Origin: a virus
Lineage: Duplodnaviria; Caudoviricetes
Reading direction: 5' to 3' (one strand)
Length of the DNA stretch: 64,000 bases
Virus record (IMG/VR): IMGVR_UViG_3300024229_000651
Both the position numbers and the translations under genes were made by a program. How positions within the stretch are numbered: position 1 is the stretch's first letter; each line of letters starts with the position of its first letter. The notes under the pieces were generated by a model. That model saw only the letters and a program-made list of their open reading frames with translations. It did no database searches and was not told the DNA's origin. Of the stretch, positions 1 to 64,000 are shown in pieces.

Positions 1-35
1 CATAAAGGGACAAAGGTCTCACCCAATCAGTAGTC

Positions 36-61
36 AATAGGTCCGGACCTATTATTTTTTT
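36..61 (+). terminator. Hairpin plus T-tract, probable intrinsic terminator
   Basis: Perfect palindrome AATAGGTCCGGACCTATT at 36-53 followed by ATTTTTTT. Confidence 0.5.
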
Positions 62-70
62 AGATACAAC

Positions 71-1141
71 TTAATTCTGTAAATGCGACTGCATGTTTAG
101 TGCCTGCGTATATAGTTGCTCACTCGCCAGATTCTTAGCCTTGGCCTCGCACTGAATATCAAAATCCTTCCAAAATGTAATAGCCCAGTCGTTAGCTTCA
201 TAGTTAGGATAGTAATCGCTGTGTGCTCGAAGTTTTTGCTTCTTAGCACCTGTGTCTAATAGTGCGGATATGTCATGAAGGGTGGTATGTCGTGTTCCTT
301 CATCAATTCGTGTTGACTGGTTAAGCCATTCATCTCTGCTATAGCTGTAATGTAAAGTAGGCCTAACACCACGCCAACTGTCAATGACCATTTTAACACG
401 GTCGTCATCTGCTTGTATATATTCTTCATCTCTAATCCAATGGTGGTGTATATCTAGTACTAGTGCCACATGATCTTTAAGCATAAGACTTGCATCTAAG
501 CCGTGGCACATTTCGTCGTTTTCAATAGCAAGTGTATTTCTTGCTTCAGGTGAGAGCCTAGGCAACACATCAATAATACCCTGGTAACCCTTTCTACCTG
601 ATATATGAACATTAAGCTTCATGTCCATAAACTCTTTACCATAGCCCATCCATCGGGCCATATTAGCATGGTACTCAAATTCGTCAATACTACGTTCTAC
701 TACGTCATCGTTATCGCTAGCCAGAACGCAAAACTGGCCAGGATGGAAACTGATACGCACATCAAGATCACGAGCCAATTGGCCCACCTTGGCGAATCCT
801 TTCTCCAATATTCGGATATTATTAGGATCGTCCCACAAGTAGCGCCAATTTGGCTCAGTAGCCATAGGTATTTGATTACTTCCAAGTCTAACCATACGTC
901 TGTTATCAGGTAGTCCACCTACGTATTTAATCAAATTGTATGCACTTTGCATGTTATGCTGTACAAGATCGAGCATTCGTTGCTCTGCTACGGCTTTTTC
1001 TTGCCGATTGCACCAAGCCACAGTTGTAACTTTTTCTGTAAAATTCTGCTGTAACTCCTTGAGTACCTTAGGTTTTTGCGATTGGTCTGGGTCAAGATAC
1101 TTGCAGCAGAAACCGATACGTTGTATAGACTGGTCGAACAT
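71..1141 (-). CDS. uvsE: UV damage endonuclease (UvsE/UvdE family)
   Basis: Motifs RIGFCCKY, RISFHPGQF, NVHISG, IENDE, LDIHHH, RAHSDY, DIQCEAKAKNLA. Start moved to ATG 1141 (MFDQSIQR), downstream of a sigma70 promoter and an ACAGGT RBS. Confidence 0.92.
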   Translation of the reverse strand: MFDQSIQRIGFCCKYLDPDQSQKPKVLKELQQNFTEKVTTVAWCNRQEKAVAEQRMLDLVQHNMQSAYNLIKYVGGLPDNRRMVRLGSNQIPMATEPNWRYLWDDPNNIRILEKGFAKVGQLARDLDVRISFHPGQFCVLASDNDDVVERSIDEFEYHANMARWMGYGKEFMDMKLNVHISGRKGYQGIIDVLPRLSPEARNTLAIENDEMCHGLDASLMLKDHVALVLDIHHHWIRDEEYIQADDDRVKMVIDSWRGVRPTLHYSYSRDEWLNQSTRIDEGTRHTTLHDISALLDTGAKKQKLRAHSDYYPNYEANDWAITFWKDFDIQCEAKAKNLASEQLYTQALNMQSHLQN

Positions 1142-1175
1142 AATTATACCTGTAATATGCAATTGAACAAGCCTT

Positions 1176-1204
1176 ATTATAGCAAAGAACACATTCAATG
1201 TCAA
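1176..1204 (-). promoter_or_regulatory. Sigma70 consensus promoter for uvsE
   Basis: TTGACA-17 nt-TATAAT on the minus strand, a perfect consensus. Confidence 0.85.
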
Positions 1205-1210
1205 TAAATA
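1204..1210 (+). promoter_or_regulatory. T4-late-type promoter ATAAATA
   Basis: ATAAATA 5 nt before ATG 1216. Confidence 0.65.
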
Positions 1211-1215
1211 GTTGT

Positions 1216-2043
1216 ATGAAATATGACCTTATTATTGCTTGCGGTGACAGCTTCACCGAAGGGTGCCAAGATGCACTCAAAATACCTGTTGAACAAACAT
1301 GGCCCGGGTTGCTTGCGGAAAGTTTAGGCATTCCTTTTGTAAACTTAGCTATAGGGGGGTCATGTAATTTAGAGATTGCACTGCAACCACTGAAATCCGC
1401 CACAGCGGCAGAGCTCGAAATTATACATAAAGCCAAATGCCCTTTAATATTATTTAACTTTACTGTAATGGAAAGGATGCCATACGCTAGTCTTAGAGCG
1501 GGCTTCACTGAGTCGTGCTTCTCTATTTTACCAGAACACACAGAGGGACTTCGGATATCATATATAGATAAGACCGTTAAAGAAATGCTAATCGACAATT
1601 TTGTAAACCTTGATACGGAATGCGCATGGGATGCATATTCTATAAACCAGTCTGATGGTGATCGACCGGACAGAAATATTGACTGGTTTGTTTTTTCAAC
1701 AATGCAGGCAATTCGGACATGTATGAATTGGGAAAAACTAATCCCCAATTCAACTGTGGCATGGGGATTCATTCATATTAATACCAGCTTGGTTGGTAAC
1801 GGATTAGATCAATATTTTAATATGTTCAGTGACCACCCACACGAGCAGAAACTTAACTACCCATACTTAGAGAGGTGTTACAACAAATGCTTAAATATGA
1901 AGGAAGTTCAATCTATACTATATGACGAACATCTTCAATTCAGACAAGAATGTATAATAGCGCCACATGACGTCCACCCAAATCCACTGGGAATAGGCAT
2001 CATCGCTAAGTGGTTTGAGGATTACATTAGTGAAAACCTTTGA
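1216..2043 (+). CDS. SGNH/GDSL-like hydrolase, tandem copy 1
   Basis: ACGDSFTEG, NLAIGGSCN, HDVHPN. Start taken at ATG 1216 (MKYDLII). Confidence 0.7.
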   Translation: MKYDLIIACGDSFTEGCQDALKIPVEQTWPGLLAESLGIPFVNLAIGGSCNLEIALQPLKSATAAELEIIHKAKCPLILFNFTVMERMPYASLRAGFTESCFSILPEHTEGLRISYIDKTVKEMLIDNFVNLDTECAWDAYSINQSDGDRPDRNIDWFVFSTMQAIRTCMNWEKLIPNSTVAWGFIHINTSLVGNGLDQYFNMFSDHPHEQKLNYPYLERCYNKCLNMKEVQSILYDEHLQFRQECIIAPHDVHPNPLGIGIIAKWFEDYISENL

Positions 2044-2755
2044 TAGTATCATTGCATGCGGTGACAGTTATACCGAAGGCCATCGAGATGTTCTCGGAAT
2101 CGGTGTCGATCAAACTTGGCCTGGTAAGGTAGCAAAACATTTTGATGTACCGTATGAGAACTTAGCTGTAGGTGGAGCATGTAATTTAGAGATTGCACTG
2201 CAACCAATGTTAAGTCAACAAATGCAATATGCGAATCCTTTATACATATTCAATTTTACAATTGACGAACGATTGCTCATGCTGAACTCAGAGCCTGAAA
2301 AGGTTTTTCGAACATTATTTTCTCTACTAGAAGAGGACACACAGGACATACCTTTTTCTAATGAATATCGAAGAATCATAAATTATTTCTTGACCAAGCA
2401 TAACAGTGATGGACTTGACGGTTTCCAAACTCATACATTAAGATCTATACAACTTGCGCACAACGTTATGACTGTCAATCCAAATGCATCAGTGTTGTGG
2501 GGATTCATACACAGCGATCGCACGGGGGACGAAGACACTATTTTTGATCGTGGTGGTTTTGATTTTAATAATTCCACCACCGTTAATTTGCCTAATATAG
2601 AAACTTGCTATAATAAATATGTGGGTCACAAGCCTTTACAACATTTTATCGATGACAATTCGATGATAATAAGCAATCAAGACCCCCATCCTAACTTTAA
2701 AGGAATAAAAGTACTTGCCGATCATATGACAAGTATTATACAGAATGCAATTTGA
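2015..2755 (+). CDS. SGNH/GDSL-like hydrolase, tandem copy 2
   Basis: ACGDSYTEG, NLAVGGACN, QDPHPN. Confidence 0.7.
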   Translation: MRITLVKTFDSIIACGDSYTEGHRDVLGIGVDQTWPGKVAKHFDVPYENLAVGGACNLEIALQPMLSQQMQYANPLYIFNFTIDERLLMLNSEPEKVFRTLFSLLEEDTQDIPFSNEYRRIINYFLTKHNSDGLDGFQTHTLRSIQLAHNVMTVNPNASVLWGFIHSDRTGDEDTIFDRGGFDFNNSTTVNLPNIETCYNKYVGHKPLQHFIDDNSMIISNQDPHPNFKGIKVLADHMTSIIQNAI

Positions 2756-3566
2756 TGCTATAATAGCCTGCGGGTGCGACTATACCGAAGGGTGGCGAGA
2801 AATATCAGGCTTTTCCATAGAAGAAACATGGCCCGCACTAGTAGCAAAACATTTTGATGTACCTTATGAAAACTTAGGGCACGGATTTGCTTCTAACTAT
2901 CAAATTGCCACTCAGCCTTTTTACCACCAGAAAAATAGCTACAAACAACCTTTGTATATTTTCAACTTTACAATAGATCACCGATATCCCATTTTCGATC
3001 CGGAGCAATTAACAATCGATAGTATATCATCTATTCATGCTGATTGGATACATATGCACGAATGGGGTGTTGCTAATAAAATATCTATGCAGTACATGTT
3101 AGACAAAACTGTAGCAAACTATCCTGGTGATACAGAATGGCATAGATACCACGAACTTCACTCCAGTAAATCTTCATTAGAAGATAAAGTTAAAATGAAA
3201 AAGATGGAAACTGATGCTGTTTCCAAAAATGATTTTATAGATGGTTATCAGCACCTTACAAAAGAAGCAATACTTCTAGCACATCGAGTTACTGTTCAGA
3301 ACCCTAACGCTAAAATATTGTGGGGCTTTATATACGGGGACTATGAAATAGGTATGCCTAGTAATGTGCATATTAGGAATAATAAAACCGTGCTGTTTCC
3401 AAAGATCGAAAACTGCTACAACACACTATTTCAGGATAAATACTTACATGAGTACATTGCGTCTAACGGTTTTGTACTCGGCACAGAAGACATACACCCA
3501 AACAAAAAAGGCATTAACTTATTAAAAAATATGTTTGTTGACGCCATAAATACCAAATTTAAATAA
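2745..3566 (+). CDS. SGNH-like protein, tandem copy 3 (nucleophile motif altered)
   Basis: ACGCDYTEG in place of GDS, NLGHGFASN, EDIHPN. Confidence 0.6.
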   Translation: MQFDAIIACGCDYTEGWREISGFSIEETWPALVAKHFDVPYENLGHGFASNYQIATQPFYHQKNSYKQPLYIFNFTIDHRYPIFDPEQLTIDSISSIHADWIHMHEWGVANKISMQYMLDKTVANYPGDTEWHRYHELHSSKSSLEDKVKMKKMETDAVSKNDFIDGYQHLTKEAILLAHRVTVQNPNAKILWGFIYGDYEIGMPSNVHIRNNKTVLFPKIENCYNTLFQDKYLHEYIASNGFVLGTEDIHPNKKGINLLKNMFVDAINTKFK

Positions 3567-3569
3567 ATA
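3563..3569 (+). promoter_or_regulatory. Late-type promoter ATAAATA
   Basis: Motif upstream of GGAG RBS and ATG 3602. Confidence 0.5.
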
Positions 3570-3601
3570 AGCAATATAATCGATTATACGGAGTAACTAA
3601 A

Positions 3602-4189
3602 ATGGCAGACATTTTTAACTTTGCACAAAAAGGTTTAGCTAACCTAGTGCAATTCGGCAAAAGAGGTCTCAAACTTGTCAGTAATACTAGCGGAGAATAC
3701 TTCTCGTTTACAGCAAACGATGGTACAACACTAGTAGAAGTACGTGGTGCTAACGCAACTGTTGCAGAAGCGTTCATCACAAAAGGACAATTTGATGCTT
3801 CCACCTCAGCTATCACACAGTACGTTAGTACAGAAGTAGCATTTGATAATGGTACTACAACATTATTTGAGATCCCTAGCAATTCTATGGTTTACAGTGT
3901 GTCTGTAGACGTAGGTAGCCCATGGGTAAGTGCTGATGCATCTACTGCAATTAGAGTAGGCGACGATAGTGACGATGACAGGTTATTTACTGATGACGAA
4001 GCTGACATGACTCAGACTTTCCAATTCCATAGTAATTACCAGCATATTTACGATTCACCTGCAAATATAACTTGTACAGTAGCAGGCGGTAGTGCATCGT
4101 CAGGTATTGCCACGGTAACATGCGTAGTTGTAACAGAGAACTTAACTGTTAAAGATTACGGTAGTGTCGCGGATGCAGCTGGTCTATAA
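3602..4189 (+). CDS. Probable virion structural or decoration protein
   Basis: Beta-rich, Thr/Ser/Ala-rich, C-terminal DYGSV; late promoter, RBS and terminator flank it. Confidence 0.45.
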   Translation: MADIFNFAQKGLANLVQFGKRGLKLVSNTSGEYFSFTANDGTTLVEVRGANATVAEAFITKGQFDASTSAITQYVSTEVAFDNGTTTLFEIPSNSMVYSVSVDVGSPWVSADASTAIRVGDDSDDDRLFTDDEADMTQTFQFHSNYQHIYDSPANITCTVAGGSASSGIATVTCVVVTENLTVKDYGSVADAAGL

Positions 4190-4213
4190 TTAAAAAATAG
4201 ATTGACACTAAAG

Positions 4214-4241
4214 AAGCCTGCTTCACAGCAGGCTTTTTTTT
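4214..4241 (+). terminator. Rho-independent terminator
   Basis: AAGCCTGCT-TCAC-AGCAGGCTT followed by a T run. Confidence 0.85.
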
Positions 4242-4259
4242 GCTTTTAAAAAACATATG

Positions 4260-4266
4260 ATAAATA
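4260..4266 (+). promoter_or_regulatory. Late-type promoter ATAAATA
   Basis: Just after the terminator, upstream of AAGGA RBS and the lysozyme ATG. Confidence 0.65.
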
Positions 4267-4295
4267 CAACTATATTAACAGCGTAAGGAACAAGT

Positions 4296-4739
4296 ATGGA
4301 CCGCAAAGCAATATTTGAACAACTAAAAATCGACGAAGGAGTTGTTTATGAAATTTATAAAGACCATCTGGGCTACCCAACTTTCGGAGTTGGCCACCTG
4401 GTCACAGAAAACGATCCAGAGCACGGAGCAGAAGTCGGAACATCCGTATCTGAGTCAAGAGTGGCAGAATGCTTTGAACGTGACCTTGACACCTCAATTA
4501 GTGAATGTGTTGCGTTATACGGAGAACAGTTTAATGAATGGCCAGGAGAAGTACAAGAAATCCTAGTTAACATGATGTTCAACATGGGCAGAACACGTTT
4601 AGGCAAGTTTAAAAACTTCCGCAAGGCACTAGAAGCTCAAGACTGGAAGAAAGCAGGAATTGAAGGCAGAGATAGCCGTTGGCACAAACAGGTAACTAAC
4701 CGTGCTGAAAGACTAATGGTAAGATTAGAGGAAGTATAA
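4296..4739 (+). CDS. T4-type lysozyme/endolysin (GH24)
   Basis: QLKIDEG...YKDHLGYPTFGVGHL catalytic E-x8-D-x5-T pattern; NMMFNMG; RWHKQVTNRA. Confidence 0.9.
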   Translation: MDRKAIFEQLKIDEGVVYEIYKDHLGYPTFGVGHLVTENDPEHGAEVGTSVSESRVAECFERDLDTSISECVALYGEQFNEWPGEVQEILVNMMFNMGRTRLGKFKNFRKALEAQDWKKAGIEGRDSRWHKQVTNRAERLMVRLEEV

Positions 4740-5407
4740 TGACTGTGTATACCTTCGGGTGTAGCTTTACTTACGGATGTGAAGGTAGCGACTACAATGC
4801 AACTAGTTGGGTTGAGAAACTTGCACAGAGATACCCAGATATAGAATTTGAAGATTTTGCTTATCCGGGTACATGTATAGAGTACAGTTTATATCATTAT
4901 GAAAAAGTTGCTAAAAGATTGCAGCCAGAAGATATAACTGTATTCCAGTTTACAATTCCATTTAGATACACAACATGGACTAACAGTGCAGTATTTGATG
5001 ACCCGCAGAACAGGCATAAAAAATCGTCGAACTATACAAAATTTGTACCAGATTTTAATATCAATTTAGAAAGATATATAGGTAATTTACGAAATTGGCA
5101 GTATCACGATAATCAGGAATTGCTAGATAAGGAATTTCATACAAAGTATTATACAAAATTTAACGAGGGTAAAGAGATGGCGGCATACAATGCTATCGCA
5201 AACTATCTTAGGAGTAAAACAACATTTACGTTTTTTCACACTGAGCCGCCAGCTGGCGTGGATGATAAAGACAGTGTTGTAATACAAAACATTTTAGGTA
5301 AACAGTTTAAAAAATATACGTGGGACTGGGGACGACATTTTGGTGACGAAGGCTGTAATTTTGTAGCCGACATTGTTGAAGAAAACATAGGATTAAAAAA
5401 CAAATGA
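4739..5407 (+). CDS. SGNH-like protein
   Basis: TFGCSFTYG, FAYPGTC, RHFGDEG; TAATG-coupled to the lysozyme gene. Confidence 0.55.
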   Translation: MTVYTFGCSFTYGCEGSDYNATSWVEKLAQRYPDIEFEDFAYPGTCIEYSLYHYEKVAKRLQPEDITVFQFTIPFRYTTWTNSAVFDDPQNRHKKSSNYTKFVPDFNINLERYIGNLRNWQYHDNQELLDKEFHTKYYTKFNEGKEMAAYNAIANYLRSKTTFTFFHTEPPAGVDDKDSVVIQNILGKQFKKYTWDWGRHFGDEGCNFVADIVEENIGLKNK

Positions 5408-6177
5408 AATTAAATGATTTAGGCAAAAAGTATCTAGAGTTAGAGAATGGTACAGGAAATTTTAATATAAAAGTTGGCGGTGAAACTATCAATACTGTTG
5501 CTGGGAGTGACCGTGCAAATAAATTTGTTGAGTCCTTGAAAAGAAAAGGCATCACGGCAATAGCAGAAGCGGACGAGCCCACAACTGATAAAAGTGCTAG
5601 AGCTAGATTAGATCTTAATCTACGTGATCGAGGACACAGCGTTGAAAAGCCTAAAAAAGGCAAAGGATCGTATGCACGTTCAGACAAGCATAAGAAGCCA
5701 GTGTCTGAAGGGCCACTAGTGGTTAGTAGATCATCCGACTTAATGGGGATGCTTGATGTATTACTAAAAGATTTCAAAAGCAAAAGTCCAAGCGATGAAG
5801 AAATGATCGCTTTAGTAAAGTCGCTTGGTTATAACATGACCAAAGATGGTGAGCGCACTACGTTAGTTAAAGAAGAAGATTGCGATATCGACGAGGGTAA
5901 CGGTAACATACGCAAAGGCTTAGCCGCAGTAGCGTTGATTGCTGGGTTGTGGAGTGTTAATGACCATGTAGCACAGAAGGCATATGATGCCAGTCCACAA
6001 CTACAAAAATTAACAGCATATCTAGAAGTAGCAAAAGACCATAACGATCAGCGTATGATTGATCAGTTAGAGCAACGTATTGGAAACCACAAGACCAGAA
6101 TCGATATTGGTAAGGGCGAAGTGATGGGTAACGATGGTCGCCCAGTGGACGTTAAATACGACAAGGAAGCTAATTAG
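5404..6177 (+). CDS. Modular protein with an internal ArfA-like motif; probable head-associated polyprotein
   Basis: RGHSVEKPKKGKGSYARSDKHKK at aa76-98; xxE sites IAE, VSE, VKEE, IDE; hydrophobic KGLAAVALIAGLW. Confidence 0.55.
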   Translation: MKLNDLGKKYLELENGTGNFNIKVGGETINTVAGSDRANKFVESLKRKGITAIAEADEPTTDKSARARLDLNLRDRGHSVEKPKKGKGSYARSDKHKKPVSEGPLVVSRSSDLMGMLDVLLKDFKSKSPSDEEMIALVKSLGYNMTKDGERTTLVKEEDCDIDEGNGNIRKGLAAVALIAGLWSVNDHVAQKAYDASPQLQKLTAYLEVAKDHNDQRMIDQLEQRIGNHKTRIDIGKGEVMGNDGRPVDVKYDKEAN

Positions 6178-6720
6178 TTATTGTTTCGATATAAGCTCTT
6201 TTGCAGCTTCATCACTCATAGGTTGTCTTCCCGGATTATTAGGAAAAACGCAACAAGGTTGTACATTGTAAAACTCTCCACGTTCTTCGCACCACAGACG
6301 TTGCCAGTAATTGCCGTCAACATCTAATTCAATGTGCAATCTTTTATCTGTGTCCATAAAAACGTCAACCATGTCCTTGCCTTCCTGAAAAGATGCTGTT
6401 CGTGCAAGTTTATCAAGATATTCCCCTTCAGGTGATAATCCAAACAAAGGAACAGCACCATCCCAATCTGGATGATCTGCTTGCCAGGACTCTTCGGTAA
6501 TATCCCACTGGGGTGCATAAGTTCCTAATAAATCGGAAAAATTATCACTTAGCCAGAACTTTTCATTTTCCCAGTCATCAAACCCATCTAACTCGATCTC
6601 TTCGCCGTTATAGTTTTTTGTTAGACTTTCTCCGCCGTTGTCTGTAACATATTGCAAGTTTTCATTAATTGTACAAGTCAATCTGCCTATTGTTTGATCA
6701 TGTATCCATGTAAGTTTCAT
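6178..6720 (-). CDS. Hypothetical acidic protein
   Basis: 180-aa ORF with GCGGAG RBS, its own ATAAATA, and a stop convergent with 6177. Confidence 0.7.
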   Translation of the reverse strand: MKLTWIHDQTIGRLTCTINENLQYVTDNGGESLTKNYNGEEIELDGFDDWENEKFWLSDNFSDLLGTYAPQWDITEESWQADHPDWDGAVPLFGLSPEGEYLDKLARTASFQEGKDMVDVFMDTDKRLHIELDVDGNYWQRLWCEERGEFYNVQPCCVFPNNPGRQPMSDEAAKELISKQ

Positions 6721-6745
6721 TGAACATCTCCGCTGGTAATGTTAT

Positions 6746-6767
6746 TATTTATTATTTTCAATAAATA
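6746..6767. promoter_or_regulatory. Back-to-back late-type promoters
   Basis: ATAAATA on minus (6746-6752) and plus (6761-6767) between divergent genes. Confidence 0.6.
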
Positions 6768-6792
6768 GTACACACATATAAAGGAGAATCAA

Positions 6793-7080
6793 ATGGACTT
6801 ACTAGACCGACTACTATCGGATCAATTATGGATTTACACTGCTATACTAGGATCTTTAATAGGTGCAGCATTTTTAGCATGGTTCCGTAATACACATATG
6901 GGATTATACCTTATGGGTAAGTTCGATAGTTTTTTAGATTATCTTGCTATACGCTGGGGCTGGACATTACTACAAGATGACCCAAACGCATGGCGTAAAC
7001 GTTATCCTAAAGTTACTAAGAAAATTGACGACCTAGAACAGCGAATCATTAATCTAGAAAAGAATAAAAAATTAGACTAA
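6793..7080 (+). CDS. Small membrane protein (holin-like candidate)
   Basis: One TM segment LWIYTAILGSLIGAAFLAWF, basic coiled C-terminus, AAGGAG RBS. Confidence 0.5.
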   Translation: MDLLDRLLSDQLWIYTAILGSLIGAAFLAWFRNTHMGLYLMGKFDSFLDYLAIRWGWTLLQDDPNAWRKRYPKVTKKIDDLEQRIINLEKNKKLD

Positions 7081-7084
7081 GATG

Positions 7085-7091
7085 ATAAATA
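7085..7091 (+). promoter_or_regulatory. Late-type promoter ATAAATA
   Basis: 6 nt before ATG 7098, no Shine-Dalgarno. Confidence 0.7.
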
Positions 7092-7097
7092 TTATGT

Positions 7098-7613
7098 ATG
7101 AAAATATATGAAATTACAGAAGCAGAAGGCGATAACTGTGAAAAATGTCGTGGCCGAGGCAAGTTAGACTTACATAGTGAAGATCCACATAAGTGTAATG
7201 CGTGTGATGGCACTGGCAAACAAAAGTGGAAACCAGAACCAGTTAATTTCAGTAAGTTTAAGAAGGTTGGCGAGCAGGTTGAAGAAACCATTGACAACGA
7301 TGATGATTTTTTTGAAGCATACGGCTGGATAGACGGCGAATCACTCGAAGAAGCAGAATATCAAGGACGTAAAGTTAAACTAGGCAAGCCTATGCAAGGT
7401 GATGTTAAGAAGTTTAAAGTTTATGTTAAAGATCCTAAAACAGGTAATGTTAAAAAAGTTAACTTTGGACACGGCGGAAGCAGTGTTAAAGGTAAAGCAA
7501 TGAAGATTAGAAAATCTAATCCTAAGGCTCGTAAGAGTTTCAGAGCAAGACATAACTGTGATAATCCAGGGCCTCGCACTAAGGCACGTTATTGGTCATG
7601 TAGGAAGTGGTAG
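7098..7613 (+). CDS. Leader-tagged protein with DnaJ-type Zn finger and basic C-terminal module
   Basis: MKIYEITE leader; CEKCRGRG and CNACDGTG; after LEE a K/R-rich module KKFKVYVKDPKTG...KSFRARHNC...YWSCRKW. Confidence 0.7.
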   Translation: MKIYEITEAEGDNCEKCRGRGKLDLHSEDPHKCNACDGTGKQKWKPEPVNFSKFKKVGEQVEETIDNDDDFFEAYGWIDGESLEEAEYQGRKVKLGKPMQGDVKKFKVYVKDPKTGNVKKVNFGHGGSSVKGKAMKIRKSNPKARKSFRARHNCDNPGPRTKARYWSCRKW

Positions 7614-7622
7614 TAGTGTAGA

Positions 7623-7892
7623 ATGAATAAAACATACACAGACAAACATGTAACCCAATCTGTTTTTGAACGTATATTTGACCTTAAAGATGACAACGAA
7701 GAACTTACATGGCATACGCATGATTGTTCAAGATTTATCAAAGTACTAGAAGGCTCAGGCTGGAAAGTACAATTCGATAACGAACTCCCTAAAGATATTA
7801 TTCCCGGAACAACAATACACATTAATAAAAATTCTTATCATAGACTACTCAGAGGTCATTCCGAATTAGTAGTCAGGATTGTAGAACTTTAA
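7623..7892 (+). CDS. Small cupin-like protein
   Basis: WHTH...KVLEGSGWKVQFDNELP...IHINKNSYHRL. Confidence 0.55.
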   Translation: MNKTYTDKHVTQSVFERIFDLKDDNEELTWHTHDCSRFIKVLEGSGWKVQFDNELPKDIIPGTTIHINKNSYHRLLRGHSELVVRIVEL

Positions 7893-7903
7893 AGGACACA
7901 CAC

Positions 7904-8473
7904 ATGAAGAAGGTACTAGTTACTGGTGGCACTAACGGCATCGGCGGAGCGTTATGTGCTCTACTAAAAGATGACTACGATGTTATACCAATGGATGTGC
8001 ACACTGGGCACAGTTTTAGAAGCAAAGAAGTATTAGAAGAAGTATACAACACTGCATTAAACTGCGATGTATTTGTTAATAATTTATTCCATCATGATTC
8101 CCAACTATCTCTGTTTAAGAGAGTATATGATGCATGGAAAGAAGATCCCACTAAACATATTATAAACATAAACAGTAAACTAAGACTGAAAATTCCTCGC
8201 GGTCCGCACGACATTGTCGCTGTTAATGGATACACTGAATTAAAAAAAGTATTACACAACGAATGGCTGTCAGTATTACACGAACCTGGCAGGAAAGTAA
8301 AAATATCTAATGTTAGCCCAGGTTTTGTCGATACAAAATTTTCAAAACAAAATAAACTACCCGAAGGCATGAAGCTAGAAGCCAGTGAGGTTGCAGAATA
8401 TATTAAATGGACGCTAGAACAGCCGGACTTTATTGAGTTAGGCGAAGTATCCTTTTGGCGTATTAAAAGATAA
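7904..8473 (+). CDS. Short-chain dehydrogenase/reductase, copy 1
   Basis: TGGTNGIG, FVNN, YTELK (YxxxK), SPGFVDT. Confidence 0.85.
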   Translation: MKKVLVTGGTNGIGGALCALLKDDYDVIPMDVHTGHSFRSKEVLEEVYNTALNCDVFVNNLFHHDSQLSLFKRVYDAWKEDPTKHIININSKLRLKIPRGPHDIVAVNGYTELKKVLHNEWLSVLHEPGRKVKISNVSPGFVDTKFSKQNKLPEGMKLEASEVAEYIKWTLEQPDFIELGEVSFWRIKR

Positions 8474-8476
8474 ATA
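8470..8476 (+). promoter_or_regulatory. Late-type promoter ATAAATA
   Basis: 10 nt before ATG 8487. Confidence 0.5.
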
Positions 8477-8486
8477 CACATATTAT

Positions 8487-9050
8487 ATGAAAAAGATTGC
8501 TATAACAGGACATACACAGGGCATAGGCAAAGCAGTTGTAGATTTATGCAAACATGATTACGAAATTTTAGGATTTAGTAGAGCCACTGGGCATAATTTA
8601 CTGAAGCCTGGTGTTGTAGAAAGAATATTTGAAGAAGCAAAAGACTGTGACATTTTTATTAACAATGCTTTTTCCACAGATGCACAAATGAAGCTATTTG
8701 ATTTATTTTATAATCACTGGAAAGATGATGTGACAAAGTTTATCATTAATGTTAACAGTAAAAATAGATTTCGGGCAGGCGATGGTAGCTTCGGAGATAA
8801 TGGTTACGCCGCTGTAAAAGCACTATTGCATAAACAGTGGATAGACGTATTACATGAATCTGGGAGACTATGTAAAATATCAAACATATCTCCGGGATTT
8901 GTTGATACATATTTAATAAGTCATTTTTCTGTACCTGAGTGGCTCAAACAGCCGCCAGAAGAATGTGCAGAAACAATTATGTGGCTTATTAACCAGCCAG
9001 ATAATGTAGAAATAGGCGAAGTAAGTTATTGGAGACGTAAGGCACAATGA
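8487..9050 (+). CDS. Short-chain dehydrogenase/reductase, copy 2
   Basis: TGHTQGIG, FINNA, YAAVK, SPGFVDT; paralog of 7904. Confidence 0.85.
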   Translation: MKKIAITGHTQGIGKAVVDLCKHDYEILGFSRATGHNLLKPGVVERIFEEAKDCDIFINNAFSTDAQMKLFDLFYNHWKDDVTKFIINVNSKNRFRAGDGSFGDNGYAAVKALLHKQWIDVLHESGRLCKISNISPGFVDTYLISHFSVPEWLKQPPEECAETIMWLINQPDNVEIGEVSYWRRKAQ

Positions 9051-10666
9051 AAAAAGCTATAATATACCCAGGTCGGTTTCAACCAATGCTACCACATCAC
9101 GCAGAAGTATATCGCAGACTGCAAAGTACTTTTCCTGATGCTGATGTATTTGTTGCTACATCGGACAAAGTTGATCCTCCGAAAAGCCCTTTTCCATTTT
9201 CTGAGAAGGTACAAATCATGCAAGAAATGCATGGCATACCTAAAGACAAAATTTTAATTGCTCCCCAACCGTACCTAGTAGACAGTTTCAAAGACAAGTT
9301 TGACTCTGAAAATACAATGGTTATTTTTGCGGTGGGTGAAAAAGACAATGACCGTTTTCCTATGAACAATGTTGATCCTGCTACAGGATTAGATATGACT
9401 GTGCGCGGAGTTACCAGGCCAAAATACTATCAGATGATAAATACATTAAAGACTGATCCTCCCATGTCAATGAATGAGCGAGGTTATATTTACAATGCTC
9501 CAAGCATTGAAGGATTGGACGGAGAAGTAGCTAGTGCAAGTGCTTTTAGAGAAGCATTCACAAGTGTTGATAACGAACAGCAGCAACGTGCTATATTTGA
9601 AAAATATATGGGTACGTTTAACGAAAATATATTTGCACTGTTTAAGAATAAACTAATAGGTGATAAAATGAAAGAATCAATTGAAAAACTAAAATTTTTA
9701 GCAGGAATGTTAGAAAGTGCTCCTGTAGATTTTGATGATGAACCAGAAGCACGTTTATCCGATGAAGAAGATGATGACTTGAAGCCAGGCTTTGCTCAAA
9801 AAGGCATGATCAATCAGTTAGGTAAAATTGCTGACAGCGAAGATGCTAGTCAAGATGCTGATTCAATGAAAGTTAAAAAGTTTTCTAAGCTAACTACTGT
9901 TACAACAGATGATGGCGATGAAATAGAACTATCAGGAAGCGAAGCTAAAGCTCTTATTAAAATGTTTAACATGTTATCTGCACAAAGAGCTGGTGACGAG
10001 CAATCACCTAGAGAAAGATTCATCCGTGCTATCCAAACTACAAAAGGTTTAGACAGCATGACCGCTTTTGCTAAAGCAAAAGGACTTGTAGAAGAAACTG
10101 CTGAAGATCAGTATACATTAGATTTCGATGACATCCGTTCAGACTATGGCACTGAAGACAAAAGCAAACGTCAGATAATGGACGCTGTAGTACAGGAATT
10201 GGCTGAGTTGGCTAAATGGGTACAGGAAGCAGATTATCGTTGGAGTGAAAGTATGTATGACGAGTTCAATGCCGCAATTGAACCTATACTGGACCACGAA
10301 GATCTTATAAAACAATTAATGGACCCACAGCATGAAGTAATTTATCCTGAAATGGAAGAAGAGGACGAAGGAACGATTAAGTCAATAATAGATAGATTGG
10401 CAAAGAGATTGGCAGATTTTAGAGTAGGCTCTGTAAAAGAAACTGCTGTAGACGAAGAAGAGATCGATGAAGTTGCAGGACCTGAAGATTGCTGGCCCGG
10501 TCATAAGAAAGTTGGTACACAACCAGGAACAGGCAAGAACAAAGGCAAGCGTGTTAACAAATGCGTTAAAGAAGAAGAAGATGATGACGAAAGTGCATTA
10601 GAAGAAACTACTAATATCGCGATGGCAGCTGCATTAGAAGAGTTAAGAAAATTAGCAGGCATTTAA
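9047..10666 (+). CDS. Cytidyltransferase-like (HIGH superfamily) domain fused to an acidic modular region
   Basis: IIYPGRFQPMLPHH, ATSDK, PFPFSEK, SASAFR in aa1-207; then acidic modules, CWPGHKK...NKCVKE, C-terminal LRKLAGI. Confidence 0.7.
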   Translation: MKKAIIYPGRFQPMLPHHAEVYRRLQSTFPDADVFVATSDKVDPPKSPFPFSEKVQIMQEMHGIPKDKILIAPQPYLVDSFKDKFDSENTMVIFAVGEKDNDRFPMNNVDPATGLDMTVRGVTRPKYYQMINTLKTDPPMSMNERGYIYNAPSIEGLDGEVASASAFREAFTSVDNEQQQRAIFEKYMGTFNENIFALFKNKLIGDKMKESIEKLKFLAGMLESAPVDFDDEPEARLSDEEDDDLKPGFAQKGMINQLGKIADSEDASQDADSMKVKKFSKLTTVTTDDGDEIELSGSEAKALIKMFNMLSAQRAGDEQSPRERFIRAIQTTKGLDSMTAFAKAKGLVEETAEDQYTLDFDDIRSDYGTEDKSKRQIMDAVVQELAELAKWVQEADYRWSESMYDEFNAAIEPILDHEDLIKQLMDPQHEVIYPEMEEEDEGTIKSIIDRLAKRLADFRVGSVKETAVDEEEIDEVAGPEDCWPGHKKVGTQPGTGKNKGKRVNKCVKEEEDDDESALEETTNIAMAAALEELRKLAGI

Positions 10667-10667
10667 T

Positions 10668-10961
10668 ATGAACGAAATGCGTAAATTAATGGAGACTGTT
10701 GCTCCGCTATTTCAAGAAGAGCAGCCAGTTGTAGAAGCAAATACAACAGAAGCTGTTGAGGAACTTCATAGCATTCTAGACCATCTTGAAGAGCTAGGCG
10801 AACAAGCAAGAAATATTGTAGCAATGCTTGATCGAGGAGAAGCCGAAAGATTAGATGCGTACGGCGCATTTGATTTTGGTAGTAGCTCAAACAGGCACGA
10901 TACTACACTAGCAGGTTTTGTGGAAGACTTAGAAAGCGGACAGTATGATGAACGAGATTGA
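10668..10961 (+). CDS. Hypothetical acidic protein
   Basis: 97-aa ORF coupled to the upstream stop; starts MNEMRKLMET. Confidence 0.65.
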   Translation: MNEMRKLMETVAPLFQEEQPVVEANTTEAVEELHSILDHLEELGEQARNIVAMLDRGEAERLDAYGAFDFGSSSNRHDTTLAGFVEDLESGQYDERD

Positions 10962-11283
10962 TAGAATTAAATATTTGTCAGGGATAATCAACGAAGAAGA
11001 TGTAACAAAAGTTGCTGTTGGACATGTTGACGACGAATCTGATATGATGCGCAAAGAGCTTTACAAAATTGGAAAGCAGTCCATAGAACTTTACAAAATG
11101 ATGGGCGAATTGCCAGACGGAGATTTCCCTCACTGGTTTCAATCTAAACTCGTCAAAGCAGGCGAATATATTAGCTCTGCAAAACATTATCTAGAAGGTG
11201 AGCTATATGCACCTGAGCAAGAAGAAACTGCACTAGACAAGCAAGACGATGTCGACGACGATTTAAGTCCCTCAGGAGTTTAA
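10945..11283 (+). CDS. Hypothetical head-associated-like protein
   Basis: IDRIKYLSGIINEE N-terminus; helical GHVDDESDMMRKELYKI...WFQSKLVKAGEYISSAKHYLE module. Confidence 0.6.
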   Translation: MMNEIDRIKYLSGIINEEDVTKVAVGHVDDESDMMRKELYKIGKQSIELYKMMGELPDGDFPHWFQSKLVKAGEYISSAKHYLEGELYAPEQEETALDKQDDVDDDLSPSGV

Positions 11284-11293
11284 TACAAAGTCA

Positions 11294-11326
11294 TAAAAAA
11301 AGGAGCATTGATTGCTCCTTTTTTAT
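11294..11326. terminator. Bidirectional intrinsic terminator
   Basis: A-run, GGAGCA-loop-TGCTCC, T-run between convergent gene blocks. Confidence 0.85.
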
Positions 11327-11344
11327 TATCTGATATAAAGTTTG

Positions 11345-12103
11345 TTAACCGGTTTTCTCAATAAAAACAGGATTATGTATACACCACATCGGTGGTAGTC
11401 TTCTTGATACTATTCTAGCAGTGTCTGGTAAATTAATACTCAAATATTCATCTAAGTACTGTGCGTTCCAAAACCAAGAATAATGTGTAGCTTCTACAAC
11501 GGCATCTTCGCCTGAAGTGGCTACACGTTCTACGTTTGTTTGAAGATTATCATTATCAATCAGACAAATCACATCAGCATTTTCTGTATCTTCAACTAGT
11601 CCGGTAGGCAATACTCCGTACTCGTGTGTCCTACGGACAATAAAGTAATTTAATGCAACTTCACGTATAAATGTACCAAACACAATTGCACCGCCAACAT
11701 TTAAATGTTCATAGCATTCGCTAATAATGTTTTTTAATATCTCAGGATCTAAATTACCTGTTTTCATATATGAAAAAATGATATCAAACTTTTCATCCGG
11801 AGAAGACCATGGCATAGGTTCATCTATGTTACCTTCTGGATTATTCATTTGATTATGATGATTCCACTCACGGAAGTCTGCGTTAGGAAACATTTCTCTG
11901 CCTTCCTCTATCGCTTCAGCATCAAATTCAAACACTGTGTAATTTTCTTCTTTGAATTCGCACTCCGGATCATTGAGTAATGTTCCTGCGTTTCCGTACA
12001 ATTCTAAAATTTTTGTGTCCGCAAAAACTGGAGTGTTGTAAGATGAACTGCCTAATGTAGTATTAATATATCCAAATTTAGGAATATATGCTTCGATAGT
12101 CAT
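11345..12103 (-). CDS. Class I SAM methyltransferase-like protein (degenerate motif I)
   Basis: KILELYGNAG, FDIIFSY, HLNVGG; paralog of 15853. Confidence 0.55.
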   Translation of the reverse strand: MTIEAYIPKFGYINTTLGSSSYNTPVFADTKILELYGNAGTLLNDPECEFKEENYTVFEFDAEAIEEGREMFPNADFREWNHHNQMNNPEGNIDEPMPWSSPDEKFDIIFSYMKTGNLDPEILKNIISECYEHLNVGGAIVFGTFIREVALNYFIVRRTHEYGVLPTGLVEDTENADVICLIDNDNLQTNVERVATSGEDAVVEATHYSWFWNAQYLDEYLSINLPDTARIVSRRLPPMWCIHNPVFIEKTG

Positions 12104-12128
12104 TGATGTATCCTTTGTGTGTTAAAGA

Positions 12129-12135
12129 TATTTAT
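12129..12135 (-). promoter_or_regulatory. Late-type promoter ATAAATA
   Basis: Upstream of AAGGA RBS and ATG 12103. Confidence 0.55.
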
Positions 12136-12819
12136 CTACCCTAAAAATTCGTCTTTATCCAAACTGGCAATCAGGTGTATACGTACTTCATTGCTGTAAT
12201 TAGTTGCACAATGAATTTTTGATGTGTCTAACAGATACGAATTAGGTGTCTTAAAATTAGCCATTTGTAGCGTAATTTCTTCACCTGAGTGCTCAACAGA
12301 TGTGAAGTCGTCTGGCCAACCTACTATGAAAGCTCTGTTGGAAGTTTTGATAGGAAAGTGTAACCTCCATGTAAGTATAGCAGATCCTCCTTGCAAGGAA
12401 GGCATATGGTCGTGTCCATCTACGTGTATGCTTAAAGTAGTCCTAGGCGGCAATATACTAATTCGCCATCTATACGCACCTTTTATCGACTGCACAAATT
12501 CTTCTAGATATGTTCCTTGTATTTGCTTCAAGGGATGTATGTATTGCCTTTCGTTAAGCATTTCGTTCTGTTCTCTAGTGAGCTGTGTAGACAAACTAAC
12601 CGATGTATCTAGTCTTGTATTGTTAACAAACGTTTTGCCGGCGATACCATCTGCCCAGTCAGTAGAATCTTTCTCAGAAACTGTTATACTCTGATTTCGA
12701 TATGCTAAAATTTCATTCTCTGTGCCGGCTGCCTCTGCGATAATAGAGTTATACGTAGTAAGGACATCCTTACGTAACTTCATAAAATCAAAGTCTACAT
12801 CTACTTTTTCAAAAATCAT
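12136..12819 (-). CDS. Fe(II)/2OG-type DSBH oxygenase (Asp/Asn hydroxylase-like)
   Basis: LSIHVDG, RLHFPIKT, IHCATNYSNEVRIHLI. Confidence 0.65.
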   Translation of the reverse strand: MIFEKVDVDFDFMKLRKDVLTTYNSIIAEAAGTENEILAYRNQSITVSEKDSTDWADGIAGKTFVNNTRLDTSVSLSTQLTREQNEMLNERQYIHPLKQIQGTYLEEFVQSIKGAYRWRISILPPRTTLSIHVDGHDHMPSLQGGSAILTWRLHFPIKTSNRAFIVGWPDDFTSVEHSGEEITLQMANFKTPNSYLLDTSKIHCATNYSNEVRIHLIASLDKDEFLG

Positions 12820-13487
12820 AACGGTATATTAGTGGAGTCCGATAAATGCAACGAGTCAGGTCCAACCATTCCAGTAATAGTTAAACAATATCTAGGCCAA
12901 TAGCCTACATTACCAGTAGCATGATAGATACCTTCTCTCCAGCAGTGTATATCCCCGATTTTATACTGGTGTAATACTGTATTACCAATTAATACATAGT
13001 GTCCCCAATTCCAATCGTTTAACTGAACAAGATACCTAATTATTTCTGTGTCGTCACTGACTTTTGCAAAATTACGTCTATAATTATTATAACTGTCCCT
13101 ATGCCAGGGTATAGACTTACCTGGTGGTTGTTTTAAAAACATTATTTGCGGATTTACCAAACCCGACTTCTCTGCCATTTTATGAAACAAGTTTGGTAAA
13201 TTATTGCGGCGTTGCATGCCTCCGGTATTGTGTTGAGTGAATCCAGCTGAAGTAATATCGTTGTGATACCCTTCCATTATGCTTTGTGCTTCTGGGTTAT
13301 ATGCTGTTCCCTTGAACTCTACTTCGCTATATGCATCAGTGCTTTCAAAACCATCGTCTGCTAATTTTACAGCATCGTTCAAATCTTCGTGAACAAATCT
13401 GCCAACATGTGTGACGTCATTGTATGCACATGAAGGATCATAATGCCAATCAAAATTTTCGTTATTCCAATCCCAATAACTTTTCAT
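12816..13487 (-). CDS. Fe(II)/2OG-type DSBH oxygenase
   Basis: QPPGKSIPWHRD, YHATGNVGYWPRYCLTITG. Confidence 0.65.
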   Translation of the reverse strand: MKSYWDWNNENFDWHYDPSCAYNDVTHVGRFVHEDLNDAVKLADDGFESTDAYSEVEFKGTAYNPEAQSIMEGYHNDITSAGFTQHNTGGMQRRNNLPNLFHKMAEKSGLVNPQIMFLKQPPGKSIPWHRDSYNNYRRNFAKVSDDTEIIRYLVQLNDWNWGHYVLIGNTVLHQYKIGDIHCWREGIYHATGNVGYWPRYCLTITGMVGPDSLHLSDSTNIPL

Positions 13488-13489
13488 TG

Positions 13490-14200
13490 TTAATAAAATT
13501 CTCCTGTAAAAAATATTCGTCTATGCACATTGTTTGAGCAAAAATCTGTTCCGTGCCAAGTATCAGCACCAGGTGCCCACATCATCGCATATCCGTTTAC
13601 ATATTCTATTTCTTTTATTAAATTAAAACCAGAGTAGCCGCCGTCATCGTTATAGCCAGCCTCTTTTTTCGTATATAATTTTGTACCATATTCAGCATAA
13701 TCGCGAGAATCATCTCCGGTGTACATCACAAGTTTTATTATCCCGACTTCCGTTGATAATCGATTGATTGTATTTTCTCGAATTAGTTCTACTGGATCAT
13801 CCGTATGCGGATATAACACTGCCGATTCTAACTCTATACTAGTTTGATTAACAACTGTTGATTCATTAGGAGTACAATTCCACTTGGCTTCTGCCGCTGA
13901 ATTATATTGTTTAGAAAAATACTCTTGTGATATAAGATTAAGTAAGTCCGTTGGATAGTCATACATCAGCTCGTCAGGTATATCGTCAAATGTACCTCTC
14001 GGAAATCCCACGTTAGCCTGCGCGGATCCGTTAATTACATTTGAAAACGGTTGTGATTTCATACCTATATTGAAAGTCCTTGTGCATAGTTCTTTTAGAG
14101 TATCACTAGTAAACACGATATGTTTAAACGGATGATCGTATACATAAAGCTCTAAACTACTATCAAATTCTGCTAGTTTTTCATTTTTTATTTTTTTCAT
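13490..14200 (-). CDS. 2OG-Fe(II) oxygenase
   Basis: LYPHTD, YGTKLY, TWHGT...RRIF. Confidence 0.6.
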   Translation of the reverse strand: MKKIKNEKLAEFDSSLELYVYDHPFKHIVFTSDTLKELCTRTFNIGMKSQPFSNVINGSAQANVGFPRGTFDDIPDELMYDYPTDLLNLISQEYFSKQYNSAAEAKWNCTPNESTVVNQTSIELESAVLYPHTDDPVELIRENTINRLSTEVGIIKLVMYTGDDSRDYAEYGTKLYTKKEAGYNDDGGYSGFNLIKEIEYVNGYAMMWAPGADTWHGTDFCSNNVHRRIFFTGEFY

Positions 14201-15035
14201 AATTTGTTACTAACTCCTCTGCTTGCTCTCCCCAAAACTTACCAGCTTTAGGACCTCCATTTGCTTTTCCATCGCTCTCACCAGGTATTTTAATCCATAG
14301 GAATGCATCACATTTTTCTTCGCCTGTATCTGTAGTAGGAGGAGAGCCTAACGATCTTCCAGGAGGATTACACCATTCGTTTCCATGTGGGCCGTTGCCG
14401 TTGCGACTAGTGTCTATAACAAAATGATCGTTTGGTCTGAGCTCGCATATTTTTAATGCCCATTCCATGCTTTCTTTTGTTGTTCGATAATTACTTACAT
14501 TTACCGAAAATCCTTTAACCTTATCGTTACATACACTATTTAACAATTTTGCAGAATCTTCGGCATTTAGCCAATTACTGTGTCCTATATCAACGTACAC
14601 AAGCGCATTGCATCTGCTAGTAAAAATTTCAAGACCTTCTCTCATCATATCTAGACGCCATGATGCTTCGTCCTCGTCCATTTCAACTGTATGAGGAAGA
14701 CTGTCAGGTTCAAATATTACTATCGGAGACTGGTCTTTTATGCCATCAGCGAAACTTTCTAAAAAGTAAAAATAACTATCTTTAGAATGTGCTCCGCCTT
14801 TACTATAGTGTCCCATATCTCTATTAGGCATATTGTAAACAACTAATATAGGCAAGCAAGGATGTGTTCTTTTTAGCAATCTAACAATACTATGATCTAA
14901 GTCACGCATTTCTTTGCCGTTTCGCTCACCATACCAGAACGAGACCGGATGGTTGAATATTTTACTTGCTAAAGGATATTTTAGTTTGTGATCTCTTACT
15001 CTATCGAAGTTGTTGACCCAGAGAGGATAGTCCAT
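14181..15035 (-). CDS. Glycoside hydrolase family 6 (endoglucanase-like)
   Basis: VVYNMPNRD, IFEPDSL, YVDIGHSNW, GFSVNVSNY, FVIDTSRNG, WCNPPGR, DAFLWIKIPGESDG. Confidence 0.92.
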   Translation of the reverse strand: MDYPLWVNNFDRVRDHKLKYPLASKIFNHPVSFWYGERNGKEMRDLDHSIVRLLKRTHPCLPILVVYNMPNRDMGHYSKGGAHSKDSYFYFLESFADGIKDQSPIVIFEPDSLPHTVEMDEDEASWRLDMMREGLEIFTSRCNALVYVDIGHSNWLNAEDSAKLLNSVCNDKVKGFSVNVSNYRTTKESMEWALKICELRPNDHFVIDTSRNGNGPHGNEWCNPPGRSLGSPPTTDTGEEKCDAFLWIKIPGESDGKANGGPKAGKFWGEQAEELVTNYEKNKK

Positions 15036-15041
15036 AATATA

Positions 15042-15347
15042 CTATGGGAACATAGGTGCTAGTTCGTCATTGGCATGCATTTCTGTAATAATGTCACATC
15101 CGCCAACTAATTCACTGTTAATAAATAATTGCGGGAATGTAGGCCAATTGCTAACACTGGGTAATGTAGTTCTTACTTCGCTGTCTGCTAAAATATCAAT
15201 GTATGCAAACGGCTTACCCACTTGAATTAAACATTCTATTACTCTGGCACTAAAGCCGCATTGTGGTTGTTGTGGACTCCCCTTCATGAATAAAATGACG
15301 TCATTGCCATCTATCATTTCTTGTATTTGTTCTGCTACTGAGCTCAT
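15042..15347 (-). CDS. grxD: Monothiol glutaredoxin Grx4 family
   Basis: LFMKGSPQQPQCGFS, WPTFPQLFI, VGGCDI. Confidence 0.93.
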   Translation of the reverse strand: MSSVAEQIQEMIDGNDVILFMKGSPQQPQCGFSARVIECLIQVGKPFAYIDILADSEVRTTLPSVSNWPTFPQLFINSELVGGCDIITEMHANDELAPMFP

Positions 15348-15362
15348 TGAATTACCAGTTAA

Positions 15363-15491
15363 TTAATAAAAAATACCGTAAGCTGCACACCATATTTCTA
15401 GTGCAACCATATAAAGCGAATCTGCGGCGAGTATACACAACACGAGTCCTGTAGCAATTAACAATTGCTGTTTCTTTAATAATGCTAACAT
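15363..15491 (-). CDS. 42-aa hydrophobic peptide (not in ORF track)
   Basis: GGAG RBS, then MLALLKKQQLLIATGLVLCILAADSLYMVALEIWCAAYGIFY. Confidence 0.55.
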   Translation of the reverse strand: MLALLKKQQLLIATGLVLCILAADSLYMVALEIWCAAYGIFY

Positions 15492-15512
15492 ACGGACTCC
15501 TTGCTGTAAAAT

Positions 15513-15588
<76 letters not shown>

Positions 15589-15599
15589 TATATCATTAT

Positions 15600-15851
15600 T
15601 TATTCGAAATGTGATTCGAATTCATCAAAATAAGGTTGTTTTTCTTCGAAAGAATCAAACCTAACGCTATTAACGTACTCAGTGAGATCTTCTACGCTTT
15701 CTAGTGTTACAAGCATTTCCCTAGGTGATTGTTTTGTAAGTCTACAAAGTTCTGTCATTACTAAGACTAAGTGATGATGACCAATATCAAGTCTTTCGCA
15801 CAGTAAACGTACATCAGGTTGGTAGTCGGTTTGTGTGGTATCGTCTATCAT
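15600..15851 (-). CDS. Hypothetical protein
   Basis: 83-aa ORF, coupled to upstream gene. Confidence 0.6.
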   Translation of the reverse strand: MIDDTTQTDYQPDVRLLCERLDIGHHHLVLVMTELCRLTKQSPREMLVTLESVEDLTEYVNSVRFDSFEEKQPYFDEFESHFE

Positions 15852-15852
15852 T

Positions 15853-16617
15853 TTATTTTCTCCCGTTTTTTACTATAATTGTTTTTTGTACGTGTCCAGT
15901 CGTAGGAAAACGCATAACATTTTTATACCCAGCTTCCTCAAGTTGTTTAGATAGCCAACCTGGATGGTAGACCGAAACCATATGTTCTAGATGTTTATCT
16001 GAATACAATTCATCGACAATAAGATCACTGTCCACAAGGTACTTGTAATCAACAACACTGGTTTGAAGTTCTTCTATTGTAACACAGCGTCTATTTGGAT
16101 AGTCTACCTTACGTTTCTCTAGGAACCACTCTGCTCCTTGTAAGTCTACAAATGTGACAGCTATCTGTCCGAACGGCTTACATACTCTTCTCATTTCAGC
16201 AAAATCAAAAAGTAATTGTTCATATGTAGTATGACTGTAAACACTATATGCTAATACAAAATCAAACGTGTTATCCTCGTACGGAAATAATAGTTCTTTC
16301 TCTCCTGCAGGATTATACATATGGTTAAATGCATTATGGTGTTTCCAATTAGCAGTCGGACATAATTTCTCACCATAATTTAACGCATCGTTGTTTACAT
16401 CTAAGCAATAATAATTTTCAGGATCAACATCGTTAGATCCATCAACACAATCTAGGATGAAGTTGCCGCAGTTGCCGCCGATGTCTAATATTTTCTTATC
16501 TTTCCACTCGGGCTTACGTAAAATTACATCAAAGAATTTAAAACGTTGCACTCTGGGAAATATACTACTGTTAGTAGAATACCGATTAGTACCTGCTATA
16601 TCTATTGCTGTGTCCAT
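15853..16617 (-). CDS. Class I SAM-dependent methyltransferase
   Basis: KILDIGGNCGN, CLDVN, FPYEDNTFDFVLAYSVYSH, RRVCKPFG. Confidence 0.85.
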   Translation of the reverse strand: MDTAIDIAGTNRYSTNSSIFPRVQRFKFFDVILRKPEWKDKKILDIGGNCGNFILDCVDGSNDVDPENYYCLDVNNDALNYGEKLCPTANWKHHNAFNHMYNPAGEKELLFPYEDNTFDFVLAYSVYSHTTYEQLLFDFAEMRRVCKPFGQIAVTFVDLQGAEWFLEKRKVDYPNRRCVTIEELQTSVVDYKYLVDSDLIVDELYSDKHLEHMVSVYHPGWLSKQLEEAGYKNVMRFPTTGHVQKTIIVKNGRK

Positions 16618-17480
16618 TACAGAGTAATTTTTGTATCATCGGGTAAGCGTTCTTTGCCTGATGTGTTAATACTATCAAACTGCCCTGCGCCTTTGGGATT
16701 GTAATTTCCAAGATCAGCAAAAGGATTAATTTCTCCGGCTACATATTTTTCAAATGTACTTGGAGATTCTACAACGCCAATACGTTTCAAGAACCAATCA
16801 ATTTTACTAGCATGGTGCATACGAGCTTGCGTCATATTAGGATGATTGAAATCTTCTGGATCTTCTGGATTTCCTTCCTTATATACTCTGTCGGCAAATG
16901 TTTTATCATCGTTGCCGCCAGTCAAGTCTGCTCTATCATGCAAAATTTCAATATCGATTTTTTCATAGATGCCGTTCATTCTAGCAATAACACTCACCCA
17001 TGTATCGTTTTGTGCGTTAATACTCCAAGCGTCACATAGAACAAACCAGTCTGCAGGAATAATTGGAAAAATTGCGAAAGGGTGGTCATGATTATCTTTA
17101 GGGGACAATAACTTAAACTGTCCGTCATTTTCCCTAACAGTGTCGTCCCATCCTTTAGTCTGCATTAGTGCATCATCATTCCAAAGGAACAACCATTCTC
17201 CTGTTGATGCATGGCATAACAAGTTCACGTAAACATTTAATTTACTATAGCCCAATGGCTTAAACATTTTTGCTTTACATCCGCATCCATATGGCTTAAC
17301 AAAGTCACCAGCTTCCTTATTGATCCACTCAATAGTTTCTTGGTCGTCTTCATCTACACCCAACATAATTTCAACCGTTGATGGATCGGAAGCATTATCT
17401 AATAAACTCTTTAAACTTTTCTGTAATGCACCGGATGCACGACCTCGAGTGGGTAAAATTATACTAACTCTATTTTTCAT
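16617..17480 (-). CDS. Glycosyltransferase family 2-like (GT-A)
   Basis: VSIILPTRGR, LGVDEDD, FLWNDDA, NDTWV. Confidence 0.85.
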   Translation of the reverse strand: MKNRVSIILPTRGRASGALQKSLKSLLDNASDPSTVEIMLGVDEDDQETIEWINKEAGDFVKPYGCGCKAKMFKPLGYSKLNVYVNLLCHASTGEWLFLWNDDALMQTKGWDDTVRENDGQFKLLSPKDNHDHPFAIFPIIPADWFVLCDAWSINAQNDTWVSVIARMNGIYEKIDIEILHDRADLTGGNDDKTFADRVYKEGNPEDPEDFNHPNMTQARMHHASKIDWFLKRIGVVESPSTFEKYVAGEINPFADLGNYNPKGAGQFDSINTSGKERLPDDTKITL

Positions 17481-17481
17481 T

Positions 17482-18348
17482 TTATTTTCCTGTGATCAAT
17501 TTACGAATGTTTCCGCGGAATGTATAATGCCCAACATGATTGAGTGCTGTGCGTGGATCTAAGTATACTTCGCCACCCATATCTTGCCAGCGCCTACAGA
17601 AGGTATAATCCTCAGATAAATAACGTCTGCTTTCAGGGTCAATAATACAATCAAACAATGCGTACATATGCTTTTCAAACTTTTCATCAACATTAATGTC
17701 GTTTGCATATTTTAATTCAGTGTGCTTTTCGAACATCTGTGCTATAACTTCCTTCTTAATACACATAAATCCTGTACCAGCATCTTTAAGTTTAATAAGG
17801 TTGTCAGTTATTTGAATTTGTGGGATGGGATTTCCCTCGTCATCCTTAACAAAATCAAAGTTCACAACATAATTTGAACTGTGTCCTTCAATTGTTTCAG
17901 GAGTTTCTTCTACGTTCTTTCTAGAAGCTTCGATAATGCTGCCCCAATTAATTGCTTTTTTGGGATATGCACCAACTGTAATTGGCTTATCGTATGCTAC
18001 CATCCGCAATAGATCATTGGGATCGAATTCAATATCTGCATCAATAAAGAACAAATGCGTTGCTTCTGGGTGCTCCATAAAAAAGCTAACTAGTGTGTTT
18101 CTGCCTCTAGTAATTAGGCTTTCGTTAGCCAGTGTACTAATTGTGTACTGAATATCGTACTTGTTACATAGTATAGCAAGTCTCATCATACTTCTAAAAT
18201 ATGGCTCACCAATTTGCCCACCGTAACAAGGTGTAGCAATAAAGATATGTTTGTTTCGTAGTAGTTGGATCGGAATTTCGATCTTGGCATCTAATAAATC
18301 ATGCAGAACCTGATCTGCAGGTTTATCAGAAGTCGTGTTGTCAGACAT
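17482..18348 (-). CDS. GT-A fold glycosyltransferase-like protein
   Basis: IFIATPCYGG, ESLITRGRN, LFFIDADI, AGTGFMCI, SEDYTFC, LNHVG. Confidence 0.8.
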   Translation of the reverse strand: MSDNTTSDKPADQVLHDLLDAKIEIPIQLLRNKHIFIATPCYGGQIGEPYFRSMMRLAILCNKYDIQYTISTLANESLITRGRNTLVSFFMEHPEATHLFFIDADIEFDPNDLLRMVAYDKPITVGAYPKKAINWGSIIEASRKNVEETPETIEGHSSNYVVNFDFVKDDEGNPIPQIQITDNLIKLKDAGTGFMCIKKEVIAQMFEKHTELKYANDINVDEKFEKHMYALFDCIIDPESRRYLSEDYTFCRRWQDMGGEVYLDPRTALNHVGHYTFRGNIRKLITGK

Positions 18349-18385
18349 AATTGTGTTCCTGTGTGAATGTATGTTCTAGTATGTT

Positions 18386-18414
18386 ATACTACACTATTTA
18401 CACAATCATGTCAA
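18386..18414 (-). promoter_or_regulatory. Sigma70-like promoter with embedded late motif
   Basis: TTGACA-17-TAGTAT; GTAAATA inside the spacer (18395-18401). Confidence 0.6.
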
Positions 18415-18433
18415 TGATTATTTTGTTTTCTGG

Positions 18434-18607
18434 TTACCGGGCGCTATCGGAAGGTCTTTTGGAAATGAACGAATTAAGTTTTTCTGCTTCTGAAATAATA
18501 TCTTCAGTTGACGGCATATTTTCAGGCTTACTGGATTTCGCTTGAAGAATTAATCTTGCTTCCTGAATAAGCTCTAATCTAATTTCATACGGGGTTTTAC
18601 TCGACAC
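18434..18607 (-). CDS. 57-aa hypothetical phage protein (not in ORF track)
   Basis: TAGGAG RBS and GTG start; MSSKTPYEIRLELIQEARLILQAK...EDIISEAEKLNSFISKR. Confidence 0.75.
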   Translation of the reverse strand: MSSKTPYEIRLELIQEARLILQAKSSKPENMPSTEDIISEAEKLNSFISKRPSDSAR

Positions 18608-18656
18608 TTAACTGCTCCTACAACAATATTAATATTCTATTTTAGTCCTACACCAT

Positions 18657-18663
18657 TATTTAT
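18657..18663 (-). promoter_or_regulatory. Late-type promoter ATAAATA
   Basis: Upstream of the 18607 GTG gene. Confidence 0.5.
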
Positions 18664-18664
18664 C

Positions 18665-19369
18665 TTATTTAAACAATTTTCCGGACATATACTTTCGATG
18701 CATTACGTTTATATCACACACATCTTCAACCGATGCCGTTAGAATAACTCTGTCAATATCCGACTCTTCGTTATAACCACGATGCATATGTAGAGTATTC
18801 TGAAACCCAGGAACAGTCTGGTTAGTCCATTCCGAAAGTATTTCTGCGTCAGGCAATTCGTCTCGGCTAACGTGCCGCATTCTGTCATACTCTACGGGAT
18901 CAACATCCTTGAATCTAGGAAAGGTTGCCCATTGAGCTTTACTGTTAACAAAATCACCTGACATAGGGAAATTTAATCCGCATCGTCTATCATGGTATGT
19001 TGGACCTTCTGTATGCCATCGACCACTTAACCCCGCGGGTGTTCTTAGCATAACTACATGTGTAAATTTTACGTTTAAAGTGTCGTGCAACCATTCTTTT
19101 AATAATTTAGACAAATCTAAATTTGCCTCTTCGTACATGCCTACCGCAGATGGATCACGCTTATTAAATTTAGAACCTTCGTACGGAATAAAACTGTGAT
19201 ACCAGTTTGCTAGATTAGTTCGTGTTTTGCCTAATGCTACTTCTGGACTTTTTGATTCCAATGCTGTTGACTGTCGAACATCTTCTGGTATTAAAAACGG
19301 CTCTAGATCAAAAGGAGGCATCGGCAACTCCGGAACTTCAAAATAATAAGGCATATGTTCTTTAGACAT
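18665..19369 (-). CDS. DSBH oxygenase-like protein, paralog A
   Basis: GRWHTEG, CGLNFPM, MHRGYN...RVIL. Confidence 0.55.
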   Translation of the reverse strand: MSKEHMPYYFEVPELPMPPFDLEPFLIPEDVRQSTALESKSPEVALGKTRTNLANWYHSFIPYEGSKFNKRDPSAVGMYEEANLDLSKLLKEWLHDTLNVKFTHVVMLRTPAGLSGRWHTEGPTYHDRRCGLNFPMSGDFVNSKAQWATFPRFKDVDPVEYDRMRHVSRDELPDAEILSEWTNQTVPGFQNTLHMHRGYNEESDIDRVILTASVEDVCDINVMHRKYMSGKLFK

Positions 19370-19943
19370 TAATTAATTCTCCAGCCGTATACGCTTCGTA
19401 GACGTCTTGTATTGGGTTATTTAGTGCGGCACTTACAACTATTCTATTCTCATCTGTAAAATTAAATACACGATGCCAATGCATTGTATTATATACAGTA
19501 GCTTGGTTTTGTGTCATTCTATGTTCACTTAATATTTCCATATTCTCATTTTCCCACCAAGCGCCTTTAGTATCATTTAGTAGAATATCATCTTCGTTTA
19601 TTTTACTCCATTGCACATACGAATTCACAAAGTCTCCTGAAATCATAAAGTTTAGTGCACACTGCCTTCCAAATAGATTAGGACCCTCGCTATGCCATGG
19701 ACTCGAACCGTTTGCATTTGTGTTCAACAGTGTAATTGACCCGATCTTAATGTTAAGTTTTTCATCCAAATACTGCTTGATCGCTGCATGCCAATCTGTT
19801 GGGACAGCTCTATACTGGAATGTGTTGCCTCCCATGCCTTTACCAGATGGGCTAAGGAAGTCCATCGGGTGTTGTTTGTATGGCATACTGCTGAATTCTG
19901 CAGGAAGCTGTAGTTGTGGTATATCAAAATAGTAAGGAATCAT
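19362..19943 (-). CDS. DSBH oxygenase-like protein, paralog B
   Basis: SPWHSEG, CALNFMI, WHRVFN...RIVV. Confidence 0.55.
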   Translation of the reverse strand: MIPYYFDIPQLQLPAEFSSMPYKQHPMDFLSPSGKGMGGNTFQYRAVPTDWHAAIKQYLDEKLNIKIGSITLLNTNANGSSPWHSEGPNLFGRQCALNFMISGDFVNSYVQWSKINEDDILLNDTKGAWWENENMEILSEHRMTQNQATVYNTMHWHRVFNFTDENRIVVSAALNNPIQDVYEAYTAGELINV

Positions 19944-19949
19944 AGTAAA

Positions 19950-19956
19950 TATTTAT
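19950..19956 (-). promoter_or_regulatory. Late-type promoter ATAAATA
   Basis: 6 nt before ATG 19943. Confidence 0.7.
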
Positions 19957-19970
19957 CTATGGGTAGATAA

Positions 19971-20999
19971 CTAGCGAGTTTTACTGATAGATATGTCGCT
20001 TAAATTATTACAAAATTCAAACGGGCACACAGTTTCACTTATTGGCAAGTCCCAGTTTTCGATCTGTGTAATATTACCAAAGCTCTTTGCACCGCACCAA
20101 CTACTAATAACCTCACCATTCATATCTATGTTAATGCTATCATAGCCTAATTCACATTTCATGCCTTTAAACTTGTTTAAGCCTTCATTAATAATCTGGT
20201 GGCTCTGTACGTAATGAGTAGATCCGTCGTCATACAAAAATTCTGTACTCCAAAATCTAGGGTGGTCTTGACTGTCGTCATGATCCTGTTGATCTTGTTG
20301 TACCGGTTCCGGAGGTCTAGGTAGTAATCCCGGTCGCTGTAAAATAGCCATTTCATCATCAGTGTAGGCGTAATAAGGATCTTGGTTATTATCGTTGTCG
20401 CCTAAGTATTTGTTGTACAGTGTTTTTACAGTAATATTAACATCATAAATACTTTGCTGTTCGTTGTCTATAAATAACTCACGCAATCTATCTGCAACTG
20501 TGCCTAACTCTTGTACTTGTCCACCTACTCCGGCAATATTTAAATCTATAGTACAATGACCTATTAGTGTTTTAACGACAGCAAATAAATGATCTTCGTC
20601 CATAGTGAGCGGGTGATATGTTATCACAACACCCGATAAATATTCTCTAGCTTCTTCCCACCAGTCTACAGTTCTGCTACCATTAGTGTATATTGTACAA
20701 CTTGAATTATAAGAATGTATTTTTTCAATAATCTTTTCAAATCCAGGTATAGTTGTAACTTCGCCACCAATTAATTCCCAGTGCATGAAGCGACTTTGAT
20801 TACGTTTGTAATGCGTTGATATTTTGTCTACAATGTCTAAATATTGTTGTGTAGACATCCAAGATCTAGAACCATTGTGCAATTCAGTTGGACAATAATC
20901 ACAACTAAAATTACACACATTACCCATACTCCATTGTATCTTAACTGCACGATCTGGGTCAGTAGTATGAGGTCCTTTGACAGATATTAGATTGGCCAT
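19971..20999 (-). CDS. Radical SAM enzyme with C-terminal SPASM/twitch-like Cys cluster
   Basis: CNFSCDYC, IGGEVT, TNGS, C-terminal CELG...SWC...CPFEFC. Confidence 0.88.
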   Translation of the reverse strand: MANLISVKGPHTTDPDRAVKIQWSMGNVCNFSCDYCPTELHNGSRSWMSTQQYLDIVDKISTHYKRNQSRFMHWELIGGEVTTIPGFEKIIEKIHSYNSSCTIYTNGSRTVDWWEEAREYLSGVVITYHPLTMDEDHLFAVVKTLIGHCTIDLNIAGVGGQVQELGTVADRLRELFIDNEQQSIYDVNITVKTLYNKYLGDNDNNQDPYYAYTDDEMAILQRPGLLPRPPEPVQQDQQDHDDSQDHPRFWSTEFLYDDGSTHYVQSHQIINEGLNKFKGMKCELGYDSINIDMNGEVISSWCGAKSFGNITQIENWDLPISETVCPFEFCNNLSDISISKTR

Positions 21000-21004
21000 G
21001 CATA

Positions 21005-21011
21005 TATTTAT
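21005..21011 (-). promoter_or_regulatory. Late-type promoter ATAAATA
   Basis: 5 nt before ATG 20999. Confidence 0.7.
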
Positions 21012-21020
21012 CTTAATATA

Positions 21021-21959
21021 CTACTTGACAAAAGGATACACAAGGTCATTCCAAAATTCTCTGTGTGCAAATGCATGTGGGTGAGATCCTATACTTACTT
21101 CATTAGCCATTTCATCGAAATCGTACGGAGTTTTATCGGGATATTTTTTTGTGTAATAATCTATAATATTTTCATTTGTTATCAAATACGGCTTCACATA
21201 TCTGTCGTATTTTGCTTGGCAATAATTTAACCAATCAGTTGGTAAGTTATCCCACCCATGAAAATACCCCAACTTAATGTTGTTTAATTTACAGTATTGT
21301 GATAGTATTTGTAATTGATCTAATGCTCGGATATAGTATTCGTTAATGTCTGCACAGTAGTCTGCGTAGTACGCACTATAGATTCTTAGCTTATCCTTAC
21401 TTTCCTCTCTTTCTACCATCTGTACATTAATATCTCCAGATTGCTTAATGTATGTAATCTCGCCCAGACGGTATATGTCATATTCCGATCTTTCTCTAAT
21501 TGTTATGTCTAAGTCACGTTGATTTAAGGTTAACACTTCTCTTCTAGCAAAACCGGTTATCTGATATACAACTGTATCAACATCTGAATGGTTTTCCAAG
21601 TAATTAATTACCGCTCTGGCGGATAAACTATTACTTGCTGAACCTTCCCCAGCAAAACATATCCTATATTGATCAACATTTAACATTTTACATTTTTGTA
21701 TGAACGCTAGAGAATCGTATTCCGGGTCATCAACTCCGTGATACTGGGTGTGCCACTTACGTTGCATTCGTAAAGGGTCTTGTGTAGTCCTTGGGTTGGG
21801 GCACTGTGCTGGATCGCCTAAGCCGCATGCATTCAGACCAAAATGATCAAGGCTTCCGTCAGAATCGTATATTGGTTCATATGCTAAAGGTCGTGCGCAA
21901 TAAGCCCAGCTATCACCGCTATGAGTAAAACTGCATCCACCAAATACTAAGTGTCTCAT
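21021..21959 (-). CDS. SGNH-like protein
   Basis: FGGCSFTHSG, GEGSASN, GSHPH. Confidence 0.55.
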   Translation of the reverse strand: MRHLVFGGCSFTHSGDSWAYCARPLAYEPIYDSDGSLDHFGLNACGLGDPAQCPNPRTTQDPLRMQRKWHTQYHGVDDPEYDSLAFIQKCKMLNVDQYRICFAGEGSASNSLSARAVINYLENHSDVDTVVYQITGFARREVLTLNQRDLDITIRERSEYDIYRLGEITYIKQSGDINVQMVEREESKDKLRIYSAYYADYCADINEYYIRALDQLQILSQYCKLNNIKLGYFHGWDNLPTDWLNYCQAKYDRYVKPYLITNENIIDYYTKKYPDKTPYDFDEMANEVSIGSHPHAFAHREFWNDLVYPFVK

Positions 21960-22813
21960 TTTATCGAATCTATCAAGTCTGCTATTACCTGTTGAGTTGC
22001 CATAGGATCAAACGTCATAACTGCATCAACTTTTTTCCAGTCAGTATCTTTCCAAACCTTGCCTTGTTGTACCCAATTATACACTTCTGTCATTTCTGTA
22101 GGAATTGGGAAGTCGGCATGATGATTAATTATAACATCTTTAGCAAGATCATTCTCATACCCTTGTTTGCAAAATCCGTGCGTTACATTGAAAAACTCTA
22201 CGCACTGGCTGTTTGTCTCGTTGGCAAATATTTTAGATTTCTCACTGCTAGTCCAGTTATCATCTGAGCCGTGATATAATTTAACATTATAGTTTTTAGC
22301 ATTATAAAACGCAGATTCAAACGGCCATAAATTTCCATAACAGAGAGCAAAAAAAGCATCGTCGGATAAATTATCCATATGATGACCTAGTATTTGTGCA
22401 AGTGTGTCGGCTCCCCAACTGAAACCAACAAAGGAAATTCTATTAATATTAATTACTTGAAAGAGACTGTCTATATTACTCTTTATATAGTCAACCGCTT
22501 TCATAGTTTCAAATGCCCGTACTTTAGGACTGATATAACTACTCTGACTATCCCAACTCAAAGAACTAATATTTCTGCCTGTAAAACTGTCTACACACAG
22601 GCATGCAATGCCCGCATCAGTTAAACTGTCCACAAACAGTTCTGTGTCACTGCCTAATCCACCACTGCCGTGGCTGATCACACATAAAGGCGTGTCGCCT
22701 GTAAATTTGTTAGGTATAATAACTTCACAGCCAATATCTATTTCAGTGTTGTCCCAAAATATGTTTCGTTGGCTTTTAACGCTGAACAGAATTCGCTTTA
22801 TGTATTTTTTCAT
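21956..22813 (-). CDS. Alpha/beta hydrolase (dienelactone hydrolase-like)
   Basis: ISHGSGG, VGFSWGA, YHGSDDNWT, THGF. Confidence 0.8.
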   Translation of the reverse strand: MKKYIKRILFSVKSQRNIFWDNTEIDIGCEVIIPNKFTGDTPLCVISHGSGGLGSDTELFVDSLTDAGIACLCVDSFTGRNISSLSWDSQSSYISPKVRAFETMKAVDYIKSNIDSLFQVININRISFVGFSWGADTLAQILGHHMDNLSDDAFFALCYGNLWPFESAFYNAKNYNVKLYHGSDDNWTSSEKSKIFANETNSQCVEFFNVTHGFCKQGYENDLAKDVIINHHADFPIPTEMTEVYNWVQQGKVWKDTDWKKVDAVMTFDPMATQQVIADLIDSIK

Positions 22814-23414
22814 CTGATATCTCTTTAAACTTACTGTGATGTATTTTCCATGATACTTGGGGTACTTTATAGAATTCGAATATACCTTCTGGCTCTGCTA
22901 TACCTTTTCTCATCCACCAGTTTCGTTTTATGTAATCTGTTATTTGTGTTGTACTTTTTACATAACTTCCTGAGTACGATTTGTTTGCTAGAGTTGTGCC
23001 AAACGTTGCAACAAAGTCTTTCTGTTTAGATGCCCAGTCACAATTAAAATAAAGTAGCCCGTCGAATTCTGGCATAATGGTCCTGTCGAACCTTGCTCTG
23101 TAATTCATTGGTATATCTGCGTTAGGTATTCGAGCGAGGCGAGTCCAAACACGATAATATCCTTGTTTGTATTCGGGCATGTGTTCTACACCGCCTACTG
23201 CATAAATTTTGTTTGTATGCATATGTACCATACAATGGTACTTAACTTTGTCTACCTTCATAGCATCAAGTGATTCGTTACTAACGTATCCTAGTGATTT
23301 AGCGACAGAACAAAACTCTTCTAATTCTTTTTGCCACGCAGGAGTATATTCTATACACCCAATTTGTCCATCGAAAAATGTTCTTAATGTTTCTGTATCG
23401 GCCATATCATCCAT
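22776..23414 (-). CDS. Hypothetical protein (possible GNAT-like fold)
   Basis: Long ORF, start near MDDMADTE; IYAVGG...RVWTRL weakly GNAT-like. Confidence 0.45.
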   Translation of the reverse strand: MDDMADTETLRTFFDGQIGCIEYTPAWQKELEEFCSVAKSLGYVSNESLDAMKVDKVKYHCMVHMHTNKIYAVGGVEHMPEYKQGYYRVWTRLARIPNADIPMNYRARFDRTIMPEFDGLLYFNCDWASKQKDFVATFGTTLANKSYSGSYVKSTTQITDYIKRNWWMRKGIAEPEGIFEFYKVPQVSWKIHHSKFKEISDEKIHKANSVQR

Positions 23415-24151
23415 CTTCCTACATCGAGTTCGTACCAACGAGTGCTAAAAGATAGCCTTCTTGGAACTGCATGATGATTATTATGTAAACTTTCTCCCCA
23501 AGTAAGGAAAACAAACCAAGGATTATTTGTGCTGTTGTTTTTAGTTTCTGTGGTGTAGTACGTAAGTTTACTGATAGGTGTATGCCCAAATACGTTAACA
23601 AATCCACTAATGAACACAGACAATATACTAGCATTAAGACTAGAAAGGATTAACATTCCATCATATTGCCACCAACTTAACAAAGCAATAACAAGCAAAT
23701 TTGTTATTACTAATAACGCATAATTCTTATGGCACCAAAGGGAATATTGATCTAGTGTTCGTCGAATTTTATATATTTCTTTTGTTGCGAAAGCATGATT
23801 GTCTTTTTGAAATATCCACCCAATAAACGCATACCATTTACCTTTAGTAGGCGTGTGCACATCCTTATCACTATCTGTATGTGCATGGTGACTTCTATTG
23901 TGTAATAATGTCCAAGTAACCGGTGATCCTTGGGCTCCTTGACAACCTAAGTACAATAATGCTTTTCTTATAAACTCGTATGTGGTAAAACTTTTATGAC
24001 TATGCAATCTATGAAATCCTACGCTTATTCCATAACCGCTGTATAATACTGTGAAAACAAAAGTAGATACAAAAAGATGGGATGTGCCATAAACTACTGA
24101 CCATATTAAGCTGGCGAGACAAGCTGGCAAGAAGATCATATAGAATAGCAT
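23384..24151 (-). CDS. Membrane fatty acid desaturase, copy 1
   Basis: His boxes HRLHSH, HNRSHH, HNNHH; GESLH; TM segments. Confidence 0.88.
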   Translation of the reverse strand: MLFYMIFLPACLASLIWSVVYGTSHLFVSTFVFTVLYSGYGISVGFHRLHSHKSFTTYEFIRKALLYLGCQGAQGSPVTWTLLHNRSHHAHTDSDKDVHTPTKGKWYAFIGWIFQKDNHAFATKEIYKIRRTLDQYSLWCHKNYALLVITNLLVIALLSWWQYDGMLILSSLNASILSVFISGFVNVFGHTPISKLTYYTTETKNNSTNNPWFVFLTWGESLHNNHHAVPRRLSFSTRWYELDVGRWMIWPIQKH

Positions 24152-24960
24152 TACTGCAAAACTCCTTTAATCACCCAGCCACTAATATCTATTTCAGACC
24201 AATGCTGACTGTTACTAACTGCTTTCCATTGTCTATGGTGATTATTATGTAACATTTCACCCCAAGTTAAGATAGACCCAACTCTGTTGTTCACACTGTT
24301 ATCTTTAGTTTCGTGGTTCCTATAACCGAACCACGGCATATGGCTAAGTGCTGTTACCAAACTTGTGTTTAGCAGTGTAAACCATACGCCAATTGCAAAT
24401 CCATAGAATGCTAACTCTACACTAAACAACGATATCAACACAAGAGTGCCTAGATTAATCGCAATGTGATAGTCATTTAATATTGTATAATACTTATTAT
24501 TTACAAAATTACGCTTAATATATTTCACTAGTGTGCGGCGATCAATAGCACTATCAAATTCGTATTGGTGTTTATGCCATATTAGAAAACTGTGCCAAAA
24601 GCCTTTTATAGGGGAATGGGGGTCCTCTGGTTTATCACTATGTTTATGGTGGCCTACTTCGTGAATCATAACCCAAGGAAAAATACTACCATATCCGTTA
24701 AAAATAGATAATGTAGTAACAATATATTCTTTCCATTTGGGCATATCGAATGAGGCATGGCTCCAATATCTGTGCAACCCTATAGCCATGCCTACACAAC
24801 CAAATAAGAAATAAAACGCTACTGTTGACCACAGCCAACTGTAGGATTGCGTGTATAGCAATGTTACTAAGGATGCAATTCCAATAAGATGTACTGGAAC
24901 AGTGTAACACCAAAAATTGGTGTTTGCTTTATCGTTAAAAAAGTTTGTTAATAAATTCAA
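24151..24960 (-). CDS. Membrane fatty acid desaturase, copy 2
   Basis: HRYWSH, HEVGHH, DPHSP, GEMLHNNHH. Confidence 0.88.
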   Translation of the reverse strand: MNLLTNFFNDKANTNFWCYTVPVHLIGIASLVTLLYTQSYSWLWSTVAFYFLFGCVGMAIGLHRYWSHASFDMPKWKEYIVTTLSIFNGYGSIFPWVMIHEVGHHKHSDKPEDPHSPIKGFWHSFLIWHKHQYEFDSAIDRRTLVKYIKRNFVNNKYYTILNDYHIAINLGTLVLISLFSVELAFYGFAIGVWFTLLNTSLVTALSHMPWFGYRNHETKDNSVNNRVGSILTWGEMLHNNHHRQWKAVSNSQHWSEIDISGWVIKGVLQ

Positions 24961-25888
24961 AATCGGCTCCGTGGTGTTCTTCCAACATTTGTTTCAATGC
25001 TGTATCAACTTTTACAGTGTATTGTAAACTGGCGAATTTCATTGTTAAGTAGCCGAATTGGGCAATACGTTGTCTAAGTTCTTTATCGTATTTATCATGT
25101 CCGAAAAAAGTTTTTAAAAGTTCTATGCCGATTAGTTTTTCTGTCGTAGGTTCTATGTCAAAACCAGCTTGACGTATAGTTCGTATTTCCGATTGGTAAT
25201 ATCTGTGCGGGGCATTATCTACAAAAGACTGAGTAGGAGACTTTAGCACCGCTCCATAACTTTCTGTAAATAGCCAACTGGTATACATATTGACATCATG
25301 CTCTTGAAAATTTGTATATTCTTTACCGAAGAAAGAGGCTGCATGTTCCTGTGTTTCGTGTGGCACAAAAGGCATGAAGCCATTATTTTTAGATCGTGTC
25401 CACTCACTGTTACTTACATGCATCATGAAGCCTGGATATACTATACAGCAGTCTGGCAACATATCAAAAAACTTCCCCATGATTGTCATCTGGGGCTGTG
25501 TTGTAGGAAAATGTTCTGCATAGTATTCTATTTCATTTTCAAAAAGGTGAGGTACATCAATATGAAATAGTTCATATGGTATATTTCTTTTTTTGCAGTA
25601 TTGTATTGTGCAGTCATTTTCTCGTTTGGAAAGATCATTACTTAATACAGGTATAGCCGCAACAAAATCTATTCCAGCCATTATAAATCCTTGCATGGCT
25701 ATCTGTGCGTACATGTGCTGAACACTATAATCTTGTATCACATATAATGGTTTCGTAAACTTTTTCCTAATTTTTCTTGCAGTGTTTACTGCTTCCTGCA
25801 TAGGAGTACCAGGTTTGGCATCAGGTGCATTCATCATCATGTCTACATTCTGACCACCACTAAATTCAGTAAAAGATATACCCCTCAC
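24935..25888 (-). CDS. Hypothetical protein, possible degenerate adenine-nucleotide alpha-hydrolase fold
   Basis: 317-aa ORF; AGIDF...CKKRNIPYELFHID spacing resembles this fold but SGGxDS is absent. Confidence 0.4.
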   Translation of the reverse strand: MRGISFTEFSGGQNVDMMMNAPDAKPGTPMQEAVNTARKIRKKFTKPLYVIQDYSVQHMYAQIAMQGFIMAGIDFVAAIPVLSNDLSKRENDCTIQYCKKRNIPYELFHIDVPHLFENEIEYYAEHFPTTQPQMTIMGKFFDMLPDCCIVYPGFMMHVSNSEWTRSKNNGFMPFVPHETQEHAASFFGKEYTNFQEHDVNMYTSWLFTESYGAVLKSPTQSFVDNAPHRYYQSEIRTIRQAGFDIEPTTEKLIGIELLKTFFGHDKYDKELRQRIAQFGYLTMKFASLQYTVKVDTALKQMLEEHHGADFEFINKLF

Positions 25889-27021
25889 AATGACTTCCTA
25901 TACAAATGCAAATCATTTAAATTGTATGTTCTTACCCATGGGTCACCGGGCTCTAAGAGTTTTATAGGCTTGCTCATAGGCATCCAATACTCTCTGATAC
26001 TAAACGGTGGAGAATCATACTCACGATTATAATATTTTTCTTTGCATTCTTCGTATGAAGGTTTACTGTCTATATCACATGATATCATGTGCATTTCAAA
26101 ATATTGCTCCCCATTAATATCAAATTGAAACCTGTGAAACATGGCTTGTCTATATTTAAACGTGCCGAATAGCCACCCTGTATTAATATCAAAATTAATG
26201 CCTCTAGGTAAATCTATCGAACAATCTATGACATCAGGATTTATAAACTCCGATAACAGACAATTACCGTATAAGTATGACACAGCATCTCCCTTCTTTA
26301 CAGGCAGTAATTGTTCCCCAGCTACATATCGCAAATTGGAAACAGGAAAAAACTCGTATAGTTTCCTGTTTTTTGTATCATCAGTGACTACTCTCTTTGC
26401 CCAACTTGCACTACGAATAAAAGAATCGCTGTAAAAATCTAGTCTGTGGTCAATATTAATATTCTCGTTTTGTGCAAGTTTATCTGCTATGTATACCGAA
26501 GCAATATTAGAATCGGGTTGATTGTCTACTATGTAGTCATAACAATCGATCCAATTAGTATTACCGGATTTATCCGAACTACCCACTTTTAAGGTGTTAT
26601 CTGCACCAGCTGGGCTTAAATCTAATACAGGTAACTTGTCTTGGCCGCCGGCGCAAACAACTGTGTGCCCGTATTCAATTAATTCCTGAACTCTATTGTC
26701 GATGAGATAGTTTCTAGGAGTTTGCCATGGGAAGCATATCACTGTAGGTGGTATGCATAGTGCATCGTCAATGGCCTCTAAAACATCGTGTAATGAACGT
26801 TTGGCTGTGATGCATACGCAACTAGTATGTTGAGGTTTGTAGCTGGAAACGATGTTTAAATCGTCGGAATTAATACTTACTATGTTGTTATTTGTGGTAA
26901 TATCCAACATTAAATCGTAATCGCTCAAATTATGATCTAACACATAAGTATTATTTCTTAACTCTTTTACAATTTTGTAATTATTATCGTTGAATGTTGT
27001 TGCTAACTGTATTACTATCAT
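25885..27021 (-). CDS. Subtilase-like protein lacking catalytic residues, with Ig-like segment
   Basis: VQELIEYGHTVVCAGGQ, SPAGADNTLKVGSSD; no GTS; LPRGINFDINTGWLFGT. Confidence 0.5.
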   Translation of the reverse strand: MIVIQLATTFNDNNYKIVKELRNNTYVLDHNLSDYDLMLDITTNNNIVSINSDDLNIVSSYKPQHTSCVCITAKRSLHDVLEAIDDALCIPPTVICFPWQTPRNYLIDNRVQELIEYGHTVVCAGGQDKLPVLDLSPAGADNTLKVGSSDKSGNTNWIDCYDYIVDNQPDSNIASVYIADKLAQNENINIDHRLDFYSDSFIRSASWAKRVVTDDTKNRKLYEFFPVSNLRYVAGEQLLPVKKGDAVSYLYGNCLLSEFINPDVIDCSIDLPRGINFDINTGWLFGTFKYRQAMFHRFQFDINGEQYFEMHMISCDIDSKPSYEECKEKYYNREYDSPPFSIREYWMPMSKPIKLLEPGDPWVRTYNLNDLHLYRKSL

Positions 27022-27027
27022 ACAGCA

Positions 27028-27034
27028 TATTTAT
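27028..27034 (-). promoter_or_regulatory. Late-type promoter ATAAATA
   Basis: 6 nt before ATG 27021. Confidence 0.7.
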
Positions 27035-27050
27035 ACTTGGCTGATATTAC

Positions 27051-27314
27051 TTATCCAGCAAACGTGGTGCTTGCGCCGTCTGCATTATGTCCACATGTAG
27101 CTGGGTCTCCTGCACGAACAACAGGCTTGCCTGTGGCAAATACACTTCCACTTGCTCCAACAATAACCGCAGATGCGTGGGGAGGATTGCCATGAGGGGC
27201 TACTTTATCCTGAATAAGTGACACTTTCTGTCCTTCACAGAATACTGTTGCTGACCCGGGGCCTGTGATTGTTGCTCCTGCTGTGTTAGCTGTTACTCTT
27301 GTTAATGCTGGCAT
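27051..27314 (-). CDS. PAAR-domain spike tip protein (T4 gp5.4-like)
   Basis: VFCEGQKV, HGNPPH, GKPVVRAGDPATCGH. Confidence 0.88.
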   Translation of the reverse strand: MPALTRVTANTAGATITGPGSATVFCEGQKVSLIQDKVAPHGNPPHASAVIVGASGSVFATGKPVVRAGDPATCGHNADGASTTFAG

Positions 27315-27331
27315 AATGTATCCTTTTGTTT

Positions 27332-27338
27332 TATTTAT
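27332..27338 (-). promoter_or_regulatory. Late-type promoter ATAAATA
   Basis: At the nrdB stop, upstream of AAGGA RBS of the PAAR gene. Confidence 0.65.
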
Positions 27339-28424
27339 CTATAAAGATAACCCACTAAATGTATTCTCGTCTACATCCTGTTTTGTGCCGCCAATTACAT
27401 AACTTGAGATTTCTGTTTCTTGTGGTGCGACTTGTACTTCTCCACCGCTAATCCACTTTTGTGTCCAGGGTAGCGGATTTGTTGGAACACTATACACTTT
27501 TTCCAAATTCAAAGATGACATTCGTTTACCTGCTATATGCTCAACATACTGCTTTAGCAATTCGCCGTTTAATCCAATAATACTACCATCTTTAAACAAA
27601 TAATCTGCCCATGCTTTTTCTTGTTCCACTGCATCGACGAACATCTGAGTACATTCTTCTTCTGTTTCTTTTGCAATATTCTCGAAGTCCGGATCATCTG
27701 TTTTTAATAATTTTAACATATGCTGGGTACTTGCTAAATGGATATTTTCATCTCTTGCAATTAACTTGATAATTTTAGCATTGCCTTCCATCTTCTTCAA
27801 TTCTGCAAATGCCCAAGAGCATGCAAATGATACATAAAACCGGACACCTTCTAAAATATTAACAGCCATTATAGCAAGATACAAAGCCTTCTTGTGATCG
27901 TACGATCCATACCGTTTAGGATTATTATTAAATTTAATAAGTTCGTCGTAGTACTTTGTAATACTATCTGCACAGTCAATAATCTCTTTTGTATGGTGCA
28001 TCTCATCAAATACTTTACTTGGGTTGCTATAGATATTACGTATAATATGAGTATAACTTCTACTGTGAATCGTTTCGCTAAATGCCCAAGTTTCAATCCA
28101 AGTTTCTAATTCTGGAATACTCACAATCGGTAAGAATGCTAAGTTTGGTGATCTACCCTGAACGCTGTCCAAAAGTATTTGTCTCTTCAAATTGCTTGTA
28201 AAAATGTGTTGCTCAAAATCTGTTAAATCCTTAAAGTCTTTGCTATCTTTAATAATGTCAACTTCCTCTGGTCTCCAAAAGAAGCCCAGTTGTTTATCAG
28301 TTAACTTATCAAATTGTCGATATTTAAGTGTATCGAATCGTTGCATGCCCATGCCGCCGTTCGGGTCTAGAAACATCCTTGCCTCTGTGTGCGCCGTCTT
28401 GTTTTTCATGTCTAACACTGTCAT
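27339..28424 (-). CDS. nrdB: Ribonucleotide reductase class Ia beta subunit
   Basis: FFWRPEEV, LLDSVQGR, ETIHSRSY, EGVRFYVSF, RDENIH; ATGA overlap with the nrdA stop. Confidence 0.97.
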   Translation of the reverse strand: MTVLDMKNKTAHTEARMFLDPNGGMGMQRFDTLKYRQFDKLTDKQLGFFWRPEEVDIIKDSKDFKDLTDFEQHIFTSNLKRQILLDSVQGRSPNLAFLPIVSIPELETWIETWAFSETIHSRSYTHIIRNIYSNPSKVFDEMHHTKEIIDCADSITKYYDELIKFNNNPKRYGSYDHKKALYLAIMAVNILEGVRFYVSFACSWAFAELKKMEGNAKIIKLIARDENIHLASTQHMLKLLKTDDPDFENIAKETEEECTQMFVDAVEQEKAWADYLFKDGSIIGLNGELLKQYVEHIAGKRMSSLNLEKVYSVPTNPLPWTQKWISGGEVQVAPQETEISSYVIGGTKQDVDENTFSGLSL

Positions 28425-30706
28425 ATTTTGCAACTCTCACAATCTTCATCATCAGTCTCACCCTGTGCAAGATCTGGTTTATCATCTTTATTAATATCAA
28501 TTTCGCCTTGGCCATCAAATGTATTGTTGTAATACAACTGCTTGCCGCCATACTTGTAAAACATCACAAGATGCTGTAGCAACATACTCATAGGAACTTT
28601 TTCATCTTCAAAATGTTCTGGGTTATAACTAGTATTCACACTAATACCCTGATCTATAAACTTTTGCAACACTGCCATGATCTTTAGATATCCTTCTGGA
28701 CTCTTCTGATCCCATAGCAGATCATATTTATTCTTGAGCCTAGGATAGCCCGGTACTACTTGTTTTAGTACGCCGTGCTTACTCTGTTTAACGCTAACGA
28801 AACTACGGGGAGGCTCGATACCGTTCGTGCTATTACTTATCTGCGCAGATGTTTCTGCAGGCATTAATGCCATCAACGTACTATTACGGATACCAGTTTG
28901 CTTCAACTGTTCACGCAAAGAATCCCAATCCTTTTTGTAAACAGGCTTTACTAATTCGTCAACATCCGATTTGTAAGTGTCGATTGGTAATATGCCTGCA
29001 TTATATTTTGTTTCATTTGCAGACAAACATTCCCCTTTCTCTTGTGCTAAATCTGCACTGGATTTAATTAGGTAATAACTCCATGCTTCCGTCCACTCAT
29101 GTATTAACTCCAAGTTTGGATCTTGATACGTAGAGTCGTTTTTAGCTAGCCAATATGCAAAATTAATTATGCCTACGCCTAACGGCCTTCTTTTCATTGT
29201 TGCATGATATGCAGCCAGAACAGGATAGCTTTGATAATCTAACAGTGCATCCAATCCTCGTACAGCCAAATCACATGGTTTAGCAAAGTCTTCCGGCTTT
29301 TTAATCGCACCCCAATTGATTGCAGTAAGTGTGCATAATGCTATCTCGCCATCCTCGTCCATAATATGTTCTAGAGGTTTAGTAGGTAAATCAATTTCGC
29401 AACACAAGTTGCTTTGTCTAATAGGGGCAACGTCTGCTATAAATGAACCGTGATCGTTTGCGTGATCTACGTTCATTAAGTATACTCGTCCAGTATCTTT
29501 GCGTTCTTGCACAAATTGACTAAAAAGATCTACTGCTTTGATCGTCTTCTTACGCAGTCGTGTATTACGTTCTGCTGTTTCATACAGTTCTTTAAACTTG
29601 TCTTGGTCTGCATAAAATGCATGATATAAACCTGGGACGTCTTGTGGGGAGAACAATGTAATGTCGCCGCCAGTTAATAGTCTTTCATACATTAACTTGT
29701 TGAATTGTACACCATAGTCCATATGGCGCACTCTATTATCTTCGGTACCTTTGTTGTTCTTTAACACCAACATGTCTTCTATTTCTAAATGCCAAATAGG
29801 ATAGTATAGCGTTGCTGCTCCGCCCCTTACACCACCTTGACTGCAACTCTTTACAGCAGCCTGAAACAACTTATAGAAAGGTATAACACCTGTATGTGTT
29901 GCGTCACCACTCCTTATAGGACTACCAATAGCACGAATATTTCCGGCGCCGATGCCGATGCCTGCTTTTTGACTGACATACTTGACAACTGCACTACTAG
30001 TAGCATTAATGCTATCCAGACTATCGTCTGTTTCAATTAATACACAACTGCTGAACTGTCTCTGTGGTGTCCTAACTCCAGCCATAACAGGAGTAGGCAA
30101 ACTAATTTTGAAATTACTAATAGCATCATAATAATCTTTTACGTATCGCATTCTTGTTTCAGTAGGATACTTATGAAAAAGTGTTGCTGAGATCATTATG
30201 TATGCAACTTGTGGTGTTTCAAATATTTCACCGGTTGCCCTGTTTTGTACCAAGTACTTCCCACGGAATTGTTCCATAGCCGCATATGTTAAGTTGCTGT
30301 CTCGGCTGTGGTCTATGAACGACTGTAGTTGATCTATCTCTTCTTTGGTATAATACTCTAAAAACTTTTCATCGTAAAAGCCTTTTTCGATATTTTCTTC
30401 AACAATATCACATAAGCAGGGAGGAGTAAAAGATCCGTAAACTTGCTTTCTTAGATGGTAATTAATTAATCTTCCAGCTACGTACTGGTAATGTGGGGTT
30501 TCTTCGCTAATTAAGTCTGCTGCGCTTTTGATTAATGTCTCTTGAATAGTCTCAGACTTAATTTTGTCATAGAATTGGAGTCGACTGTTGATTTCTACTT
30601 GACTAATACTTACTCCGGGTAAACTATCACATGCATAAGAAACAACACGGTGAAGTTTGTCTATATCTATATCCTCAACTGTACCGTCTCTTTTTAACAC
30701 TTGCAT
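28421..30706 (-). CDS. nrdA: Ribonucleotide reductase class Ia alpha subunit with ATP cone
   Basis: VLKRDG, SSCVLI, SNLCCEI, ALCTL, PAETSA, YYNNT. Confidence 0.98.
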   Translation of the reverse strand: MQVLKRDGTVEDIDIDKLHRVVSYACDSLPGVSISQVEINSRLQFYDKIKSETIQETLIKSAADLISEETPHYQYVAGRLINYHLRKQVYGSFTPPCLCDIVEENIEKGFYDEKFLEYYTKEEIDQLQSFIDHSRDSNLTYAAMEQFRGKYLVQNRATGEIFETPQVAYIMISATLFHKYPTETRMRYVKDYYDAISNFKISLPTPVMAGVRTPQRQFSSCVLIETDDSLDSINATSSAVVKYVSQKAGIGIGAGNIRAIGSPIRSGDATHTGVIPFYKLFQAAVKSCSQGGVRGGAATLYYPIWHLEIEDMLVLKNNKGTEDNRVRHMDYGVQFNKLMYERLLTGGDITLFSPQDVPGLYHAFYADQDKFKELYETAERNTRLRKKTIKAVDLFSQFVQERKDTGRVYLMNVDHANDHGSFIADVAPIRQSNLCCEIDLPTKPLEHIMDEDGEIALCTLTAINWGAIKKPEDFAKPCDLAVRGLDALLDYQSYPVLAAYHATMKRRPLGVGIINFAYWLAKNDSTYQDPNLELIHEWTEAWSYYLIKSSADLAQEKGECLSANETKYNAGILPIDTYKSDVDELVKPVYKKDWDSLREQLKQTGIRNSTLMALMPAETSAQISNSTNGIEPPRSFVSVKQSKHGVLKQVVPGYPRLKNKYDLLWDQKSPEGYLKIMAVLQKFIDQGISVNTSYNPEHFEDEKVPMSMLLQHLVMFYKYGGKQLYYNNTFDGQGEIDINKDDKPDLAQGETDDEDCESCKI

Positions 30707-30746
30707 ACATTGTTTCCTGTTTGTTTGTTTGTAAATTTACCTGTAG

Positions 30747-30775
30747 AGTATAACGGGTTTTGCTCTCGAAGTCAA
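30747..30775 (-). promoter_or_regulatory. Sigma70-like promoter for nrdAB
   Basis: TTGACT-17-TATACT. Confidence 0.75.
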
Positions 30776-30776
30776 C

Positions 30777-31232
30777 TTAAATATTTAGCAATTTTATATG
30801 TCCTAACCGCCGAAGTTCGATGCACATATCACCCACTTTAGATATGTGAACTTTTTTTCCTGGGCTTAAATTATACATATGGTCATCATACACAAATACG
30901 GCGCCGTCGTATCCTGTGATATGATTACTTATCACTTTCCACTCCACCAGTTCAGTATCTATATAACCTAGGCTTTCTAACGTGTGATATAGTAGTACAG
31001 AAATTCCAGTAGTGCAAAAGAAACCGTTTTCTACGATGTCGAACGGATTATACCAACTTTCAGGTGTATAGTAGTCTAAATACCTTGCTAGTACTTTTAT
31101 GTTGGCGAATGATTCAAGAACGGCTTGTTCGCTGGTTGAATCATTGCGGACGGCTCGCCATTGTTGTAGCCTTATTTCTAAGTCTGTGTGTTTTTCAAAC
31201 ATTACATAATGTCTAGTTATTGTGATTTCCAC
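30777..31232 (-). CDS. Hypothetical protein
   Basis: ORF after the structural gene; true start may be 31202 (MFEK). Confidence 0.6.
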   Translation of the reverse strand: MEITITRHYVMFEKHTDLEIRLQQWRAVRNDSTSEQAVLESFANIKVLARYLDYYTPESWYNPFDIVENGFFCTTGISVLLYHTLESLGYIDTELVEWKVISNHITGYDGAVFVYDDHMYNLSPGKKVHISKVGDMCIELRRLGHIKLLNI

Positions 31233-33922
31233 TTACGGACAACATATTTCATAATTACGTTGCTAGTAGTGGGAGATAAACTGTTGTTTGCAGTTATCGA
31301 AACAATATCTGAATTTATGGCAGCACTAAACGTTAGATTGCCGGTGAAATAATCATCTGTAGCTTCGGAACTAATATCTTGTAAAATTACTGCGCCTGAT
31401 GGTTCACCGTTAGCATCTTGTAATGCACTTGGATTTCCGTGGTATACTATTGTGCCAGCTCTATTATAATAACGTCTTATAGACGAATTGCTTGAGTCAG
31501 CCGCTTCTCCCACAACACTATAATCGATAAACATTGTGTCATACGAGTTTGTATCTGTGCCTAGGTCAGTTAATTGCACATTTGTGTTTGAACCAATAGA
31601 TAATTGTAGAGGCTGTGAATAAACTGTTTCTGCTTGTCCGGATTCTAGTGCTGATGTTGTCAACAGTTCAATATTTGTTTTAAGATTAATTAGTCCTCTT
31701 TTATCAGGATCATTACTTCTAAAATATAACTTGTTAACTATTGTGGCAAAGTTGCCTGCTTCATCATTTGAATCGAACTTAATTTCAGCAGTAGTAGGAT
31801 CTAAATCTACAAACCAAGAATTAAATCCGTTTATAACAGTATTATCGCTAGTGTATAAATCATTACAGAAAATGTCGGAAATAACATTAACCTTTTCGTC
31901 CTGGGTGAATCGATACAGCCAGTTTTCTAATTTAGATTTAACAGTATCGTCAGATCTAGTATATCGTCTAGGTGTGATGCCAATTTCTTGCCAAGAAGAA
32001 AATCCGTCAGTAGGATCATCGAAAAGTAAGTACTGACGTCTGTCGTCGCTTTGTAAATAAATCTCATCGTTAACATCCGGTTTCAAACTTGCCTTTAGCC
32101 AAATGTTCTTACCGTTAATAGTAGATAACACTCCGTTAAGTGTACTTGATGCAATATTTAAATGGTATGCTTCACTTACAGTGAGCCGATCATCTGCAGA
32201 TATGTTGCTAAGAACAGGATACCAATTGCCCGTAATCTCACTAGTGACATCAGAAGATGTAGGAATATAAAATGCATTTGTGCTTTCGTTGAACGGTTGT
32301 GGAGTAATTTGTGAGCCTGCTGTGTGGCTTCCAATAGCCTGATCTGAAACTATAGCAATATTTGCTACGGGCAACGAATGACTGTTTGAAACCAATTGCA
32401 CAACCTCTCCGTTAGAAGTTCCATAGTTAACAAACGAAATTGTGGAATTTGTTTCTGCTGTAGAAAATATTTGTTGGCCTAGCCCGCTTAGTGTGGTGCC
32501 GTCAGCTGGAAGACAAATAATATTACCGCCTACTAGCCTATCTACAGTAAATACTTCGTTGTGAAGTGTTTGATTATTTGCATCAGCATCAATAACAAAC
32601 AGTTTATCACCTTCTTCAATACCTGATAAATTTGCTCCAACAAATGTAACTAAGTTTGCTGTTTCTGAAACGTTTGCATTACTGACAGCTCTAACAGTCG
32701 TAAATGCATTTCCAGGAATACTAGTAGTAAACGATGTACCTGAAGAGTTTGCTAACACCGGTAATAGTCTACGGTGCAAGTAATTTCTTTCTGCAAATCC
32801 GCCTGCTCCGCCAGCGACTATGCCGCCGTTCTCGCCTTCTAAGTAAACATACCCGTTACTGCCAGTATCAGAACTTTCTGATTGTGTTAGTATTAAGTTT
32901 TGACTGATTGTTGAAAAAGATACAAAGTTTATATCCGTGTTACTAGGATCAGTAAAATCTTGTGTGGCTACTGCCGTAACATTACCTACACCAGAATATA
33001 CACCATCTGCATCAAACAGCGCAGGATCAATAGGATCTTTTGACAATATAATATTACCAGTTGTCAAACTAGATGTATCAAGTACACCTGTTCCTTCTGC
33101 AACAATATCGATATGCTTGGCTTCTAGCCCAATGTAACCGGTGCCAGTTTCTGCATTTATTAATACTAAGTCGTTATCAATCTCTCTGTATTTTGGTATA
33201 CTCGCATTGGCATAAAATCCTGTAAGCTGGGCGCCTGAAGCAATTACAGCATTACTTAAAATATTATGTACGTGGGTATTACTATAATACGTAACTGCTA
33301 CATCTGATGAGTTCACCGGTGATGCTTTTAAATTTAGAACATGGTCATCTGTTCCAGTGGAACCTGAAATAAAGTTATAGTCAAATGCTGCATTAACGAC
33401 CACACTAGAACTTGTTTTGTCACCTTCTTGTTTGATACCGTCAACTACGACAGTGATATCTTCTGCGTTAAAAGGTCTACCTGTTTGTGCACTAGTAATA
33501 AAACTATTACTCGAGACAACATCATCGAATACAGCTCTAGAAACGGCATTACCTGTGCCGTCTATAACGCCTGCATTAGCAGTAATATCTGTGTTTGCAT
33601 ACCAGGATTTAGTTTTGCTGACACCGTCAAAAGAATTAGATCCCCTTGGCCATCTGATATGCGGTACAGTGAATTTGATTATTTGTGTATTTGCTATGCT
33701 AAGAGCTCTAGCAGATGCACCGAGTGTATTTTCTAAATATACAGTTTTGTTATTTACACTAGCTCGTGTATTTTCTGTGTCTGCGCCTATATATACTTGC
33801 TGACTATCTACTGCAAAACCAATTTCTCCAGGACGTAACGGCTGAGGAAGGTCCTGTTTTAGGCCTCGCCGTTGCTGGATTCTACTGATTATAACTTTTA
33901 AATTTCCGTCGTCTTGCGCCAC
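31217..33922 (-). CDS. Large virion structural protein (tail or baseplate associated)
   Basis: N-terminal SRIQQRRG...LRPGEIGFAVD...VYIG motif typical of fibre/baseplate proteins; S/T/N-rich beta content; GTG start with TGGAG RBS. Confidence 0.7.
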   Translation of the reverse strand: MAQDDGNLKVIISRIQQRRGLKQDLPQPLRPGEIGFAVDSQQVYIGADTENTRASVNNKTVYLENTLGASARALSIANTQIIKFTVPHIRWPRGSNSFDGVSKTKSWYANTDITANAGVIDGTGNAVSRAVFDDVVSSNSFITSAQTGRPFNAEDITVVVDGIKQEGDKTSSSVVVNAAFDYNFISGSTGTDDHVLNLKASPVNSSDVAVTYYSNTHVHNILSNAVIASGAQLTGFYANASIPKYREIDNDLVLINAETGTGYIGLEAKHIDIVAEGTGVLDTSSLTTGNIILSKDPIDPALFDADGVYSGVGNVTAVATQDFTDPSNTDINFVSFSTISQNLILTQSESSDTGSNGYVYLEGENGGIVAGGAGGFAERNYLHRRLLPVLANSSGTSFTTSIPGNAFTTVRAVSNANVSETANLVTFVGANLSGIEEGDKLFVIDADANNQTLHNEVFTVDRLVGGNIICLPADGTTLSGLGQQIFSTAETNSTISFVNYGTSNGEVVQLVSNSHSLPVANIAIVSDQAIGSHTAGSQITPQPFNESTNAFYIPTSSDVTSEITGNWYPVLSNISADDRLTVSEAYHLNIASSTLNGVLSTINGKNIWLKASLKPDVNDEIYLQSDDRRQYLLFDDPTDGFSSWQEIGITPRRYTRSDDTVKSKLENWLYRFTQDEKVNVISDIFCNDLYTSDNTVINGFNSWFVDLDPTTAEIKFDSNDEAGNFATIVNKLYFRSNDPDKRGLINLKTNIELLTTSALESGQAETVYSQPLQLSIGSNTNVQLTDLGTDTNSYDTMFIDYSVVGEAADSSNSSIRRYYNRAGTIVYHGNPSALQDANGEPSGAVILQDISSEATDDYFTGNLTFSAAINSDIVSITANNSLSPTTSNVIMKYVVRKWKSQ

Positions 33923-33956
33923 TGTGTAAACTCCAAAGATGATATTGTTCTATATG

Positions 33957-33963
33957 TATTTAT
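33957..33963 (-). promoter_or_regulatory. Late-type promoter ATAAATA
   Basis: Upstream of the structural gene at 33922. Confidence 0.65.
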
Positions 33964-33983
33964 CACTTTGCACAGTATTGTGT

Positions 33984-35036
33984 TTAGAGTTTACATAGAG
34001 ATTTGCCAGATCTGGCTCCTTCTGTGTCTGTGAAATGTTCCACAAACTGCCTAGGTATCTTATCTAACCCCTCATATATAGTTTCCAGTTGTACTATTTG
34101 ATCTCCGTACTCATTGTAAAACTCGTACATTTTATCAACACTATCTAAGACTTTTAGCGCACCATTAATAACAATGTCTTTATAAATCAGTGCTTGAATA
34201 TTTGGACCTGGTTGCGGAAGCGTTGCATTGTAGTGCTTCATACAACCACAATAGCACATAATACTATCCATAGACATGTGTCCTATTGCAGACACAAAGT
34301 AGTCATTTCCGACATTTTCAAGGTACTTATCTATCGATATGTGATTAATAACGTTAGAAACTTCTTCCCGCATTTTATCTAAACTAGAATTCCTTTCTAC
34401 AACAATTGGTGTTACACCTACTGTTCTAAGCCACTCTGCTTTTTCCTCTGTGGAAGTAATACCGTATACTGTTGCCCCTAACAACTTTGCAATCTGTACA
34501 GCAATGTGGCCTACGCCGCCTGTAGCGCCGCTGACTAGTACAGTGTCGCCTGGTTGTACAGCTAATTGAGTCGCTATTGCATGGAATGCTGTTCTGCCTA
34601 CTAGCCCTTCTCTGACCATTGCCCGTGTGTACATGTCGTCAGTAGTTTCGCCGTCCCTGAGCTCAATTCCGTAAACTGCTCCTGGGACTGACAAATTTTC
34701 TTCGGTGATGCAACTTACTGTTTTCCATCCCGACATATGTACTACATAGTCTCCTACAGCGTAATCCGGGTTGTTGGATGCTATTACCTGGCCTGAAGCA
34801 AACACGCCTTTAACAGGTTTTTTAGGTTCTATATTTGGAAAATTAGCAGGTGTGTATCTTTTCGACAGCATCCTAGGGCGCATATAAGGATCGGTACTAA
34901 TATATGCATTCCTTACAAGAAATTCATTTTCTTGCAGATCATCTAGGTCAATCGATAAATTTTCTACTTTTAAAACATCGTCGGTGATCATACCGGAAGG
35001 GTAATAATCCATTACTACTTCGTACTCTTCTAACAT
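33984..35036 (-). CDS. NADP-dependent oxidoreductase (MDR, prostaglandin reductase/CurA-like)
   Basis: ISTDPYMRPRM, GDTVLVSGATGGVG, QIAKLLG, YLENVG. Confidence 0.85.
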   Translation of the reverse strand: MLEEYEVVMDYYPSGMITDDVLKVENLSIDLDDLQENEFLVRNAYISTDPYMRPRMLSKRYTPANFPNIEPKKPVKGVFASGQVIASNNPDYAVGDYVVHMSGWKTVSCITEENLSVPGAVYGIELRDGETTDDMYTRAMVREGLVGRTAFHAIATQLAVQPGDTVLVSGATGGVGHIAVQIAKLLGATVYGITSTEEKAEWLRTVGVTPIVVERNSSLDKMREEVSNVINHISIDKYLENVGNDYFVSAIGHMSMDSIMCYCGCMKHYNATLPQPGPNIQALIYKDIVINGALKVLDSVDKMYEFYNEYGDQIVQLETIYEGLDKIPRQFVEHFTDTEGARSGKSLCKL

Positions 35037-35698
35037 TTTCTGTAATACTCCTCAATTCTGTTAGCCCATAACTGACAATACATGTCAAACCTTGCTCCTT
35101 CAATTACAAATTCTTTAAATTTGAAGTCCCTACTCACCATGAGAATGACACCTTTTTTAATGTTTGTTCCGTACATTTCATTGTGTGCAAGAGCATAAGC
35201 ACAACACTGTATAAAATAGTCTTCGATCCATTCTTCTTTTTTAATCTTTTTAGATGTTTTGAAATCTATGATTGCTTCATCACCGTTATGGAGTCCAACA
35301 CAATCAGTTGTTCCTGCGTACAATTGAGGAGCTATCAATCCAATCTCTGTGCCCCAAACTTCGTCGACGTTTTTAAATCCTTCGTTAATAACTAGATCAG
35401 TCATTTGTTTTGCCATCACACTGACGTGGTTATTACCAAAAGAAACATCCTCTCCTAAGATATGTTTCTCTAATGCATTATGCACTTTAGTGCCGAGTCC
35501 AGCAGATTCTTTACTAACTCTATTAGCTTCGACATCACCTACACGTTTGCGCCAGGCAATAAGAGCAGTTTTATCTGATGTCTTATCCAGTATAGTAGTT
35601 ACACTTGGTACTGGTATGTTATCGTCACCGATATATCGTCTACCTTCTGCTGTAGTAACTCTTTCTAACTTTTTATACTGTATCTTTTCGTTTAACAT
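35030..35698 (-). CDS. PD-(D/E)XK exonuclease
   Basis: PSVTTIL, GTKVH, YAGTTDCV, IIDFKTS, QCCAYA; start at MLNEK after CAGGA. Confidence 0.85.
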   Translation of the reverse strand: MLNEKIQYKKLERVTTAEGRRYIGDDNIPVPSVTTILDKTSDKTALIAWRKRVGDVEANRVSKESAGLGTKVHNALEKHILGEDVSFGNNHVSVMAKQMTDLVINEGFKNVDEVWGTEIGLIAPQLYAGTTDCVGLHNGDEAIIDFKTSKKIKKEEWIEDYFIQCCAYALAHNEMYGTNIKKGVILMVSRDFKFKEFVIEGARFDMYCQLWANRIEEYYRKC

Positions 35699-36329
35699 TA
35701 AATAATCCTGCAAAATTTTTGTGTGTGTTTTCGCCGTAATGGACGCCATCTGCGCCTTTGTCTACTATTAAGTCTTTGTGCTCTTTTAAAAATCCGATAC
35801 TGCTGTAATTAAGAATTTGCAGTTCGATGCTATTGTTTTTACAAAAGTCCGATAAATGGCTAATTGACCTACTATTATAATACATTTTTGTTGCTGTGTC
35901 AATGTTTTTATAATCGTTAAAATGTTCGCTATATGGCATAAGTGCGTGTGACTTGCCGTCCTTGAAAATTACCAGTCGTTCACCGTGTGGGGCAAAAAAC
36001 ATTAATCTGCTGTATTGTTTTTCTTTATATATTGCAAAGGCAATATCTATCATATCAAAAACAGTTGCGCCTGGTACTCCGGCATTATAGGTGTTTTCAA
36101 AATATGTTGGCCATGGATTACTAACGCCTATTCCGAATGTATGACTACAACCAACTGCTAAATTAAAGCCGTCCGAAAACTCACTTAATTCTCGTTCTCT
36201 GTGCCAGTGTGTATTTAGAACGTACTCTATTTTTCCACTTGTGTCTGTAAAGAACTCGGTGTGGGGAGTATGTCGTTCGTATACAGTTGCACGAGCAACA
36301 ATGTTTTCCATTGTGTCGCTTATGTTCAT
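35673..36329 (-). CDS. SGNH-like protein
   Basis: AVGCSHTFG, NAGVPGA, ADGVHYG; CTAAATA 5 nt upstream. Confidence 0.6.
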   Translation of the reverse strand: MNISDTMENIVARATVYERHTPHTEFFTDTSGKIEYVLNTHWHRERELSEFSDGFNLAVGCSHTFGIGVSNPWPTYFENTYNAGVPGATVFDMIDIAFAIYKEKQYSRLMFFAPHGERLVIFKDGKSHALMPYSEHFNDYKNIDTATKMYYNSRSISHLSDFCKNNSIELQILNYSSIGFLKEHKDLIVDKGADGVHYGENTHKNFAGLFNVKRKDTV

Positions 36330-36347
36330 AATTTTATTTAGTAAGGA

Positions 36348-36695
36348 TTATTGTGGTAATTGGTCTTTTACGGAACTGAGTGCTTGGTCCCCGGCTAAGC
36401 CAGGAACATCAACTTCAGGCTCTTCAGGCTCTTCGCCGTCGAGCATATCGTTATCAATTTTACCTTTGGGAGTAATGGAATCTGCTGTAATACCGCTAAC
36501 AACATCCAATTTGTTCATAGCTGCAATAAGTTCTTCTACACTTAATAAAAACCCATCATCTGCTAAATCGTTTTTGAATTCTTGCGTAGGTATATCACTG
36601 ACATCTTCTCCAGCATACTTTGCAAGCCTGTCGCGGATTGCAACTTCTAGTTCGTCAAAAAATGACTCTAGTAAAAATACTTCCGCGATTCGCAT
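36348..36695 (-). CDS. Acidic hypothetical protein, probable head component
   Basis: MRIAEVFLLE leader; coupled to 36697. Confidence 0.6.
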   Translation of the reverse strand: MRIAEVFLLESFFDELEVAIRDRLAKYAGEDVSDIPTQEFKNDLADDGFLLSVEELIAAMNKLDVVSGITADSITPKGKIDNDMLDGEEPEEPEVDVPGLAGDQALSSVKDQLPQ

Positions 36696-36696
36696 T

Positions 36697-38010
36697 TTAA
36701 ATCTCTTCTACAGCGTCTACGTCAACTGGTGCTCTACCCATTGGCTCTTCTTCTGGACCTGCAGCTGCAGGAACATTGTCAACTGGTGCATCTAACTCAG
36801 GTTCAGCTAATCCAGCTTGCTGATCCATTCCAGCGCCTGCCATACTGCCTACGCCTGTTAGTGAACCTACCGTAGCATCAATTCCTTCCTTGCCCATTTT
36901 GTTAGCATCAAGTAATGCACCAAGTGATGCTTCCATACTAGACTTCATTTGTGCTGCTTGCTCTGCACCAAATTCAGCTGACATTTGATCTGCGATTGCA
37001 GGAATATCTTCGTTCATCATTCTGCCAATACGCTCGATGTGATCTTGTACGTCATCGGCTAACGCTCGTAGTGCCATTACAACTTCTGCTTGCTCAACTT
37101 CAACTTCTTCACTCAACATACTGCCTATAATGTCGTCGAACATGTTTTCGCTTTCTTCAACAGATTCTGTTTTGCTCATAGCATCTTTAACAGCATCTAC
37201 CGACATGTCAAGTTCTTGTGCAATTTCTTCAACGCTCTTACCATCATTCTTTAGCTTATGCATATATTGAATGCTGTCCAGCAAGTTTCTTTCTGCAATC
37301 TTTTTGCCAAACATCTGGATGCCGTTAACTAATGCTTCTTCGTCTAATCCATTTAAGAAACCAACTACAGCATCTCTGCTCTTGCCAGTTACTTCTGCAA
37401 ATGTATTAACTTTTTCTTCTATAGCGTTATAGCTTTCCATGCTGTTTAACTCTACACCACATTCTTTAGCAAGTTCGCTCAACAGATATTCTGTTAAATC
37501 AGTTTCGGGACTGACAAACTCTGCTAATGCTTCATCCATTACACTATCTTCAGACATGCTGCAAGATTCCATATAATCCTTAGTAGCTTTAAGCACTAGT
37601 GGCATAATAACTTGATCGTCGTATGCATATCTAGAATCTTTTCTAAATCTATTCATACATTCGGAACATGCTTCTTCATCAGTGTAGCCTCCGTCCATAA
37701 GCTCTTGAACAGTTTGCTTGACTTCATTGCACATGCTTTCGTATGCTGGGCTTTCTGCATACATGCCCTCACCTAGCATTACATCAATAACGTCTTTGAC
37801 TCCCAAGTACTTTGCATACTCTGGATCCAATTGGAAACGCTTATTAGTGTTTTTAATGCTAATTATTTTATTTTGTGCCTGCTCTCGCACTTTTTCTAGC
37901 TTGGCTTTTGGATGAAAGCCTTTTACAGAGATACCAAAATTTTCTTTTAGGTATTTGTTTAAATCGCTGACACGTTGTGCGGCAGGTTTGTTGAATGTAG
38001 TTAATTTCAT
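36697..38010 (-). CDS. Acidic helical protein, prohead core/scaffold-like candidate
   Basis: Very acidic, coiled, many xxE sites (YME, VEE, LSEE); late promoter at 38041-38047. Confidence 0.5.
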   Translation of the reverse strand: MKLTTFNKPAAQRVSDLNKYLKENFGISVKGFHPKAKLEKVREQAQNKIISIKNTNKRFQLDPEYAKYLGVKDVIDVMLGEGMYAESPAYESMCNEVKQTVQELMDGGYTDEEACSECMNRFRKDSRYAYDDQVIMPLVLKATKDYMESCSMSEDSVMDEALAEFVSPETDLTEYLLSELAKECGVELNSMESYNAIEEKVNTFAEVTGKSRDAVVGFLNGLDEEALVNGIQMFGKKIAERNLLDSIQYMHKLKNDGKSVEEIAQELDMSVDAVKDAMSKTESVEESENMFDDIIGSMLSEEVEVEQAEVVMALRALADDVQDHIERIGRMMNEDIPAIADQMSAEFGAEQAAQMKSSMEASLGALLDANKMGKEGIDATVGSLTGVGSMAGAGMDQQAGLAEPELDAPVDNVPAAAGPEEEPMGRAPVDVDAVEEI

Positions 38011-38040
38011 ATCTAGTCCCGAAGTAGATTATATTACAAC

Positions 38041-38047
38041 TATTTAT
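38041..38047 (-). promoter_or_regulatory. Late-type promoter ATAAATA
   Basis: Upstream of ATG 38010. Confidence 0.6.
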
Positions 38048-38066
38048 CAAAAAGATTAATTTTTTA

Positions 38067-38516
38067 TCAAGAAAAAATGTGCTTTAATTTTTTAACAAGA
38101 TGTCCCAGACGATGCGTAGAGAGATCGAGCCTAGTTTCTACAATAAAATAGCGCATTTCATCAGATGTTGTAGACATAGTATTTTTATAGAAAAATATAT
38201 CGTTATAATGCTTTTCTAATTCTGATCTATGTTTATGCAAATGTTTTTGTATGTGTGCAATTTTATTAATTACACGGTTTTTATCTGTTCTGTTTAAGCT
38301 GTTTGCACAAGTTTGTGCAAGCTCATGGATAATTATGTTCTTAATAATAGGCTTTTGAGTTTTAGCATCAACAATATCATACATGTCATACATGTTCTTT
38401 GCTGAAAAGAACATAGCCTTTCGAGCAACGTTATTCGATATTAACTCAAGTTGCTTAGATAACTTTTTCTTATCAATATTACGAGAATACTTTGTATTTG
38501 ACTTTGCCATTATCAT
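38067..38516 (-). CDS. Basic hypothetical protein
   Basis: 149-aa ORF in operon context. Confidence 0.6.
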   Translation of the reverse strand: MIMAKSNTKYSRNIDKKKLSKQLELISNNVARKAMFFSAKNMYDMYDIVDAKTQKPIIKNIIIHELAQTCANSLNRTDKNRVINKIAHIQKHLHKHRSELEKHYNDIFFYKNTMSTTSDEMRYFIVETRLDLSTHRLGHLVKKLKHIFS

Positions 38517-38682
38517 TTACCCTTATTAATACACCACTCATATATAAGTGATTTGCTTGATTATTGTCGCTCGGTGAAAGGTCACACAAATATATACCGC
38601 CTTCGTTCCGTATCTTGTCATATATCTGGAACCCTTTGCTGGACATTACAGTTTGTCCGTGTTTACCTGGTACTACTTTCAT
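38479..38682 (-). CDS. Small hypothetical protein
   Basis: 67 aa; GGTGTAG upstream. Confidence 0.55.
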   Translation of the reverse strand: MKVVPGKHGQTVMSSKGFQIYDKIRNEGGIYLCDLSPSDNNQANHLYMSGVLIRVNDNGKVKYKVFS

Positions 38683-38692
38683 ATCTACACCA

Positions 38693-38860
38693 CTACTTAA
38701 TAGATGATTGTACTTTTGGTCCAGGCTTTTTCTTAGGGCCGATCTTTTTAGGCTTCTTAGGTCGTTGCACTACTCTCTGTACATCGTTAGCAATGGACGG
38801 AATTGACGTTGCTACAGCGCCAGCTGTTATTGTTTCACCAATTATATCATGTATTTTCAT
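38693..38860 (-). CDS. 55-aa leader-tagged basic peptide (not in ORF track)
   Basis: MKIHDIIGETITAGAVATS...RPKKPKKIGPKKKPGPK; ATAAATA 6 nt upstream (38867-38873). Confidence 0.75.
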   Translation of the reverse strand: MKIHDIIGETITAGAVATSIPSIANDVQRVVQRPKKPKKIGPKKKPGPKVQSSIK

Positions 38861-38869
38861 ATGTACTAT

Positions 38870-40189
38870 TTATCTATTGTAGCAACTAAACACGTCTGTG
38901 AACCCGGGGTATATTTCTAACCATGATGAAACATCCTTAATTAGCATAGAATCAATGTGCTCTCGTTTACTAATAAAATTGTTGAAATTATGCTCAGTGA
39001 TTTCAATGTTTTTACTCTGTATATCTTGCCATAATACAGGAGAATCTTTTTTCATCTGTAAAGTTTCTAACTCTGCTAATATCATGTTAATTTTGTCCAT
39101 CACATTGTTTTGCTTGTCAAACATATTTGGATCATTATATAAATGGTCAAACGTTTTATACCCGTTTTTTCTTAAAAATTCAAATGTTCTACATGAACCT
39201 AAAATCATAAACGGTTGTTTCATTATGATAGGTTTATAAATTTTTTCTGTAACGTACACAGTATAGTCTACGAAGGTTTCTGTTATTATGTCGATCTCGC
39301 AGGATTTAAGTTGTTTTATAAAATCTTTATCTTGTGAGATCGACTTCATATGCACTTCTTCTTGTGATCGCCGATCAAGCACTAACGGATAATGATCTTC
39401 TAATGCTTCCAAATAAGATATGCCTTGCAACAACTCCGTTTGTGTTATACGATTTTCTAAATGTTGTTTGCCTAAGTATAGCACAGATTCTGCAAACAGT
39501 TTATTAAAAGGGACTGTAGGTGAACTAATCATACCATCTACATGCAGACCTCGCTGAATTAATCCTCCTAAAAGAAGTGCTCTGTGCGGTCTAGGAGCAT
39601 TATTAAGGCAACTAAACAACAGAGTTTTCTCTACACCATATGGATCAGCATCTTGTACTTTCTGAAACAAGTCTGCCATTGTGTCTTCTTTGTAGTTGTT
39701 AAGAAAAAACACTCTAAAATCATTTTTATATACACTGTTGTTATGTATATCAACAATGTTTTCAGCAGAATTACAATAAAATGTTTTACTTGGGTCTAAT
39801 CCAAAGGTTGTTGTTACCTGTGATATAAAATTAAATATAGAATTATCACAGTGGCCTTCTGCACTATTGTCAAACAATACGATTGGATTATTGCAATCTA
39901 GTATGTATTCGGGTATTATCTGTTTTGCTGCATCAAGTAATCTATTTTCCTCCCACAGTTTATAAATATTATCCGAGCCGATACCATCTAGACTAATAAT
40001 AAACAATACCGGCCTTTTGGACAACTTAGATATTTTATTATAGTGTATCCAGTTATCCGACATAAACTCGCACATACCTAACGCACAGTCTTTGCTAGTT
40101 GCTGGGACATTTTGGAGATCTATAATTTCAGATTTTCCACAGGAGGAAAGGAATGCTCGGAATGGGTTATCGATATCAGCAATAAACAT
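38870..40189 (-). CDS. Hypothetical protein, possible glycan-modifying (GT-B-like) enzyme
   Basis: FSCLNNAPRPHR, IITET, TEKIYKPIIMKQPFMILG; GTAAATA 6 nt upstream. Confidence 0.5.
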   Translation of the reverse strand: MFIADIDNPFRAFLSSCGKSEIIDLQNVPATSKDCALGMCEFMSDNWIHYNKISKLSKRPVLFIISLDGIGSDNIYKLWEENRLLDAAKQIIPEYILDCNNPIVLFDNSAEGHCDNSIFNFISQVTTTFGLDPSKTFYCNSAENIVDIHNNSVYKNDFRVFFLNNYKEDTMADLFQKVQDADPYGVEKTLLFSCLNNAPRPHRALLLGGLIQRGLHVDGMISSPTVPFNKLFAESVLYLGKQHLENRITQTELLQGISYLEALEDHYPLVLDRRSQEEVHMKSISQDKDFIKQLKSCEIDIITETFVDYTVYVTEKIYKPIIMKQPFMILGSCRTFEFLRKNGYKTFDHLYNDPNMFDKQNNVMDKINMILAELETLQMKKDSPVLWQDIQSKNIEITEHNFNNFISKREHIDSMLIKDVSSWLEIYPGFTDVFSCYNR

Positions 40190-40219
40190 GTTTGTTATTT
40201 ACCGGTATAGTAAGTAGTT

Positions 40220-40615
40220 CTATTTAATCTTTGGATTTCGGTAATTTTTTAAAGAATCGACTGCTGTATCAAGCATTTGTAGATAGAAAGGGTGCATTAT
40301 ATTTTCGCCACCAGTTGTGTTCATGGTCTGCAATTTAGACTTCAATCGGCGCCATTGGCCTTTTCTGCCGTCCGGGAAGGTTTGATGAACATGTGCAAGT
40401 ATATCTTGTAATATGATTCCTTTGTATGTATCTTTTGATTGATCTAACTTAGGAAAAAAATCTCTTACAAGCTGTCTATCACTTTCGTTTGTTTTCTTTT
40501 TCCTTTTAGGAAACACACTTGGGTTAGGTCTACGCAACATTTTACTAGCTGTTGCCGTGGAAGTAGCGATGGCGCCGCTGGTAGTAGTTTCTGTAATAAT
40601 ATCCGAAATCTTCAT
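40220..40615 (-). CDS. Leader-tagged hypothetical protein
   Basis: True start MKISDIITETTTSGAIATS at 40615; ATAAATA 5 nt upstream (40621-40627). Confidence 0.7.
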   Translation of the reverse strand: MKISDIITETTTSGAIATSTATASKMLRRPNPSVFPKRKKKTNESDRQLVRDFFPKLDQSKDTYKGIILQDILAHVHQTFPDGRKGQWRRLKSKLQTMNTTGGENIMHPFYLQMLDTAVDSLKNYRNPKIK

Positions 40616-40616
40616 A

Positions 40617-41204
40617 CTAGTATTTATCTGCAAACTGGTGATTAGCAGCTGCATGCCTGGCTTCGTCATCTCTAACTGCTTTCACCATATCAAAAAGTTT
40701 AGCATCTTTATCAAGTCCATAATAATCGATAGCTAGTTGAGGTGCATCTACATTCCTAACTTGTCTATTTTCTATCATAGTTAAATATGTCGTATAGCTA
40801 AGTACTGCTTCTTCTTCAAAAAATGCAATCATTTTGTGTGCTGTTCGAGGGAAAAGTACAAACATTACAAAATAAAAATTCCAAAATATAAATTGTGCTA
40901 ATAAAATTAGAAATCTTTCAAATATATTAGGTTTTGCAATTTCTATGAAGAACATTAGATGCATGCGTTCATTCTCTGCTTCTGCAAGCAGTTCGCGAAT
41001 CATTGGGCCGTATCCGGTTTGCAGCTGGCGTAAACTTTTTAAATGTATCCACATGCCTGCAACCATCCCCGGTACGCCAGCAATAGTTTCCAATACTACT
41101 GCCCTATGTCCATAGCGTTTTGCAAAAAAGAGATCAGCAAAAAAACGGAAAAATTTTGTCATAAACATAGCCGTCATGTCCGACAGCTTGTGCTGAAATG
41201 TCAT
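40617..41204 (-). CDS. aox: Alternative (ubiquinol) oxidase
   Basis: Di-iron motifs LETIAGVPGMV, ENERMHL, FEEEAVLSY, DEARH. Confidence 0.93.
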   Translation of the reverse strand: MTFQHKLSDMTAMFMTKFFRFFADLFFAKRYGHRAVVLETIAGVPGMVAGMWIHLKSLRQLQTGYGPMIRELLAEAENERMHLMFFIEIAKPNIFERFLILLAQFIFWNFYFVMFVLFPRTAHKMIAFFEEEAVLSYTTYLTMIENRQVRNVDAPQLAIDYYGLDKDAKLFDMVKAVRDDEARHAAANHQFADKY

Positions 41205-41216
41205 GGGTTGAAGCCT

Positions 41217-41756
41217 CTAGTTGTTTATTCTGATATTCACGACGTCCCAATCAATGATACGCCATATATTACTAAGGTATTTAGCTTTGTCGTGCTGATA
41301 GTCTAATGCCCACGCATGCTCCCACCAATCAATGAGCATTGCTATGTCATTTTTAATTTGGTGGTTAACTATTGTTTTGATATCACCGGATAAACTCATG
41401 TACACCCATCCGCTGCCTTGAATCTTCATTGCTACTTCTTCAAACTGCTCTTTGAAAGTCGCAAAGTCGCCGTATTTGCTATCTATAAGCTCTTTACTTG
41501 CCCCTGCAGGGTTATTACTACTACTTGGTGTTTTTAGCTGTGGGAAGAATACGTTGTGTAAGAATGCACCTGCTTCCATGAACTGTGCATCTCCTTTGCC
41601 TTCATTATATTTTGTAACGTATGCTTTAGCAAGTTTGCCGTAGTGAAAATTGATTGTGTCTTCACTCATTACAGGATCCAAGTCACTCTTGCTGTAAGGT
41701 AACTTTTCTTGCACTAACACTTTTTTATCTTCTGTTAAAAAATCGTGTAGTTTCAT
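41217..41756 (-). CDS. sod: Fe/Mn superoxide dismutase with N-terminal leader
   Basis: LPY, FHYGK...AY, LHNVFF, GSGWV, IDWWEHAW; N-terminus MKLHDFLTE. Confidence 0.9.
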   Translation of the reverse strand: MKLHDFLTEDKKVLVQEKLPYSKSDLDPVMSEDTINFHYGKLAKAYVTKYNEGKGDAQFMEAGAFLHNVFFPQLKTPSSSNNPAGASKELIDSKYGDFATFKEQFEEVAMKIQGSGWVYMSLSGDIKTIVNHQIKNDIAMLIDWWEHAWALDYQHDKAKYLSNIWRIIDWDVVNIRINN

Positions 41757-41950
41757 TTTTTCTTACCGCCTTTCATATTAGCACACCAGTGATACATTTT
41801 ACCCTTTTCACCACTGTATTTTTTAGCTTTTGCCCGTAAACTACTTACCGAACCTTTGCAACTTGCGCCTGCTTTTTTGACTCTACCTGGTCTGCTCTTG
41901 CCTTTCTTCTTACCGTCAGCAAAGTTTTCTGTAATTTCAACTATTTTCAT
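41753..41950 (-). CDS. 65-aa leader-tagged basic peptide
   Basis: MKIVEITE then NFADGKKKGKSRPGRVKKAGASC...HWCANMKGGKKK. Confidence 0.8.
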   Translation of the reverse strand: MKIVEITENFADGKKKGKSRPGRVKKAGASCKGSVSSLRAKAKKYSGEKGKMYHWCANMKGGKKK

Positions 41951-44900
41951 GCGTCTGGCTTGAATTCAAACGCAAACTTTCCGCCAATGCGTGAACTGTA
42001 ATAATTCTTGGCGCCGTCTAAGCGAATTTTACCCCGGAAATTAGGTGGATACAACGCTTCCCATCCTGTTACTCTAGCATTGTCGCCTTGTTTACCCATC
42101 TTGCAGTATAACTGAACAATACTGGACTGGTTAAGGAATGCAATAGCACCTGCACTAAATTGAGGTTCTTCGTTAATCATTGCTGCTACTTTTTTAGCCA
42201 GTAACGCAATTAACGCATATCCTACATTGAATCCAGGTATGTCCTGTTTAGGTGTTCCATAGTTAAATAGTTCTTTCGCCGATTTGCTTAATCCATCGTA
42301 ATCAGTTTTTCCTGCTTTAACGTACTCCATGATTTCTAGTTCTAACTTTTTAGGTAATACACCCAACAGTTCTGCTAATCTAAATGGTCCGTCGATTGCA
42401 GTAGATTCTTGTACAATCTTAATTATTTTAACTGTGTATGCATGTGCTTTGACTAATTCTGGTGGTGCTTTATCGATAGCATCTGCAATGTTCTTAGCAC
42501 TTGCTTTTGCACCCTTGCCGCCTTTACTACTGATGCCAACTTCGGTTCCGTCTGGGCCAATGAAAACACTATCAACCAGTGCATAGTTCATTGCTTGCGG
42601 CCAGAATACTCCAAACGTAGACCACTCGGCTCCGCCCATTAAATCTTGTCTAGCATCTTCAGCTTGTCCGCCCACCATGCCGCTCATCAATGCAACTGGT
42701 CCCATGATTTCACCAAAGTAATCTCTTAGTGCCGGTAAGTTCTGTATTTGGCCTTCAAATTCAGGATGTTGCTGTGCTTGGATACTGTGCAAAGCATCTA
42801 ATAGCTGTTGCTGTATTGCGTGTCCCTGGCTGTTATTCGAGACAGTGTTTATTATGTCATCTACGCTTGTATGCTGATTTTCGTTTTTGATTAAGTGCTG
42901 TGGGTCGATACCAAGGTCTAATTTTAATGCGCCAGCTTTTTGTAATTTCCAACCAGTTGGAACTTGATTATTAGCCCATGCTCCCATCATATCTACACGC
43001 TTCTGCTTAAAATATCGACCCCAGTACACTGGCTTATCATTATTACTAGGATCTGTAAGTGTTGCAATACCGAAAGCTAGACTACCGCTGTTTGGAGTGT
43101 TAGTCCACTCAATTTGTGCATTGAGCTGTTGTTCTATATCTGATGCAAAACTTTCACGCTCTGGTGCATCATCGAACTGTGCACGATCCTGTGGGTAAAC
43201 TTCTACACTGCTGAACTCAAGCGTACTGTCCCCTTTCTTAAATTGGTCGCCCACCACTCGTCCCATTAAACCTTTTGCTTCCGCAAGTATGCTCTTAACG
43301 TGAGAGGAACTCCACTCGTTTAATTTTATTTGACTTTGAACTTCTTCAGGTAGTGCTTGAGAGAAATATTTAACTATACCTCTAGCACATGCATCGTCGC
43401 CAGCTTGCGCTCTAAGATCATGAAATGCATCTAGCATTTCAGGTATAGGCATTACTTGGTATGCAAGCATTTGCTTCTTTAAATCACATACTGGAAAATG
43501 GTCTGCCATTAACCCATTAATAATTTCTGCTCTATTAAAATCGTGCACACTCTCAAAATTCAATGCTCGCATCTCACGCTCGAATTCCAAATCGTCTAAT
43601 TTTTTACGAGTGGCTGCTTTTTTAGCATCAAATTTTGCTGGACCATACTTATCCTGGTCTTTATAAGTTTTCCTATTAGCCGATCTCTTAACTGTTTTCT
43701 TTTTACCAGGTAAACCTTTTGTCCATGCTGTGTCTGGTCTACGATTAGGCAATGAAACTTTTTCTACCCGTTGAATACCCAGTTCTTTACTTGTGGGATT
43801 GGCAGGATCTTTGTATTTTCCATCAGCTGATGCTACTTTCCTTTTGGCACCTAGTCTTGTTTGAGCAACAACTTTTTTATTTGTGCCATCCCTATATACG
43901 ACATTATACAGATATTCACCAGTGCGCAATTCTACTTTTTCATCTTCAGGTGAGGCTTTAGAAGTATCTCTGCGAGCTTGTTTTGCAATTGCTTCATCAA
44001 TTTTATTTTTATCAATTTTTTCTAAAATGGCTAGTTGTTCCAATATTGGCAACTTATCAAATTTGTCAAACGGTGTCATTTTACTTTCCTGTACATCAAA
44101 TTTTATATTAAATCTCTGGCTTAGTAATTTACGATGGTCAGTTTTTAAAAAGCTGTGCGGAACGCCGATTGGTTCGCTCTGATATGTAGTACCAGCTGGA
44201 GCAAAGCCATACTTCTTGACAAACGCATCAACAACAGGTTTATATTCCATCTTTTTGGCTTCAAATTCTGCAATATCCTGTTGTCTTTGTCTAATAGAGC
44301 CTTTGAGTCTTTCTACTTTTTCTGGTTCAGCAACTTTAAGACCTTGCTTTATACCGTCGATCAGTCCTTGTTCATGTTCGATATAACGAGTAGCCTCGTC
44401 CACTTCAAAGCGAGCACGTTTAACTTTGTCTAACTCGTCATCGCTAATCACTTTAAAATCTTGTTGACTGATTGTTGCATTACTATCGGGCTTGTTATCG
44501 CCGAATAGGTCACCGAACAGTGCACGATGCTTATCTGTGGGTATTGCTATAACGTGTCCTTTAGGTGCAGTAATAGTGTATGATGCTTCCGGTGCGTTAG
44601 CATCCTGCTTTTTCAACAAGCTGTTTACAGCCGAAGCCATCTTTTCTAGTTTGTTGTGATGATCTCCCGGGAAGTTTTTCACAAACTCTGACTGTTGTAG
44701 TTCAGTCCACAATGCTTTAGGCGTTAAGCTGAAGTCTTTTAACGCTTGTCTAAATGCTGCAATAGCCGCCGATTTAGGTTCAGCCCTATTAGCACCGCTT
44801 GCAACGTCACTGGCTAACATAGCAAAAGCTCGCACAAAGTATTTCTGTGCTTTAATCATTGTTCTACGCCAGTCTTCGTCATCGCCTTCGGCTTCGAACG

Positions 44901-47028
44901 GCATCTCTTGTTGTGGATTAGCGTTCTTTGCACTTTGTGCATCTGCTAATTCCATGTATGCATTGCTCAATGATTCAATAGCATCTGTATAATGTTTTTC
45001 ACTTGCAATACTTTGGAAAGCAGCTAACACTTTATCGTTAATGCTTTCTGGGTCAACCATTGTTTGAGCTCTTTTAACAACATCGCCGCTTACTTCGTCT
45101 TTGCCTGCAATCATTTTAAACAGTGCTTTGATGTAGTCCTTGCGATATGCTTCTTCATCATGCCCGGCTTGCATCACTGCGGCATAACGGATAACTGCTT
45201 TCATCACTTTGTCGCTCATAGTGTGATAATCGTCGCCACCTGCAACACGGAATTCAATAAGTTTATTTTGCTCTACGTTTTTAGCATCTTTAAAGTTGAT
45301 ACTGCTGAACTTGCCATTACTGATGCCGCCTAACAGTATGTCTTCGAGACCAGCAAGGCTCTTTTCATCCTTGATATCGTTTTGTAGATTTTTGATATAC
45401 TTTCGTACTGTTTCTTGTTGACTCTGTGTATAAGTGTTATGCTCTCTGCCAAACTGCTTTAACACATACTTGTCGCCTAACAGCACAGCCATTTTTAGCT
45501 TGTTAGTTTTAGCGTAGTCCGAATCCATCCAACTCATTGTGACATGCAAACCAGTTGAACTGTTTGTTTCCACATTGTTGTTGTTCATGTACTCAAACAA
45601 ACTCTTCATCTCTTTGAGCATTTCTGCTGGGTTGTCATATACAGGTGAAATAATCTCTGCTTTTGCACCTTCGCCTTCGATTGAGGTGTCATCTTCCACA
45701 CGCCAATGGTCATTGTCTACGCCTTGGCCACTGTGATATACGCCCGGACGTACATCGTTGCTCTTACTGTTGTTGCTGGCCCAATCCTCTAGCATACTAG
45801 CTACAGCATCAACACCGCCGCCTTCGCCGCCTTCGTTGTACAAGTAAATGTCCATTTCGCCTAATAGGCTCCACCAACTGCCGCCGTGTTCTCTGCGAAC
45901 CCAATCGTCCATGTCGTATTGATCCATTGCACGTTGCCAGGATTCGTCCCATGCTTCGCCATTGTCGCGGATCTGTTCCTCTAGCCACTCAATAAATTCG
46001 TCTTCTTTGTACATTTCAACATATTCACGAGGCCATGCTTCATCGTCCCAATTGCTGTACTCTTCCAGCTCGTCCTGCATGTCGTCGATTTCTAATCGCT
46101 CCAGTTTGTCTGCCTTGTACTCTTCCACTTCGTCCATGTCAACATGATCGTTTACAAACTCATCTATGTACGCTTCATCTTCTTTGCGTTCGTTGACTAG
46201 CTCTAGGACAACGTCACTCTCTATTTCGTATACAACTTCTTCTTGTAGCCATTCGCGGTATGCTTCTTCCACACTCTCCACTGCACGTGATCCTTCTTGA
46301 TCGTAAATCAAATCACCGACACGGTTCCAATACAGGTCGTCTAGCCAACTGGTGTCGTCCTCGTCACTGCCTTCGCCTAGGTTAGGCCACACAGTTTCCG
46401 CTTCAAAGCCGCACTGTATGTTCGCATTCAGTGCACCTTGTGCAAGCTCTTTGCTGTTGAAGTTGATTTCAAAAATAGGCTCACCTTGTTCGGTCATTTT
46501 AATTTTACGGGTGAGCTTTTTGATCTTTTTTTGCAAACGATCCCGCTTAAAATGAAAATTACTTGTGCTACTTTTAGATAATTTGTCTAACTTGCCTTCA
46601 GTAAACTCTGGATTAGCCACAAACACTTCTTCGTCGGGGTCGTCTATAACTGAATATTCTTTTGTTTTAGGGTTCTGCACTACTACTGCTTCAGGCTTTG
46701 TGCCTTTTCCGATAGGAGATTTTACTACACCTGCTGATTTTCCATCTTTATCAAAGTATTCCATATCTGTTTTTAGTTCGCCTGCTTTAGCATTAATAAA
46801 TTTTGGAGTCTCTTGATCATTTGCTTTAGGAACTTCTAGACCAGGCGTGGTAGTAGGGCTTCCTAAATCAGGTTTGGCTGCTGTTTTACTTGTAGTAGGT
46901 GATTTTGTAGATGCATTTGCTTTTGCACTTGATCCCATGGATTGTTGGGAAGTAGGTGTACTTGCCCCTGGCTTCATACCATACTCCATAAGTAAATGAT
47001 CTATAGTCCTAATATCTGTGAATTTCAT
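41947..47028 (-). CDS. 1693-aa multidomain protein containing a putative amidoligase (COOH-NH2 ligase) domain
   Basis: GFEAET, WRVEDDTSI, AEIISP, TNSSTGLHVTMS, KFSSINF, IEFRVAGG; many xxE module boundaries. Confidence 0.7.
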   Translation of the reverse strand: MKFTDIRTIDHLLMEYGMKPGASTPTSQQSMGSSAKANASTKSPTTSKTAAKPDLGSPTTTPGLEVPKANDQETPKFINAKAGELKTDMEYFDKDGKSAGVVKSPIGKGTKPEAVVVQNPKTKEYSVIDDPDEEVFVANPEFTEGKLDKLSKSSTSNFHFKRDRLQKKIKKLTRKIKMTEQGEPIFEINFNSKELAQGALNANIQCGFEAETVWPNLGEGSDEDDTSWLDDLYWNRVGDLIYDQEGSRAVESVEEAYREWLQEEVVYEIESDVVLELVNERKEDEAYIDEFVNDHVDMDEVEEYKADKLERLEIDDMQDELEEYSNWDDEAWPREYVEMYKEDEFIEWLEEQIRDNGEAWDESWQRAMDQYDMDDWVRREHGGSWWSLLGEMDIYLYNEGGEGGGVDAVASMLEDWASNNSKSNDVRPGVYHSGQGVDNDHWRVEDDTSIEGEGAKAEIISPVYDNPAEMLKEMKSLFEYMNNNNVETNSSTGLHVTMSWMDSDYAKTNKLKMAVLLGDKYVLKQFGREHNTYTQSQQETVRKYIKNLQNDIKDEKSLAGLEDILLGGISNGKFSSINFKDAKNVEQNKLIEFRVAGGDDYHTMSDKVMKAVIRYAAVMQAGHDEEAYRKDYIKALFKMIAGKDEVSGDVVKRAQTMVDPESINDKVLAAFQSIASEKHYTDAIESLSNAYMELADAQSAKNANPQQEMPFEAEGDDEDWRRTMIKAQKYFVRAFAMLASDVASGANRAEPKSAAIAAFRQALKDFSLTPKALWTELQQSEFVKNFPGDHHNKLEKMASAVNSLLKKQDANAPEASYTITAPKGHVIAIPTDKHRALFGDLFGDNKPDSNATISQQDFKVISDDELDKVKRARFEVDEATRYIEHEQGLIDGIKQGLKVAEPEKVERLKGSIRQRQQDIAEFEAKKMEYKPVVDAFVKKYGFAPAGTTYQSEPIGVPHSFLKTDHRKLLSQRFNIKFDVQESKMTPFDKFDKLPILEQLAILEKIDKNKIDEAIAKQARRDTSKASPEDEKVELRTGEYLYNVVYRDGTNKKVVAQTRLGAKRKVASADGKYKDPANPTSKELGIQRVEKVSLPNRRPDTAWTKGLPGKKKTVKRSANRKTYKDQDKYGPAKFDAKKAATRKKLDDLEFEREMRALNFESVHDFNRAEIINGLMADHFPVCDLKKQMLAYQVMPIPEMLDAFHDLRAQAGDDACARGIVKYFSQALPEEVQSQIKLNEWSSSHVKSILAEAKGLMGRVVGDQFKKGDSTLEFSSVEVYPQDRAQFDDAPERESFASDIEQQLNAQIEWTNTPNSGSLAFGIATLTDPSNNDKPVYWGRYFKQKRVDMMGAWANNQVPTGWKLQKAGALKLDLGIDPQHLIKNENQHTSVDDIINTVSNNSQGHAIQQQLLDALHSIQAQQHPEFEGQIQNLPALRDYFGEIMGPVALMSGMVGGQAEDARQDLMGGAEWSTFGVFWPQAMNYALVDSVFIGPDGTEVGISSKGGKGAKASAKNIADAIDKAPPELVKAHAYTVKIIKIVQESTAIDGPFRLAELLGVLPKKLELEIMEYVKAGKTDYDGLSKSAKELFNYGTPKQDIPGFNVGYALIALLAKKVAAMINEEPQFSAGAIAFLNQSSIVQLYCKMGKQGDNARVTGWEALYPPNFRGKIRLDGAKNYYSSRIGGKFAFEFKPDA

Positions 47029-47029
47029 C

Positions 47030-47314
47030 TTATCGCCTATTTAAAGATTGTACTCTTCTGCTCTGAGGATTCAATCGTTTTGTTCGTCTAGCCTTTCTAG
47101 CCATTCTACCACCCATCTTTGCTTTTGTACGCTTGAGTGTTAGACGCTTTTTCATATTAATAGGCTTAGAGCATTGGCTAGGATTACTAACTACTCGGCC
47201 TTTTCGTCTACCAGATGTGCAACGAACTGCACGTTTTACAGTTTTCCCGGATCGACGCCATACCATACGGGTCTCCAGTAAACTATCTTCCTGTAACAGT
47301 TCGTCTAAACGCAA
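47030..47314 (-). CDS. Arg/Lys-rich leader-tagged protein
   Basis: TTG start gives MRLDELLQEDSLLE then TRMVWRRSG...RC...QC...RR. Confidence 0.7.
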   Translation of the reverse strand: MRLDELLQEDSLLETRMVWRRSGKTVKRAVRCTSGRRKGRVVSNPSQCSKPINMKKRLTLKRTKAKMGGRMARKARRTKRLNPQSRRVQSLNRR

Positions 47315-47315
47315 T

Positions 47316-47564
47316 TTATATACCGCCAAACATATTAAGTAATAAACCAACTAATATTGCTACCATAGTAGTAAACGTAGTGCCTACTATAGCCACAAGC
47401 CAGTTCTCAATTTTATTTAGGCGCACTTTTGTATCTTGCTTGAACTCTCTAACTTCTGTTGTGATACTTTCAATACGCAACATATCTGCAATAATGTGTG
47501 CTTCTAAATTATTACTCTCAGAATACTGAGTTTGTTGCTTTCGTTGTTGGTCGTAATCGTTCAT
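47316..47564 (-). CDS. Small protein with coiled coil and C-terminal TM helix
   Basis: LEAHIIADMLRIESI...KIENWLVAIVGTTFTTMVAILVGLLL. Confidence 0.7.
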   Translation of the reverse strand: MNDYDQQRKQQTQYSESNNLEAHIIADMLRIESITTEVREFKQDTKVRLNKIENWLVAIVGTTFTTMVAILVGLLLNMFGGI

Positions 47565-47963
47565 TTATAATAAGTCCTGTTTTGTAAATTCCATATTAAT
47601 AGAATTCTTAGTGTCGATGACACCCGAGTTTAAAACAATATCGTGCAACTCATCTATCAAGGTTTGTACAGTGTGTGCACCAGGCATTTCTGTAGCAAAT
47701 TTAAAGATGAATCCCGAACCAGTTATAGAAGAAGCACCATAGTTCTCTAGTAAATTTTGTCCTGTGCCGTTTAAATAAACTGGGTTGTTCATAACCGTAG
47801 GCATAGCCCGTAATCCAATCACTTGAACAACACTTTCAAAATCTTTTTGACTACTATCAGTGTAACTACCGGTAACACGAATATTCAAATTAGTATACAA
47901 TGTGAAAAATTCAATATTGCCTGTTAGCACTTCCAGCGAGCCCATTGCTCCGCGTCTAATCAT
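47565..47963 (-). CDS. Probable structural protein
   Basis: CAGGAG RBS; late promoter at 47982-47988. Confidence 0.6.
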   Translation of the reverse strand: MIRRGAMGSLEVLTGNIEFFTLYTNLNIRVTGSYTDSSQKDFESVVQVIGLRAMPTVMNNPVYLNGTGQNLLENYGASSITGSGFIFKFATEMPGAHTVQTLIDELHDIVLNSGVIDTKNSINMEFTKQDLL

Positions 47964-48009
47964 GTTTATCTCCTGTACGTGTATTTATCACGATACCGAT
48001 TATACAGCC

Positions 48010-48038
48010 AAAAAAAATCCCCAACTAAGTTGAGGATC
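48010..48038 (-). terminator. Intrinsic terminator
   Basis: ATCCTCAAC-TTA-GTTGGGGAT plus T run on the minus strand. Confidence 0.75.
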
Positions 48039-48060
48039 TTTAATTTATAAATTTTTAAAT

Positions 48061-48303
48061 TTATACGTTGTCGAAAGTTGCTACTACAGTTACACCTGTT
48101 ACTGCTGGTGTTGGGCCGCCTTGTACAACAAGGTGACTGCCGTCTGTTGTGCCTTCAACTGCTGCGATTGTGCCGCCTTCAACCATAATTTCTGCGCATG
48201 CAGCTTCTACGGATACTGTTGCTGTTGCTACAGATACGATAAAAGTCTTAGGGCCTAAACCGTTGGACTGACGTACTGCTGCATTTGGATTAGCTTGTGC
48301 CAT
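48061..48303 (-). CDS. Small Ala/Val/Thr-rich probable capsid decoration protein
   Basis: Monocistronic: late promoter 48357-48363, TAGGAG RBS, terminator. Confidence 0.55.
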   Translation of the reverse strand: MAQANPNAAVRQSNGLGPKTFIVSVATATVSVEAACAEIMVEGGTIAAVEGTTDGSHLVVQGGPTPAVTGVTVVATFDNV

Positions 48304-48396
48304 TTTATATCTCCTAAACTATTTTCATGCTTAATTAAATAAGCTCTGGTTACTGTTATTTATGCAAAAGAAAAGATTTAGTGTTGTTATAGATTT

Positions 48397-48900
48397 TTAC
48401 TTTCTAGGCTTACGAATATTGCTTTTCATAAGTTTATCTGCAACATTAACAAAATCTTTGCTAATATCTGCGCCTAATTCAGCTGAATCAACGTTGAATA
48501 CATCCCTAGCAACTTGTTTAATCTTGTCTTTTGCTGCTTTGTACTTGGCGCCGGGTGTTGTTTTCTTATCCTGATAATACTGATTACCCCATTTCTTTCC
48601 TGATTTATCGCTAACTCTGTCAACTGTAGTGCTCGTAGTTGGCTCTGGTCTGGTCATAGGAGTTCGTTTTATTTTTTGGGCAGGTTCTTCCTTTGTATCA
48701 GGGGATTGCTTTTGTTTTCTGCGTTCGATGTCCTGAGCCATGCCAATAGCGTCTAATGCACTTATACCTTTATTAGACACTATACGTTTAGCTCTGGATA
48801 TAACATTATTACTTAACGAAGATCCGTGCTGTGCTTGTATTTGAGCTATCTGGTCAACGGTTAAATTTTCGTCTTCTAGAATTATATCGCTGATTTTCAT
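48397..48900 (-). CDS. Leader-tagged hypothetical protein
   Basis: MKISDIILEDE N-terminus. Confidence 0.7.
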   Translation of the reverse strand: MKISDIILEDENLTVDQIAQIQAQHGSSLSNNVISRAKRIVSNKGISALDAIGMAQDIERRKQKQSPDTKEEPAQKIKRTPMTRPEPTTSTTVDRVSDKSGKKWGNQYYQDKKTTPGAKYKAAKDKIKQVARDVFNVDSAELGADISKDFVNVADKLMKSNIRKPRK

Positions 48901-49679
48901 TACTGCTTTTTCCTTCCGCTAGCCCAGTATCCGGCAATTGCCCCTATACCTGCGCCAGTAGTGCTAGATATTTTGTTTTTAGACACTTTAGGTACAACTT
49001 TACTGCCTACGTATGCTCCAGCTGCTGTTGCTGCAGCTCTTTTTAACTTACTTGGCTCATTGCTAACGGGCGTATCTTTGTAGGCTCGTTCTCTTTTCAT
49101 AGAAATCAAATGATTGAATATTTCTGTAGTTTGTGCTTTTACTGAACGCAAAGACTGTAGAATTTTTGCAACCACATATTGCTTCTGGCTGTATTTTAAA
49201 TTATCCCAGTCTACAACTAAGCGTCTTAGTTGTTTGTATAATGCGTTCTTGATACTTAACTGAGATTCAAGTCTAATTAGAAATGCAGACATTTCACTTT
49301 TTGTAATATCTGTGGTTGCTACTGTACGCATCATTCTGTAATGTCTGCGATTATCAAAACTTAAACTAGCAAGCGACTTTTCAACACTGCCTTTAAACCT
49401 TAAACTTTTGTAGTCTGGGTTCTTAATTGCAAACCCCAACATATATAAATCTGTTGCTGCTGTTCTATAAGCAGCATAAGGTCCGTATTGTGATGTTTTT
49501 TGTGCATAGGCTTTTGCATAATCTCGTTGATCGCCATCTTGCGAGAACATTAATACTGCTAGTGTTTCTAGAAAAAATACGTCTGCAATATTTTGCGCAG
49601 ACATACGGCGAAATCCATCTGTGTTTCTATACAGTCTGCTTTCGCATAAATCCTCAGAATTAACCAGTAAGAGATCCAT
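48900..49679 (-). CDS. Hypothetical protein with C-terminal Gly/Ala-zipper
   Basis: LCESRLYR N-terminus; AAATAAGAYVG and TGAGIGAIAGYW. Confidence 0.65.
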   Translation of the reverse strand: MDLLLVNSEDLCESRLYRNTDGFRRMSAQNIADVFFLETLAVLMFSQDGDQRDYAKAYAQKTSQYGPYAAYRTAATDLYMLGFAIKNPDYKSLRFKGSVEKSLASLSFDNRRHYRMMRTVATTDITKSEMSAFLIRLESQLSIKNALYKQLRRLVVDWDNLKYSQKQYVVAKILQSLRSVKAQTTEIFNHLISMKRERAYKDTPVSNEPSKLKRAAATAAGAYVGSKVVPKVSKNKISSTTGAGIGAIAGYWASGRKKQ

Positions 49680-50974
49680 TATGCTCCAGGCTTCCCGGAG
49701 CCGAAATTCAATCTGCTAAATTCTAATCTATCAACTAACTTTAACGCATTGCCAATCCTGTCAACTGCTACGAAACCTTCCTCGCCAGTAACTTCAAATC
49801 CGTCACCTGTTTCTACAAAAGTTCCTATTTGCCTGATTTGTTCTAACTTTTTAACTATACGAATTTTTGCTTCGATCAACTTTAAATATAAATCGTATAC
49901 TGCAACAATTCCAGGAATGTGCTCTTTGATAAACTTAACACCGCCTACCATTTTTTCAGTTTTAGCATCTTTAGTTTTTTGCATAGAAACTTTGTCTATT
50001 TCTTTCTTCATAAAGTTAACATATTTTTCAACAAAGCCTTGCGCAAATTTAGTAGGCTCATCGAAGTGGCCTTGACGCACTTGATTATTTGCATGAGCTT
50101 TTAGCTGTTGCAAAAAGTCTTTACCGATCAAGTCGTTGCCCTTCTCTAGCCAAGAAAATGTTTCAGAATCAACACTCTTTAGATATGATGCTGCATCTTG
50201 TATTGCTTGCATTGTAGCAGAGCTTTCCTGTGCAGTCATTGTAACAGTGCCGCTAAGATCTTTAATTATCGCATCTCTGTGCCAAACACCATTGGTCTGT
50301 CCTAACACACTGCTGTCGAAGCCAAATTTTGCAGTTGTATCAGCTAGTGTTGGGCCGCCTACGTATTCTGTATGCCAAACTATACCAAAGCCTGCTGAAA
50401 GAATTTGTTTTCCTAAATCACTATCAGCTGGAACAGCATATGTGATAGTGTTGGGCTTGAATACAATATGTTCTGTATTGTCTATAACAACTTTACGTAA
50501 ATCTTCTTGTCCTGCGAATAGCATGTCGCCTTGCGCTACAGTGTCCCAATTTAATCCTTGCAAATATTTTAATGCTAATTTTAATTTAGTACGCAATCCG
50601 CTCGAATCTTTACCCTTGGGATCTGCATGATTAACATCAATATCTTTGTTTGTAAAATTTATTTTAGGTGTTTGCGCAAAAACGCCCTTAGTTCCTACAA
50701 AAAACTTACCTGTTGCAGGATCTTTACCTGCTATAATAGCAGGAGCACCATCCCATTTTGTTGTCATACTGATCGGTGCTTTTGAATTACCTTCCAGCAT
50801 ATCGTGTAAACTGTACAAATATTCTACTGCTTCTTTAGCGCCGGCATACCCTTTATTAAATATGTTGTCTTCTAGGTGCTCAAGGTGCGTGTTTTTACCA
50901 TCCTTGCTTTCTGTAATTACAGATTCAGATAATATGTTAACAACTTTAGGCTTTGATATTTCTATAAACTTCAT
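49679..50974 (-). CDS. KxDG ligase/nucleotidyltransferase-like protein with leader
   Basis: KNTHLEHLED, TTKWDGAPAI, QGDMLF, FKPNTITY, EGFVAVD; N-terminus MKFIEI...LSESVITE. Confidence 0.6.
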   Translation of the reverse strand: MKFIEISKPKVVNILSESVITESKDGKNTHLEHLEDNIFNKGYAGAKEAVEYLYSLHDMLEGNSKAPISMTTKWDGAPAIIAGKDPATGKFFVGTKGVFAQTPKINFTNKDIDVNHADPKGKDSSGLRTKLKLALKYLQGLNWDTVAQGDMLFAGQEDLRKVVIDNTEHIVFKPNTITYAVPADSDLGKQILSAGFGIVWHTEYVGGPTLADTTAKFGFDSSVLGQTNGVWHRDAIIKDLSGTVTMTAQESSATMQAIQDAASYLKSVDSETFSWLEKGNDLIGKDFLQQLKAHANNQVRQGHFDEPTKFAQGFVEKYVNFMKKEIDKVSMQKTKDAKTEKMVGGVKFIKEHIPGIVAVYDLYLKLIEAKIRIVKKLEQIRQIGTFVETGDGFEVTGEEGFVAVDRIGNALKLVDRLEFSRLNFGSGKPGA

Positions 50975-52332
50975 TATATTCCCGCAAGTAACTTCATTTC
51001 ATAAATCTTAATTTCTTTTACTGGTATAAGCATTACATGACTAGTCACGCTCTCTGATACAAGAATTTCAAACCCTACATCTTCCCACGTAAACCCTGCG
51101 GCCTCTAATACTTTGCACATATGCTGATATGCTTCTTGTCGCATACTTCTTGCAAGTTTAGTGAAATGCGTATATGCCTGGGGGTCACTTTTGGCTAAGC
51201 CGCCTTTCTTCATTACTGGAGCAGCTGCTTGTATAAATTTATCTGCATCGTATCCTTTGGTTTTTAAATTACTTAATTTACCAACAAGTGCTTTTGCAGC
51301 TGCTAAATCACCTTGCAATGTCTTGGATTGTAGCATTTTAATTTCTGATGCAGTGGGACCTGGAACTGGCTTAGGGCCTTTAGGCTGTGCTGGTGCATCC
51401 GCAGCTGGTTGGTCAGTTGCTGGTTGGTCAGTTGCTGGTGCATCTGCGGCAGGTTGTTCTCCACCTTTACCTAACGCAGACATAGCTCGGCCGATACCAG
51501 CTCCCACTGTTGCGCCAGCTTTCTTTATAGTGCCAGCATCTGGATCTGATCTTGTTGCTGTAGCAAGTGGTCCGCCGATAGCATCTGCGCCTGCTTTTTT
51601 AATTTTGTCAATACCTTGTCTAATTTTTCCGCCTAGACTATCATCCGGTGCTTGTATAACACCTGTTTTAGGATCAGGTGTTCCAGCGGCTTTATCCAAC
51701 GATTTAGACATTCTACTGTTAGGATTTTCAGCACTCGCATTTGGATCAACAACACCCTTTTGATCTGACGGCATCCAACCTTGATCATTTCGTACAAAAT
51801 GCTTACCTTGAGGCGTCTTAACAATAGCGCCAGGTATCTTACTTGGGTCTTTAGACGCTGGAGCGGCTTGTGCAGGTGCTGCTTGTGGAGCGGCTTGTGC
51901 TGGTGCTGCTTGTGCTGGTGCTGCTTGTGCAGGTGCTGCTTGTGCAGGTGCTGCTTGTGCAGGTGCTGCTTGTGCAGGTGCTGCTTGTGCAGGTGCTGCT
52001 TGCCCTGCCTTCTTAGCGGCTATTGCTGCCTTCTTTGCCTGTATGGCTGCTGATCCGCCGGCTAGTGCATCCTGTGGTTGGGCTGTACTGTTTCCTTTTA
52101 CTTGGGATCTTAAGGCCGGGTCTGTTAAAATATTGCCTTTCTTGCCGGCGGCTGTTTGTTTTACAGGAGCAACTTTAGGTTGCTTAGGCTGTGCCGGTGC
52201 TGCTTTTTTCTTTTTATTAAAAATAGCATCGTAATTGCTACTAAAGTTTTTCTGTGCTTTTGCAGACTGATCTCCACGTAATGCGCCTGGTTTTCCGGGG
52301 ACGGGTGCTTCTTCTATTTGTTCAAGTCTCAT
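50974..52332 (-). CDS. Low-complexity leader-tagged protein with QAAPA repeats
   Basis: MRLEQIEE; ten QAAP(A) units; C-terminal MKLLAGI. Confidence 0.7.
   Translation of the reverse strand: MRLEQIEEAPVPGKPGALRGDQSAKAQKNFSSNYDAIFNKKKKAAPAQPKQPKVAPVKQTAAGKKGNILTDPALRSQVKGNSTAQPQDALAGGSAAIQAKKAAIAAKKAGQAAPAQAAPAQAAPAQAAPAQAAPAQAAPAQAAPAQAAPQAAPAQAAPASKDPSKIPGAIVKTPQGKHFVRNDQGWMPSDQKGVVDPNASAENPNSRMSKSLDKAAGTPDPKTGVIQAPDDSLGGKIRQGIDKIKKAGADAIGGPLATATRSDPDAGTIKKAGATVGAGIGRAMSALGKGGEQPAADAPATDQPATDQPAADAPAQPKGPKPVPGPTASEIKMLQSKTLQGDLAAAKALVGKLSNLKTKGYDADKFIQAAAPVMKKGGLAKSDPQAYTHFTKLARSMRQEAYQHMCKVLEAAGFTWEDVGFEILVSESVTSHVMLIPVKEIKIYEMKLLAGI
51856..52002 (-). repeat. 15-bp coding tandem repeat, ten units (one 12 bp)
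   Basis: (TGCAGGTGCTGCTTG)n on the plus strand, encoding QAAPA. Confidence 0.95.
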
Positions 52333-52594
52333 CTTTATTACTCTCCAACGTAACTTTTTTTAGTCCTCGAGAAAATTTAGCAGAATCACCTGATTTTAAA
52401 CTATTCATCAGTCGCTTTTCCAAATCTGCGGCTGTATCATCTTCATACAAATCGGATAACATTGATCTTATATTGTTCACTGTACTCACTAGATGCTGAA
52501 CTCTATTTTCTAAAATGTGGTTTTTATCTCTATCCACACTAATAGAGTTAAGCTCTTCAAGTATACTACGTGATCGTTTATCAGTCATTCTCAA
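52322..52594 (-). CDS. Hypothetical protein
   Basis: RSRSILEELNSI...; late promoter at 52613-52619. Confidence 0.65.
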   Translation of the reverse strand: MRMTDKRSRSILEELNSISVDRDKNHILENRVQHLVSTVNNIRSMLSDLYEDDTAADLEKRLMNSLKSGDSAKFSRGLKKVTLESNKDET

Positions 52595-52651
52595 AAGTCC
52601 TAATCTTTCTTATATTTATCAAAATATTTAAAATTTATTTAAGTAAGAATG

Positions 52652-54025
52652 CTAGAAATCATTCTTCTTCATAAACTCACGCATGTTAAGTGCTGTACTC
52701 ACTGTATCCTGCGCTTCAGGTTCTTGCGCAGAAATACTACTATTTCGTTTTAATTGATCTACTAGGCTACTTGTGGTAACAGTCATTGCATCGTCGTCGT
52801 CGTCATCTAAATCTTCAATACGTAATGTGTCAGGATTAAATTTTAAATCCACTTTACTACCGACACCACTACTGCTACGTGTTTTCATAAACTGTATTTG
52901 ATATCTACCACGTTCTCTCATAGCATTACTTGTAAATATACCTACAACATTATCTGCTGTTTGTATTTTACTAATGCCGCCTGCAATATGACTATGATCG
53001 AACTCAATCTCTTCTACAGCACTCCTGCCTAACTGCGATGCTGTTACTAATAATATATCTCGTTCAGAAGCCAAATTGCGTAATTCTTCGGATACATACT
53101 TGTCTTTCACGTATAGATTTTCAGGTGATATCTTAGCACTGATAGGCATCATCAAATCTAAGTAATCCACTAACACTGCATCCACTTTTATATCACTGTT
53201 AATCTCGTATTCTCGAATAAATGCTCTAATATCATTTGTATTAATTCCACTAGGCATTTGTTTTACTCTAAACTTTCCTGCGCCTTTGCCTTTCATTCGG
53301 ACTTTTAAGTCTACATCATCCATATTTTTCATAATTTCTCTGGCGCCGTAACCACTAACCATACTGTCCAGTCTCATACTAATAAGTGGCTCACTAAGTT
53401 CTAAACTTATGTATACAACATTAAGTCCAGCTAAACTCCAATTAACACCAAAGTTCTGTAAAAACAAACTTTTGCCTGCGCCCGATCCTCCTGCGAATAT
53501 TGTTATTTCGCCTCTGTTCAGGCCACCGTATAATTTTCGATCAATGCCTTGCCAACCTGTGCTAACTGCACCTGATTGACTTTTGATATACTGCAATCTT
53601 TCCTTAGGATTTTCAAAATACTCTAAACCTAAATCTTTGACTAGTCCAACTTGTACAGCCTCTTTAATTTTAGTTTCTACTGTACCGTAATCTTGGTTCT
53701 CTAAGAGATCTGTACTTTCAAGAATTGCTTTTTCTAGTGCTTTATGTCTACAAAACTGTTCGAAGTTATCTAGGAACCATTCTATATGATTTTCATTGAT
53801 TCCTTCAATACGTTCTAGTTCCACTCCGGTCTTTGCAGTTATTTGATCAATGGTAGGAATACTATTGTATTCGTTAGCATGATCTTGTAAAAATCCAACA
53901 GTTTCCCTAAAGCGTCTATTAAACATCTCCGGTTGCACTATATTACTTACACGTATAAACAACTCAGGATCTGTTACTAAAAACTTTAAATATAACTCTT
54001 GTATTTCTTCTGTGTATTCCTGCAT
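52652..54025 (-). CDS. dnaB: Replicative DNA helicase (T4 gp41/DnaB-like)
   Basis: GGSGAGKS, YISLELSE, VLVDYLDLM, TASQLGR, FMKTRSS. Confidence 0.95.
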   Translation of the reverse strand: MQEYTEEIQELYLKFLVTDPELFIRVSNIVQPEMFNRRFRETVGFLQDHANEYNSIPTIDQITAKTGVELERIEGINENHIEWFLDNFEQFCRHKALEKAILESTDLLENQDYGTVETKIKEAVQVGLVKDLGLEYFENPKERLQYIKSQSGAVSTGWQGIDRKLYGGLNRGEITIFAGGSGAGKSLFLQNFGVNWSLAGLNVVYISLELSEPLISMRLDSMVSGYGAREIMKNMDDVDLKVRMKGKGAGKFRVKQMPSGINTNDIRAFIREYEINSDIKVDAVLVDYLDLMMPISAKISPENLYVKDKYVSEELRNLASERDILLVTASQLGRSAVEEIEFDHSHIAGGISKIQTADNVVGIFTSNAMRERGRYQIQFMKTRSSSGVGSKVDLKFNPDTLRIEDLDDDDDDAMTVTTSSLVDQLKRNSSISAQEPEAQDTVSTALNMREFMKKNDF

Positions 54026-54031
54026 TTTAAA

Positions 54032-54838
54032 CTACTGCCTCTTAGAAAGTATTCTAGTCAATTCTTCTTTAATGTATGATGCTATCAGTTGATTGCCTTC
54101 TTGGTTTGGATGACCGTCTTCAAACCTGTGGTCTACAGATGCCGATGTTAGAGGTTGCGCCCAATTATCTAAATCGACTAACCCCATTAGTATTCTCATA
54201 TAATCCACACTGATCCCAGCAACGTCATTCATCATTTGTAATACATTTGACCCTATTGACATTGACGTAAACAGATAGGGGACTCCTGCATCTTTTAAAT
54301 AATTTTGCAAAAATAGCACTTTTTGTAAATACTCGATCTGCAAATTATTCTTATTCCACGTATATTTTAACATATCGCTTACTGCTAGTAAAGACTTTTG
54401 ATGCATCTTATTATCTTCTATCTTGTTTTGTAAATAAGCGTTGTCTACATGGCTGTCATACAAAAAATTATTGTTTAAAAAACGGGCACCCTCCCTAGTT
54501 TCAAACACGCATTCGCCTGTACAATAATTTATATAGTCTGCCACCAAATCACTATAAAATTCGTGGCGGAATATACTAGAAAATTGTATTACAGCTATCG
54601 TATCGTCAGTACCGTTTTTTTCTAACCATTCCACTGTCTGTCTAATTATTTTATCGTTGCTGTTTCCAGGTAGAGAAATATTATGCAATTCATAATCACT
54701 GGAATCGCTAATAAGGTTGGGCCACAAAAACCCCTCATCCTTAGAAGGACAATGCAAATCTTCTGCTGTTTCGCCGTCTACAATATGCACTAAATCTGCT
54801 CCGGCACTAAAACTGCATCCACTAACTAATAATCTCAT
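54032..54838 (-). CDS. SGNH-like protein
   Basis: VSGCSFSAG, NISLPGNSN, IQFSSIFR, EDGHPN. Confidence 0.6.
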   Translation of the reverse strand: MRLLVSGCSFSAGADLVHIVDGETAEDLHCPSKDEGFLWPNLISDSSDYELHNISLPGNSNDKIIRQTVEWLEKNGTDDTIAVIQFSSIFRHEFYSDLVADYINYCTGECVFETREGARFLNNNFLYDSHVDNAYLQNKIEDNKMHQKSLLAVSDMLKYTWNKNNLQIEYLQKVLFLQNYLKDAGVPYLFTSMSIGSNVLQMMNDVAGISVDYMRILMGLVDLDNWAQPLTSASVDHRFEDGHPNQEGNQLIASYIKEELTRILSKRQ

Positions 54839-55824
54839 AACATCTTTGCCTGTACTTGTGCCTTAATCTTGTTATCTACTGCATACTTAATTATGCTGGA
54901 TAAGGTTAACAACCTACCATATTTTTGTACAGCGTCGGCAGCGTCTTTGATGTCTTTTTCCCATGGAGGAAAACTTACTTCCCATCCTAATTCCAGTGCT
55001 TGCTCTATTAATTGCTTACCTGGTTGATCTCTGTCAGGACACAGTATAACACGCTTACCCAGTTTATCTATTAAATGTGCTTGCTCTGCTGTAACACTGT
55101 TACCTAATACACTTATACTGTCTATTAATACTGCATCTAGCACACCTTCTGTGACTACTACAATTTCACGCTGGGTATCAACGAACTTGTCAATATTAAA
55201 CACATACCCAGGTGGCATATTACTAAGATATTTAGGAGTCTTCTTGTCTAAAGGATTCACATGCCTGGACGTCCAACCAATCAAATTACCGTTATACATG
55301 AACGGCACTACTAATCGCTTGCTGTACTGTAATTTTAATTCAGTATTGTAGCCAAAATACAGTAGCGTTTTACCGAGCAAACCTCTTTCTCTAGCATACT
55401 GCTTAACATCATGGTCATCGGGTAGTAAATCAATTGTAGTTGCATTCTCGGGTAATTCTATAGTTTCAAACTTAGAAGCACTATACACATATTCGCCTGT
55501 GTCCTCTACATCCAATTCCTCACCGTACTTCATCAAATTCATAATTGTATCATGTATTTGTTTGTCCGGGACAGCTAATGCTGATAGTAATTTTTTGTAC
55601 TTTATACCTAATCTAGGACTCGGTGACCATCCTGTAGTGTAATCACAATTGAAGCAATGGTAACTAATCTTAGGTCCTGTTTGTCTGATGCCACCTCGTT
55701 TGCGCTTATCATCGCATATAGGACAATTAAGCGTAATCCAGCCGCTTGGAGTTTTACCGGATTTAATAGGTAAATTATCCAATAACAGTCGATGTACTTG
55801 TTCTACTAAGTCATGGTGTTGCAT
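54835..55824 (-). CDS. DNA primase (T4 gp61-like)
   Basis: CPIC...HCFNC Zn finger; TOPRIM VTEGVLDA, CPDRD, KDAADA. Confidence 0.92.
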   Translation of the reverse strand: MQHHDLVEQVHRLLLDNLPIKSGKTPSGWITLNCPICDDKRKRGGIRQTGPKISYHCFNCDYTTGWSPSPRLGIKYKKLLSALAVPDKQIHDTIMNLMKYGEELDVEDTGEYVYSASKFETIELPENATTIDLLPDDHDVKQYARERGLLGKTLLYFGYNTELKLQYSKRLVVPFMYNGNLIGWTSRHVNPLDKKTPKYLSNMPPGYVFNIDKFVDTQREIVVVTEGVLDAVLIDSISVLGNSVTAEQAHLIDKLGKRVILCPDRDQPGKQLIEQALELGWEVSFPPWEKDIKDAADAVQKYGRLLTLSSIIKYAVDNKIKAQVQAKML

Positions 55825-55830
55825 AAAACA

Positions 55831-55858
55831 ATTATAACACCTTAAGGGAGAAAGTCAA
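55831..55858 (-). promoter_or_regulatory. Sigma70-like promoter for primase/helicase
   Basis: TTGACT-16-TATAAT with extended -10 TGn. Confidence 0.7.
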
Positions 55859-56689
55859 CTAATTTCTAAGAAGTATTTTATCAACGGAGCCTGATGTTTT
55901 CACAAACTCTACACGTATCCAGTTAGTATTAATTGTAAAATTAAAAGGATCGACTCCTGAAAAAGCAGTTGTGTAAGGAATAACACTCTGGCCGAAATCA
56001 CCTTGCGGATTAATGTTATACCAATCGCTTTCCTGTGTAGGTGTAGACTCTAACGCACTGCCCTGAATTTGTATTTTACCAACAAACTCGTTAAGATAGA
56101 ACCCAATCGTGTGTCGACTATGTCTGTAATTCTTAGCCTGGTTTCCATACATAGCACTAGTGACAAATTTGTCTTCGGCATCACCTAATGTAACATTACC
56201 TGTTTGTATAAAAGATACACTTGATTGGCTAGGTAACGGATGATATTCTAACGGACTTTTTATTTCAAACTGTGTAATTACACCTTCATTTTGATTAGCA
56301 TAAAGTGCATACTGTGATTGTCCCGAATCTGCGCTTTTTGATATAGCCATTTTGTAAAAGCCCGGTCTTAGATCAGTTAGATCACCTGTGCTTAAATCTA
56401 AACGTACTTCCCCCACAGAATCAGCTACGTGCGTTAATTGTTTGAACATAACTCGAGTATTTGTATTCGGATCTATGACTGTGATATACAATGTTTCAGA
56501 TGAAACGTCTTGTAATACCCTATCTCTATTCCTAATAAAGAAATTCACTGTGTTAGTAAATCCTTTTTGCACGACTATTGATGTTTGATTCATTGGTTTG
56601 TTATCCACCTTGATTGTATCGCTAGAAAGAACCAAGTCAATTGACTGATTTTCCAACAAATATAAAATTTTGGCATTATTATTTGACAT
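55859..56689 (-). CDS. Probable structural (neck or baseplate-like) protein
   Basis: Beta-rich, FFIRNRDR, KIQIQGS, WIRVEF; late promoter at 56720-56726. Confidence 0.5.
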   Translation of the reverse strand: MSNNNAKILYLLENQSIDLVLSSDTIKVDNKPMNQTSIVVQKGFTNTVNFFIRNRDRVLQDVSSETLYITVIDPNTNTRVMFKQLTHVADSVGEVRLDLSTGDLTDLRPGFYKMAISKSADSGQSQYALYANQNEGVITQFEIKSPLEYHPLPSQSSVSFIQTGNVTLGDAEDKFVTSAMYGNQAKNYRHSRHTIGFYLNEFVGKIQIQGSALESTPTQESDWYNINPQGDFGQSVIPYTTAFSGVDPFNFTINTNWIRVEFVKTSGSVDKILLRN

Positions 56690-56719
56690 ATCATGTTCTC
56701 TGTACCATTCTTTGTATAG

Positions 56720-56742
56720 TATTTATCTCCTGCATATAAATA
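56720..56742. promoter_or_regulatory. Back-to-back late-type promoters
   Basis: ATAAATA minus (56720-56726) and TATAAATA plus (56735-56742), the latter 6 nt before ATG 56749. Confidence 0.7.
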
Positions 56743-56748
56743 TTACTG

Positions 56749-57120
56749 ATGACAAGTAATGATGATTTACAAAAAAAATTCCCTTTCTTAACGTGCATTA
56801 TCTTCAATAACGCAGAATATGTTGGTATAGTTCAGAACAAAGACAATCATATAATAAGTTTTTATGATATAGAGAAGTGTGCAAACAATAAAGAAAAACG
56901 ACTCATGTTAGACCATGGCGACCTATGGTGGTGGGAGAGCAACCGGCTCTTACCGATAGATGTATTTTTATACACTGAGATGAAGTCATTCAAACATACC
57001 TTAAGATCATTTATGGTGAAAGAAGTTGAAGTTGTCTTTGGCCCTGTAACCAGTATGCAGAATATTTTAAAGAAAAGAATCAAGCGCCGCACTGTGCAGC
57101 TAGTTAAAAAAGTAGACTAA
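56749..57120 (+). CDS. Hypothetical protein
   Basis: Only plus-strand gene in this region; EYVGIVQN, WWWESNR. Confidence 0.75.
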   Translation: MTSNDDLQKKFPFLTCIIFNNAEYVGIVQNKDNHIISFYDIEKCANNKEKRLMLDHGDLWWWESNRLLPIDVFLYTEMKSFKHTLRSFMVKEVEVVFGPVTSMQNILKKRIKRRTVQLVKKVD

Positions 57121-57692
57121 GTTAACCCCTCGCAAATCAAGTTTAATTGCACAATAATTGCTGTTGCAAACGCAATTGCATGCGCCTTCTTAAAATAATA
57201 CTCACCACTTACGGGTTTATCCCACACTGTTTTGACAATTTCTTCAAACGACTCGCCTATTAAATGCTTTTTAGCAGGACGTATAATAGCCAATATCATC
57301 GCCAATTGTTCTACATTTACAGGTTTATAGTCTTTAACTATGTGGGCATAGTTGTTAATGTGATATAACTGACTGACAACCTCTGCATGCAGTAGTAGGT
57401 CCCACATAGGCTCAGTATTTAATAGCTTATCTAAATGTGTTTCATCACGAACGGTTTGATAGATAGTGTTATTTAAAAAATCTACTTTGAAATATCCAGC
57501 TTTTTCAGCTTCTTTATGATCTATGGTACTGTAGCCCTTTAAAGGAAAAGTTGGTATAGGCTGGAAATAAACGCCAGTCTTATGCTTCTCAAATTCTGAG
57601 TCACGCTTTATAGCAGCAGGTATATGGTTGATCAAGTTCAAGAACTTGTCTCTATCAGCCATATCGATATCTACATCAAAATTAATCTGCAT
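57117..57692 (-). CDS. Compact DNA polymerase III alpha (DnaE)-like protein, probably part of a split polymerase
   Basis: DVDID, KHKTGVY, GYFKVDFL, LAIIRPA, FKKAHAIAF. Confidence 0.8.
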   Translation of the reverse strand: MQINFDVDIDMADRDKFLNLINHIPAAIKRDSEFEKHKTGVYFQPIPTFPLKGYSTIDHKEAEKAGYFKVDFLNNTIYQTVRDETHLDKLLNTEPMWDLLLHAEVVSQLYHINNYAHIVKDYKPVNVEQLAMILAIIRPAKKHLIGESFEEIVKTVWDKPVSGEYYFKKAHAIAFATAIIVQLNLICEGLT

Positions 57693-58023
57693 TTTTCATC
57701 TTATTAAGCATTTGAACATTTTCAAACAGTGAGCGTAATTCATTGTCTTCGGGTAAGTTATTAATTGTTTCAATTAGTGCATCAAGTAACTTAATTTTTT
57801 GCTCGTCGATTTTTGCACTTCCTACGTATAAAGAGTTATCTAGTTCTATAGTGTCACTAGAAGTGGGACCGGTTAGGATAATATCATCTAGATTCAATGT
57901 ATTCAAATCAAAGGATGTAATAGTATCAGTATACATTGAATCGTGTGTAGAAATACTTAAAGGTGAGTCTACTGTAACAACGTTAAAATCTAACGGGTAA
58001 TATGGGTCATTGGGGTCATGCAT
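57682..58023 (-). CDS. Hypothetical protein
   Basis: 113-aa ORF in operon context. Confidence 0.6.
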   Translation of the reverse strand: MHDPNDPYYPLDFNVVTVDSPLSISTHDSMYTDTITSFDLNTLNLDDIILTGPTSSDTIELDNSLYVGSAKIDEQKIKLLDALIETINNLPEDNELRSLFENVQMLNKMKNAD

Positions 58024-58264
58024 ATAAATTACTCCATTTTATTAATTTCTTTTGCTTCGCTATTTTACGTTCTTCTATATGGTCGTCGGTGACATAGCCG
58101 TGCTGTTTTAGTAATTCTATCATTAGTATAACATCACCGATCTCATCCTGCAAGTTATTTAAGTATTTTGTTTTTCCGTTACTGCGGATAACTTTACTAC
58201 AGGCTTGTATTAATTCGCCGCATTCTTCCATAGTGTTAACTAATAATTCAACTTGTCTTTCCAT
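58016..58264 (-). CDS. MazG-like NTP pyrophosphohydrolase
   Basis: MEECGELIQACSK...DEIGDV; GAGGAG RBS before ATG 58264. Confidence 0.8.
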   Translation of the reverse strand: MERQVELLVNTMEECGELIQACSKVIRSNGKTKYLNNLQDEIGDVILMIELLKQHGYVTDDHIEERKIAKQKKLIKWSNLYA

Positions 58265-58309
58265 ATTATAACTCCTCATATAAAAGGGCGTCCATGCCCT
58301 AGTAATCAA

Positions 58310-58750
58310 TTAAGATTCGCCATCCCAAGGATCGCCGTTATTACATAAGTCTTGCCATGCTGTTTCCTCAAAGGAAGCTACACCAGTAGGTTCATACCAA
58401 TCACATTGATTGTATTGACCATCGCCTGTGACATCACAATCACGGTACCAAATTTGATCATCGAACGTGTAACCATTTTCATGCAACTCATGCGCTTCAC
58501 ACCATTCCTGTGTTCCCTTCGGATTTGGATTTGGTGTGTATGGTGGTGCATCGACCTTTGTAGAAGGCCACAACTTTTTAAATTGTACGGTCTTCTGGTA
58601 AGGATGATAACTGTACAAGTTATCTTGTTGGGTGATAAAGACCTTCTCATCCTCACCAACAGTGTACACTTCACCATTACCATATTCGATAACGGTTTGT
58701 GCACTAGCACTCAAACTAACGAGTGTCAAACATAGTAGTAAATACTTCAT
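58310..58750 (-). CDS. Secreted or periplasmic hypothetical protein
   Basis: Signal peptide MKYLLLCLTLVSLSASA; Cys-rich C-terminus; CAGGAG RBS. Confidence 0.7.
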   Translation of the reverse strand: MKYLLLCLTLVSLSASAQTVIEYGNGEVYTVGEDEKVFITQQDNLYSYHPYQKTVQFKKLWPSTKVDAPPYTPNPNPKGTQEWCEAHELHENGYTFDDQIWYRDCDVTGDGQYNQCDWYEPTGVASFEETAWQDLCNNGDPWDGES

Positions 58751-58830
58751 ATATTGTCTCCTGTGTGTTAATTACCACGACATGCATTCACGTGAACGCA
58801 TGTATCGTAACCCCTACACAGTACTGCAAA

Positions 58831-59508
58831 TTAAATTTCCTTATTTTTAAACTCTTCTGCAAGTGGGAATATCTTTGCAATAACATCTGCTACAACATGG
58901 GCAATATCCATATGCTCTTGTTGTGTACCATTGGCCCCACGTAACTCAATGTAATGAATCCAACTACGCAACGTACCGTTAACGTACAGCCTGCTTAACG
59001 TGTTTCCTTCCGGTAGTACTGCTCTTGCCTGCTCTTTAGCAATACCGTTGCTTACAGCCCACGTATAAGCGTCTGTGGCGGCTTTTATCACTTCCCGTTG
59101 GCGTTTATGCCATTCGATTTCTAAGCCGTCATTGTCTGATTTAATGCTGTTCTGTCTATTCTTAGGATCTTGTAATCGTGCTTCACGAGTCATAAAGTCT
59201 AAGTCCTGTGTTGGGTCAGCATAACGTTGACTAAACTCCTGGAAACTAAAACTTCTATGACGTAGCAATTGTCTTGCTATGTCTCTGGTTGTTTCTACTT
59301 CCAAACAAACGCTCACCATTTCAAGTGGGGACCAGTGCTTGTGTTTCATCAAATACTTTACAAGTTTTTCATTTGTTAGTTTATTGTTTTGATTATCTGG
59401 ATTACTTACTCTTGCACAGTATGCAACTAAATCTAATGCTGAATCACTGTGATCCGGCGCTTGACTATGACTGATTAATTTTACTTTCATATATTTGCAT
59501 CCTTGCAT
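58831..59508 (-). CDS. thyX: FAD-dependent thymidylate synthase
   Basis: HWSPLE, RQLLRHRSFSFQEFSQRY, ARAVLP, QQEH. Confidence 0.96.
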   Translation of the reverse strand: MQGCKYMKVKLISHSQAPDHSDSALDLVAYCARVSNPDNQNNKLTNEKLVKYLMKHKHWSPLEMVSVCLEVETTRDIARQLLRHRSFSFQEFSQRYADPTQDLDFMTREARLQDPKNRQNSIKSDNDGLEIEWHKRQREVIKAATDAYTWAVSNGIAKEQARAVLPEGNTLSRLYVNGTLRSWIHYIELRGANGTQQEHMDIAHVVADVIAKIFPLAEEFKNKEI

Positions 59509-60155
59509 GCTTGTTTAATTGTTTCGACTTCCGCCTTGTTGGTTTTAAAGACTTTCATCCAAAAAGGAGGATCGATCAGTTCTTTAATCATTTCAACTTG
59601 CTCCGAAGACAGTCTTGTTAAAAGTTGATCTCCTGTGTTACACAGGTATAATACCCAAGGGCTAATTTTTGCAGCTCGGATATCATATACAGCTCTAGGC
59701 GAGGAAACTGTAGCAAAATAATCTTGCCAACTGTAGTCGCTTTCCTTGCTCCATTCTGCAAGATATATAATTGTGCGTTCTAGTGCTTTTAGTCCGGGTT
59801 CTTTTTTTAAGAACTCCCTCAAATATGTTTCATATTGTTTGTCGCTGGGCCAATCTTTTAATTTAATGCCGTTCTTTATAAGCCACTCTGTGTAAAGTTC
59901 TGGACTCATCCATTCATTTAATTTGCAAGCTCTTCCGAATTTGACAAACGCCTCATAGTACTGACTTTGTATAAAGTCTTCCATACTTTTAGGCTTAGTT
60001 GCAGATGTATTCATCTCATAAAACATTTGAAAGGCCCTATGGCCCAAGCGTACATGGCTCAAATCTTTATCGGACCAGCGTCTTTTTTTAACACACATAT
60101 GTGCACTTAGAGTACGCTCGGTAGTAAAGGACTTTTTACACCACTTGCATTCCAT
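59487..60155 (-). CDS. Hypothetical protein with N-terminal Zn finger
   Basis: CKWCKKSF...AHMC. Confidence 0.7.
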   Translation of the reverse strand: MECKWCKKSFTTERTLSAHMCVKKRRWSDKDLSHVRLGHRAFQMFYEMNTSATKPKSMEDFIQSQYYEAFVKFGRACKLNEWMSPELYTEWLIKNGIKLKDWPSDKQYETYLREFLKKEPGLKALERTIIYLAEWSKESDYSWQDYFATVSSPRAVYDIRAAKISPWVLYLCNTGDQLLTRLSSEQVEMIKELIDPPFWMKVFKTNKAEVETIKQACKDANI

Positions 60156-60619
60156 TACTTGAACACTTCCTTTATTTCTTTATTAGACATACCTGCAGAC
60201 ATAGCAAGGTCTTTTAGTTCTTCGTCTGTATTAATCGACAGTAACAAATCGACTTCGTCCTGTTTGAGGTGCGGTAGCAGATCTGCTATAAATTGAGAAC
60301 GCTTGTTCTTTTTACGCTTGCTATTGGGAGGCTTAATATAAGGATGATTCTGCACTTTACCGATTCCGGCGGCTGTAAATAATAGCCACTGTAATTCGGG
60401 ATGTTTGCTAACATCACTAAACTTGTGATTTACAAGCTCGTTAACCATCCACAAATAGTCAGGTGCACATGCACCTTGTACACTACTTGCATACCTCATC
60501 ATCATCCATGCGCTGAATGCTTTTTTCTTTTCATCAGTTAACTTATTATACCATCCTCTGTCTTTTTTGTCAATTGCTTTCATGACTTCTGATAAAGGTA
60601 TTTGGGGTGCTTTAGCCAT
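60155..60619 (-). CDS. Clamp loader small subunit (T4 gp62-like)
   Basis: VMKAIDKKDRGWY...FSAWMMMRYAS...HPELQW pattern; replication-gene context. Confidence 0.55.
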   Translation of the reverse strand: MAKAPQIPLSEVMKAIDKKDRGWYNKLTDEKKKAFSAWMMMRYASSVQGACAPDYLWMVNELVNHKFSDVSKHPELQWLLFTAAGIGKVQNHPYIKPPNSKRKKNKRSQFIADLLPHLKQDEVDLLLSINTDEELKDLAMSAGMSNKEIKEVFK

Positions 60620-61139
60620 TAATAATGCCTATGTAATGTGATTCGCCGTTGCTTACAGACTCTACCCAATCAACATCACTGTTCTCATTAGCAGAGTCGC
60701 TAACATACTTATAACAACGGAACTCGACACCTGCTGATTTACAGGCTTTTGCAATTGCGTATGCTTCCATTTCTACTACATCTGCTGGAAGTTCTAAGTT
60801 AGAATCCATTACAAAATCATCTCCGGTGCTACAAGTATACCCTTCACCCAAACTGATCAGATTAGGCTCTGGGGCAACTACAGCATCTAGTGTTTCAGGA
60901 CATCGATCCCTGTCACGCTCTACAAAGTTTTTTATTTCATATAATCCAGTACCCAAAGTAATACCTCCGCAAGTACCAAAATTCCAAACACGTTTCGGCT
61001 TATACCGCTCAATTAGTGTTGCCGCGGTGATAGCGGCATTAACTTTGCCTACTCCAGTAAAAAATACACTGGGCCATGTTGCCATCTCTGGCGCTTCTGC
61101 TTCTAATGCAATTAAAATTATATCATTCATCATCGTACT
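60612..61139 (-). CDS. mtnN: 5'-methylthioadenosine/S-adenosylhomocysteine nucleosidase
   Basis: TGVGKVNAA, NFGTCGG, STGDDFV, VEMEAYAIA, VSDSA. Confidence 0.85.
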   Translation of the reverse strand, partial: STMMNDIILIALEAEAPEMATWPSVFFTGVGKVNAAITAATLIERYKPKRVWNFGTCGGITLGTGLYEIKNFVERDRDRCPETLDAVVAPEPNLISLGEGYTCSTGDDFVMDSNLELPADVVEMEAYAIAKACKSAGVEFRCYKYVSDSANENSDVDWVESVSNGESHYIGIING

Positions 61140-61683
61140 CCAGTAGCGAAACACACTTGTATCCGCTATCTACAATTTTAGTAGAGCCGCCTAATACAGG
61201 AAGATCAATAACAGACAAAATCATTATATCCTGCTTAGGTATGCGCCACTCTTCGTGTATTAAACTTGCACATGCTATAGCTGTGCCGCCGGTGGCAATT
61301 AAGTCATCAACAACAAGTACTTTGCCGTGTATAGGAGACATTTCCTGTATGTGTAACTCTGCAGAACCGTATTCCAACTCGTACGATTTGTTAACGGTAT
61401 TATTTGGCAGCTTGCCCGGCTTTCGTGCCATTACAAAAGGAATAGTCAGTTTATTTGCTAACGGTGCACCGAATACAAACCCTCTGCTTTCAATACCCAC
61501 AACACAGTTAGCAGAAAACTGTCTTGCAACTTCTTCTAACGCATGTAATGTTAAAGAAAATCCAGTTGGGTGTTCTAACAGACTAGTTATATCTTTAAAT
61601 TGTATACCGGGTATCGGGAAATCTGGTACTGTTCGAATATATTGATCGAGATAATTATGGTTATAGGTCATCAAAATATCCAT
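61123..61683 (-). CDS. apt: Adenine phosphoribosyltransferase
   Basis: PDFPIPGIQFKDI, GIESRGF, RKPGKLP, LEYG, VVDDLIATGGT. Confidence 0.95.
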   Translation of the reverse strand: MDILMTYNHNYLDQYIRTVPDFPIPGIQFKDITSLLEHPTGFSLTLHALEEVARQFSANCVVGIESRGFVFGAPLANKLTIPFVMARKPGKLPNNTVNKSYELEYGSAELHIQEMSPIHGKVLVVDDLIATGGTAIACASLIHEEWRIPKQDIMILSVIDLPVLGGSTKIVDSGYKCVSLLEYDDE

Positions 61684-62407
61684 TCTCTTCTAAATATTCT
61701 TCAGAGTACAGATCATATTTGTCGTGCCATTTTTTATTCATATAGCCGACAGATGCGTAGTAGCCTTTACCAGTTGTGTCTGCGTAATCGAACTCAGCTT
61801 CTAATTCCTCTTTGTTATACCATACACGTTCTACGATGTCTGCAATAGTTGTTTCAACAGAACTAAAACACACCTTATCTGCATCAAAATCTTCACCTTC
61901 GGTTTCTACAAACCAGCAACCGAAGTTCCCCTTCTCTCCACTATGAAACGCTAAGACAGGAATTAAATCATCGTCATCTGTGTCTGGAATTTCAACATTG
62001 TGGTATGCTTCTCTGCTGAAAAGATGATTAGCTTCGAAATTTTGATCATTGTCGTAATCATAATCATCGGATCCGTCTGCAGGAACTTCATACGCTACCC
62101 ACTGACCGTCTGAGTATGCGCCGTTGACGTGTTCAACATCGTCAGTATCGAACCAAGCATTAAAATCCTCATCTATCTCTGGAGCGGCAGTATCTCTGCC
62201 ATCTTCTGTATCCCATTCGTAGCTATTGATATGGTCGATTAAATCGCCCTCGTCAGCCTCTTGGTCTAACCAATAATCCACAAAGTCCGAATTAATTTGA
62301 CCTATGGTTAACTCGCCGCCATATCTTCCTGCTTCGATACGAAAGCGTCTTTTACGACCTCTCAACTTTTCAGTCATTTTATCAATGTCTTCATCTAATG
62401 TGCTCAT
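61661..62407 (-). CDS. Acidic hypothetical protein
   Basis: 248-aa D/E-rich ORF. Confidence 0.7.
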   Translation of the reverse strand: MSTLDEDIDKMTEKLRGRKRRFRIEAGRYGGELTIGQINSDFVDYWLDQEADEGDLIDHINSYEWDTEDGRDTAAPEIDEDFNAWFDTDDVEHVNGAYSDGQWVAYEVPADGSDDYDYDNDQNFEANHLFSREAYHNVEIPDTDDDDLIPVLAFHSGEKGNFGCWFVETEGEDFDADKVCFSSVETTIADIVERVWYNKEELEAEFDYADTTGKGYYASVGYMNKKWHDKYDLYSEEYLEENGYFDDL

Positions 62408-62437
62408 TTGTCTGTCCTCTGTCTCAAGTTTTAAAAG

Positions 62438-62941
62438 TTAATCTAATAAATTAGCAATGTCTAATGTGTTAGGTATCTTGTTAAGTTCTTTAACGAACAA
62501 TGCACAAGGTGGGTTAGGTCCATCACTTAAAGGAACTACTAGCATATGTCCGTTTTTTAATTTAGGAAAAAACCATTTCACATCTTGATAGATATTAGTT
62601 ATCGAAATATCCTTGCACTCTAATCTACGATTGGATAACGGATTGATTGTAGCAGTTAAAAATCCTCTGTTGTTCAAACTAGTAAGAGGAATAACTTCTA
62701 GAGCTGTTAAATCCTCGTCAGTAATTGCTATACTCCAATCCATAGGCATCTGTATATCATGGTCTCCGATACGCAAGCAAACAGCTGGTGCATAGAAACT
62801 TTCTAAAAATATCAATGGTAGGAAGTAGTAGTCCATCCATTCCTTGTCGGACGTATCAAACACACTAAATCGTATGTCGTCTATCTGATCTGGTACTGTG
62901 TCTAGTTCGTAGACTGTGTTTTCAACAGTTAATATCTTCAT
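62438..62941 (-). CDS. Hypothetical protein coupled to uvsW
   Basis: TAATG overlap with the uvsW stop; MKILTVEN. Confidence 0.75.
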   Translation of the reverse strand: MKILTVENTVYELDTVPDQIDDIRFSVFDTSDKEWMDYYFLPLIFLESFYAPAVCLRIGDHDIQMPMDWSIAITDEDLTALEVIPLTSLNNRGFLTATINPLSNRRLECKDISITNIYQDVKWFFPKLKNGHMLVVPLSDGPNPPCALFVKELNKIPNTLDIANLLD

Positions 62942-64000
62942 TAATACTCCAGTTTTGTTATTTTAAACGGAAAGCCCTGTTCTCTATAAAACACTTTACG
63001 TTTTGTTAAATGCCTTTTACTATACTTTAAATTGCTAGTAATGTCAACCACACGCAAGTATTCTTTGTCTTCAGCTTTACGTATGCCCCTACCTATGCTT
63101 TGTATTACCCTTACAAAACTTTTGCCTGGCTCTAAAAGAACTAGATTAAAGATTCTGGGTATGTTAATACCTACTGCCGCTACGCCATATGTAGCAACAA
63201 TTACCTTATTATCCGCTTCACTAATTTCTGCATACTCGTCTTGCCGGTCAGTTGTTTTCATCCTGCCGCTAATAAATGCCCAGTCTGGATTCCTTTCCGC
63301 TAACATTTCTCCCGTTGCAATTCGATCAATCAGCACAAGTGTATTACCAGCGTCAGCTAACTTTGATATAATTCCGGTGAGCACATCTATTCGTGTAGGA
63401 TCTGTGACCAACCACTTCAGCTCCTGTGCATAGTTACCAAAGCCCATAACACCATCTTGTAGCTGGAATATATCAATATCTAACTCTGCTAATACACCTT
63501 TGTCCTGGAGTTCCTTACTACTCAAGTTACCAACTACAGGACCTATAGAGCACACACATCCTATTGCTTCATGCTCATCTTTAGGTATAGTGCCTGTTAG
63601 TCCCCACCTAATAGGAACATTAGCAAATGCGCCGCCTAATAAATTGCGCAATACATCAGCTTTTGCTTTGTGCACCTCATCGACCATAATACATACTACG
63701 CCGGTGAGAAATTGATCTATTGGAAAGTCTGCTTCAAATTTCTTACTTTTCTTATCCATGATACTGAGACTTTGCCACGTACAAATAGTATGCGTTTTGT
63801 CGTATTCCTTTCTGTCCCCGAAAAGTACGCCTACATCGAGCCCCAAGTTCTTGTAATCTTTTTCTGTTTGAACTACAAGATCCTTGTTGGGCACAATAAC
63901 TACACTGCGCCCGTAAGGCTCGCACAAGTTACTTAATGCGGCTGTAATCAATGTCTTGCCTGCGCCAGTAGCAATTTCCTGTATAGATTGCGGGTTTGCT
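62941..64000 (-). CDS. uvsW: UvsW-like SF2 helicase (5' end outside the window)
   Basis: EIATGAGKT read in frame past the ORF-track start; VDEVH, GLTGT, GINIP, QSIGRGIR. Confidence 0.92.
   Translation of the reverse strand, partial: ANPQSIQEIATGAGKTLITAALSNLCEPYGRSVVIVPNKDLVVQTEKDYKNLGLDVGVLFGDRKEYDKTHTICTWQSLSIMDKKSKKFEADFPIDQFLTGVVCIMVDEVHKAKADVLRNLLGGAFANVPIRWGLTGTIPKDEHEAIGCVCSIGPVVGNLSSKELQDKGVLAELDIDIFQLQDGVMGFGNYAQELKWLVTDPTRIDVLTGIISKLADAGNTLVLIDRIATGEMLAERNPDWAFISGRMKTTDRQDEYAEISEADNKVIVATYGVAAVGINIPRIFNLVLLEPGKSFVRVIQSIGRGIRKAEDKEYLRVVDITSNLKYSKRHLTKRKVFYREQGFPFKITKLEY

Follow-up and report, generated by a model that had tools for sequence, protein, structure and literature searches.

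The window analysed here, a stretch of 64,000 nucleotides, belongs to the 340-kb genome of a marine jumbo phage with a T4-type core, a relative of Pseudomonas phage PA5oct (identity of 70% for the major capsid protein, 61% for the prohead protease and 53% for the portal). About a dozen unrelated proteins of this genome, a superoxide dismutase (SOD) among them, begin with a leader of the pattern M[KR][ILF]x[DE][ILV]...[IL]xE. Ten of the tagged genes lie in one 16-kb block of the window (36348-52332) and one lies at 7098; a doubtful one is found at 5404, and a further one belongs to the head module, beyond the window. The preliminary description had treated 5404-52332 as a single system. The part between 11 and 36 kb carries unrelated genes, and only the block 36348-52588 and the isolated gene at 7098 form true units.

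The block genes are on the minus strand and are described from the upstream end, with a slash for the predicted cut. The first (52322..52588) encodes an 88-aa protein without leader, which matches phrog_11854 ('virion structural protein', E 6e-14) and is a homologue of PA5oct gp259. It comes after a DnaB-type helicase gene here, in PA5oct and in Vibrio phage 2.275.O, and an ATAAATA motif (52613-52619) lies 25 nt upstream of it. The next gene (50974..52332), encodes a 452-aa protein with the leader MRLEQIEE/A and no match in Pfam, PHROG or the phage database; in its family among relatives the leader is present on 40 of 50 members, with the I-x-E/A site kept (MRINEINE/A, MRFQEINE/A). The 431-aa protein of 49679..50974 has a 22-aa leader (MKFIEISKPKVVNILSE/SVITE/S), an invariant KWDG motif and a Pfam DUF6267 match from residue 28 onward (E 6e-99), and its residues 1-32 are modelled as disordered (pLDDT <35). 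Across 45 orthologues this leader measures 17-23 aa and always reads M[KR]F.E[IL]...[IL]xE, followed by the invariant KNTHLEHLED. Cyanophage homologues begin right at the domain, without the tag, and the gene is located among replication genes; both features would be unexpected in a packaged protein.

Next to the DUF6267 gene, as its fixed neighbour, 48900..49679 encodes a conserved 259-aa protein, which lacks the leader, as do all family members (0/70 tagged), and occupies the same position in the related loci L016, L046, L060 and L073. The adjacent 167-aa orphan (48397..48900; MKISDIILE/D) fills a slot whose cargo varies among relatives: six or more unrelated families of tagged 150-200-aa proteins occur there. 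A 132-aa protein without leader (47565..47963) matches the PA5oct virion protein gp250, which is annotated with ESI-MS/MS (blastp, E 6e-26). A very basic 94-aa protein (47030..47314; TTG start, leader (M)RLDELLQE/DSLLE/T) is 70% identical to L032:11988-12281 (MKLLELGEEATIIE/ARMVWRK), and relatives hold its slot immediately ahead of the giant gene.

This giant gene (41947..47028) encodes a 1693-aa multidomain protein with the leader MKFTDIRTIDHLLME/Y, in which Pfam places Amidoligase_2 at residues 438-585 (24.3 bits, cut-off 22). At residue 15, 25/25 orthologues retain the L-x-E/Y site; they range from 1215 to 2200 aa and from 29 to 71% identity and are hypervariable in their C-terminal half. 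It had been proposed that internal xxE sites split polyproteins into separate effectors. This part of the proposal was not borne out: the protein holds 22 [IL]xE sites versus 16.8 +/- 3.6 in shuffles, i.e. it is not enriched, and apart from the leader site just three are kept in 25/25 orthologues, two of them within the amidoligase domain.

Further downstream, a 65-aa protein (41753..41950) consists of the leader MKIVEITE/N and a basic Cys/His module of 57 aa. This module shows 88-91% identity to the last 57 aa of two tagged proteins of relatives, an ART-PolyVal protein (L073:20000-20980) and a 216-aa protein (L046:20206-20853). The gene at 41217..41756 does encode, as first described, a SOD, a 179-aa Fe/Mn enzyme (Pfam Sod_Fe_C, E 3e-22; Sod_Fe_N, E 5e-9) with the leader MKLHDFLTE/D. 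It has the metal-ligand motifs (FHYGK, H, D..WEHA), and its alignment to FeSOD 8avm begins with residue 17 opposite residue 5 of that enzyme. Three of the four SODs of relatives fit the leader pattern and the fourth has the near-variant MRLENLTE; the PA5oct homologue gp223, annotated with ESI-MS/MS, starts MNDSIKKYISIAE/A. A 131-aa protein (40220..40615; MKISDIITE/T, then TTSGAIATS) and a basic 55-aa protein (38693..38860; MKIHDIIGE/T, then ITAGAVATS) are associated with ATAAATA motifs at 40621-40627 and 38867-38873, respectively. The 437-aa protein of 36697..38010 has a weak leader-like start (MKLTTF...YLKE/N, matrix score 4.0) and matches PA5oct gp247 ('virion structural protein', ESI-MS/MS; blastp, E 3e-17) and phrog_14154 ('virion structural protein', E 9e-7). 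It is followed by a 115-aa protein (36348..36695; MRIAEVFLLE/S), the counterpart of PA5oct gp246 (MKIKDILVE/S, 104 aa, ESI-MS/MS), which likewise comes after gp247; no BLAST similarity to gp246 was found, the link being purely positional. The Vibrio phage counterpart at this place begins MRYKDLCE/G.

On the plus strand, 7098..7613 encodes a 171-aa protein that has the leader MKIYEITE/A and a zinc-finger-like CxxCxGxG motif, with ATAAATA at 7085-7091. It clusters with the family of the 452-aa protein, and L016:8614-9987, in the slot preceding the DUF6267 gene, begins MRIFQVTE/AEGDKCEICRGRG. The 257-aa orphan of 5404..6177, also on the plus strand, is a doubtful member: it retains the core MKLNDL (matrix score 6.7), its first [IL]xE is IAE at residues 53-55, and a search for relatives found none. 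It contains a hydrophobic stretch, GLAAVALIAGLWSV, likely a membrane helix. The ArfA-like peptide of the preliminary description could not be upheld, the Pfam match of 22.6 bits lying under the curated cut-off of 25.5 and falling on this weakest leader candidate. Two other starts listed as weaker members, 10668 (MNEMRKLMET) and 10945 (MMNEIDRIKY), were rejected because they do not score as leaders.

Recurrence and conservation of the leader

All eleven strong, near-identical N-termini claimed initially are present, at 7098, 36695, 38860, 40615, 41756, 41950, 47028, 47314 (TTG, RLDELLQE), 48900, 50974 (MKFIEISKPKVVNILSESVITE) and 52332, far above chance. A start of the form M[KR][ILF]x[DE][ILFV] occurs on 12-13 of about 390 genes and is followed by an [IL]-x-E site in 11. 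The expression ^M[KR][ILF].[DE][ILFV] matches 9 of 390 called starts. With residues shuffled within each N-terminal position, 2000 trials gave 0.6 matches on average and never more than 4; among internal Met positions the expression matches 2 of 2307. With a position matrix trained solely on 80 related metagenome loci, the window being left out, the claimed genes were the top 12 among all candidate starts of the 340-kb genome, with a distinct score gap beneath; 11 of these 12 strong leaders terminate in [IL]xE. Leader codons vary (ATA/ATC/ATT, AAA/AAG, CGA/AGA/CGT), placing the conservation at the amino-acid level. As had been noted, nrdA, nrdB, thyX, apt and aox in the window all lack the leader.

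In the 80 related loci the tag is found on about 20 unrelated families, and cargo families exchange at fixed gene slots. Tagged cargo there includes an ART-PolyVal ADP-ribosyltransferase (E 8e-13) and a Zeta-toxin-like kinase (E 4e-14). An [IL]xE at residues 7-25 is present in 80% of 118 unique leaders from relatives versus 21% of other genes, and families are near all-or-none for the tag (14/14, 10/10 and 73/80 versus 0/63 to 0/73). The tag is an add-on, since it lies ahead of the point where cellular SODs, the DUF6267 proteins of cyanophages and the Pfam model of DUF6267 begin, and since the DUF6267 leader varies in length before an invariant domain start and is modelled as disordered.

Head module and virion proteins

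The search for a gp21-like protease was successful: a prohead protease of this type is encoded in the head module, 120 kb from the tagged block (Peptidase_S77, E 6e-25). It aligns to the T4 gp21 structure 5JBL and has the ELDHP and SSRG motifs. Its gene order within the module matches that of T4 (portal, small protein, acidic protein, protease, scaffold, major capsid protein), and for maturation of the capsid protein an LxE site is likewise predicted (HLQE/S here, FLVE/N in PA5oct). Between portal and protease, at the position occupied by gene 67 in T4, lies the sole tagged gene outside the window (genome 274499-274699). Its 66-aa product, in which the canonical [IL]xE site is not present, is homologous to PA5oct gp333 (MKINDIITE/G), a virion-detected protein.

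Synteny links the block in the window to PA5oct gp259-gp245, a series of MS-detected proteins. Tagged PA5oct genes include gp333, gp246, gp105, gp104, gp279 and gp309. Seven of the ten annotated tagged genes carry an ESI-MS/MS virion note and three were undetected, versus 93 of 461 genes noted overall (Fisher p about 8e-4), some of these matches being contaminants, since RNR, thymidylate synthase and FtsH were also detected in the sample, a 'purified phage lysate' (PMC7318152). In PA5oct the tagged genes are enriched among MS-detected virion proteins.

Probable capsid targeting and alternative readings

In T4 the internal proteins IPI, IPII, IPIII and Alt bear a capsid targeting sequence that is removed by the prohead protease gp21 (Mullaney and Black 1996, reviewed in PMC9026906, PMC3012670 and PMC5694885); ipII and ipIII start MKTYQEFIAE/A, and ipI starts MKTFKEFTSTTTPVSTITE/A. 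We consider that the leader is most likely this lineage's version of that sequence (probability about 0.7), the putative steps being packaging, cleavage and ejection, as originally proposed. The core of the proposal, a targeting propeptide that a gp21-like protease would remove, has good, though indirect, support; polyprotein cutting and two of the weak members are not supported. The first six or so residues of the leader would dock the proteins on the scaffolding core of the assembling prohead, the gp21-type serine protease would cut after the Glu of [IL]xE, and the mature proteins would remain in the head and exit with the DNA at infection. The putative payload comprises the Fe/Mn SOD, the 1693-aa amidoligase-domain protein, the KWDG-motif DUF6267 protein, several small, very basic proteins similar in character to T4 internal proteins, and orphans. 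These proteins are probably made late, judging from the late-promoter-like motif; ATAAATA is not over-represented in the window (35 versus 30.6 +/- 5.4), so that it can do no more than suggest late expression.

The tag might also target the prohead core while most tagged proteins are assembly or scaffold parts, degraded and expelled at maturation like T4 gp67, gp68 and gp22, and not cargo delivered to the host. The tagged gene at the gene-67 position would fit this reading, as would the several small orphans without recognisable enzyme domain, and T4 core proteins are cut to fragments that exit the head (PMC5694885). We nevertheless regard it as unlikely, because intact tagged enzymes (the SOD with its metal ligands, ART-PolyVal, the Zeta-type kinase, the amidoligase protein) would be senseless as disposable scaffold, tagged PA5oct proteins are found in mature virions, and the interior of the giant protein is not enriched in [IL]xE.

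That the common N-terminal sequence serves not in capsid sorting but in recognition by an enzyme that modifies or degrades its bearers (a radical-SAM maturase, a Clp-type protease or an adaptor) is very improbable. ClpS- and ClpX-like proteins are encoded near the SOD genes in PA5oct and the Vibrio phage, but cleavage is predicted to expose S, A, G, D, T or Y, most of which are not ClpS N-degrons. Moreover, Radical_SAM matches 0/2 tag carriers (PA5oct and Vibrio phage 2.275.O; E <= 0.001) and 14/14 control genomes, the tag ends in the site that the prohead protease prefers, and it goes with virion presence in PA5oct. Finally, a preference for AT-rich, weakly structured codons in the first part of genes that aids expression, or shared 5'-end ancestry, without any peptide function, would suit a genome of 38% G+C in which many genes start with MK, but this deserves next to no credence, since within-position shuffling retains such bias (0.6 versus 9 observed), synonymous codons differ while the residue class persists, orthologues of 29-80% identity, with leaders of changing length, retain an acidic residue 5, a hydrophobic residue 6 and the distal [IL]xE, and the tag is all-or-none by family.

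Comparison with known systems

As in T4, unrelated proteins, some of them basic, have in common a short propeptide at the N-terminus (8-22 aa here and 10-19 in T4) with an MK start, two hydrophobic residues three apart and an [IL]-x-E end. The Peptidase_S77 proteases are homologous, the head modules have the same gene order, and hypervariable cargo stands behind a conserved tag; it includes an ADP-ribosyltransferase in relatives here, as it does in T4 with Alt, the textbook case of an enzyme packaged and ejected (PMC5512222, PMC5694885). In the T4 leader, residues 4 and 7 act in targeting and residues 8 and 10 in processing (PMC9026906); a one-residue shift would put them on the conserved positions 3, 6, 7 and 9 of MKISDIITE, a match that depends on the choice of alignment, the leader being one residue shorter. 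Unlike in T4, the consensus is MK[ILF]x[DE][ILV]xxE instead of MKTYQEFIAE, 12-13 genes are tagged versus about four, large enzymes (SOD, the 1693-aa amidoligase protein, the KWDG protein) are part of the cargo, which shows no sequence similarity to T4 internal proteins, and the phage is a 340-kb PA5oct relative and not a member of the Straboviridae.

PA5oct itself (Lood et al. 2020, PMC7318152) shares the succession of helicase, 88-aa protein and virion-protein block as well as the leader, and its SOD is virion-detected, whereas most cargo families differ between the two phages. The PA5oct paper mentions neither a shared leader nor propeptides nor the SOD (PMC7318152), and no link of PA5oct or RaK2 to propeptides or capsid targeting was found in the literature searched. 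The giant protein resembles the polyvalent proteins, which are large, multidomain, hypervariable in their C-terminal half and, by prediction, packaged and injected (Iyer et al. 2017, PMC5512222), and in relatives one tagged protein bears an ART-PolyVal domain; however, its one recognised domain, the amidoligase, is absent from the list of Iyer et al. No peptidase domain for self-processing was found in it.

The phiKZ-like jumbo phages (SPN3US, phiKZ, 201phi2-1) also have a homologous prohead protease cutting after Glu, and many of their internal head proteins are processed (PMC5694885). Their propeptides, in contrast, mostly exceed 100 residues, the motif is [SAG]-x-E and there is no short shared leader (PMC5694885). 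The phage described here follows the T4 pattern rather than the phiKZ-like one, and its leader would carry a principle known from T4 over to a lineage of jumbo phages with a cultured model.

A short leader shared by unrelated genes

The eleven strong N-termini reported in the preliminary description were all present at the positions it gave, on otherwise unrelated proteins. Approximately 390 genes were called in the genome by a home-made codon-score method, which set several wrong starts (40615, 47028) and missed the gene at 47030-47314; gene counts are approximate only. Nine called starts matched the regular expression ^M[KR][ILF].[DE][ILFV]. Shuffling residues within positions, which keeps the composition bias of gene starts, gave a mean of 0.6 matches and a maximum of 4 in 2000 trials, and the same expression matched at 2 of 2307 internal Met positions. 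Three genes were added by start correction or a looser pattern (40615, 47028 and 52332, the last with Gln at position 5), as was a fourth, at 47314, with a TTG start and absent from the gene calls. The total is 12-13 tagged genes in the genome.

A position matrix was built solely from the leaders of related metagenome loci. When it was run over the whole genome, the 12 best-scoring candidate starts were those of the claimed genes (scores 6.3-11.5), followed by an internal TTG (5.7), the gene starting at 38010 (36697-38010; 4.0) and noise under 4. Conservation in MK-I-S-D-I-I-T-E is strongest at four positions, namely 3 and 6 (hydrophobic), 7 (I or L) and 9 (E), and [IL]xE closes 11 of the 12 strong leaders. 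Since the codons of the leader vary while the residue class is kept constant, the signal is a peptide and not an RNA or recombination motif. A mere composition effect at the start of genes is ruled out by the within-position shuffle together with this codon variation.

The genes at 10668 and 10945, proposed as weaker members, have N-termini that do not fit the leader. For 5404, proposed likewise, only the first six residues fit; the protein has a hydrophobic helix, and a search for its relatives found none. Of the leader genes, ten fall within 36348-52332, one at 7098 and one in the head module, so that the 47-kb span initially attributed to the system is too wide. Inside the cargo block, the G+C content dips to 0.327 at 38001-40000, versus about 0.38-0.40 around it. 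This low-G+C stretch covers an orphan 439-aa gene (38870-40189) and small neighbours, and may be a recent insertion.

The T4 late promoter core, ATAAATA, is found ahead of 52588, 48303, 47963, 40615, 38860, 38010 and 7098. Late expression is no more than suggested by these motifs: the window has about as many copies as expected by chance, and only their placement is striking. Genome-wide, 66 copies precede a co-oriented start by at most 60 nt, and 21 of them end exactly 6-7 nt before the ATG, with no intervening Shine-Dalgarno sequence; examples in the window are 7085-7091(+), 38867-38873(-), 40621-40627(-), 27028-27034(-), 19950-19956(-), 21005-21011(-) and 56736-56742(+). If ATAAATA acts as a late promoter, the mRNAs of those genes would be leaderless or nearly so.

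Prohead protease, virion proteome and related loci

The window covers bases 153549-217548 of the 339,794-bp IMG/VR record. The head module is located outside the window (genome 269805-276408, minus strand) and has a T4-like order: portal, 66-aa protein, an inserted SGNH-like gene, acidic 258-aa protein, Peptidase_S77 protease, scaffold-like protein and gp23-type major capsid protein. A gp21-like protease, the finding of which had been suggested as a check, is thus encoded in the same genome (272084-272713; PF03420, E 6e-25, 85.5 bits versus a cut-off of 27). The protein can be aligned with T4 gp21 (structure 5JBL, E 6e-14), and the ELDHP and SSRG motifs are both there. The major capsid protein matches PF07068 (E 2e-81). 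The nearest cultured relatives are the Pseudomonas jumbo phage PA5oct and Vibrio phage 2.275.O; identity to PA5oct is 70% for the capsid protein, 61% for the protease (gp331 in PA5oct) and 53% for the portal, and LxE occurs at the predicted maturation site of the capsid protein both here and in PA5oct.

Small tagged proteins of this phage (38693-38860, 40220-40615) and of related loci (L060:20532-21014, L092:8460-8636) carry T[ST][AS]GA[IV]AT right behind the leader. This motif is similar to the N-terminus predicted for the mature major capsid protein (genome 269805-270947), HLQE/SATAGASQAGNIATLNKVMLPLIRR, where the slash marks the predicted cleavage site, as in all sequences below; the stretch is too short for statistics. 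Judged by this resemblance, the small proteins may be mimics of, or derived from, the N-terminal arm of the capsid protein. SGNH/GDSL-like starts (..ACGDSFTEG.., ..GCSFT..) are found on many paralogues (four genes at 1216-5407, 21021-21959 and 54032-54838), one of which lies inside the head module, between the 66-aa and acidic core proteins (genome 273683-274498). This family is abundant in relatives too, with 67 members.

The virion proteome of PA5oct, noted in its RefSeq annotation, comprises 93 of the 461 gene products; they were detected by ESI-MS/MS in a "purified phage lysate", in which RNR, thymidylate synthase and FtsH were found too (PMC7318152). We ran the leader expression over the whole PA5oct genome and looked up each match. 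Ten annotated genes are tagged, the annotated start of gp213 being five codons upstream of the leader Met. Seven of them are marked as detected, namely gp333 (MKINDIITE), gp309, gp279, gp254, gp246 (MKIKDILVE), gp105 and gp104, versus 86 of the 451 others (odds ratio ~10, p about 8e-4). The gene for gp333 lies between portal and protease and is the homologue of the 66-aa gene here. The tagged genes not detected are a DTR-region gene without [IL]xE site and those of a 64-aa and a 123-aa protein. Nearly all products from gp259 to gp245, encoded downstream of a DnaB-type helicase in synteny with the window block, are marked as detected. So is the superoxide dismutase (SOD) gp223, which bears a 13-residue extension ending in IAE/A; the SOD of Vibrio phage 2.275.O has no N-terminal extension, and the tagged proteins of that phage include two of 111 and 118 aa.

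Scanning IMG/VR with the DUF6267 protein (49679-50974) yielded 80 related loci (69-92% identity) with 227 leader-type starts in ~20 unrelated families, some of which use a variant leader, M[LQ]I[KRN]DII.E. Among 118 unique leaders from these relatives 80% contain [IL]xE, versus 21% of other genes. The tag is all-or-none by family. It is present in 14/14 members of the giant amidoligase-domain protein, in 10/10, 7/7 and 5/5 members of several 150-200-aa families and in 73/80 DUF6267 proteins, and in none of the helicases (0/63), 88-aa proteins (0/73), 259-aa proteins (0/70) and SGNH proteins (0/67).

Gene maps of the relatives have a fixed order with slots where different tagged cargo swap. Among the tagged cargo seen there but missing from the window are an ART-PolyVal ADP-ribosyltransferase (E 8e-13) and a protein of 1050 aa in which a Zeta-toxin-like kinase domain (E 4e-14) occurs with DUF6934. 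In the window, a 65-aa protein (41753-41950) consists of the leader fused straight to a 57-aa basic Cys/His module, the sequence of which includes ...SRPGRVKKAGASC.GSV..LRAKAKKYSGE.GKMYHWCANMK. With 88-91% identity, this module is also the C-terminus of a tagged ART-PolyVal protein (L073:20000-20980) and of a tagged GHHRYD-motif protein (L046:20206-20853). The arrangement resembles a cassette, with an exchangeable effector placed between the leader and a fixed tail, and the module may be a DNA-binding or ejection tail common to the exchangeable effectors.

The tagged proteins

The tag is an add-on to proteins that otherwise start after it. The SOD (41217-41756; Sod_Fe_C, E 3e-22; Sod_Fe_N, E 5e-9) keeps all four metal ligands in its FHYGK, H and D..WEHA motifs and aligns to the FeSOD 8avm (E 8e-28) from its residue 17 onwards, which pairs with residue 5 of that enzyme. 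A complex prediction of protease and SOD gave a score of 0.02, which speaks neither for nor against their interaction. The adjoining alternative oxidase gene (40617-41204; Pfam AOX, E 3e-67) is without leader; both proteins deal with oxygen stress, and only the SOD is tagged.

In the window protein, the Pfam DUF6267 domain begins at residue 28. The homologues of cyanophages P-HM2, S-CAM4 and S-RIM2 begin right at the invariant K/NxHLEHLED, and the one in Methylophilales phage Melnitz carries a leader of 10 residues. Across 45 orthologues the leader measures 17-23 residues, running constantly from M[KR]F.E[IL] to [IL]xE/[ASG], and it is modelled as disordered (pLDDT <35). For the description of this protein as ligase-like the sole basis is the motif K73-W-D75-G76, invariant in 30 DUF6267 sequences including the cyanophage and Melnitz homologues; a ligase fold was not established in fold searches. 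With a mediocre structure model (pLDDT 65.5), Foldseek ranked T4 RNA ligase 1 at the top without significance (E 0.17), and helical matches and bundles dominated a wide structural search. In profile comparisons, neither gp217, the PA5oct ligase, nor gp256 matched DUF6267 significantly; gp256 carries a KIDG motif at the place matching KWDG, which is suggestive only. From its motif, DUF6267 could represent a nucleotidyltransferase or ligase that has gone unrecognised in marine T4-like phages. Its gene lies just downstream of a gp41-type helicase in Kyanoviridae cyanophages, in Melnitz and in this phage; besides 49679-50974, it was located at L004:5980-7227 (Melnitz), L005:5995-7215, L087:5043-6248 and L088:5037-5933 (S-RIM2).

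The giant protein (1693 aa, 41947-47028) has Amidoligase_2 as its sole recognised domain. It had no match among PDB sequences, and sequence searches with it and with a 452-aa protein gave no matches. Cutting of polyproteins at internal sites, as initially proposed, was rejected, [IL]xE being neither enriched nor conserved at domain borders: the giant protein contains 22 such sites versus 16.8 ± 3.6 in shuffles, and besides the leader site 3 are kept in 25/25 orthologues, 2 of them within the amidoligase domain. The assignment of an ArfA-like peptide is not supported either, its Pfam match falling under the curated cut-off.

A probable capsid targeting tag and its likeness to the T4 system

We consider it probable (about 0.7) that the tag directs incorporation into the prohead and is removed by the protease. 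Ejection of the tagged cargo into the host would be a further, putative step. Some tagged proteins are possibly disposable core components rather than delivered cargo, a reading which cannot account for the intact enzymes. A radical-SAM recognition tag, as in RiPP-like systems, is excluded here, since both PA5oct and Vibrio phage 2.275.O contain tagged genes but no PF04055 match, whereas 14/14 control genomes match.

Should the tag act as it does in T4, the proteins injected before a jumbo phage's own gene expression would be predictable from sequence alone, in a lineage that includes the phage-therapy candidate PA5oct and widespread marine viruses. Such pre-injected proteins would be the first counter-defence and host-takeover tools of the phage. 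More tentatively, PA5oct-like jumbo phages and their abundant marine relatives could use the leader as a general sequence code that marks their ejected proteome, with a load including working enzymes and with cassettes swapped at fixed slots. Head-preloaded proteins could then be read directly from the genome. In this lineage they would comprise a SOD delivered at infection, the ligase-like KWDG enzyme and the giant amidoligase protein, and in sister phages an ADP-ribosyltransferase and a Zeta-type kinase. Among tailed phages whose heads are of T4 type, three features would then be new: a packaged SOD, cassettes in which swappable effectors are flanked by a constant leader and a constant tail, and the acquisition of the tag by a conserved replication-neighbourhood protein (DUF6267). 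The T4 sequence has already been used to load foreign proteins into T4 heads, and the tag described here could serve the same purpose in jumbo-phage heads. PA5oct, a relative available in culture, lends itself to an immediate test of the idea.

In the T4 record, ipII and ipIII start with MKTYQEFIAE/A and ipI with MKTFKEFTSTTTPVSTITE/A. Mutagenesis of the T4 sequence assigned residues 4 and 7 to targeting and 8 and 10 to processing (PMC9026906), and the processing sites of Alt are ITE-6 and LTE-619 (PMC5694885). A shift by one residue puts T4 positions 4, 7, 8 and 10 on the conserved positions 3, 6, 7 and 9 here, in what is a short-peptide alignment only. Searches of the open-access literature turned up no account of capsid targeting sequences in PA5oct/RaK2-type jumbo phages or marine T4-like phages. 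Starts very close to the T4 sequence were seen on the S-RIM2 cytidylyltransferase (L088:5935-7092; MKKFSAFLTE/A), on its 650-aa homologue in Melnitz (L004:7613-9565; MKKFSEIIE/A) and on a basic 130-aa Melnitz neighbour (L004:7224-7616; MKKFSELTSELIE/R). The P-HM2 and S-CAM4 homologues and the window gene 9047-10666 are without such a start.

The variable C-terminal half of the giant protein would suit a polyvalent protein (Iyer et al. 2017), a type that combines several unrelated effector domains in one chain and is encoded among virion genes, but a single domain is recognised in it; domains of polyvalent type (ART-PolyVal, Zeta-toxin kinase with DUF6934) are found on tagged proteins of relatives and on none in the window. 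The likeness to T4 extends to the [IL]xE rule of gp21, matched by all but one of the strong leaders, and to the long leader of the DUF6267 protein (...SVITE/S), which parallels the 19-residue leader of T4 ipI. As in T4, a homologous protease is encoded by the same phage and the proposed logic is the same; unlike in T4, the consensus is shifted, the putative payload is far larger and partly enzymatic, and the architecture looks like one of cassettes.

Follow-up and report, generated by a model that had tools for sequence, protein, structure and literature searches.

An ArfA-like basic module between predicted head-protease sites in a polyprotein of a T4-like marine phage

The lysozyme-led operon and its modular polyprotein

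The stretch of DNA analyzed (the window, 64,000 nucleotides) is part of a 340-kb genome of a T4-like marine phage, the GC content of which (39.3%) is no proof of host identity. The window carries an operon in which genes for a phage lysozyme and a GDSL/SGNH-like protein precede that for a modular polyprotein, designated P0001; the features are presented in Table 1. The hairpin of the terminator which ends the upstream unit was also found at the equivalent place in the syntenic relative L043, and the lysozyme gene adjoined the polyprotein gene in both L043 and L044. The stop codon of the SGNH-like gene, which is reduced to remnants in L043, overlaps the polyprotein start (ATGA). With respect to timing, the ATAAATA box upstream of this lysozyme-led operon suggests late expression. 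The exact T4 late octamer TATAAATA was not enriched in the window (4 found, 8.2 expected) and was rejected as evidence for late timing on that account, so that only the shorter box is reported here.

Table 1. Features of the operon and of polyprotein P0001, with positions in the window
Feature	Positions	Strand	Remarks
Intrinsic terminator	4210..4239	+	Terminator scan and sequence; ends the upstream unit, 5' of the lysozyme/SGNH/polyprotein operon
ATAAATA box	4260..4266	+	Resembles the T4 late-promoter core; 36 nt 5' of the lysozyme start; kept in L043
Phage lysozyme gene	4296..4739	+	Operon gene 1; Pfam Phage_lysozyme, E 4.3e-10
GDSL/SGNH-like gene	4739..5407	+	Weak Pfam Lipase_GDSL match, 16.8 bits
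Modular polyprotein P0001	5404..6177	+	257 aa; likened to a T4 internal head protein; 68 metagenomic homologues
Residues 1-55	5404..5568	+	Disordered MKLNDL... leader and small alpha/beta domain; AlphaFold pLDDT 85-91 for residues 19-56
IAE55/A putative site	5560-5568	+	Codons at the end of residues 1-55
Residues 56-102, basic module	5569..5709	+	47 aa between E55 and E102; 5.3 kDa, pI 9.9
Residues 78-99, ArfA-type core	5635..5700	+	Corresponds to about ArfA residues 27-48: RF2-pairing strand, KGKGSY loop, mRNA-tunnel tail, KH motif
VSE102/G putative site	5701..5709	+	C-terminal module boundary; followed by the next domain, which begins with conserved GPLV
Residues 103-157	5710..5874	+	Folded middle domain ending VKE157; pLDDT 82-87
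Residues 158-164	5875..5895	+	Acidic linker ending IDE164/G, a predicted protease site
Residues 165-257	5896..6174	+	Helical C-terminal domain from family alignments and AlphaFold model; common to the whole family

Homologues of P0001 were recovered from IMG/VR by an alignment-based scan, a single-sequence scan having returned nothing. Likewise, no match to P0001, to the 47-residue module or to the C-terminal domain was found by tblastn among 50,697 GenBank phage records, a word-indexed protein search with the 47-residue piece gave zero candidates, and Foldseek (BFVD, PDB) and ESM Atlas searches with the C-terminal domain gave no informative match. Comparison with the syntenic orthologue placed the P0001 gene under purifying selection. 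The most constrained segment of the gene was the ArfA-type core (95% identity, pN 0.021 versus pS 0.58), which was predicted by AlphaFold to be disordered, while the folded domains had dN values of 0.18-0.50, the middle domain evolving fastest (dN 0.50). The module is also used in other architectures (P0069, P0070, P0072 and a 1663-residue protein of L036); with the same type of flanking sites it was found inside 1663- and 972-residue polyproteins and other fusions, and the 1663-residue protein additionally carries an Amidoligase_2 domain.

Likeness of the basic module to ArfA

The preliminary description had placed an ArfA-like stretch at residues 76-97, flanked by IAE/A at residues 53-56 and VSE/G at residues 100-103, such that a 47-residue piece (residues 56-102, positions 5569-5709) would be released; these coordinates were found to be exactly right for the 257-residue ORF. 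The likeness to ArfA was confirmed by the profile search that it had proposed, in which Pfam PF03889 scored 25.8 bits with the isolated 47-residue piece, above the cut-off of 25.5, 25.6 bits in the whole-genome scan and 22.6 bits in whole P0001, the match spanning profile positions 27-44 of 44. When PDB sequences were searched by phmmer only ArfA chains were recovered, aligned over ArfA residues 27-46, and a profile built from six modules returned from the PDB ArfA alone at E 6.6e-7 with the next match at E 1.9. Alignment by hhalign to 19 gammaproteobacterial ArfA sequences gave a probability of 98.1% (E 1.1e-13, 22 columns). Class-wide sampling of bacterial ArfA had yielded 2/101 and order-level sampling 22/81, the latter being the source of the ArfA alignment. 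The core was identical to Pseudoalteromonas ArfA at 16/18 residues, and the closest bacterial cores were those of Pseudoalteromonas, Vibrio, Colwellia and Rheinheimera, a ranking which is biased by the scan pattern used (VEK[PS]KKGK) and constitutes no proof of host. An explanation of the match by lysine-rich composition was rejected by a shuffle control, since the real module scored 31.5 bits with the ArfA HMM whereas 3000 shuffled versions of it reached at most 11.3 bits. An ArfA-type tail with VEK strand, KKGKGSY loop, Arg and KH motif is thus present and its likeness is statistically real.

Covered by the match are ArfA Q27-E30, by which RF2 is recruited, residues 31-48, by which the mRNA tunnel is filled, and the KH motif (PMC8012679, PMC5378476). 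In the alignment V80 and E81 of P0001 corresponded to ArfA V29 and E30, with HS replacing QR and a 2-3 residue insertion (GH/GHS) directly before the VEK strand. E102 then falls at about ArfA residue 51 and A56 at about residue 5. ArfA truncated at N47, the minimal active truncation, is still active (PMC5378476), and the predicted cut at E102 would lie beyond N47 and near the natural truncated form (PMC5378476, PMC8012679), which is consistent with the truncated-ArfA-like end previously suggested for the peptide. A non-stop-mRNA design like that of arfA was rejected, as no plus-strand terminator-like structure was found inside 5404-6177; the ArfA-type element is not a gene of its own and is embedded at residues 56-102 of the ORF.

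The rescue peptide described earlier was borne out in part. As judged by alignment, the module carries an ArfA-type ribosome-binding tail and is not a complete ArfA. The hydrophobic N-terminal region of ArfA (RGxIxDNA[IL]xAL..., including A18) was undetected in the module, with Pfam, PDB-profile and hhalign alignments all starting at about ArfA residue 27, and RF2 activation by the ArfA mechanism is doubtful because this A18-containing region is absent. The front half of the module (ADEP..SARA.LD..LR.RG) is polar, conserved and partly helical, differs from ArfA, and is common also to variants without an ArfA-like tail. Prediction of a complex between the 47-mer and E. coli RF2 gave a score of 0.04, which counts neither for nor against an interaction. 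The KGKGSY motif, picked out in the preliminary description, was kept in a sub-clade of homologues (5/68, of which one is identical to P0001) and not family-wide.

Predicted head-protease sites and variation of the slot

The T4 prohead protease gp21 cleaves at the motif L/I-X-E (PMC9026906). Only four [LIVM]-x-E motifs occur in the ORF (ending at residues 55, 102, 157 and 164) among 18 Glu residues, and all four sit at domain boundaries of the AlphaFold model. When the three module boundaries were compared across relatives, 89/91 contexts showed Glu at P1, 88/91 had L/I/V/M at P3, and P2 was variable. At the IAE55 boundary P1 was Glu and P3 I/V/L/M in 20/21 distinct contexts each; at the VSE102 boundary, before GPLV, P1 was Glu and P3 L/I/V in 30/30 distinct contexts; and at the boundary before the C-terminal domain (IDE164) P1 was Glu in 39/40 and P3 L/I in 38/40 contexts. 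The genome encodes a gp21-type protease (Peptidase_S77, 85.5 bits), the gene for which occupies genome positions 272084-272692 on the minus strand, and a gp23-type capsid protein (Gp23, 270.9 bits), and its head cluster also includes a portal and a scaffold with 11 [LIV]xE/[AGS] sites. This T4-type comparative signature, together with the presence of the protease, argues for the earlier designation of the flanking sites as putative cleavage sites.

Approximately 30 relatives start with MK[IL]xx[IL]x(x)E, for example MKIIQITE/A, the T4 capsid-targeting sequence being MKTYQEFIAE. Such leaders were enriched at gene starts in the genome (8/631 first Met residues versus 1/1937 internal ones, p 9e-5). 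P0001 starts MKLNDLGKKYLELE and its first canonical site is at residue 55; IAE55 lies at the end of a beta-strand in the AlphaFold model, which was counted against processing. In T4 heads, small cleavage fragments are often expelled and not retained (PMC9026906). Cleavage would make mechanistic sense, because a tail tethered to folded domains at either end could scarcely be threaded through the mRNA tunnel.

In most relatives a lysine-rich DUF7230-like tail, as in P0016, and not one of the ArfA type, fills the slot between the flanking sites. A tail resembling DUF7230 (PF23876), with the same flanks and cut sites, was found in approximately 22/68 family members, and relatives matched the DUF7230 profile in the module slot at 15-50 bits; neither P0001 nor any other part of the genome matched it at E<=1. 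Homology of the DUF7230-like variant to ArfA was unsupported, being negative by hmmsearch/PDB profile search and by hhalign. Intermediate tails such as VEKDKKKELKKGxVKHK link the ArfA and DUF7230 types.

Proposed function and comparison with known systems

We consider it plausible, while somewhat short of probable, that ORF 5404..6177 is a T4-type internal head polyprotein which releases a ribosome-docking and probably rescuing ArfA-tail peptide. The pathway that we infer comprises cleavage, packaging, injection, ribosome binding and rescue. P0001 would probably be made late and taken into the prohead, where the gp21-type protease would cut on the C-terminal side of the Glu residues in IAE55, VSE102, VKE157 and IDE164. 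Among the products would be the 47-residue basic peptide (residues 56-102), the last approximately 22 residues of which form the ArfA-type tail, and this peptide would stay with the packaged DNA and enter the host alongside it. Its tail could then, in the manner of ArfA, enter the vacant mRNA tunnel of ribosomes that have stalled on truncated mRNAs. Most likely, such ribosomes would be released or recycled via a host release factor. The freed ribosomes might serve phage messages, or their release might counter defense systems which cleave mRNA or tRNA. Proteolysis would replace the non-stop-mRNA truncation that yields active bacterial ArfA.

A processed and delivered peptide might dock on ribosomes and block them instead, filling the empty mRNA tunnel and the A site and competing with tmRNA-SmpB, ArfA, ArfB or mRNA loading, so that host rescue or translation would be shut down. 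We regard this as unlikely. It would fit a module which has nothing of ArfA beyond the strand and the tail and lacks the RF2-activating head, in a phage without a release-factor domain or tmRNA of its own (no phage-encoded RF-1-domain protein or tmRNA was found in the genome, which has 10 tRNAs only); in addition, ArfA(A18T) still binds and recruits RF2 yet fails to activate it, and trans-translation is inhibited by a synthetic peptide corresponding to the SmpB tail (PMC8012679). Stoichiometric inhibition would, however, require many copies per ribosome, and blocked rescue would trap ribosomes which the phage needs. The stand-alone phage relatives of ArfA size suggest a productive factor, and the conserved front half of the module may offer a release-factor engagement of its own. 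Were the peptide a blocker, it would represent a natural inhibitor of ribosome rescue.

It also appears improbable that the module serves inside the head as a basic peptide which binds and neutralizes packaged DNA or binds scaffold, with no role at the ribosome for its ArfA-type sequence. The pI of the module would suit such a function, contact with DNA is presumed for the internal proteins of T4, which are abundant and likewise basic (PMC9026906), and since the slot in most relatives is occupied by lysine-rich DUF7230-like tails without ArfA similarity the shared requirement could be simply a basic peptide. A generic polycation, however, needs neither the identity to ArfA nor the near-invariance of the core described above, shuffles of the same composition were not ArfA-like, and stand-alone phage genes that do not encode head proteins contain this core too. 

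Quite unlikely, finally, is an unpackaged, uncut, multi-domain protein of the cytoplasm with the basic segment as a flexible linker or nucleic-acid-binding arm and the [LIV]xE pattern as linker composition: processing of P0001 rests on inference, its N-terminus departs from the canonical short capsid-targeting sequence and the gene lies approximately 110 kb from the head gene cluster, but invariant P1 Glu, aliphatic P3 and free P2 at three separate boundaries in relatives down to approximately 30-40% identity are the specific gp21 signature, relatives acquire, lose or exchange modules at precisely the predicted sites, T4 internal protein genes likewise lie away from the head cluster beside a lysozyme gene, and a tail held between two folded domains would presumably not enter the mRNA tunnel.

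Extended to the family, release of a ribosome-docking peptide would mean that T4-like marine jumbo phages already carry in their capsids a protease-freed, injected peptide of ArfA type, or in sister phages of DUF7230 type, which acts on empty-tunnel host ribosomes from the first seconds of infection, a generalization that we put forward tentatively and think rather less than likely. The occurrence of ArfA-type and DUF7230-type tails in one slot amounts to a natural swap from which the function of DUF7230, an orphan family very widespread among phages, could be derived; if the two tails are indeed interchangeable, DUF7230 would be assigned to the same ribosomal target. Members of DUF7230 are tiny basic proteins, mostly of phages, and it is relatives that carry them in the slot, P0001 itself being unmatched.

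Among known systems, the stand-alone ArfA-like genes of phages (for example g10 of phage RXM, annotated ArfA, PMC8953757, and phrog_37108) have the same tail; each of them, however, is an independent gene (44-100 codons) whose product has an N-terminus of its own. Two of them, P0073 and P0076, lie on phage-like contigs beside DUF932 genes and have LRxxGHxVEKPKKGKGSY in common with the module. No experimental characterization of such genes was found in the literature searched. The polyvalent proteins of phages and conjugative elements (Iyer et al. 2017, PMC5512222) likewise consist of small modules strung together and shuffled between architectures, which are presumably delivered to the host and separated by proteolysis; there an embedded protease domain is responsible, whereas here a T4-type prohead protease is predicted. 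ArfA has 0 occurrences in that work.

The internal proteins IPI/IPII/IPIII and Alt of T4 bear a capsid-targeting sequence, are processed by gp21 and are ejected with the DNA. Similarities to them are the gp21-type protease and gp23-type capsid, L/I-x-E motifs at module boundaries, leaders resembling capsid-targeting sequences in relatives and neighboring genes, a basic product, and a hypervariable modular locus with the gene beside a lysozyme gene. The genes for T4 internal proteins are themselves found away from the head cluster, adjoining the lysozyme gene. No sequence similarity of P0001 to any T4 internal protein was found by tblastn in GenBank phage records. T4 internal proteins receive a single cut next to the leader (PMC8442874), and P0001, with four or five predicted pieces, is in this respect nearer the scaffold proteins gp22, gp67 and gp68.

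ArfA itself (YhdL; PF03889) is the RF2-dependent alternative ribosome-rescue factor of beta- and gammaproteobacteria. The peptide resembles it in the 22-residue core, in length (47 residues compared with approximately 47-55 for active ArfA), in predicted disorder and in a predicted C-terminal end just past the tunnel-binding part. It differs in having no N-terminal RF2-activating region, in the GH(S) insertion and in being embedded in a 257-residue ORF; there is no control by non-stop mRNA or tmRNA, and activation by proteolysis is proposed in its place. Factors of the ArfA type are encoded by tiny stand-alone genes, and non-stop mRNA together with tmRNA determines how active they are. If the proposal is true, what is new relative to ArfA is a ribosome-docking tail inside a protease-processed and probably packaged polyprotein, a new route of delivery and activation, and proteolytic maturation would be a second, independent means of obtaining a truncated ArfA-like factor in its active form. 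For T4-type head proteins that are injected, the targets known so far include RNA polymerase (Alt) and a restriction enzyme (IPI); host ribosomes would then be a further one.

Similarity of P0001 to the tail of ArfA

The preliminary description had placed an ArfA-like peptide (aa76-97) between IAE|A (aa53-56) and VSE|G (aa100-103), and these residues are correct in the translation of P0001. Profile comparisons indicate that the likeness to ArfA, the RF2-dependent bacterial ribosome-rescue factor, is real for a core of 22 residues (aa78-99). The Pfam ArfA profile PF03889 (gathering score 25.5) gave 22.6 bits on full P0001 and 25.8 bits on the excised piece, always spanning profile positions 27-44 of 44, and P0001 was the sole ArfA match in a whole-genome scan (25.6 bits). 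A phmmer search of all PDB sequences returned ArfA chains only (5MDV, 5U4I, 5H5U, 5MGP, 7OJ0), aligned to ArfA 27-46, and a profile of the six ArfA-type modules found (alignment A2) matched ArfA in the PDB with E 6.6e-7, the runner-up sequence having E 1.9. As a bacterial reference we used 19 ArfA genes from genomes of the order containing Pseudoalteromonas, all full-length PF03889 matches of 52-91 bits. Alignment of A2 with this set by hhalign gave 98.1% probability (E 1.1e-13, 22 columns, 73% identity), and the core was identical to ArfA of several Pseudoalteromonas species at 16 of 18 positions. Composition was ruled out as the source of the match, since with an HMM of the 19 ArfA the real module reached 31.5 bits, and none of 3000 same-residue shuffles exceeded 11.3.

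In ArfA, RF2 is recruited by residues Q27-E30, which extend the RF2 sheet by one strand. The mRNA tunnel is occupied by residues 31-48, and the KH motif makes conserved contacts within it; ArfA truncated at N47 is still active while truncation after M40 inactivates it. RF2 is opened for catalysis by folding of the hydrophobic N-terminal mini-domain of ArfA, which A18T blocks (PMC8012679; PMC5378476). With P0001 V80 set equal to ArfA V29, the phage core covers the strand, the entire tunnel segment and the KH motif. The predicted cut at E102 would correspond to about ArfA residue 51 and the proposed peptide start, A56, to about residue 5, so that the size and layout of the 47-mer would match active ArfA. 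In contrast, the front halves differ: a conserved RGxIxDNA[IL]xAL[VL] block stands there in bacterial ArfA, and a polar one, ADEP..SARA.LD..LR.RG, in the phage peptide, which unlike ArfA also carries a GH(S) insertion of 2-3 residues ahead of the strand. No ArfA similarity was found in the front half by the PF03889 profile, the A2 profile against the PDB or hhalign. The 47-mer is therefore no complete ArfA but an ArfA tail fused to another head. The proposal of an ArfA-like peptide thus holds for the tail (the 22-residue core) but not for full ArfA, whose N-terminal block is not matched. Full membership of the ArfA family cannot be claimed for the module, since two of the defining features looked for, the hydrophobic N-terminal region and a small stand-alone gene expressed from a non-stop mRNA, were not found.

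Distribution of the module and selection

No relatives of P0001 were found among cultured phages in GenBank, and its 68 homologues are all metagenomic. Conservation of KGKGSY among homologues, on which the earlier proposal was made to depend, proved partial. The KGKGS(Y/F) module is kept in just 5 of the 68, one identical to the query, and in about 22 others the slot, identically flanked, is filled by a tail rich in lysine (VVPDKKKELKKGKVKHK or VEKDKKKELKKGxVKHK type). Its scores with Pfam DUF7230 are 15-50 bits, and no similarity to ArfA was found for it in profile searches or by hhalign.

An exhaustive profile search over 1.84 billion proteins gave 37 hits at E<=0.001. Among them were a 972-aa protein and a 1663-aa homologue of the 1692-aa Amidoligase_2 protein of the window, both with the same ArfA-type module inside, P0069, in which the module is fused with a C-terminal DUF5824, and short stand-alone proteins (44-101 aa). 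Of the latter, P0073 and P0076 share LRxxGHxVEKPKKGKGSY with the P0001 module, and P0073 and another short one, P0087, are encoded on phage-like contigs adjoining DUF932 genes. Given its occurrence in several architectures and as stand-alone genes, the ArfA tail is a mobile cassette of marine phages, carried as a separate gene or as a predicted protease-bounded module.

The P0073 and P0087 genes (55-62 codons) lie directly downstream of a DUF932 gene on phage-like contigs (L037-L041) from different samples, as a conserved gene pair. The 1663-aa protein, encoded on another viral contig (L036), is 39% identical to the 1692-aa protein over 1050 aa, and in the former the module (aa1003-1048) is followed by other modules common to the P0001 family. 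Many family members terminate in a small module that contains Cys and Trp. It is of two kinds, ACYHKVKSRYKVWPSAYASGALV..., which matches DUF5872 weakly, and CWKGYKKxGxKxKxG..VxNCV, seen at the C-termini of P0012, P0022, P0035, P0075, P0078, P0081 and P0083 and also in P0005, P0013, P0016, P0027 and P0056. A small alphaproteobacterial ORF with NPVARSLRSPSLRRRVEKPKKGKGSY (L055 / L059, Hyphomicrobiaceae MAG; L060) matched PF03889 at 35 bits, the match being confined to profile positions 18-43. Its front, NPVA[KR], is similar to that of DUF7230-type modules such as P0018, and the ORF could link the two families in sequence.

Selection was measured against P0004, the orthologue in the syntenic relative L043, which is 60% identical overall. 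The ArfA core (aa79-98) was 95% identical (pN 0.021, pS 0.58), while dN was 0.18 in the N-domain, 0.50 in the middle domain and 0.19 in the C-terminal domain. No other part of the gene is as constrained as the core.

Predicted protease sites, leaders and phage background

The virus record of which the window is part (339,794 bp, an estimated 91% complete, 39.3% G+C) encodes a Gp23 major capsid protein (270.9 bits), a gp21-type Peptidase_S77 prohead protease (85.5 bits), a portal and a scaffold-like protein with eleven [LIV]xE|[AGS] motifs. This T4-type head module points to a very large, divergent T4-like phage as the source. No release-factor domain, tmRNA or second ArfA- or DUF7230-type element was found in the genome. 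It also encodes a ClpX homologue, a further hint that this phage manipulates translation and proteostasis.

T4 gp21 cleaves after Glu within the short motif L/I-X-E (PMC9026906). Of the 18 Glu of P0001, only those at 55, 102, 157 and 164 stand in an [LIVM]-x-E motif, and these four coincide exactly with the borders between folded or conserved segments of its AlphaFold model. There the N-domain (19-56) is followed by the module (56-102), the middle domain (103-157), an acidic linker and, from ~165, a helical C-domain. Within the module the model predicts a short helix at 65-75 and a disordered core (pLDDT 45-49). When distinct contexts ahead of each conserved module start were counted in homologues, P1 was Glu in 30/30 ahead of GPLV (P3 L/I/V, 30/30), in 20/21 ahead of ADEP (P3 I/V/L/M, 20/21) and in 39/40 ahead of the C-domain (P3 L/I, 38/40). 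P2 varied freely, P1' was nearly always A, G or S, and insertion, deletion and exchange of modules among relatives fall precisely on these points. This is strong comparative evidence for the flanking sites as predicted prohead-protease sites, and the putative sites IAE|A and VSE|G of the preliminary description bear the conserved gp21-type signature.

About 30 relatives open with leaders, among them MKIIQITE|A and MKITHIVE|G, which resemble the T4 capsid-targeting sequence MKTYQEFIAE (PMC8442874). In T4 this sequence directs internal proteins to the prohead, as it does any protein to which it is fused, and gp21 cuts it off (PMC9026906). Leaders of this kind were counted in the genome at 8/631 first Met versus 1/1937 internal Met (p 9e-5), most within the window. 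Capsid targeting of P0001 itself is less certain, because its N-terminus, MKLNDLGKKYLELE, is a longer leader variant whose first canonical site lies at residue 55. Window genes with MK[IL]x[DE][IL]xxE-type leaders may form a set of capsid-delivered proteins, and the superoxide dismutase, which begins MKLHDFLTE|D with an L-x-E site, may be capsid-packaged.

The P0001 operon runs terminator, ATAAATA box (36 nt ahead of the first start), lysozyme gene, SGNH-like gene, P0001, an arrangement kept in a syntenic relative and compatible with late expression; no enrichment of the full T4 late octamer was found within the window. In L043 the SGNH/GDSL-like gene is deleted.

Coordinates of P0001, its module and associated genes (window positions unless another source is named)
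Feature	Position	Strand	Remarks
P0001	5404..6177	+	single ORF, 257 aa
ArfA-type module	5569-5709		encodes P0001 residues 56-102 exactly
SGNH/GDSL-like gene	4739-5407	+	between lysozyme gene and P0001
SGNH/GDSL-like remnant	L043 4905-5000		just first ~40 and last ~60 bases left
Leader ORF	7098-7613	+	MK[IL]x[DE][IL]xxE-type; also DnaJ-type CxxCxGxG zinc finger, C-terminal phrog_7595 domain
Leader ORF	38693-38860	-	same leader type
Leader ORF	40220-40615	-	same leader type
Fe/Mn superoxide dismutase	41217-41756	-	Sod_Fe_C 79 bits, Sod_Fe_N 37 bits; capsid-targeting-like leader
Leader ORF	41753-41950	-	MK[IL]x[DE][IL]xxE-type
1692-aa ORF	41947..47028	-	Amidoligase_2 domain
Leader ORF	48397-48900	-	MK[IL]x[DE][IL]xxE-type
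Leader ORF	50974-52332	-	MK[IL]x[DE][IL]xxE-type
1663-aa homologue	L036 4998-9989		carries ArfA-type module
ClpX homologue	genome C1:146065-147339	-	424 aa; outside window

Proposed role and comparison with known systems

P0001 contains a significant, strongly constrained ArfA-type tail with the gp21-type site signature conserved on both sides; the genome holds the protease and capsid system, and capsid-targeting-like leaders are present in relatives and neighbouring genes. We propose that the polyprotein would enter the prohead and be cut there, and that the 47-mer would remain with the DNA and be injected. The cut at E102 would free the tail to thread the mRNA tunnel, and would be mechanistically needed because threading should be impossible while a folded domain is still attached. 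Ribosome rescue is the outcome we favour, tentatively for the chain as a whole, because the 47-mer is laid out like active ArfA and there are stand-alone phage relatives about as small as ArfA; freed ribosomes would be a gain for a phage degrading host mRNA or facing RNA-cleaving defence systems. Blocking of ribosomes by the 47-mer, to which the missing RF2-activating head of ArfA would point, is a less probable alternative. It is likewise improbable that the 47-mer is a plain basic DNA-binding peptide, as the DUF7230-type alternatives in the same slot might suggest; the ArfA match exceeds what composition yields. That P0001 acts uncleaved in the cytoplasm is doubtful and less likely than the other readings.

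Phage genes annotated as ArfA are already known (RXM g10, PMC8953757), phrog_37108 being another, and the concepts of T4 internal proteins (PMC9026906) and of polyvalent proteins (PMC5512222) are established. The polyvalent-protein paper (PMC5512222) does not mention ArfA, no mention of DUF7230 was found in the literature searched, and our literature search found no report of an ArfA-type tail in a capsid-targeted polyprotein cut by the prohead protease. While stand-alone phage ArfA genes are known, what appears to be new here is an ArfA-type tail embedded in a predicted prohead-protease-cut, capsid-targeted polyprotein.

Follow-up and report, generated by a model that had tools for sequence, protein, structure and literature searches.

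An ArfA-like tail in a modular protein of a PA5oct/Rak2-like jumbo phage and its putative release by prohead protease

Introduction

How does a segment resembling the bacterial ribosome-rescue factor ArfA come to lie in the middle of a much larger phage protein, and what might it do there? ArfA (alternative ribosome-rescue factor A; YhdL in Escherichia coli) stands alone as a protein of 55–72 residues, whereas the segment considered here is embedded in a multi-module protein of 257 residues, P0001. Residues 31–48 of ArfA occupy the mRNA tunnel of the ribosome, and the protein is still active when truncated at Asn47 but inactive when truncated after Met40 (PMC5378476). Recruitment of RF2 depends on other parts of the molecule, namely a hydrophobic N-terminal minidomain and a mid-region that includes Ala18, Leu19, Pro23, Leu24 and Phe25 (PMC5378476).

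The phage that carries P0001 is a PA5oct/Rak2-like jumbo phage, related to T4 at a distance, with a genome of 340 kb. An original prediction, made on a stretch of 64,000 nucleotides of its DNA (hereafter the window), held that an ArfA-like peptide lies between two putative protease sites in P0001, from which cleavage would release it. Here, we set out which parts of this resemblance hold, what surrounds it in the protein, the locus and the wider family, and which explanations best account for it.

Results

Gene and locus

P0001 is the product of an open reading frame on the + strand at positions 5404–6177, in which 5569–5709 are the codons for residues 56–102; the coordinates and residues first given for the 47-residue peptide were exact. 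Upstream, an intrinsic-terminator-like hairpin with a T run (4210–4239, +) ends the preceding unit, and an ATAAATA motif (4260–4266) lies about 30 nt 5′ of the start of a T4 e-type lysozyme of 147 residues (4296–4739, +), the first gene of the next unit. This is followed by a reading frame of 222 residues (4739–5407, +), the stop of which overlaps the start of the P0001 gene and for which no Pfam or PHROG match was found. No other terminator-like site occurs on the + strand between the hairpin and position 6177, so the lysozyme, the 222-residue frame and the P0001 gene look like a single transcription unit. ATAAATA stands 5′ of many starts, including that of the lysozyme, yet is not enriched (35 in total versus 30 expected), and we take it as a weak hint. 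The T4 late promoter TATAAATA also showed no enrichment in the window (four observed, eight expected).

On related contigs the orthologous lysozyme gene, recognised by Pfam Phage_lysozyme (PF00959), lies immediately 5′ of the mosaic gene, and only a remnant of the 222-residue frame is kept (for example, at 7904–8000 of contig L006). A second mosaic gene of the locus (7098–7613, +) encodes a CTS-like leader, MKIYEITE|AEG, then a DnaJ-like zinc ribbon, the junction SLEE|AEYQG and a basic module that is also found C-terminally in members of the mosaic family. An overlapping frame of 45 residues at 6134–6271, with a lipobox-like LIGC, was considered as an o-spanin and judged spurious, given its poor signal region and its position opposite a frame of 180 residues.

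Modular layout of P0001

The protein divides into modules A to D, none of which has a paralog elsewhere in the phage genome. Module A (residues 1–55; 5404–5568, +) begins MKLNDL, is modelled by AF2 as a small β-β-β-α domain (pLDDT ~70–77), recurs in P0003, P0004, P0006, P0007 and P0009, and finishes at the junction I53-A54-E55|A56 (5560–5571, +). Module B consists of a head (residues 56–79, ADEPTTDKSARARLDLNLRDRGHS; 5569–5640, +), with a helix predicted at 65–75, and a tail (residues 80–102, VEKPKKGKGSYARSDKHKKPVSE; 5641–5709, +), of which residues 80–97 form the ArfA-like stretch; it is closed by the junction V100-S101-E102|G103 (5701–5712, +). Module C (residues 103–164; 5710–5895, +), an α-α-β-β mini-domain in the AF2 model (pLDDT ~87), terminates at I162-D163-E164|G165. 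Module D (residues 165–257; 5896–6174, +) is common to nearly all members of the family, and its almost invariant columns fall within 177–254. AF2 gives it an Ala/Gly-rich hydrophobic helix, GLAAVALIAGLWSV (residues 172–185), and two more helices; no fold match was found by Foldseek against the PDB with the AF2 model, and no match in the ESM Atlas. The junctions that bound module B are candidate prohead-protease sites, and the peptide between them, ADEP...PVSE (residues 56–102), has a net charge of about +5.

Strength of the match to ArfA

The stretch from R76 to K97, RGHSVEKPKKGKGSYARSDKHK, had been likened to the ArfA core of Escherichia coli; the E. coli string given for comparison agrees with the translation of b4550, and several measures support the likeness. 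Against the whole of P0001, the Pfam ArfA profile (PF03889) aligned its positions 27–44 (of 44) to residues 80–97 (22.6 bits, E 7e-5), below the cut-off of 25.5. The excised 47-mer did match the profile (26.4 bits, E 5e-6), but again over positions 27–44 only, so that P0001 falls short of full-length, above-cut-off membership of the family; E. coli ArfA itself aligns to positions 2–43 with 89.5 bits. In a six-frame scan of the whole 340-kb genome, the P0001 tail was the sole ArfA match (25.6 bits). A phmmer search of the PDB returned ArfA chains alone, the identity over E. coli ArfA 27–46 being 13 residues in 20, and hhalign of module B against ArfA gave an E-value of 3e-5. The shared pattern, VEKxKKGKGSYxRxxKH, corresponds to ArfA residues 29–45 (P0001 residues 80–97 to ArfA 29–46), and VEKPKKGKGSYARSDKHKK has, at the level of sequence, the positively charged KGKGS[YF] tail region expected of an ArfA.

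Might this be a chance or low-complexity resemblance without biological meaning? The match is short (18–20 residues) and rich in lysine, and the score for the whole protein lies under the Pfam gathering cut-off. However, with an HMM of residues 1–55 of enterobacterial ArfA, the real peptide scored 22.8 bits, whereas 20,000 shuffles that preserved its composition gave 14.8 at most; as none of them reached the real score, the match is more than a product of lysine richness. The uniqueness of the match in 340 kb, the conservation of the motif between phages through synonymous changes only, and its recurrence in independent scaffolds also speak against coincidence, which we regard as very improbable. 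As judged by these alignments, the resemblance of the module B tail to ArfA is confirmed as real and statistically sound.

Length of the tail

In this alignment E102 falls on ArfA position 51 (offset 51). Cleavage at the putative site behind it would give the peptide an end that corresponds to this ArfA residue, beyond the shortest truncation still active (Asn47) and short of the natural form of about 55 residues. A free C-terminus would presumably be required, because a tail with folded domains on either side cannot thread a closed tunnel. Bacterial ArfA is truncated through non-stop mRNA cut by RNase III, whereas in P0001 the truncation would be the work of a capsid protease. Truncation in the bacterial style, through an RNA hairpin, was considered and rejected: folding of the RNA 3′ of the tail is no stronger than that of shuffled sequences (z −1.1), and no Rfam element was found there.

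A different head in place of the RF2-activating half

The original prediction credited the KGKGS motif and the basic tail with recruiting RF2. This is not supported, since in ArfA that task rests on the N-terminal minidomain and the mid-region, and profile positions 1–26, the N-terminal half, did not align to module B by hmmscan or by hhalign, the latter with an alignment of enterobacterial ArfA only, which reduces sensitivity for that half. Profile coverage is limited to the C-terminal 18–20 positions, and the detectable likeness is confined to the mRNA-tunnel tail. The N-terminal half of ArfA is replaced by a different, strongly conserved head, SARAKLDxxLRxxGH, which is kept with either of the tail types described below and has invariant P, S, R, L, G and H residues.

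Compared with the P0004 gene, module B has 20 synonymous and five non-synonymous codon differences (head, 13 and two; tail, seven and three, with only synonymous changes in VEKPKKGKGSY), against 15 and 29 in module C. Module B is thus under the strongest constraint of the N-terminal modules, and this is purifying selection.

These observations bear on whether the released peptide could be the full analogue of ArfA originally proposed, which would bind the empty tunnel, recruit and activate RF2 (or RF1), bring about hydrolysis of peptidyl-tRNA and so rescue ribosomes stalled by host anti-phage RNases. Consistent with this are the ArfA-matching tail, the predicted cut that gives it the length of an active ArfA (PMC5378476) and the conserved, helix-forming head, which places spaced leucines (L69, L71 and L73) and an invariant Gly-His where the parts of ArfA that contact the A site and RF2 would be. 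Phage genes have also been labelled ArfA, among them gp30 of pelagiphage HTVC027P and g10 of Citromicrobium phage RXM, a naming that stands at the level of annotation (PMC12753301, PMC8953757). Moreover, further release-factor-dependent rescue factors have been described: BrfA (PMC6881298) and a factor of Francisella by which RF1 or RF2 is recruited (PMC6299226). Neither of these two has sequence similarity to module B. Nor are they known to share sequence with the RF2-binding half of ArfA, and they are precedents for a tunnel-binding tail that, joined to a quite different head, still recruits a release factor. Set against a full analogue are the unmatched profile positions 1–26, the usual pairing of the head with a tail that is not ArfA-like, and the residues that occupy the RF2-contacting positions: in an ungapped register Ala18, Leu19, Pro23, Leu24 and Phe25 (residues from PMC5378476) fall on L69, D70, R74, D75 and R76. 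On balance, we consider a full analogue improbable.

A mosaic family with a common junction motif

The P0001 family comprises 68 members found in metagenomes, and no homolog was found among the cultured phages of INPHARED, searched by DNA, whole protein and module. The family is built from shuffled mini-modules that recombine freely, is hypervariable between related phages and places module B in several scaffolds, including giant proteins of 972–1700 residues. Across 137 distinct junction contexts, P1 is Glu in 134, P3 is I, L, V, M or F in 125 and P1′ is A, G or S in 132, against background frequencies of 7.6% for Glu and 23% for ILVMF. The junction [ILV]-x-E|[A/G] lies 5′ of six unrelated module types; P1 is Glu in 34 of the 35 distinct contexts ahead of module B, and all 31 contexts ahead of module C have Glu at P1 and I, L or V at P3. 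The P0001 junctions IAE|A, VSE|G and IDE|G agree, as far as their residues go, with the L/I-X-E boundary of T4, where cleavage by gp21 was first observed at a Glu-Ala bond (PMC9026906).

A prohead protease of the T4 type, Peptidase_S77 (G000:C1:272216-272659; 85.5 bits, E 6e-25), is encoded in the genome by a gene that adjoins scaffold-like genes and gp23, and HLQE|S occurs within the N-terminus of the major capsid protein. As the same junction recurs across the family, the two flanking sites picked out at the start, IAE|A and VSE|G, are no isolated coincidence. Many family members, as well as eight other frames of the genome, carry a leader like the capsid-targeting one of T4: family examples are MKIIQITE|A, MRITEITE|G and MKIQDIVE|G, beside MKTYQEFIAE|A at the start of T4 IPIII and IPII and ...ITE|A in IPI. 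CTS-like starts were counted in nine of 389 predicted genes and at two of 2322 internal Met positions. The P0001 start, MKLNDL, resembles the family leaders but has no [ILV]xE at residues 8–10, so that its first candidate site is E55.

Two further features, the unit shared with a lysozyme and the hydrophobic stretch of module D, might point to another reading of the protein, as an uncleaved, membrane-anchored product of a lysis cassette. The module D helix would then be a weak, SAR-like transmembrane segment that anchors a protein akin to a holin, antiholin or spanin; its variable beads would face the cytoplasm on acidic linkers, and the junction motif would amount to no more than a linker or a scar of recombination. 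Besides the shared unit, this accords with a hydrophobic stretch of 14 residues, rich in Ala and Gly and followed by helices, and with the placing of two-Cys beads mostly C-terminal and zinc ribbons N-terminal of module D. However, the order of beads is topologically inconsistent: module B follows a D-like module in P0079, and P0026, P0028, P0040, P0058 and P0068 have two-Cys beads on the N-terminal side. P0074, P0078, P0083, P0070 and P0072 have module B without module D, the hydrophobic run would make a short membrane span, searches matched no family of holins or spanins, and an aliphatic P3 conserved across unrelated upstream modules is unexpected of a passive linker. We therefore think such a product quite unlikely.

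Alternative tails, DUF7230 and stand-alone forms

Conservation of KGKGSY in homologs, the lack of which was to count against the original prediction, is partial. The motif occurs in nine of 35 distinct module B variants and in five of the 68 family proteins (P0001/P0002, P0003, P0004, P0012 and P0069); the remaining variants have another lysine tail (type-2). This K-rich tail equals the ArfA-type tail in length and, in most sister modules, resembles only the tail part of DUF7230 (PF23876), positions 18–39, at E 7e-4 to 7e-3, under the cut-off. The same part of DUF7230 is the second-best Pfam match of E. coli ArfA (E 0.11), and whole DUF7230 units fill the module B slot in P0018, P0020, P0024 and P0026. 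P0001, with its ArfA-type tail, has no match to the DUF7230 profile, unlike its sister modules with the other tail. A frameshift relation between the two tails was rejected, as nothing type-2-like was seen when the other two frames of the P0001 tail DNA were read by eye.

Tails of the ArfA type also occur outside the polyprotein. A word-indexed search for stand-alone forms gave no candidates, and an exhaustive profile search was used instead; it found metagenomic mini-proteins (P0075, P0076, P0080, P0087 and others) with a KKGKGSY-type tail. P0075 and P0076 have in addition the LRxxGHxVE context, and P0076 lies on phage-like contigs. In the ten that were tested, the ArfA profile matched only from positions 23–27 to 43–44. 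These forms and the annotated phage ArfA are free-standing frames of 45–85 residues, whereas module B is a polyprotein bead.

Head subtypes and tail types occur in all four combinations, which shows the tails to be interchangeable. This would fit beads that serve as lysine-rich internal peptides that condense DNA, charge-neutralising packing for a 340-kb genome, in which the ArfA-like tail would be one of several basic tails with no part to play at the ribosome. Nearly all beads are indeed lysine-rich, the two tails are of equal length, and in T4 it is by lysines alone that internal proteins contact the phosphates of packaged DNA (PMC3012670). Yet an identity of 13 in 20 to ArfA goes far beyond what composition gave in 20,000 shuffles, the tail keeps its non-basic residues G, S, Y, V and E, the codons of VEKPKKGKGSY differ synonymously only, and the head is conserved beyond the needs of charge neutralisation. 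Stand-alone phage frames of 45–70 residues with the ArfA-type tail, moreover, sit among small genes that do not look structural. We judge a purely DNA-condensing role unlikely, though somewhat less so than the other alternatives.

Discussion

The explanation that we prefer, while granting it somewhat less than an even chance, is that P0001 belongs to the internal head as a polyprotein and is cut into peptides, among them one that binds the ribosomal tunnel. Like the internal proteins of T4, P0001 would enter the core of the prohead, and the T4-type prohead protease would cleave it on the C-terminal side of Glu in the [ILV]-x-E|[A/G] junctions, freeing ADEP...PVSE among other peptides. The C-terminal tail thus set free, VEKPKKGKGSYARSDKHKK, would copy the ArfA segment that fills the vacant mRNA tunnel of the 30S subunit, and the cut would leave it as long as in active, truncated ArfA. 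Since the tail copies the tunnel segment at the right length, we predict that the peptide binds ribosomes with an empty tunnel, in non-stop or cleaved-mRNA complexes. Ejection along with the DNA would let it act in the cell just infected; escape of the fragment from the maturing prohead would let it act in the cell that produces the phage. The outcome could be release of ribosomes through a release factor, with the conserved head taking the place of the ArfA N-terminus, or simply the occupation and blocking of ribosomes. Most sister genes exchange KGKGSY for the DUF7230-like tail on the same head, so a function conserved across the family would be independent of the ArfA-specific motif.

Some features of P0001 do not favour an internal-head polyprotein of this kind: the lack of a site at residues 8–10, the lysine-rich modules, the hydrophobic helix of module D and an ArfA N-terminal half that is undetectable.

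The comparison with T4 internal head proteins is drawn from the genes. In T4 the gene order is e, ipIII, ipII, and here and in relatives a lysozyme gene precedes the mosaic gene. IPI, IPII, IPIII and Alt are processed by gp21 at L/I-x-E, and the P0001 family has L/I/V-x-E|A/G boundaries in a phage with a gp21-type protease gene. Family members and neighbouring genes share with the T4 internal proteins a leader of the type MK..[DE][IL]..[ILV]xE, and hypervariability between related phages is a further trait in common. Against this, P0001 has no sequence homology to those proteins, which lack a hydrophobic helix like that of module D. They also shed only a short propeptide, whereas the predicted sites would dice P0001 into peptides of 47–93 residues, closer to the fate of the T4 core proteins gp22, gp67 and gp68. 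In T4, small cleavage fragments mostly exit the prohead before DNA entry (PMC5694885), which makes delivery of such a peptide to the next host uncertain.

A bolder proposal is that module B, with either tail, and the DUF7230 units make up a new class of effectors with which phages act on translation, namely mRNA-tunnel peptides that would be stored inactive in a capsid-targeted polyprotein and switched on when the prohead protease frees their C-terminus. Carried along with the DNA into the next host, they would rescue its ribosomes from anti-phage RNase attack or block host rescue. We regard this as speculative and distinctly improbable.

Whichever reading holds, the conservative result is useful, for phage genes with Pfam ArfA matches already bear the name ArfA in the literature. 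Because module B and the ten stand-alone forms match the tunnel-binding tail only, such matches in phages are no evidence of RF2-dependent rescue. If the preferred explanation is true, P0001 would offer the first example of a ribosome-targeting peptide made by a virion-maturation protease, and its cleavage would be a second, independent way to the state of a C-terminally truncated ArfA. A link would emerge between the phage head and the control of translation, as well as counter-defence against systems that cleave mRNA or tRNA. The large family of shuffled mini-modules, unannotated as it is in PA5oct/Rak2-like jumbo phages, would gain a testable function, as might DUF7230.

Resemblance to the ArfA tail

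The ORF at 5404–6177 (+) encodes a mosaic protein of 257 aa (P0001), within which an ArfA-like bead, module B, occupies 5569–5709 (+), that is aa 56–102, ADEPTTDKSARARLDLNLRDRGHSVEKPKKGKGSYARSDKHKKPVSE. The original prediction, of a ribosome-rescue peptide lying between two putative cleavage sites, proved exact in the ORF translation as to coordinates and borders (I53-A54-E55|A56 upstream, V100-S101-E102|G103 downstream), and the E. coli ArfA string that it quoted agreed with b4550 translated from the K-12 record.

The Pfam ArfA profile (PF03889) aligned positions 27–44 of its 44 with aa 80–97, scoring 22.6 bits (E = 7e-5; under the 25.5-bit cut-off) on the entire protein and 26.4 bits (E = 5e-6) on the excised 47-mer; the predicted profile match was borne out for these tail positions, while those upstream went unmatched. 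This stretch was the sole ArfA match in a six-frame scan of the full 339,794-bp virus record. A phmmer search of all PDB chains returned ArfA chains only, with 13/20 residues identical, and an HMM of enterobacterial ArfA residues 1–55 gave the real peptide 22.8 bits, the highest score among 20,000 shuffles of the same composition being 14.8. These scores indicate that the resemblance is real, not a product of lysine richness, and that it is limited to the final 18–20 positions of the ArfA profile.

An exhaustive profile search recovered ten stand-alone metagenomic ORFs (45–83 aa) with an ArfA-like tail, one of them carried by phage-like contigs; all ten matched the C-terminal part of the profile only (from 23–28 to 43–44). 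Phage “ArfA” genes in the literature, HTVC027P gp30 (PMC12753301) and RXM g10 (PMC8953757), are calls at annotation level.

Functional parts of ArfA

Cryo-EM places ArfA residues 31–48 in the 30S mRNA tunnel and His21–Glu30 in the A site, while a hydrophobic N-terminal minidomain (Ala18, Leu19, Leu24 and Phe25, plus Pro23 at the decoding centre) binds RF2 and keeps its active extended form (PMC5378476). Neither hmmscan nor profile-profile comparison aligned anything upstream of ArfA residue 28 with module B. In the latter, 26 module-B variants were compared with 14 ArfAs, all enterobacterial, and module columns 24–42 paired with ArfA 28–47 (probability 73%, E = 3e-5); as this ArfA alignment is phylogenetically narrow, a very remote similarity in the head (aa 56–79) could remain. 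At the ungapped register (offset 51), Leu19, Pro23, Leu24 and Phe25 of ArfA fall on D70, R74, D75 and R76. The proposed ArfA-type recruitment of RF2 thus gained no support from either search or from these residues, no counterpart of the activating half of ArfA being detected.

The phage tail (aa 80–102) places R92, K95, H96, K97 and K98 where ArfA has R41, K42, K44, H45 and R48. ArfA cut back to Asn47 is active and ArfA cut after Met40 is inactive (PMC5378476); E102 is equivalent to ArfA residue 51. The bead thus has the likeness of the tunnel tail but lacks a detectable RF2-activating N-terminal half, so on sequence grounds it is not an ArfA family member in the full sense and a full ArfA analogue is unlikely; plausibly, it works like the tunnel-sensing half.

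Modular architecture and constraint

Among 5.8 billion proteins searched, 68 relatives of P0001 were found, every one metagenomic; no homolog was found in cultured phages by DNA, whole-protein or module searches. The family alignment is that of a mosaic rather than a conserved protein. Only the C-terminal module D (aa 165–257) is common to nearly all members, and on either side of it lie mini-modules of 30–90 aa in many orders and combinations: modules A, B and C, DUF7230 units, an SPHP...GKLVGE unit, DnaJ-like zinc ribbons, several two-Cys lysine-rich units and an AEYQG... unit. AlphaFold2, run with the family alignment, predicted a small beta-beta-beta-alpha fold for module A, a single helix (65–75) followed by a disordered basic tail for module B, a confident alpha-alpha-beta-beta fold for module C (pLDDT about 87) and three helices for module D, the first of which (173–196) is of low confidence and holds a hydrophobic run.

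Giant proteins of 972–1700 aa (P0070, P0072 and P0110) also contain module B, along with further beads, in a central insert that varies; hence the JGI name of P0072, ‘ArfA’. All three are homologs of the 1693-aa protein with an Amidoligase_2 domain at 41947–47028 (−), P0072 with 39% identity over 1050 aligned columns; at the corresponding place the window protein has another basic insert, not module B.

Across 35 distinct module-B variants the head is shared (A[DE]EPxxDxSARAKLDxxLRxxGHKV; P, S, R, L, G and H are invariant) and the tail is of two types. Conservation of KGKGSY, expected by the original prediction, held for the ArfA-like type 1 (EKPKKGKGS[YF]xRxxKHK; 9 variants) and failed in the majority, type 2 ([EV][KP]D[KR]KKxxKKGxVKHKGK; 26 variants). 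Two head subtypes, LDLNLRDRGH and LDHSLRAQGH, each occur with both tails, so the tails have been exchanged. The tail part of DUF7230 is matched by type-2 tails (E = 7e-4 to 7e-3) and is also the second-best Pfam hit of E. coli ArfA (E = 0.11). In P0018, P0020, P0024 and P0026, DUF7230 units fill the module-B slot, and their tails resemble the type-2 tail and, weakly, that of ArfA, a hint that DUF7230 and the tail of ArfA are members of a single broader class of basic tails.

A codon comparison of the window gene with its ortholog, P0004, gave 17 synonymous and 13 non-synonymous differences in module A, 13 and 2 in the head of module B, 7 and 3 in its tail, and 15 and 29 in module C; none of the tail’s non-synonymous changes fell in VEKPKKGKGSY. 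This pattern indicates that bead B is translated and more constrained than its neighbours. The main rival explanation takes the beads to be DNA-packing peptides, rich in lysine, for which tail type is irrelevant; it would account for the interchangeable tails and has a precedent in the lysine–DNA contacts of T4 (PMC3012670), but sits poorly with the conservation of the head and of non-basic residues, and we consider it somewhat unlikely.

Junction motifs and prohead protease

Junctions were counted by setting module starts from internal conserved cores and taking every distinct upstream context. P1 was Glu in 134 of 137 distinct contexts, before six unrelated module types (background Glu 7.6%), P3 was I/L/V/M/F in 125 (background 23%) and P1′ was A/G/S in 132. 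Because the upstream modules differ, the aliphatic P3 is a property of the junction and not of any single module. The T4 prohead protease gp21 has L/I-X-E specificity, originally found at a Glu-Ala bond (PMC9026906), and T4 Alt is cut at ITE-6 and LTE-619 (PMC5694885); judged by motif, the family junction is of gp21 specificity. The genome has a gp21-type protease gene (Peptidase_S77, 85.5 bits), which adjoins scaffold-like genes (acidic and coiled-coil) and that of a gp23-type capsid protein with HLQE|S within its N-terminal region. By capsid protein, the closest cultured phages are Pseudomonas phage PA5oct (70%) and Vibrio phage 2.275.O and Cronobacter phage GAP32 (62–64%), which are distant T4-like jumbo phages.

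Many family members begin with leaders (MKIIQITE|A, MRLYQLFE|A, MRITEITE|G, MKIQDIVE|G) similar to those of T4 internal proteins (IPIII and IPII, MKTYQEFIAE|A; IPI, ...STITE|A) and ending at an xE|A/G site. The start M[KR][ILV]x[DEQ][ILVF] occurs in 9 of 389 predicted genes in this genome, compared with 2 among the 2322 internal Met positions, and 8 of the 9, judged by eye, have [ILF]xE at residues 8–10. P0001 is the exception, keeping the MKLNDL start with its first candidate site only at E55. Other starts resembling the T4 capsid-targeting sequence (M[KR][IL]x[DEQ][ILVF] with [ILF]xE at 8–10) lie at 36348–36695, 38693–38860, 41217–41756, 41753–41950, 48397–48900 and 50974–52332, all (−), and the same start pattern recurs at genome 274499–274699. 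The gene at 41217–41756 encodes an Fe/Mn superoxide dismutase, an enzyme that would be unusual among candidates for packaging. A DnaB-like replicative helicase (52652–54025, −; phrog_19, E = 3e-75) adjoins this block, which is thus not purely structural.

Genomic context

The mosaic gene and a T4 e-type lysozyme gene form one apparent transcription unit, preceded by a terminator (4210–4239) and with none found inside it. In related contigs the mosaic gene directly follows lysozyme, much as ipIII and ipII directly follow e in T4. Lysozyme as a neighbour, and the hydrophobic helix in module D, would suit a membrane-anchored lysis-cassette protein, but beads stand in inconsistent order on either side of module D and some members lack it, making this reading improbable.

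A 222-aa ORF between the two genes (4739–5407, +) had no family match; in related phages deletion has shrunk it to a short remnant (7904–8000 in the related contig L006) in which the first and last codons survive. A second mosaic gene of this locus (7098–7613, +) opens with MKIYEITE|AEG, a leader like the T4 capsid-targeting sequence, which is followed by a zinc ribbon of the DnaJ-like CxxCxGxG type, the junction SLEE|AEYQG and a basic module (phrog_7595) that is also the C-terminus of several family members. A 45-aa ORF (6134–6271, +) with a lipobox-like LIGC, in another frame over the mosaic gene end, is probably spurious, having a poor signal region and lying opposite a 180-aa ORF (6178–6720, −).

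ATAAATA occurs at 4260–4266 and about 34 other sites, many of them (such as 4260, 6761, 12129, 21005, 27028, 33957, 38041 and 47982) a short way 5′ of a gene start, and may be a late-promoter core of NATAAATA type, with no overall enrichment in the window (35 found, 30 expected). The genome has 10 tRNAs, including tRNA-Thr(UGU) at 15513–15588 (−), and no tmRNA was found in it.

Proposed role

To behave like that of ArfA, the tail would have to reach into the mRNA tunnel, from which folded domains on both sides would bar it. A free C-terminus would thus be needed, and a cut after E102 could supply one at the equivalent of ArfA residue 51. As the best explanation, though a possible rather than a probable one, we tentatively propose that the protein is a polyprotein targeted to the capsid and diced by the prohead protease, bead B becoming a peptide with affinity for ribosomes whose tunnel is empty. 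The head of this peptide might then serve to promote release, or the peptide might do no more than occupy the site. Since small fragments largely exit the T4 prohead (PMC5694885), it might act in the producing cell and not the next. Taken as sequence evidence, the finding itself is real: an ArfA-tail bead within a mosaic protein of a jumbo phage, delimited by protease motifs and more structured than an isolated motif.
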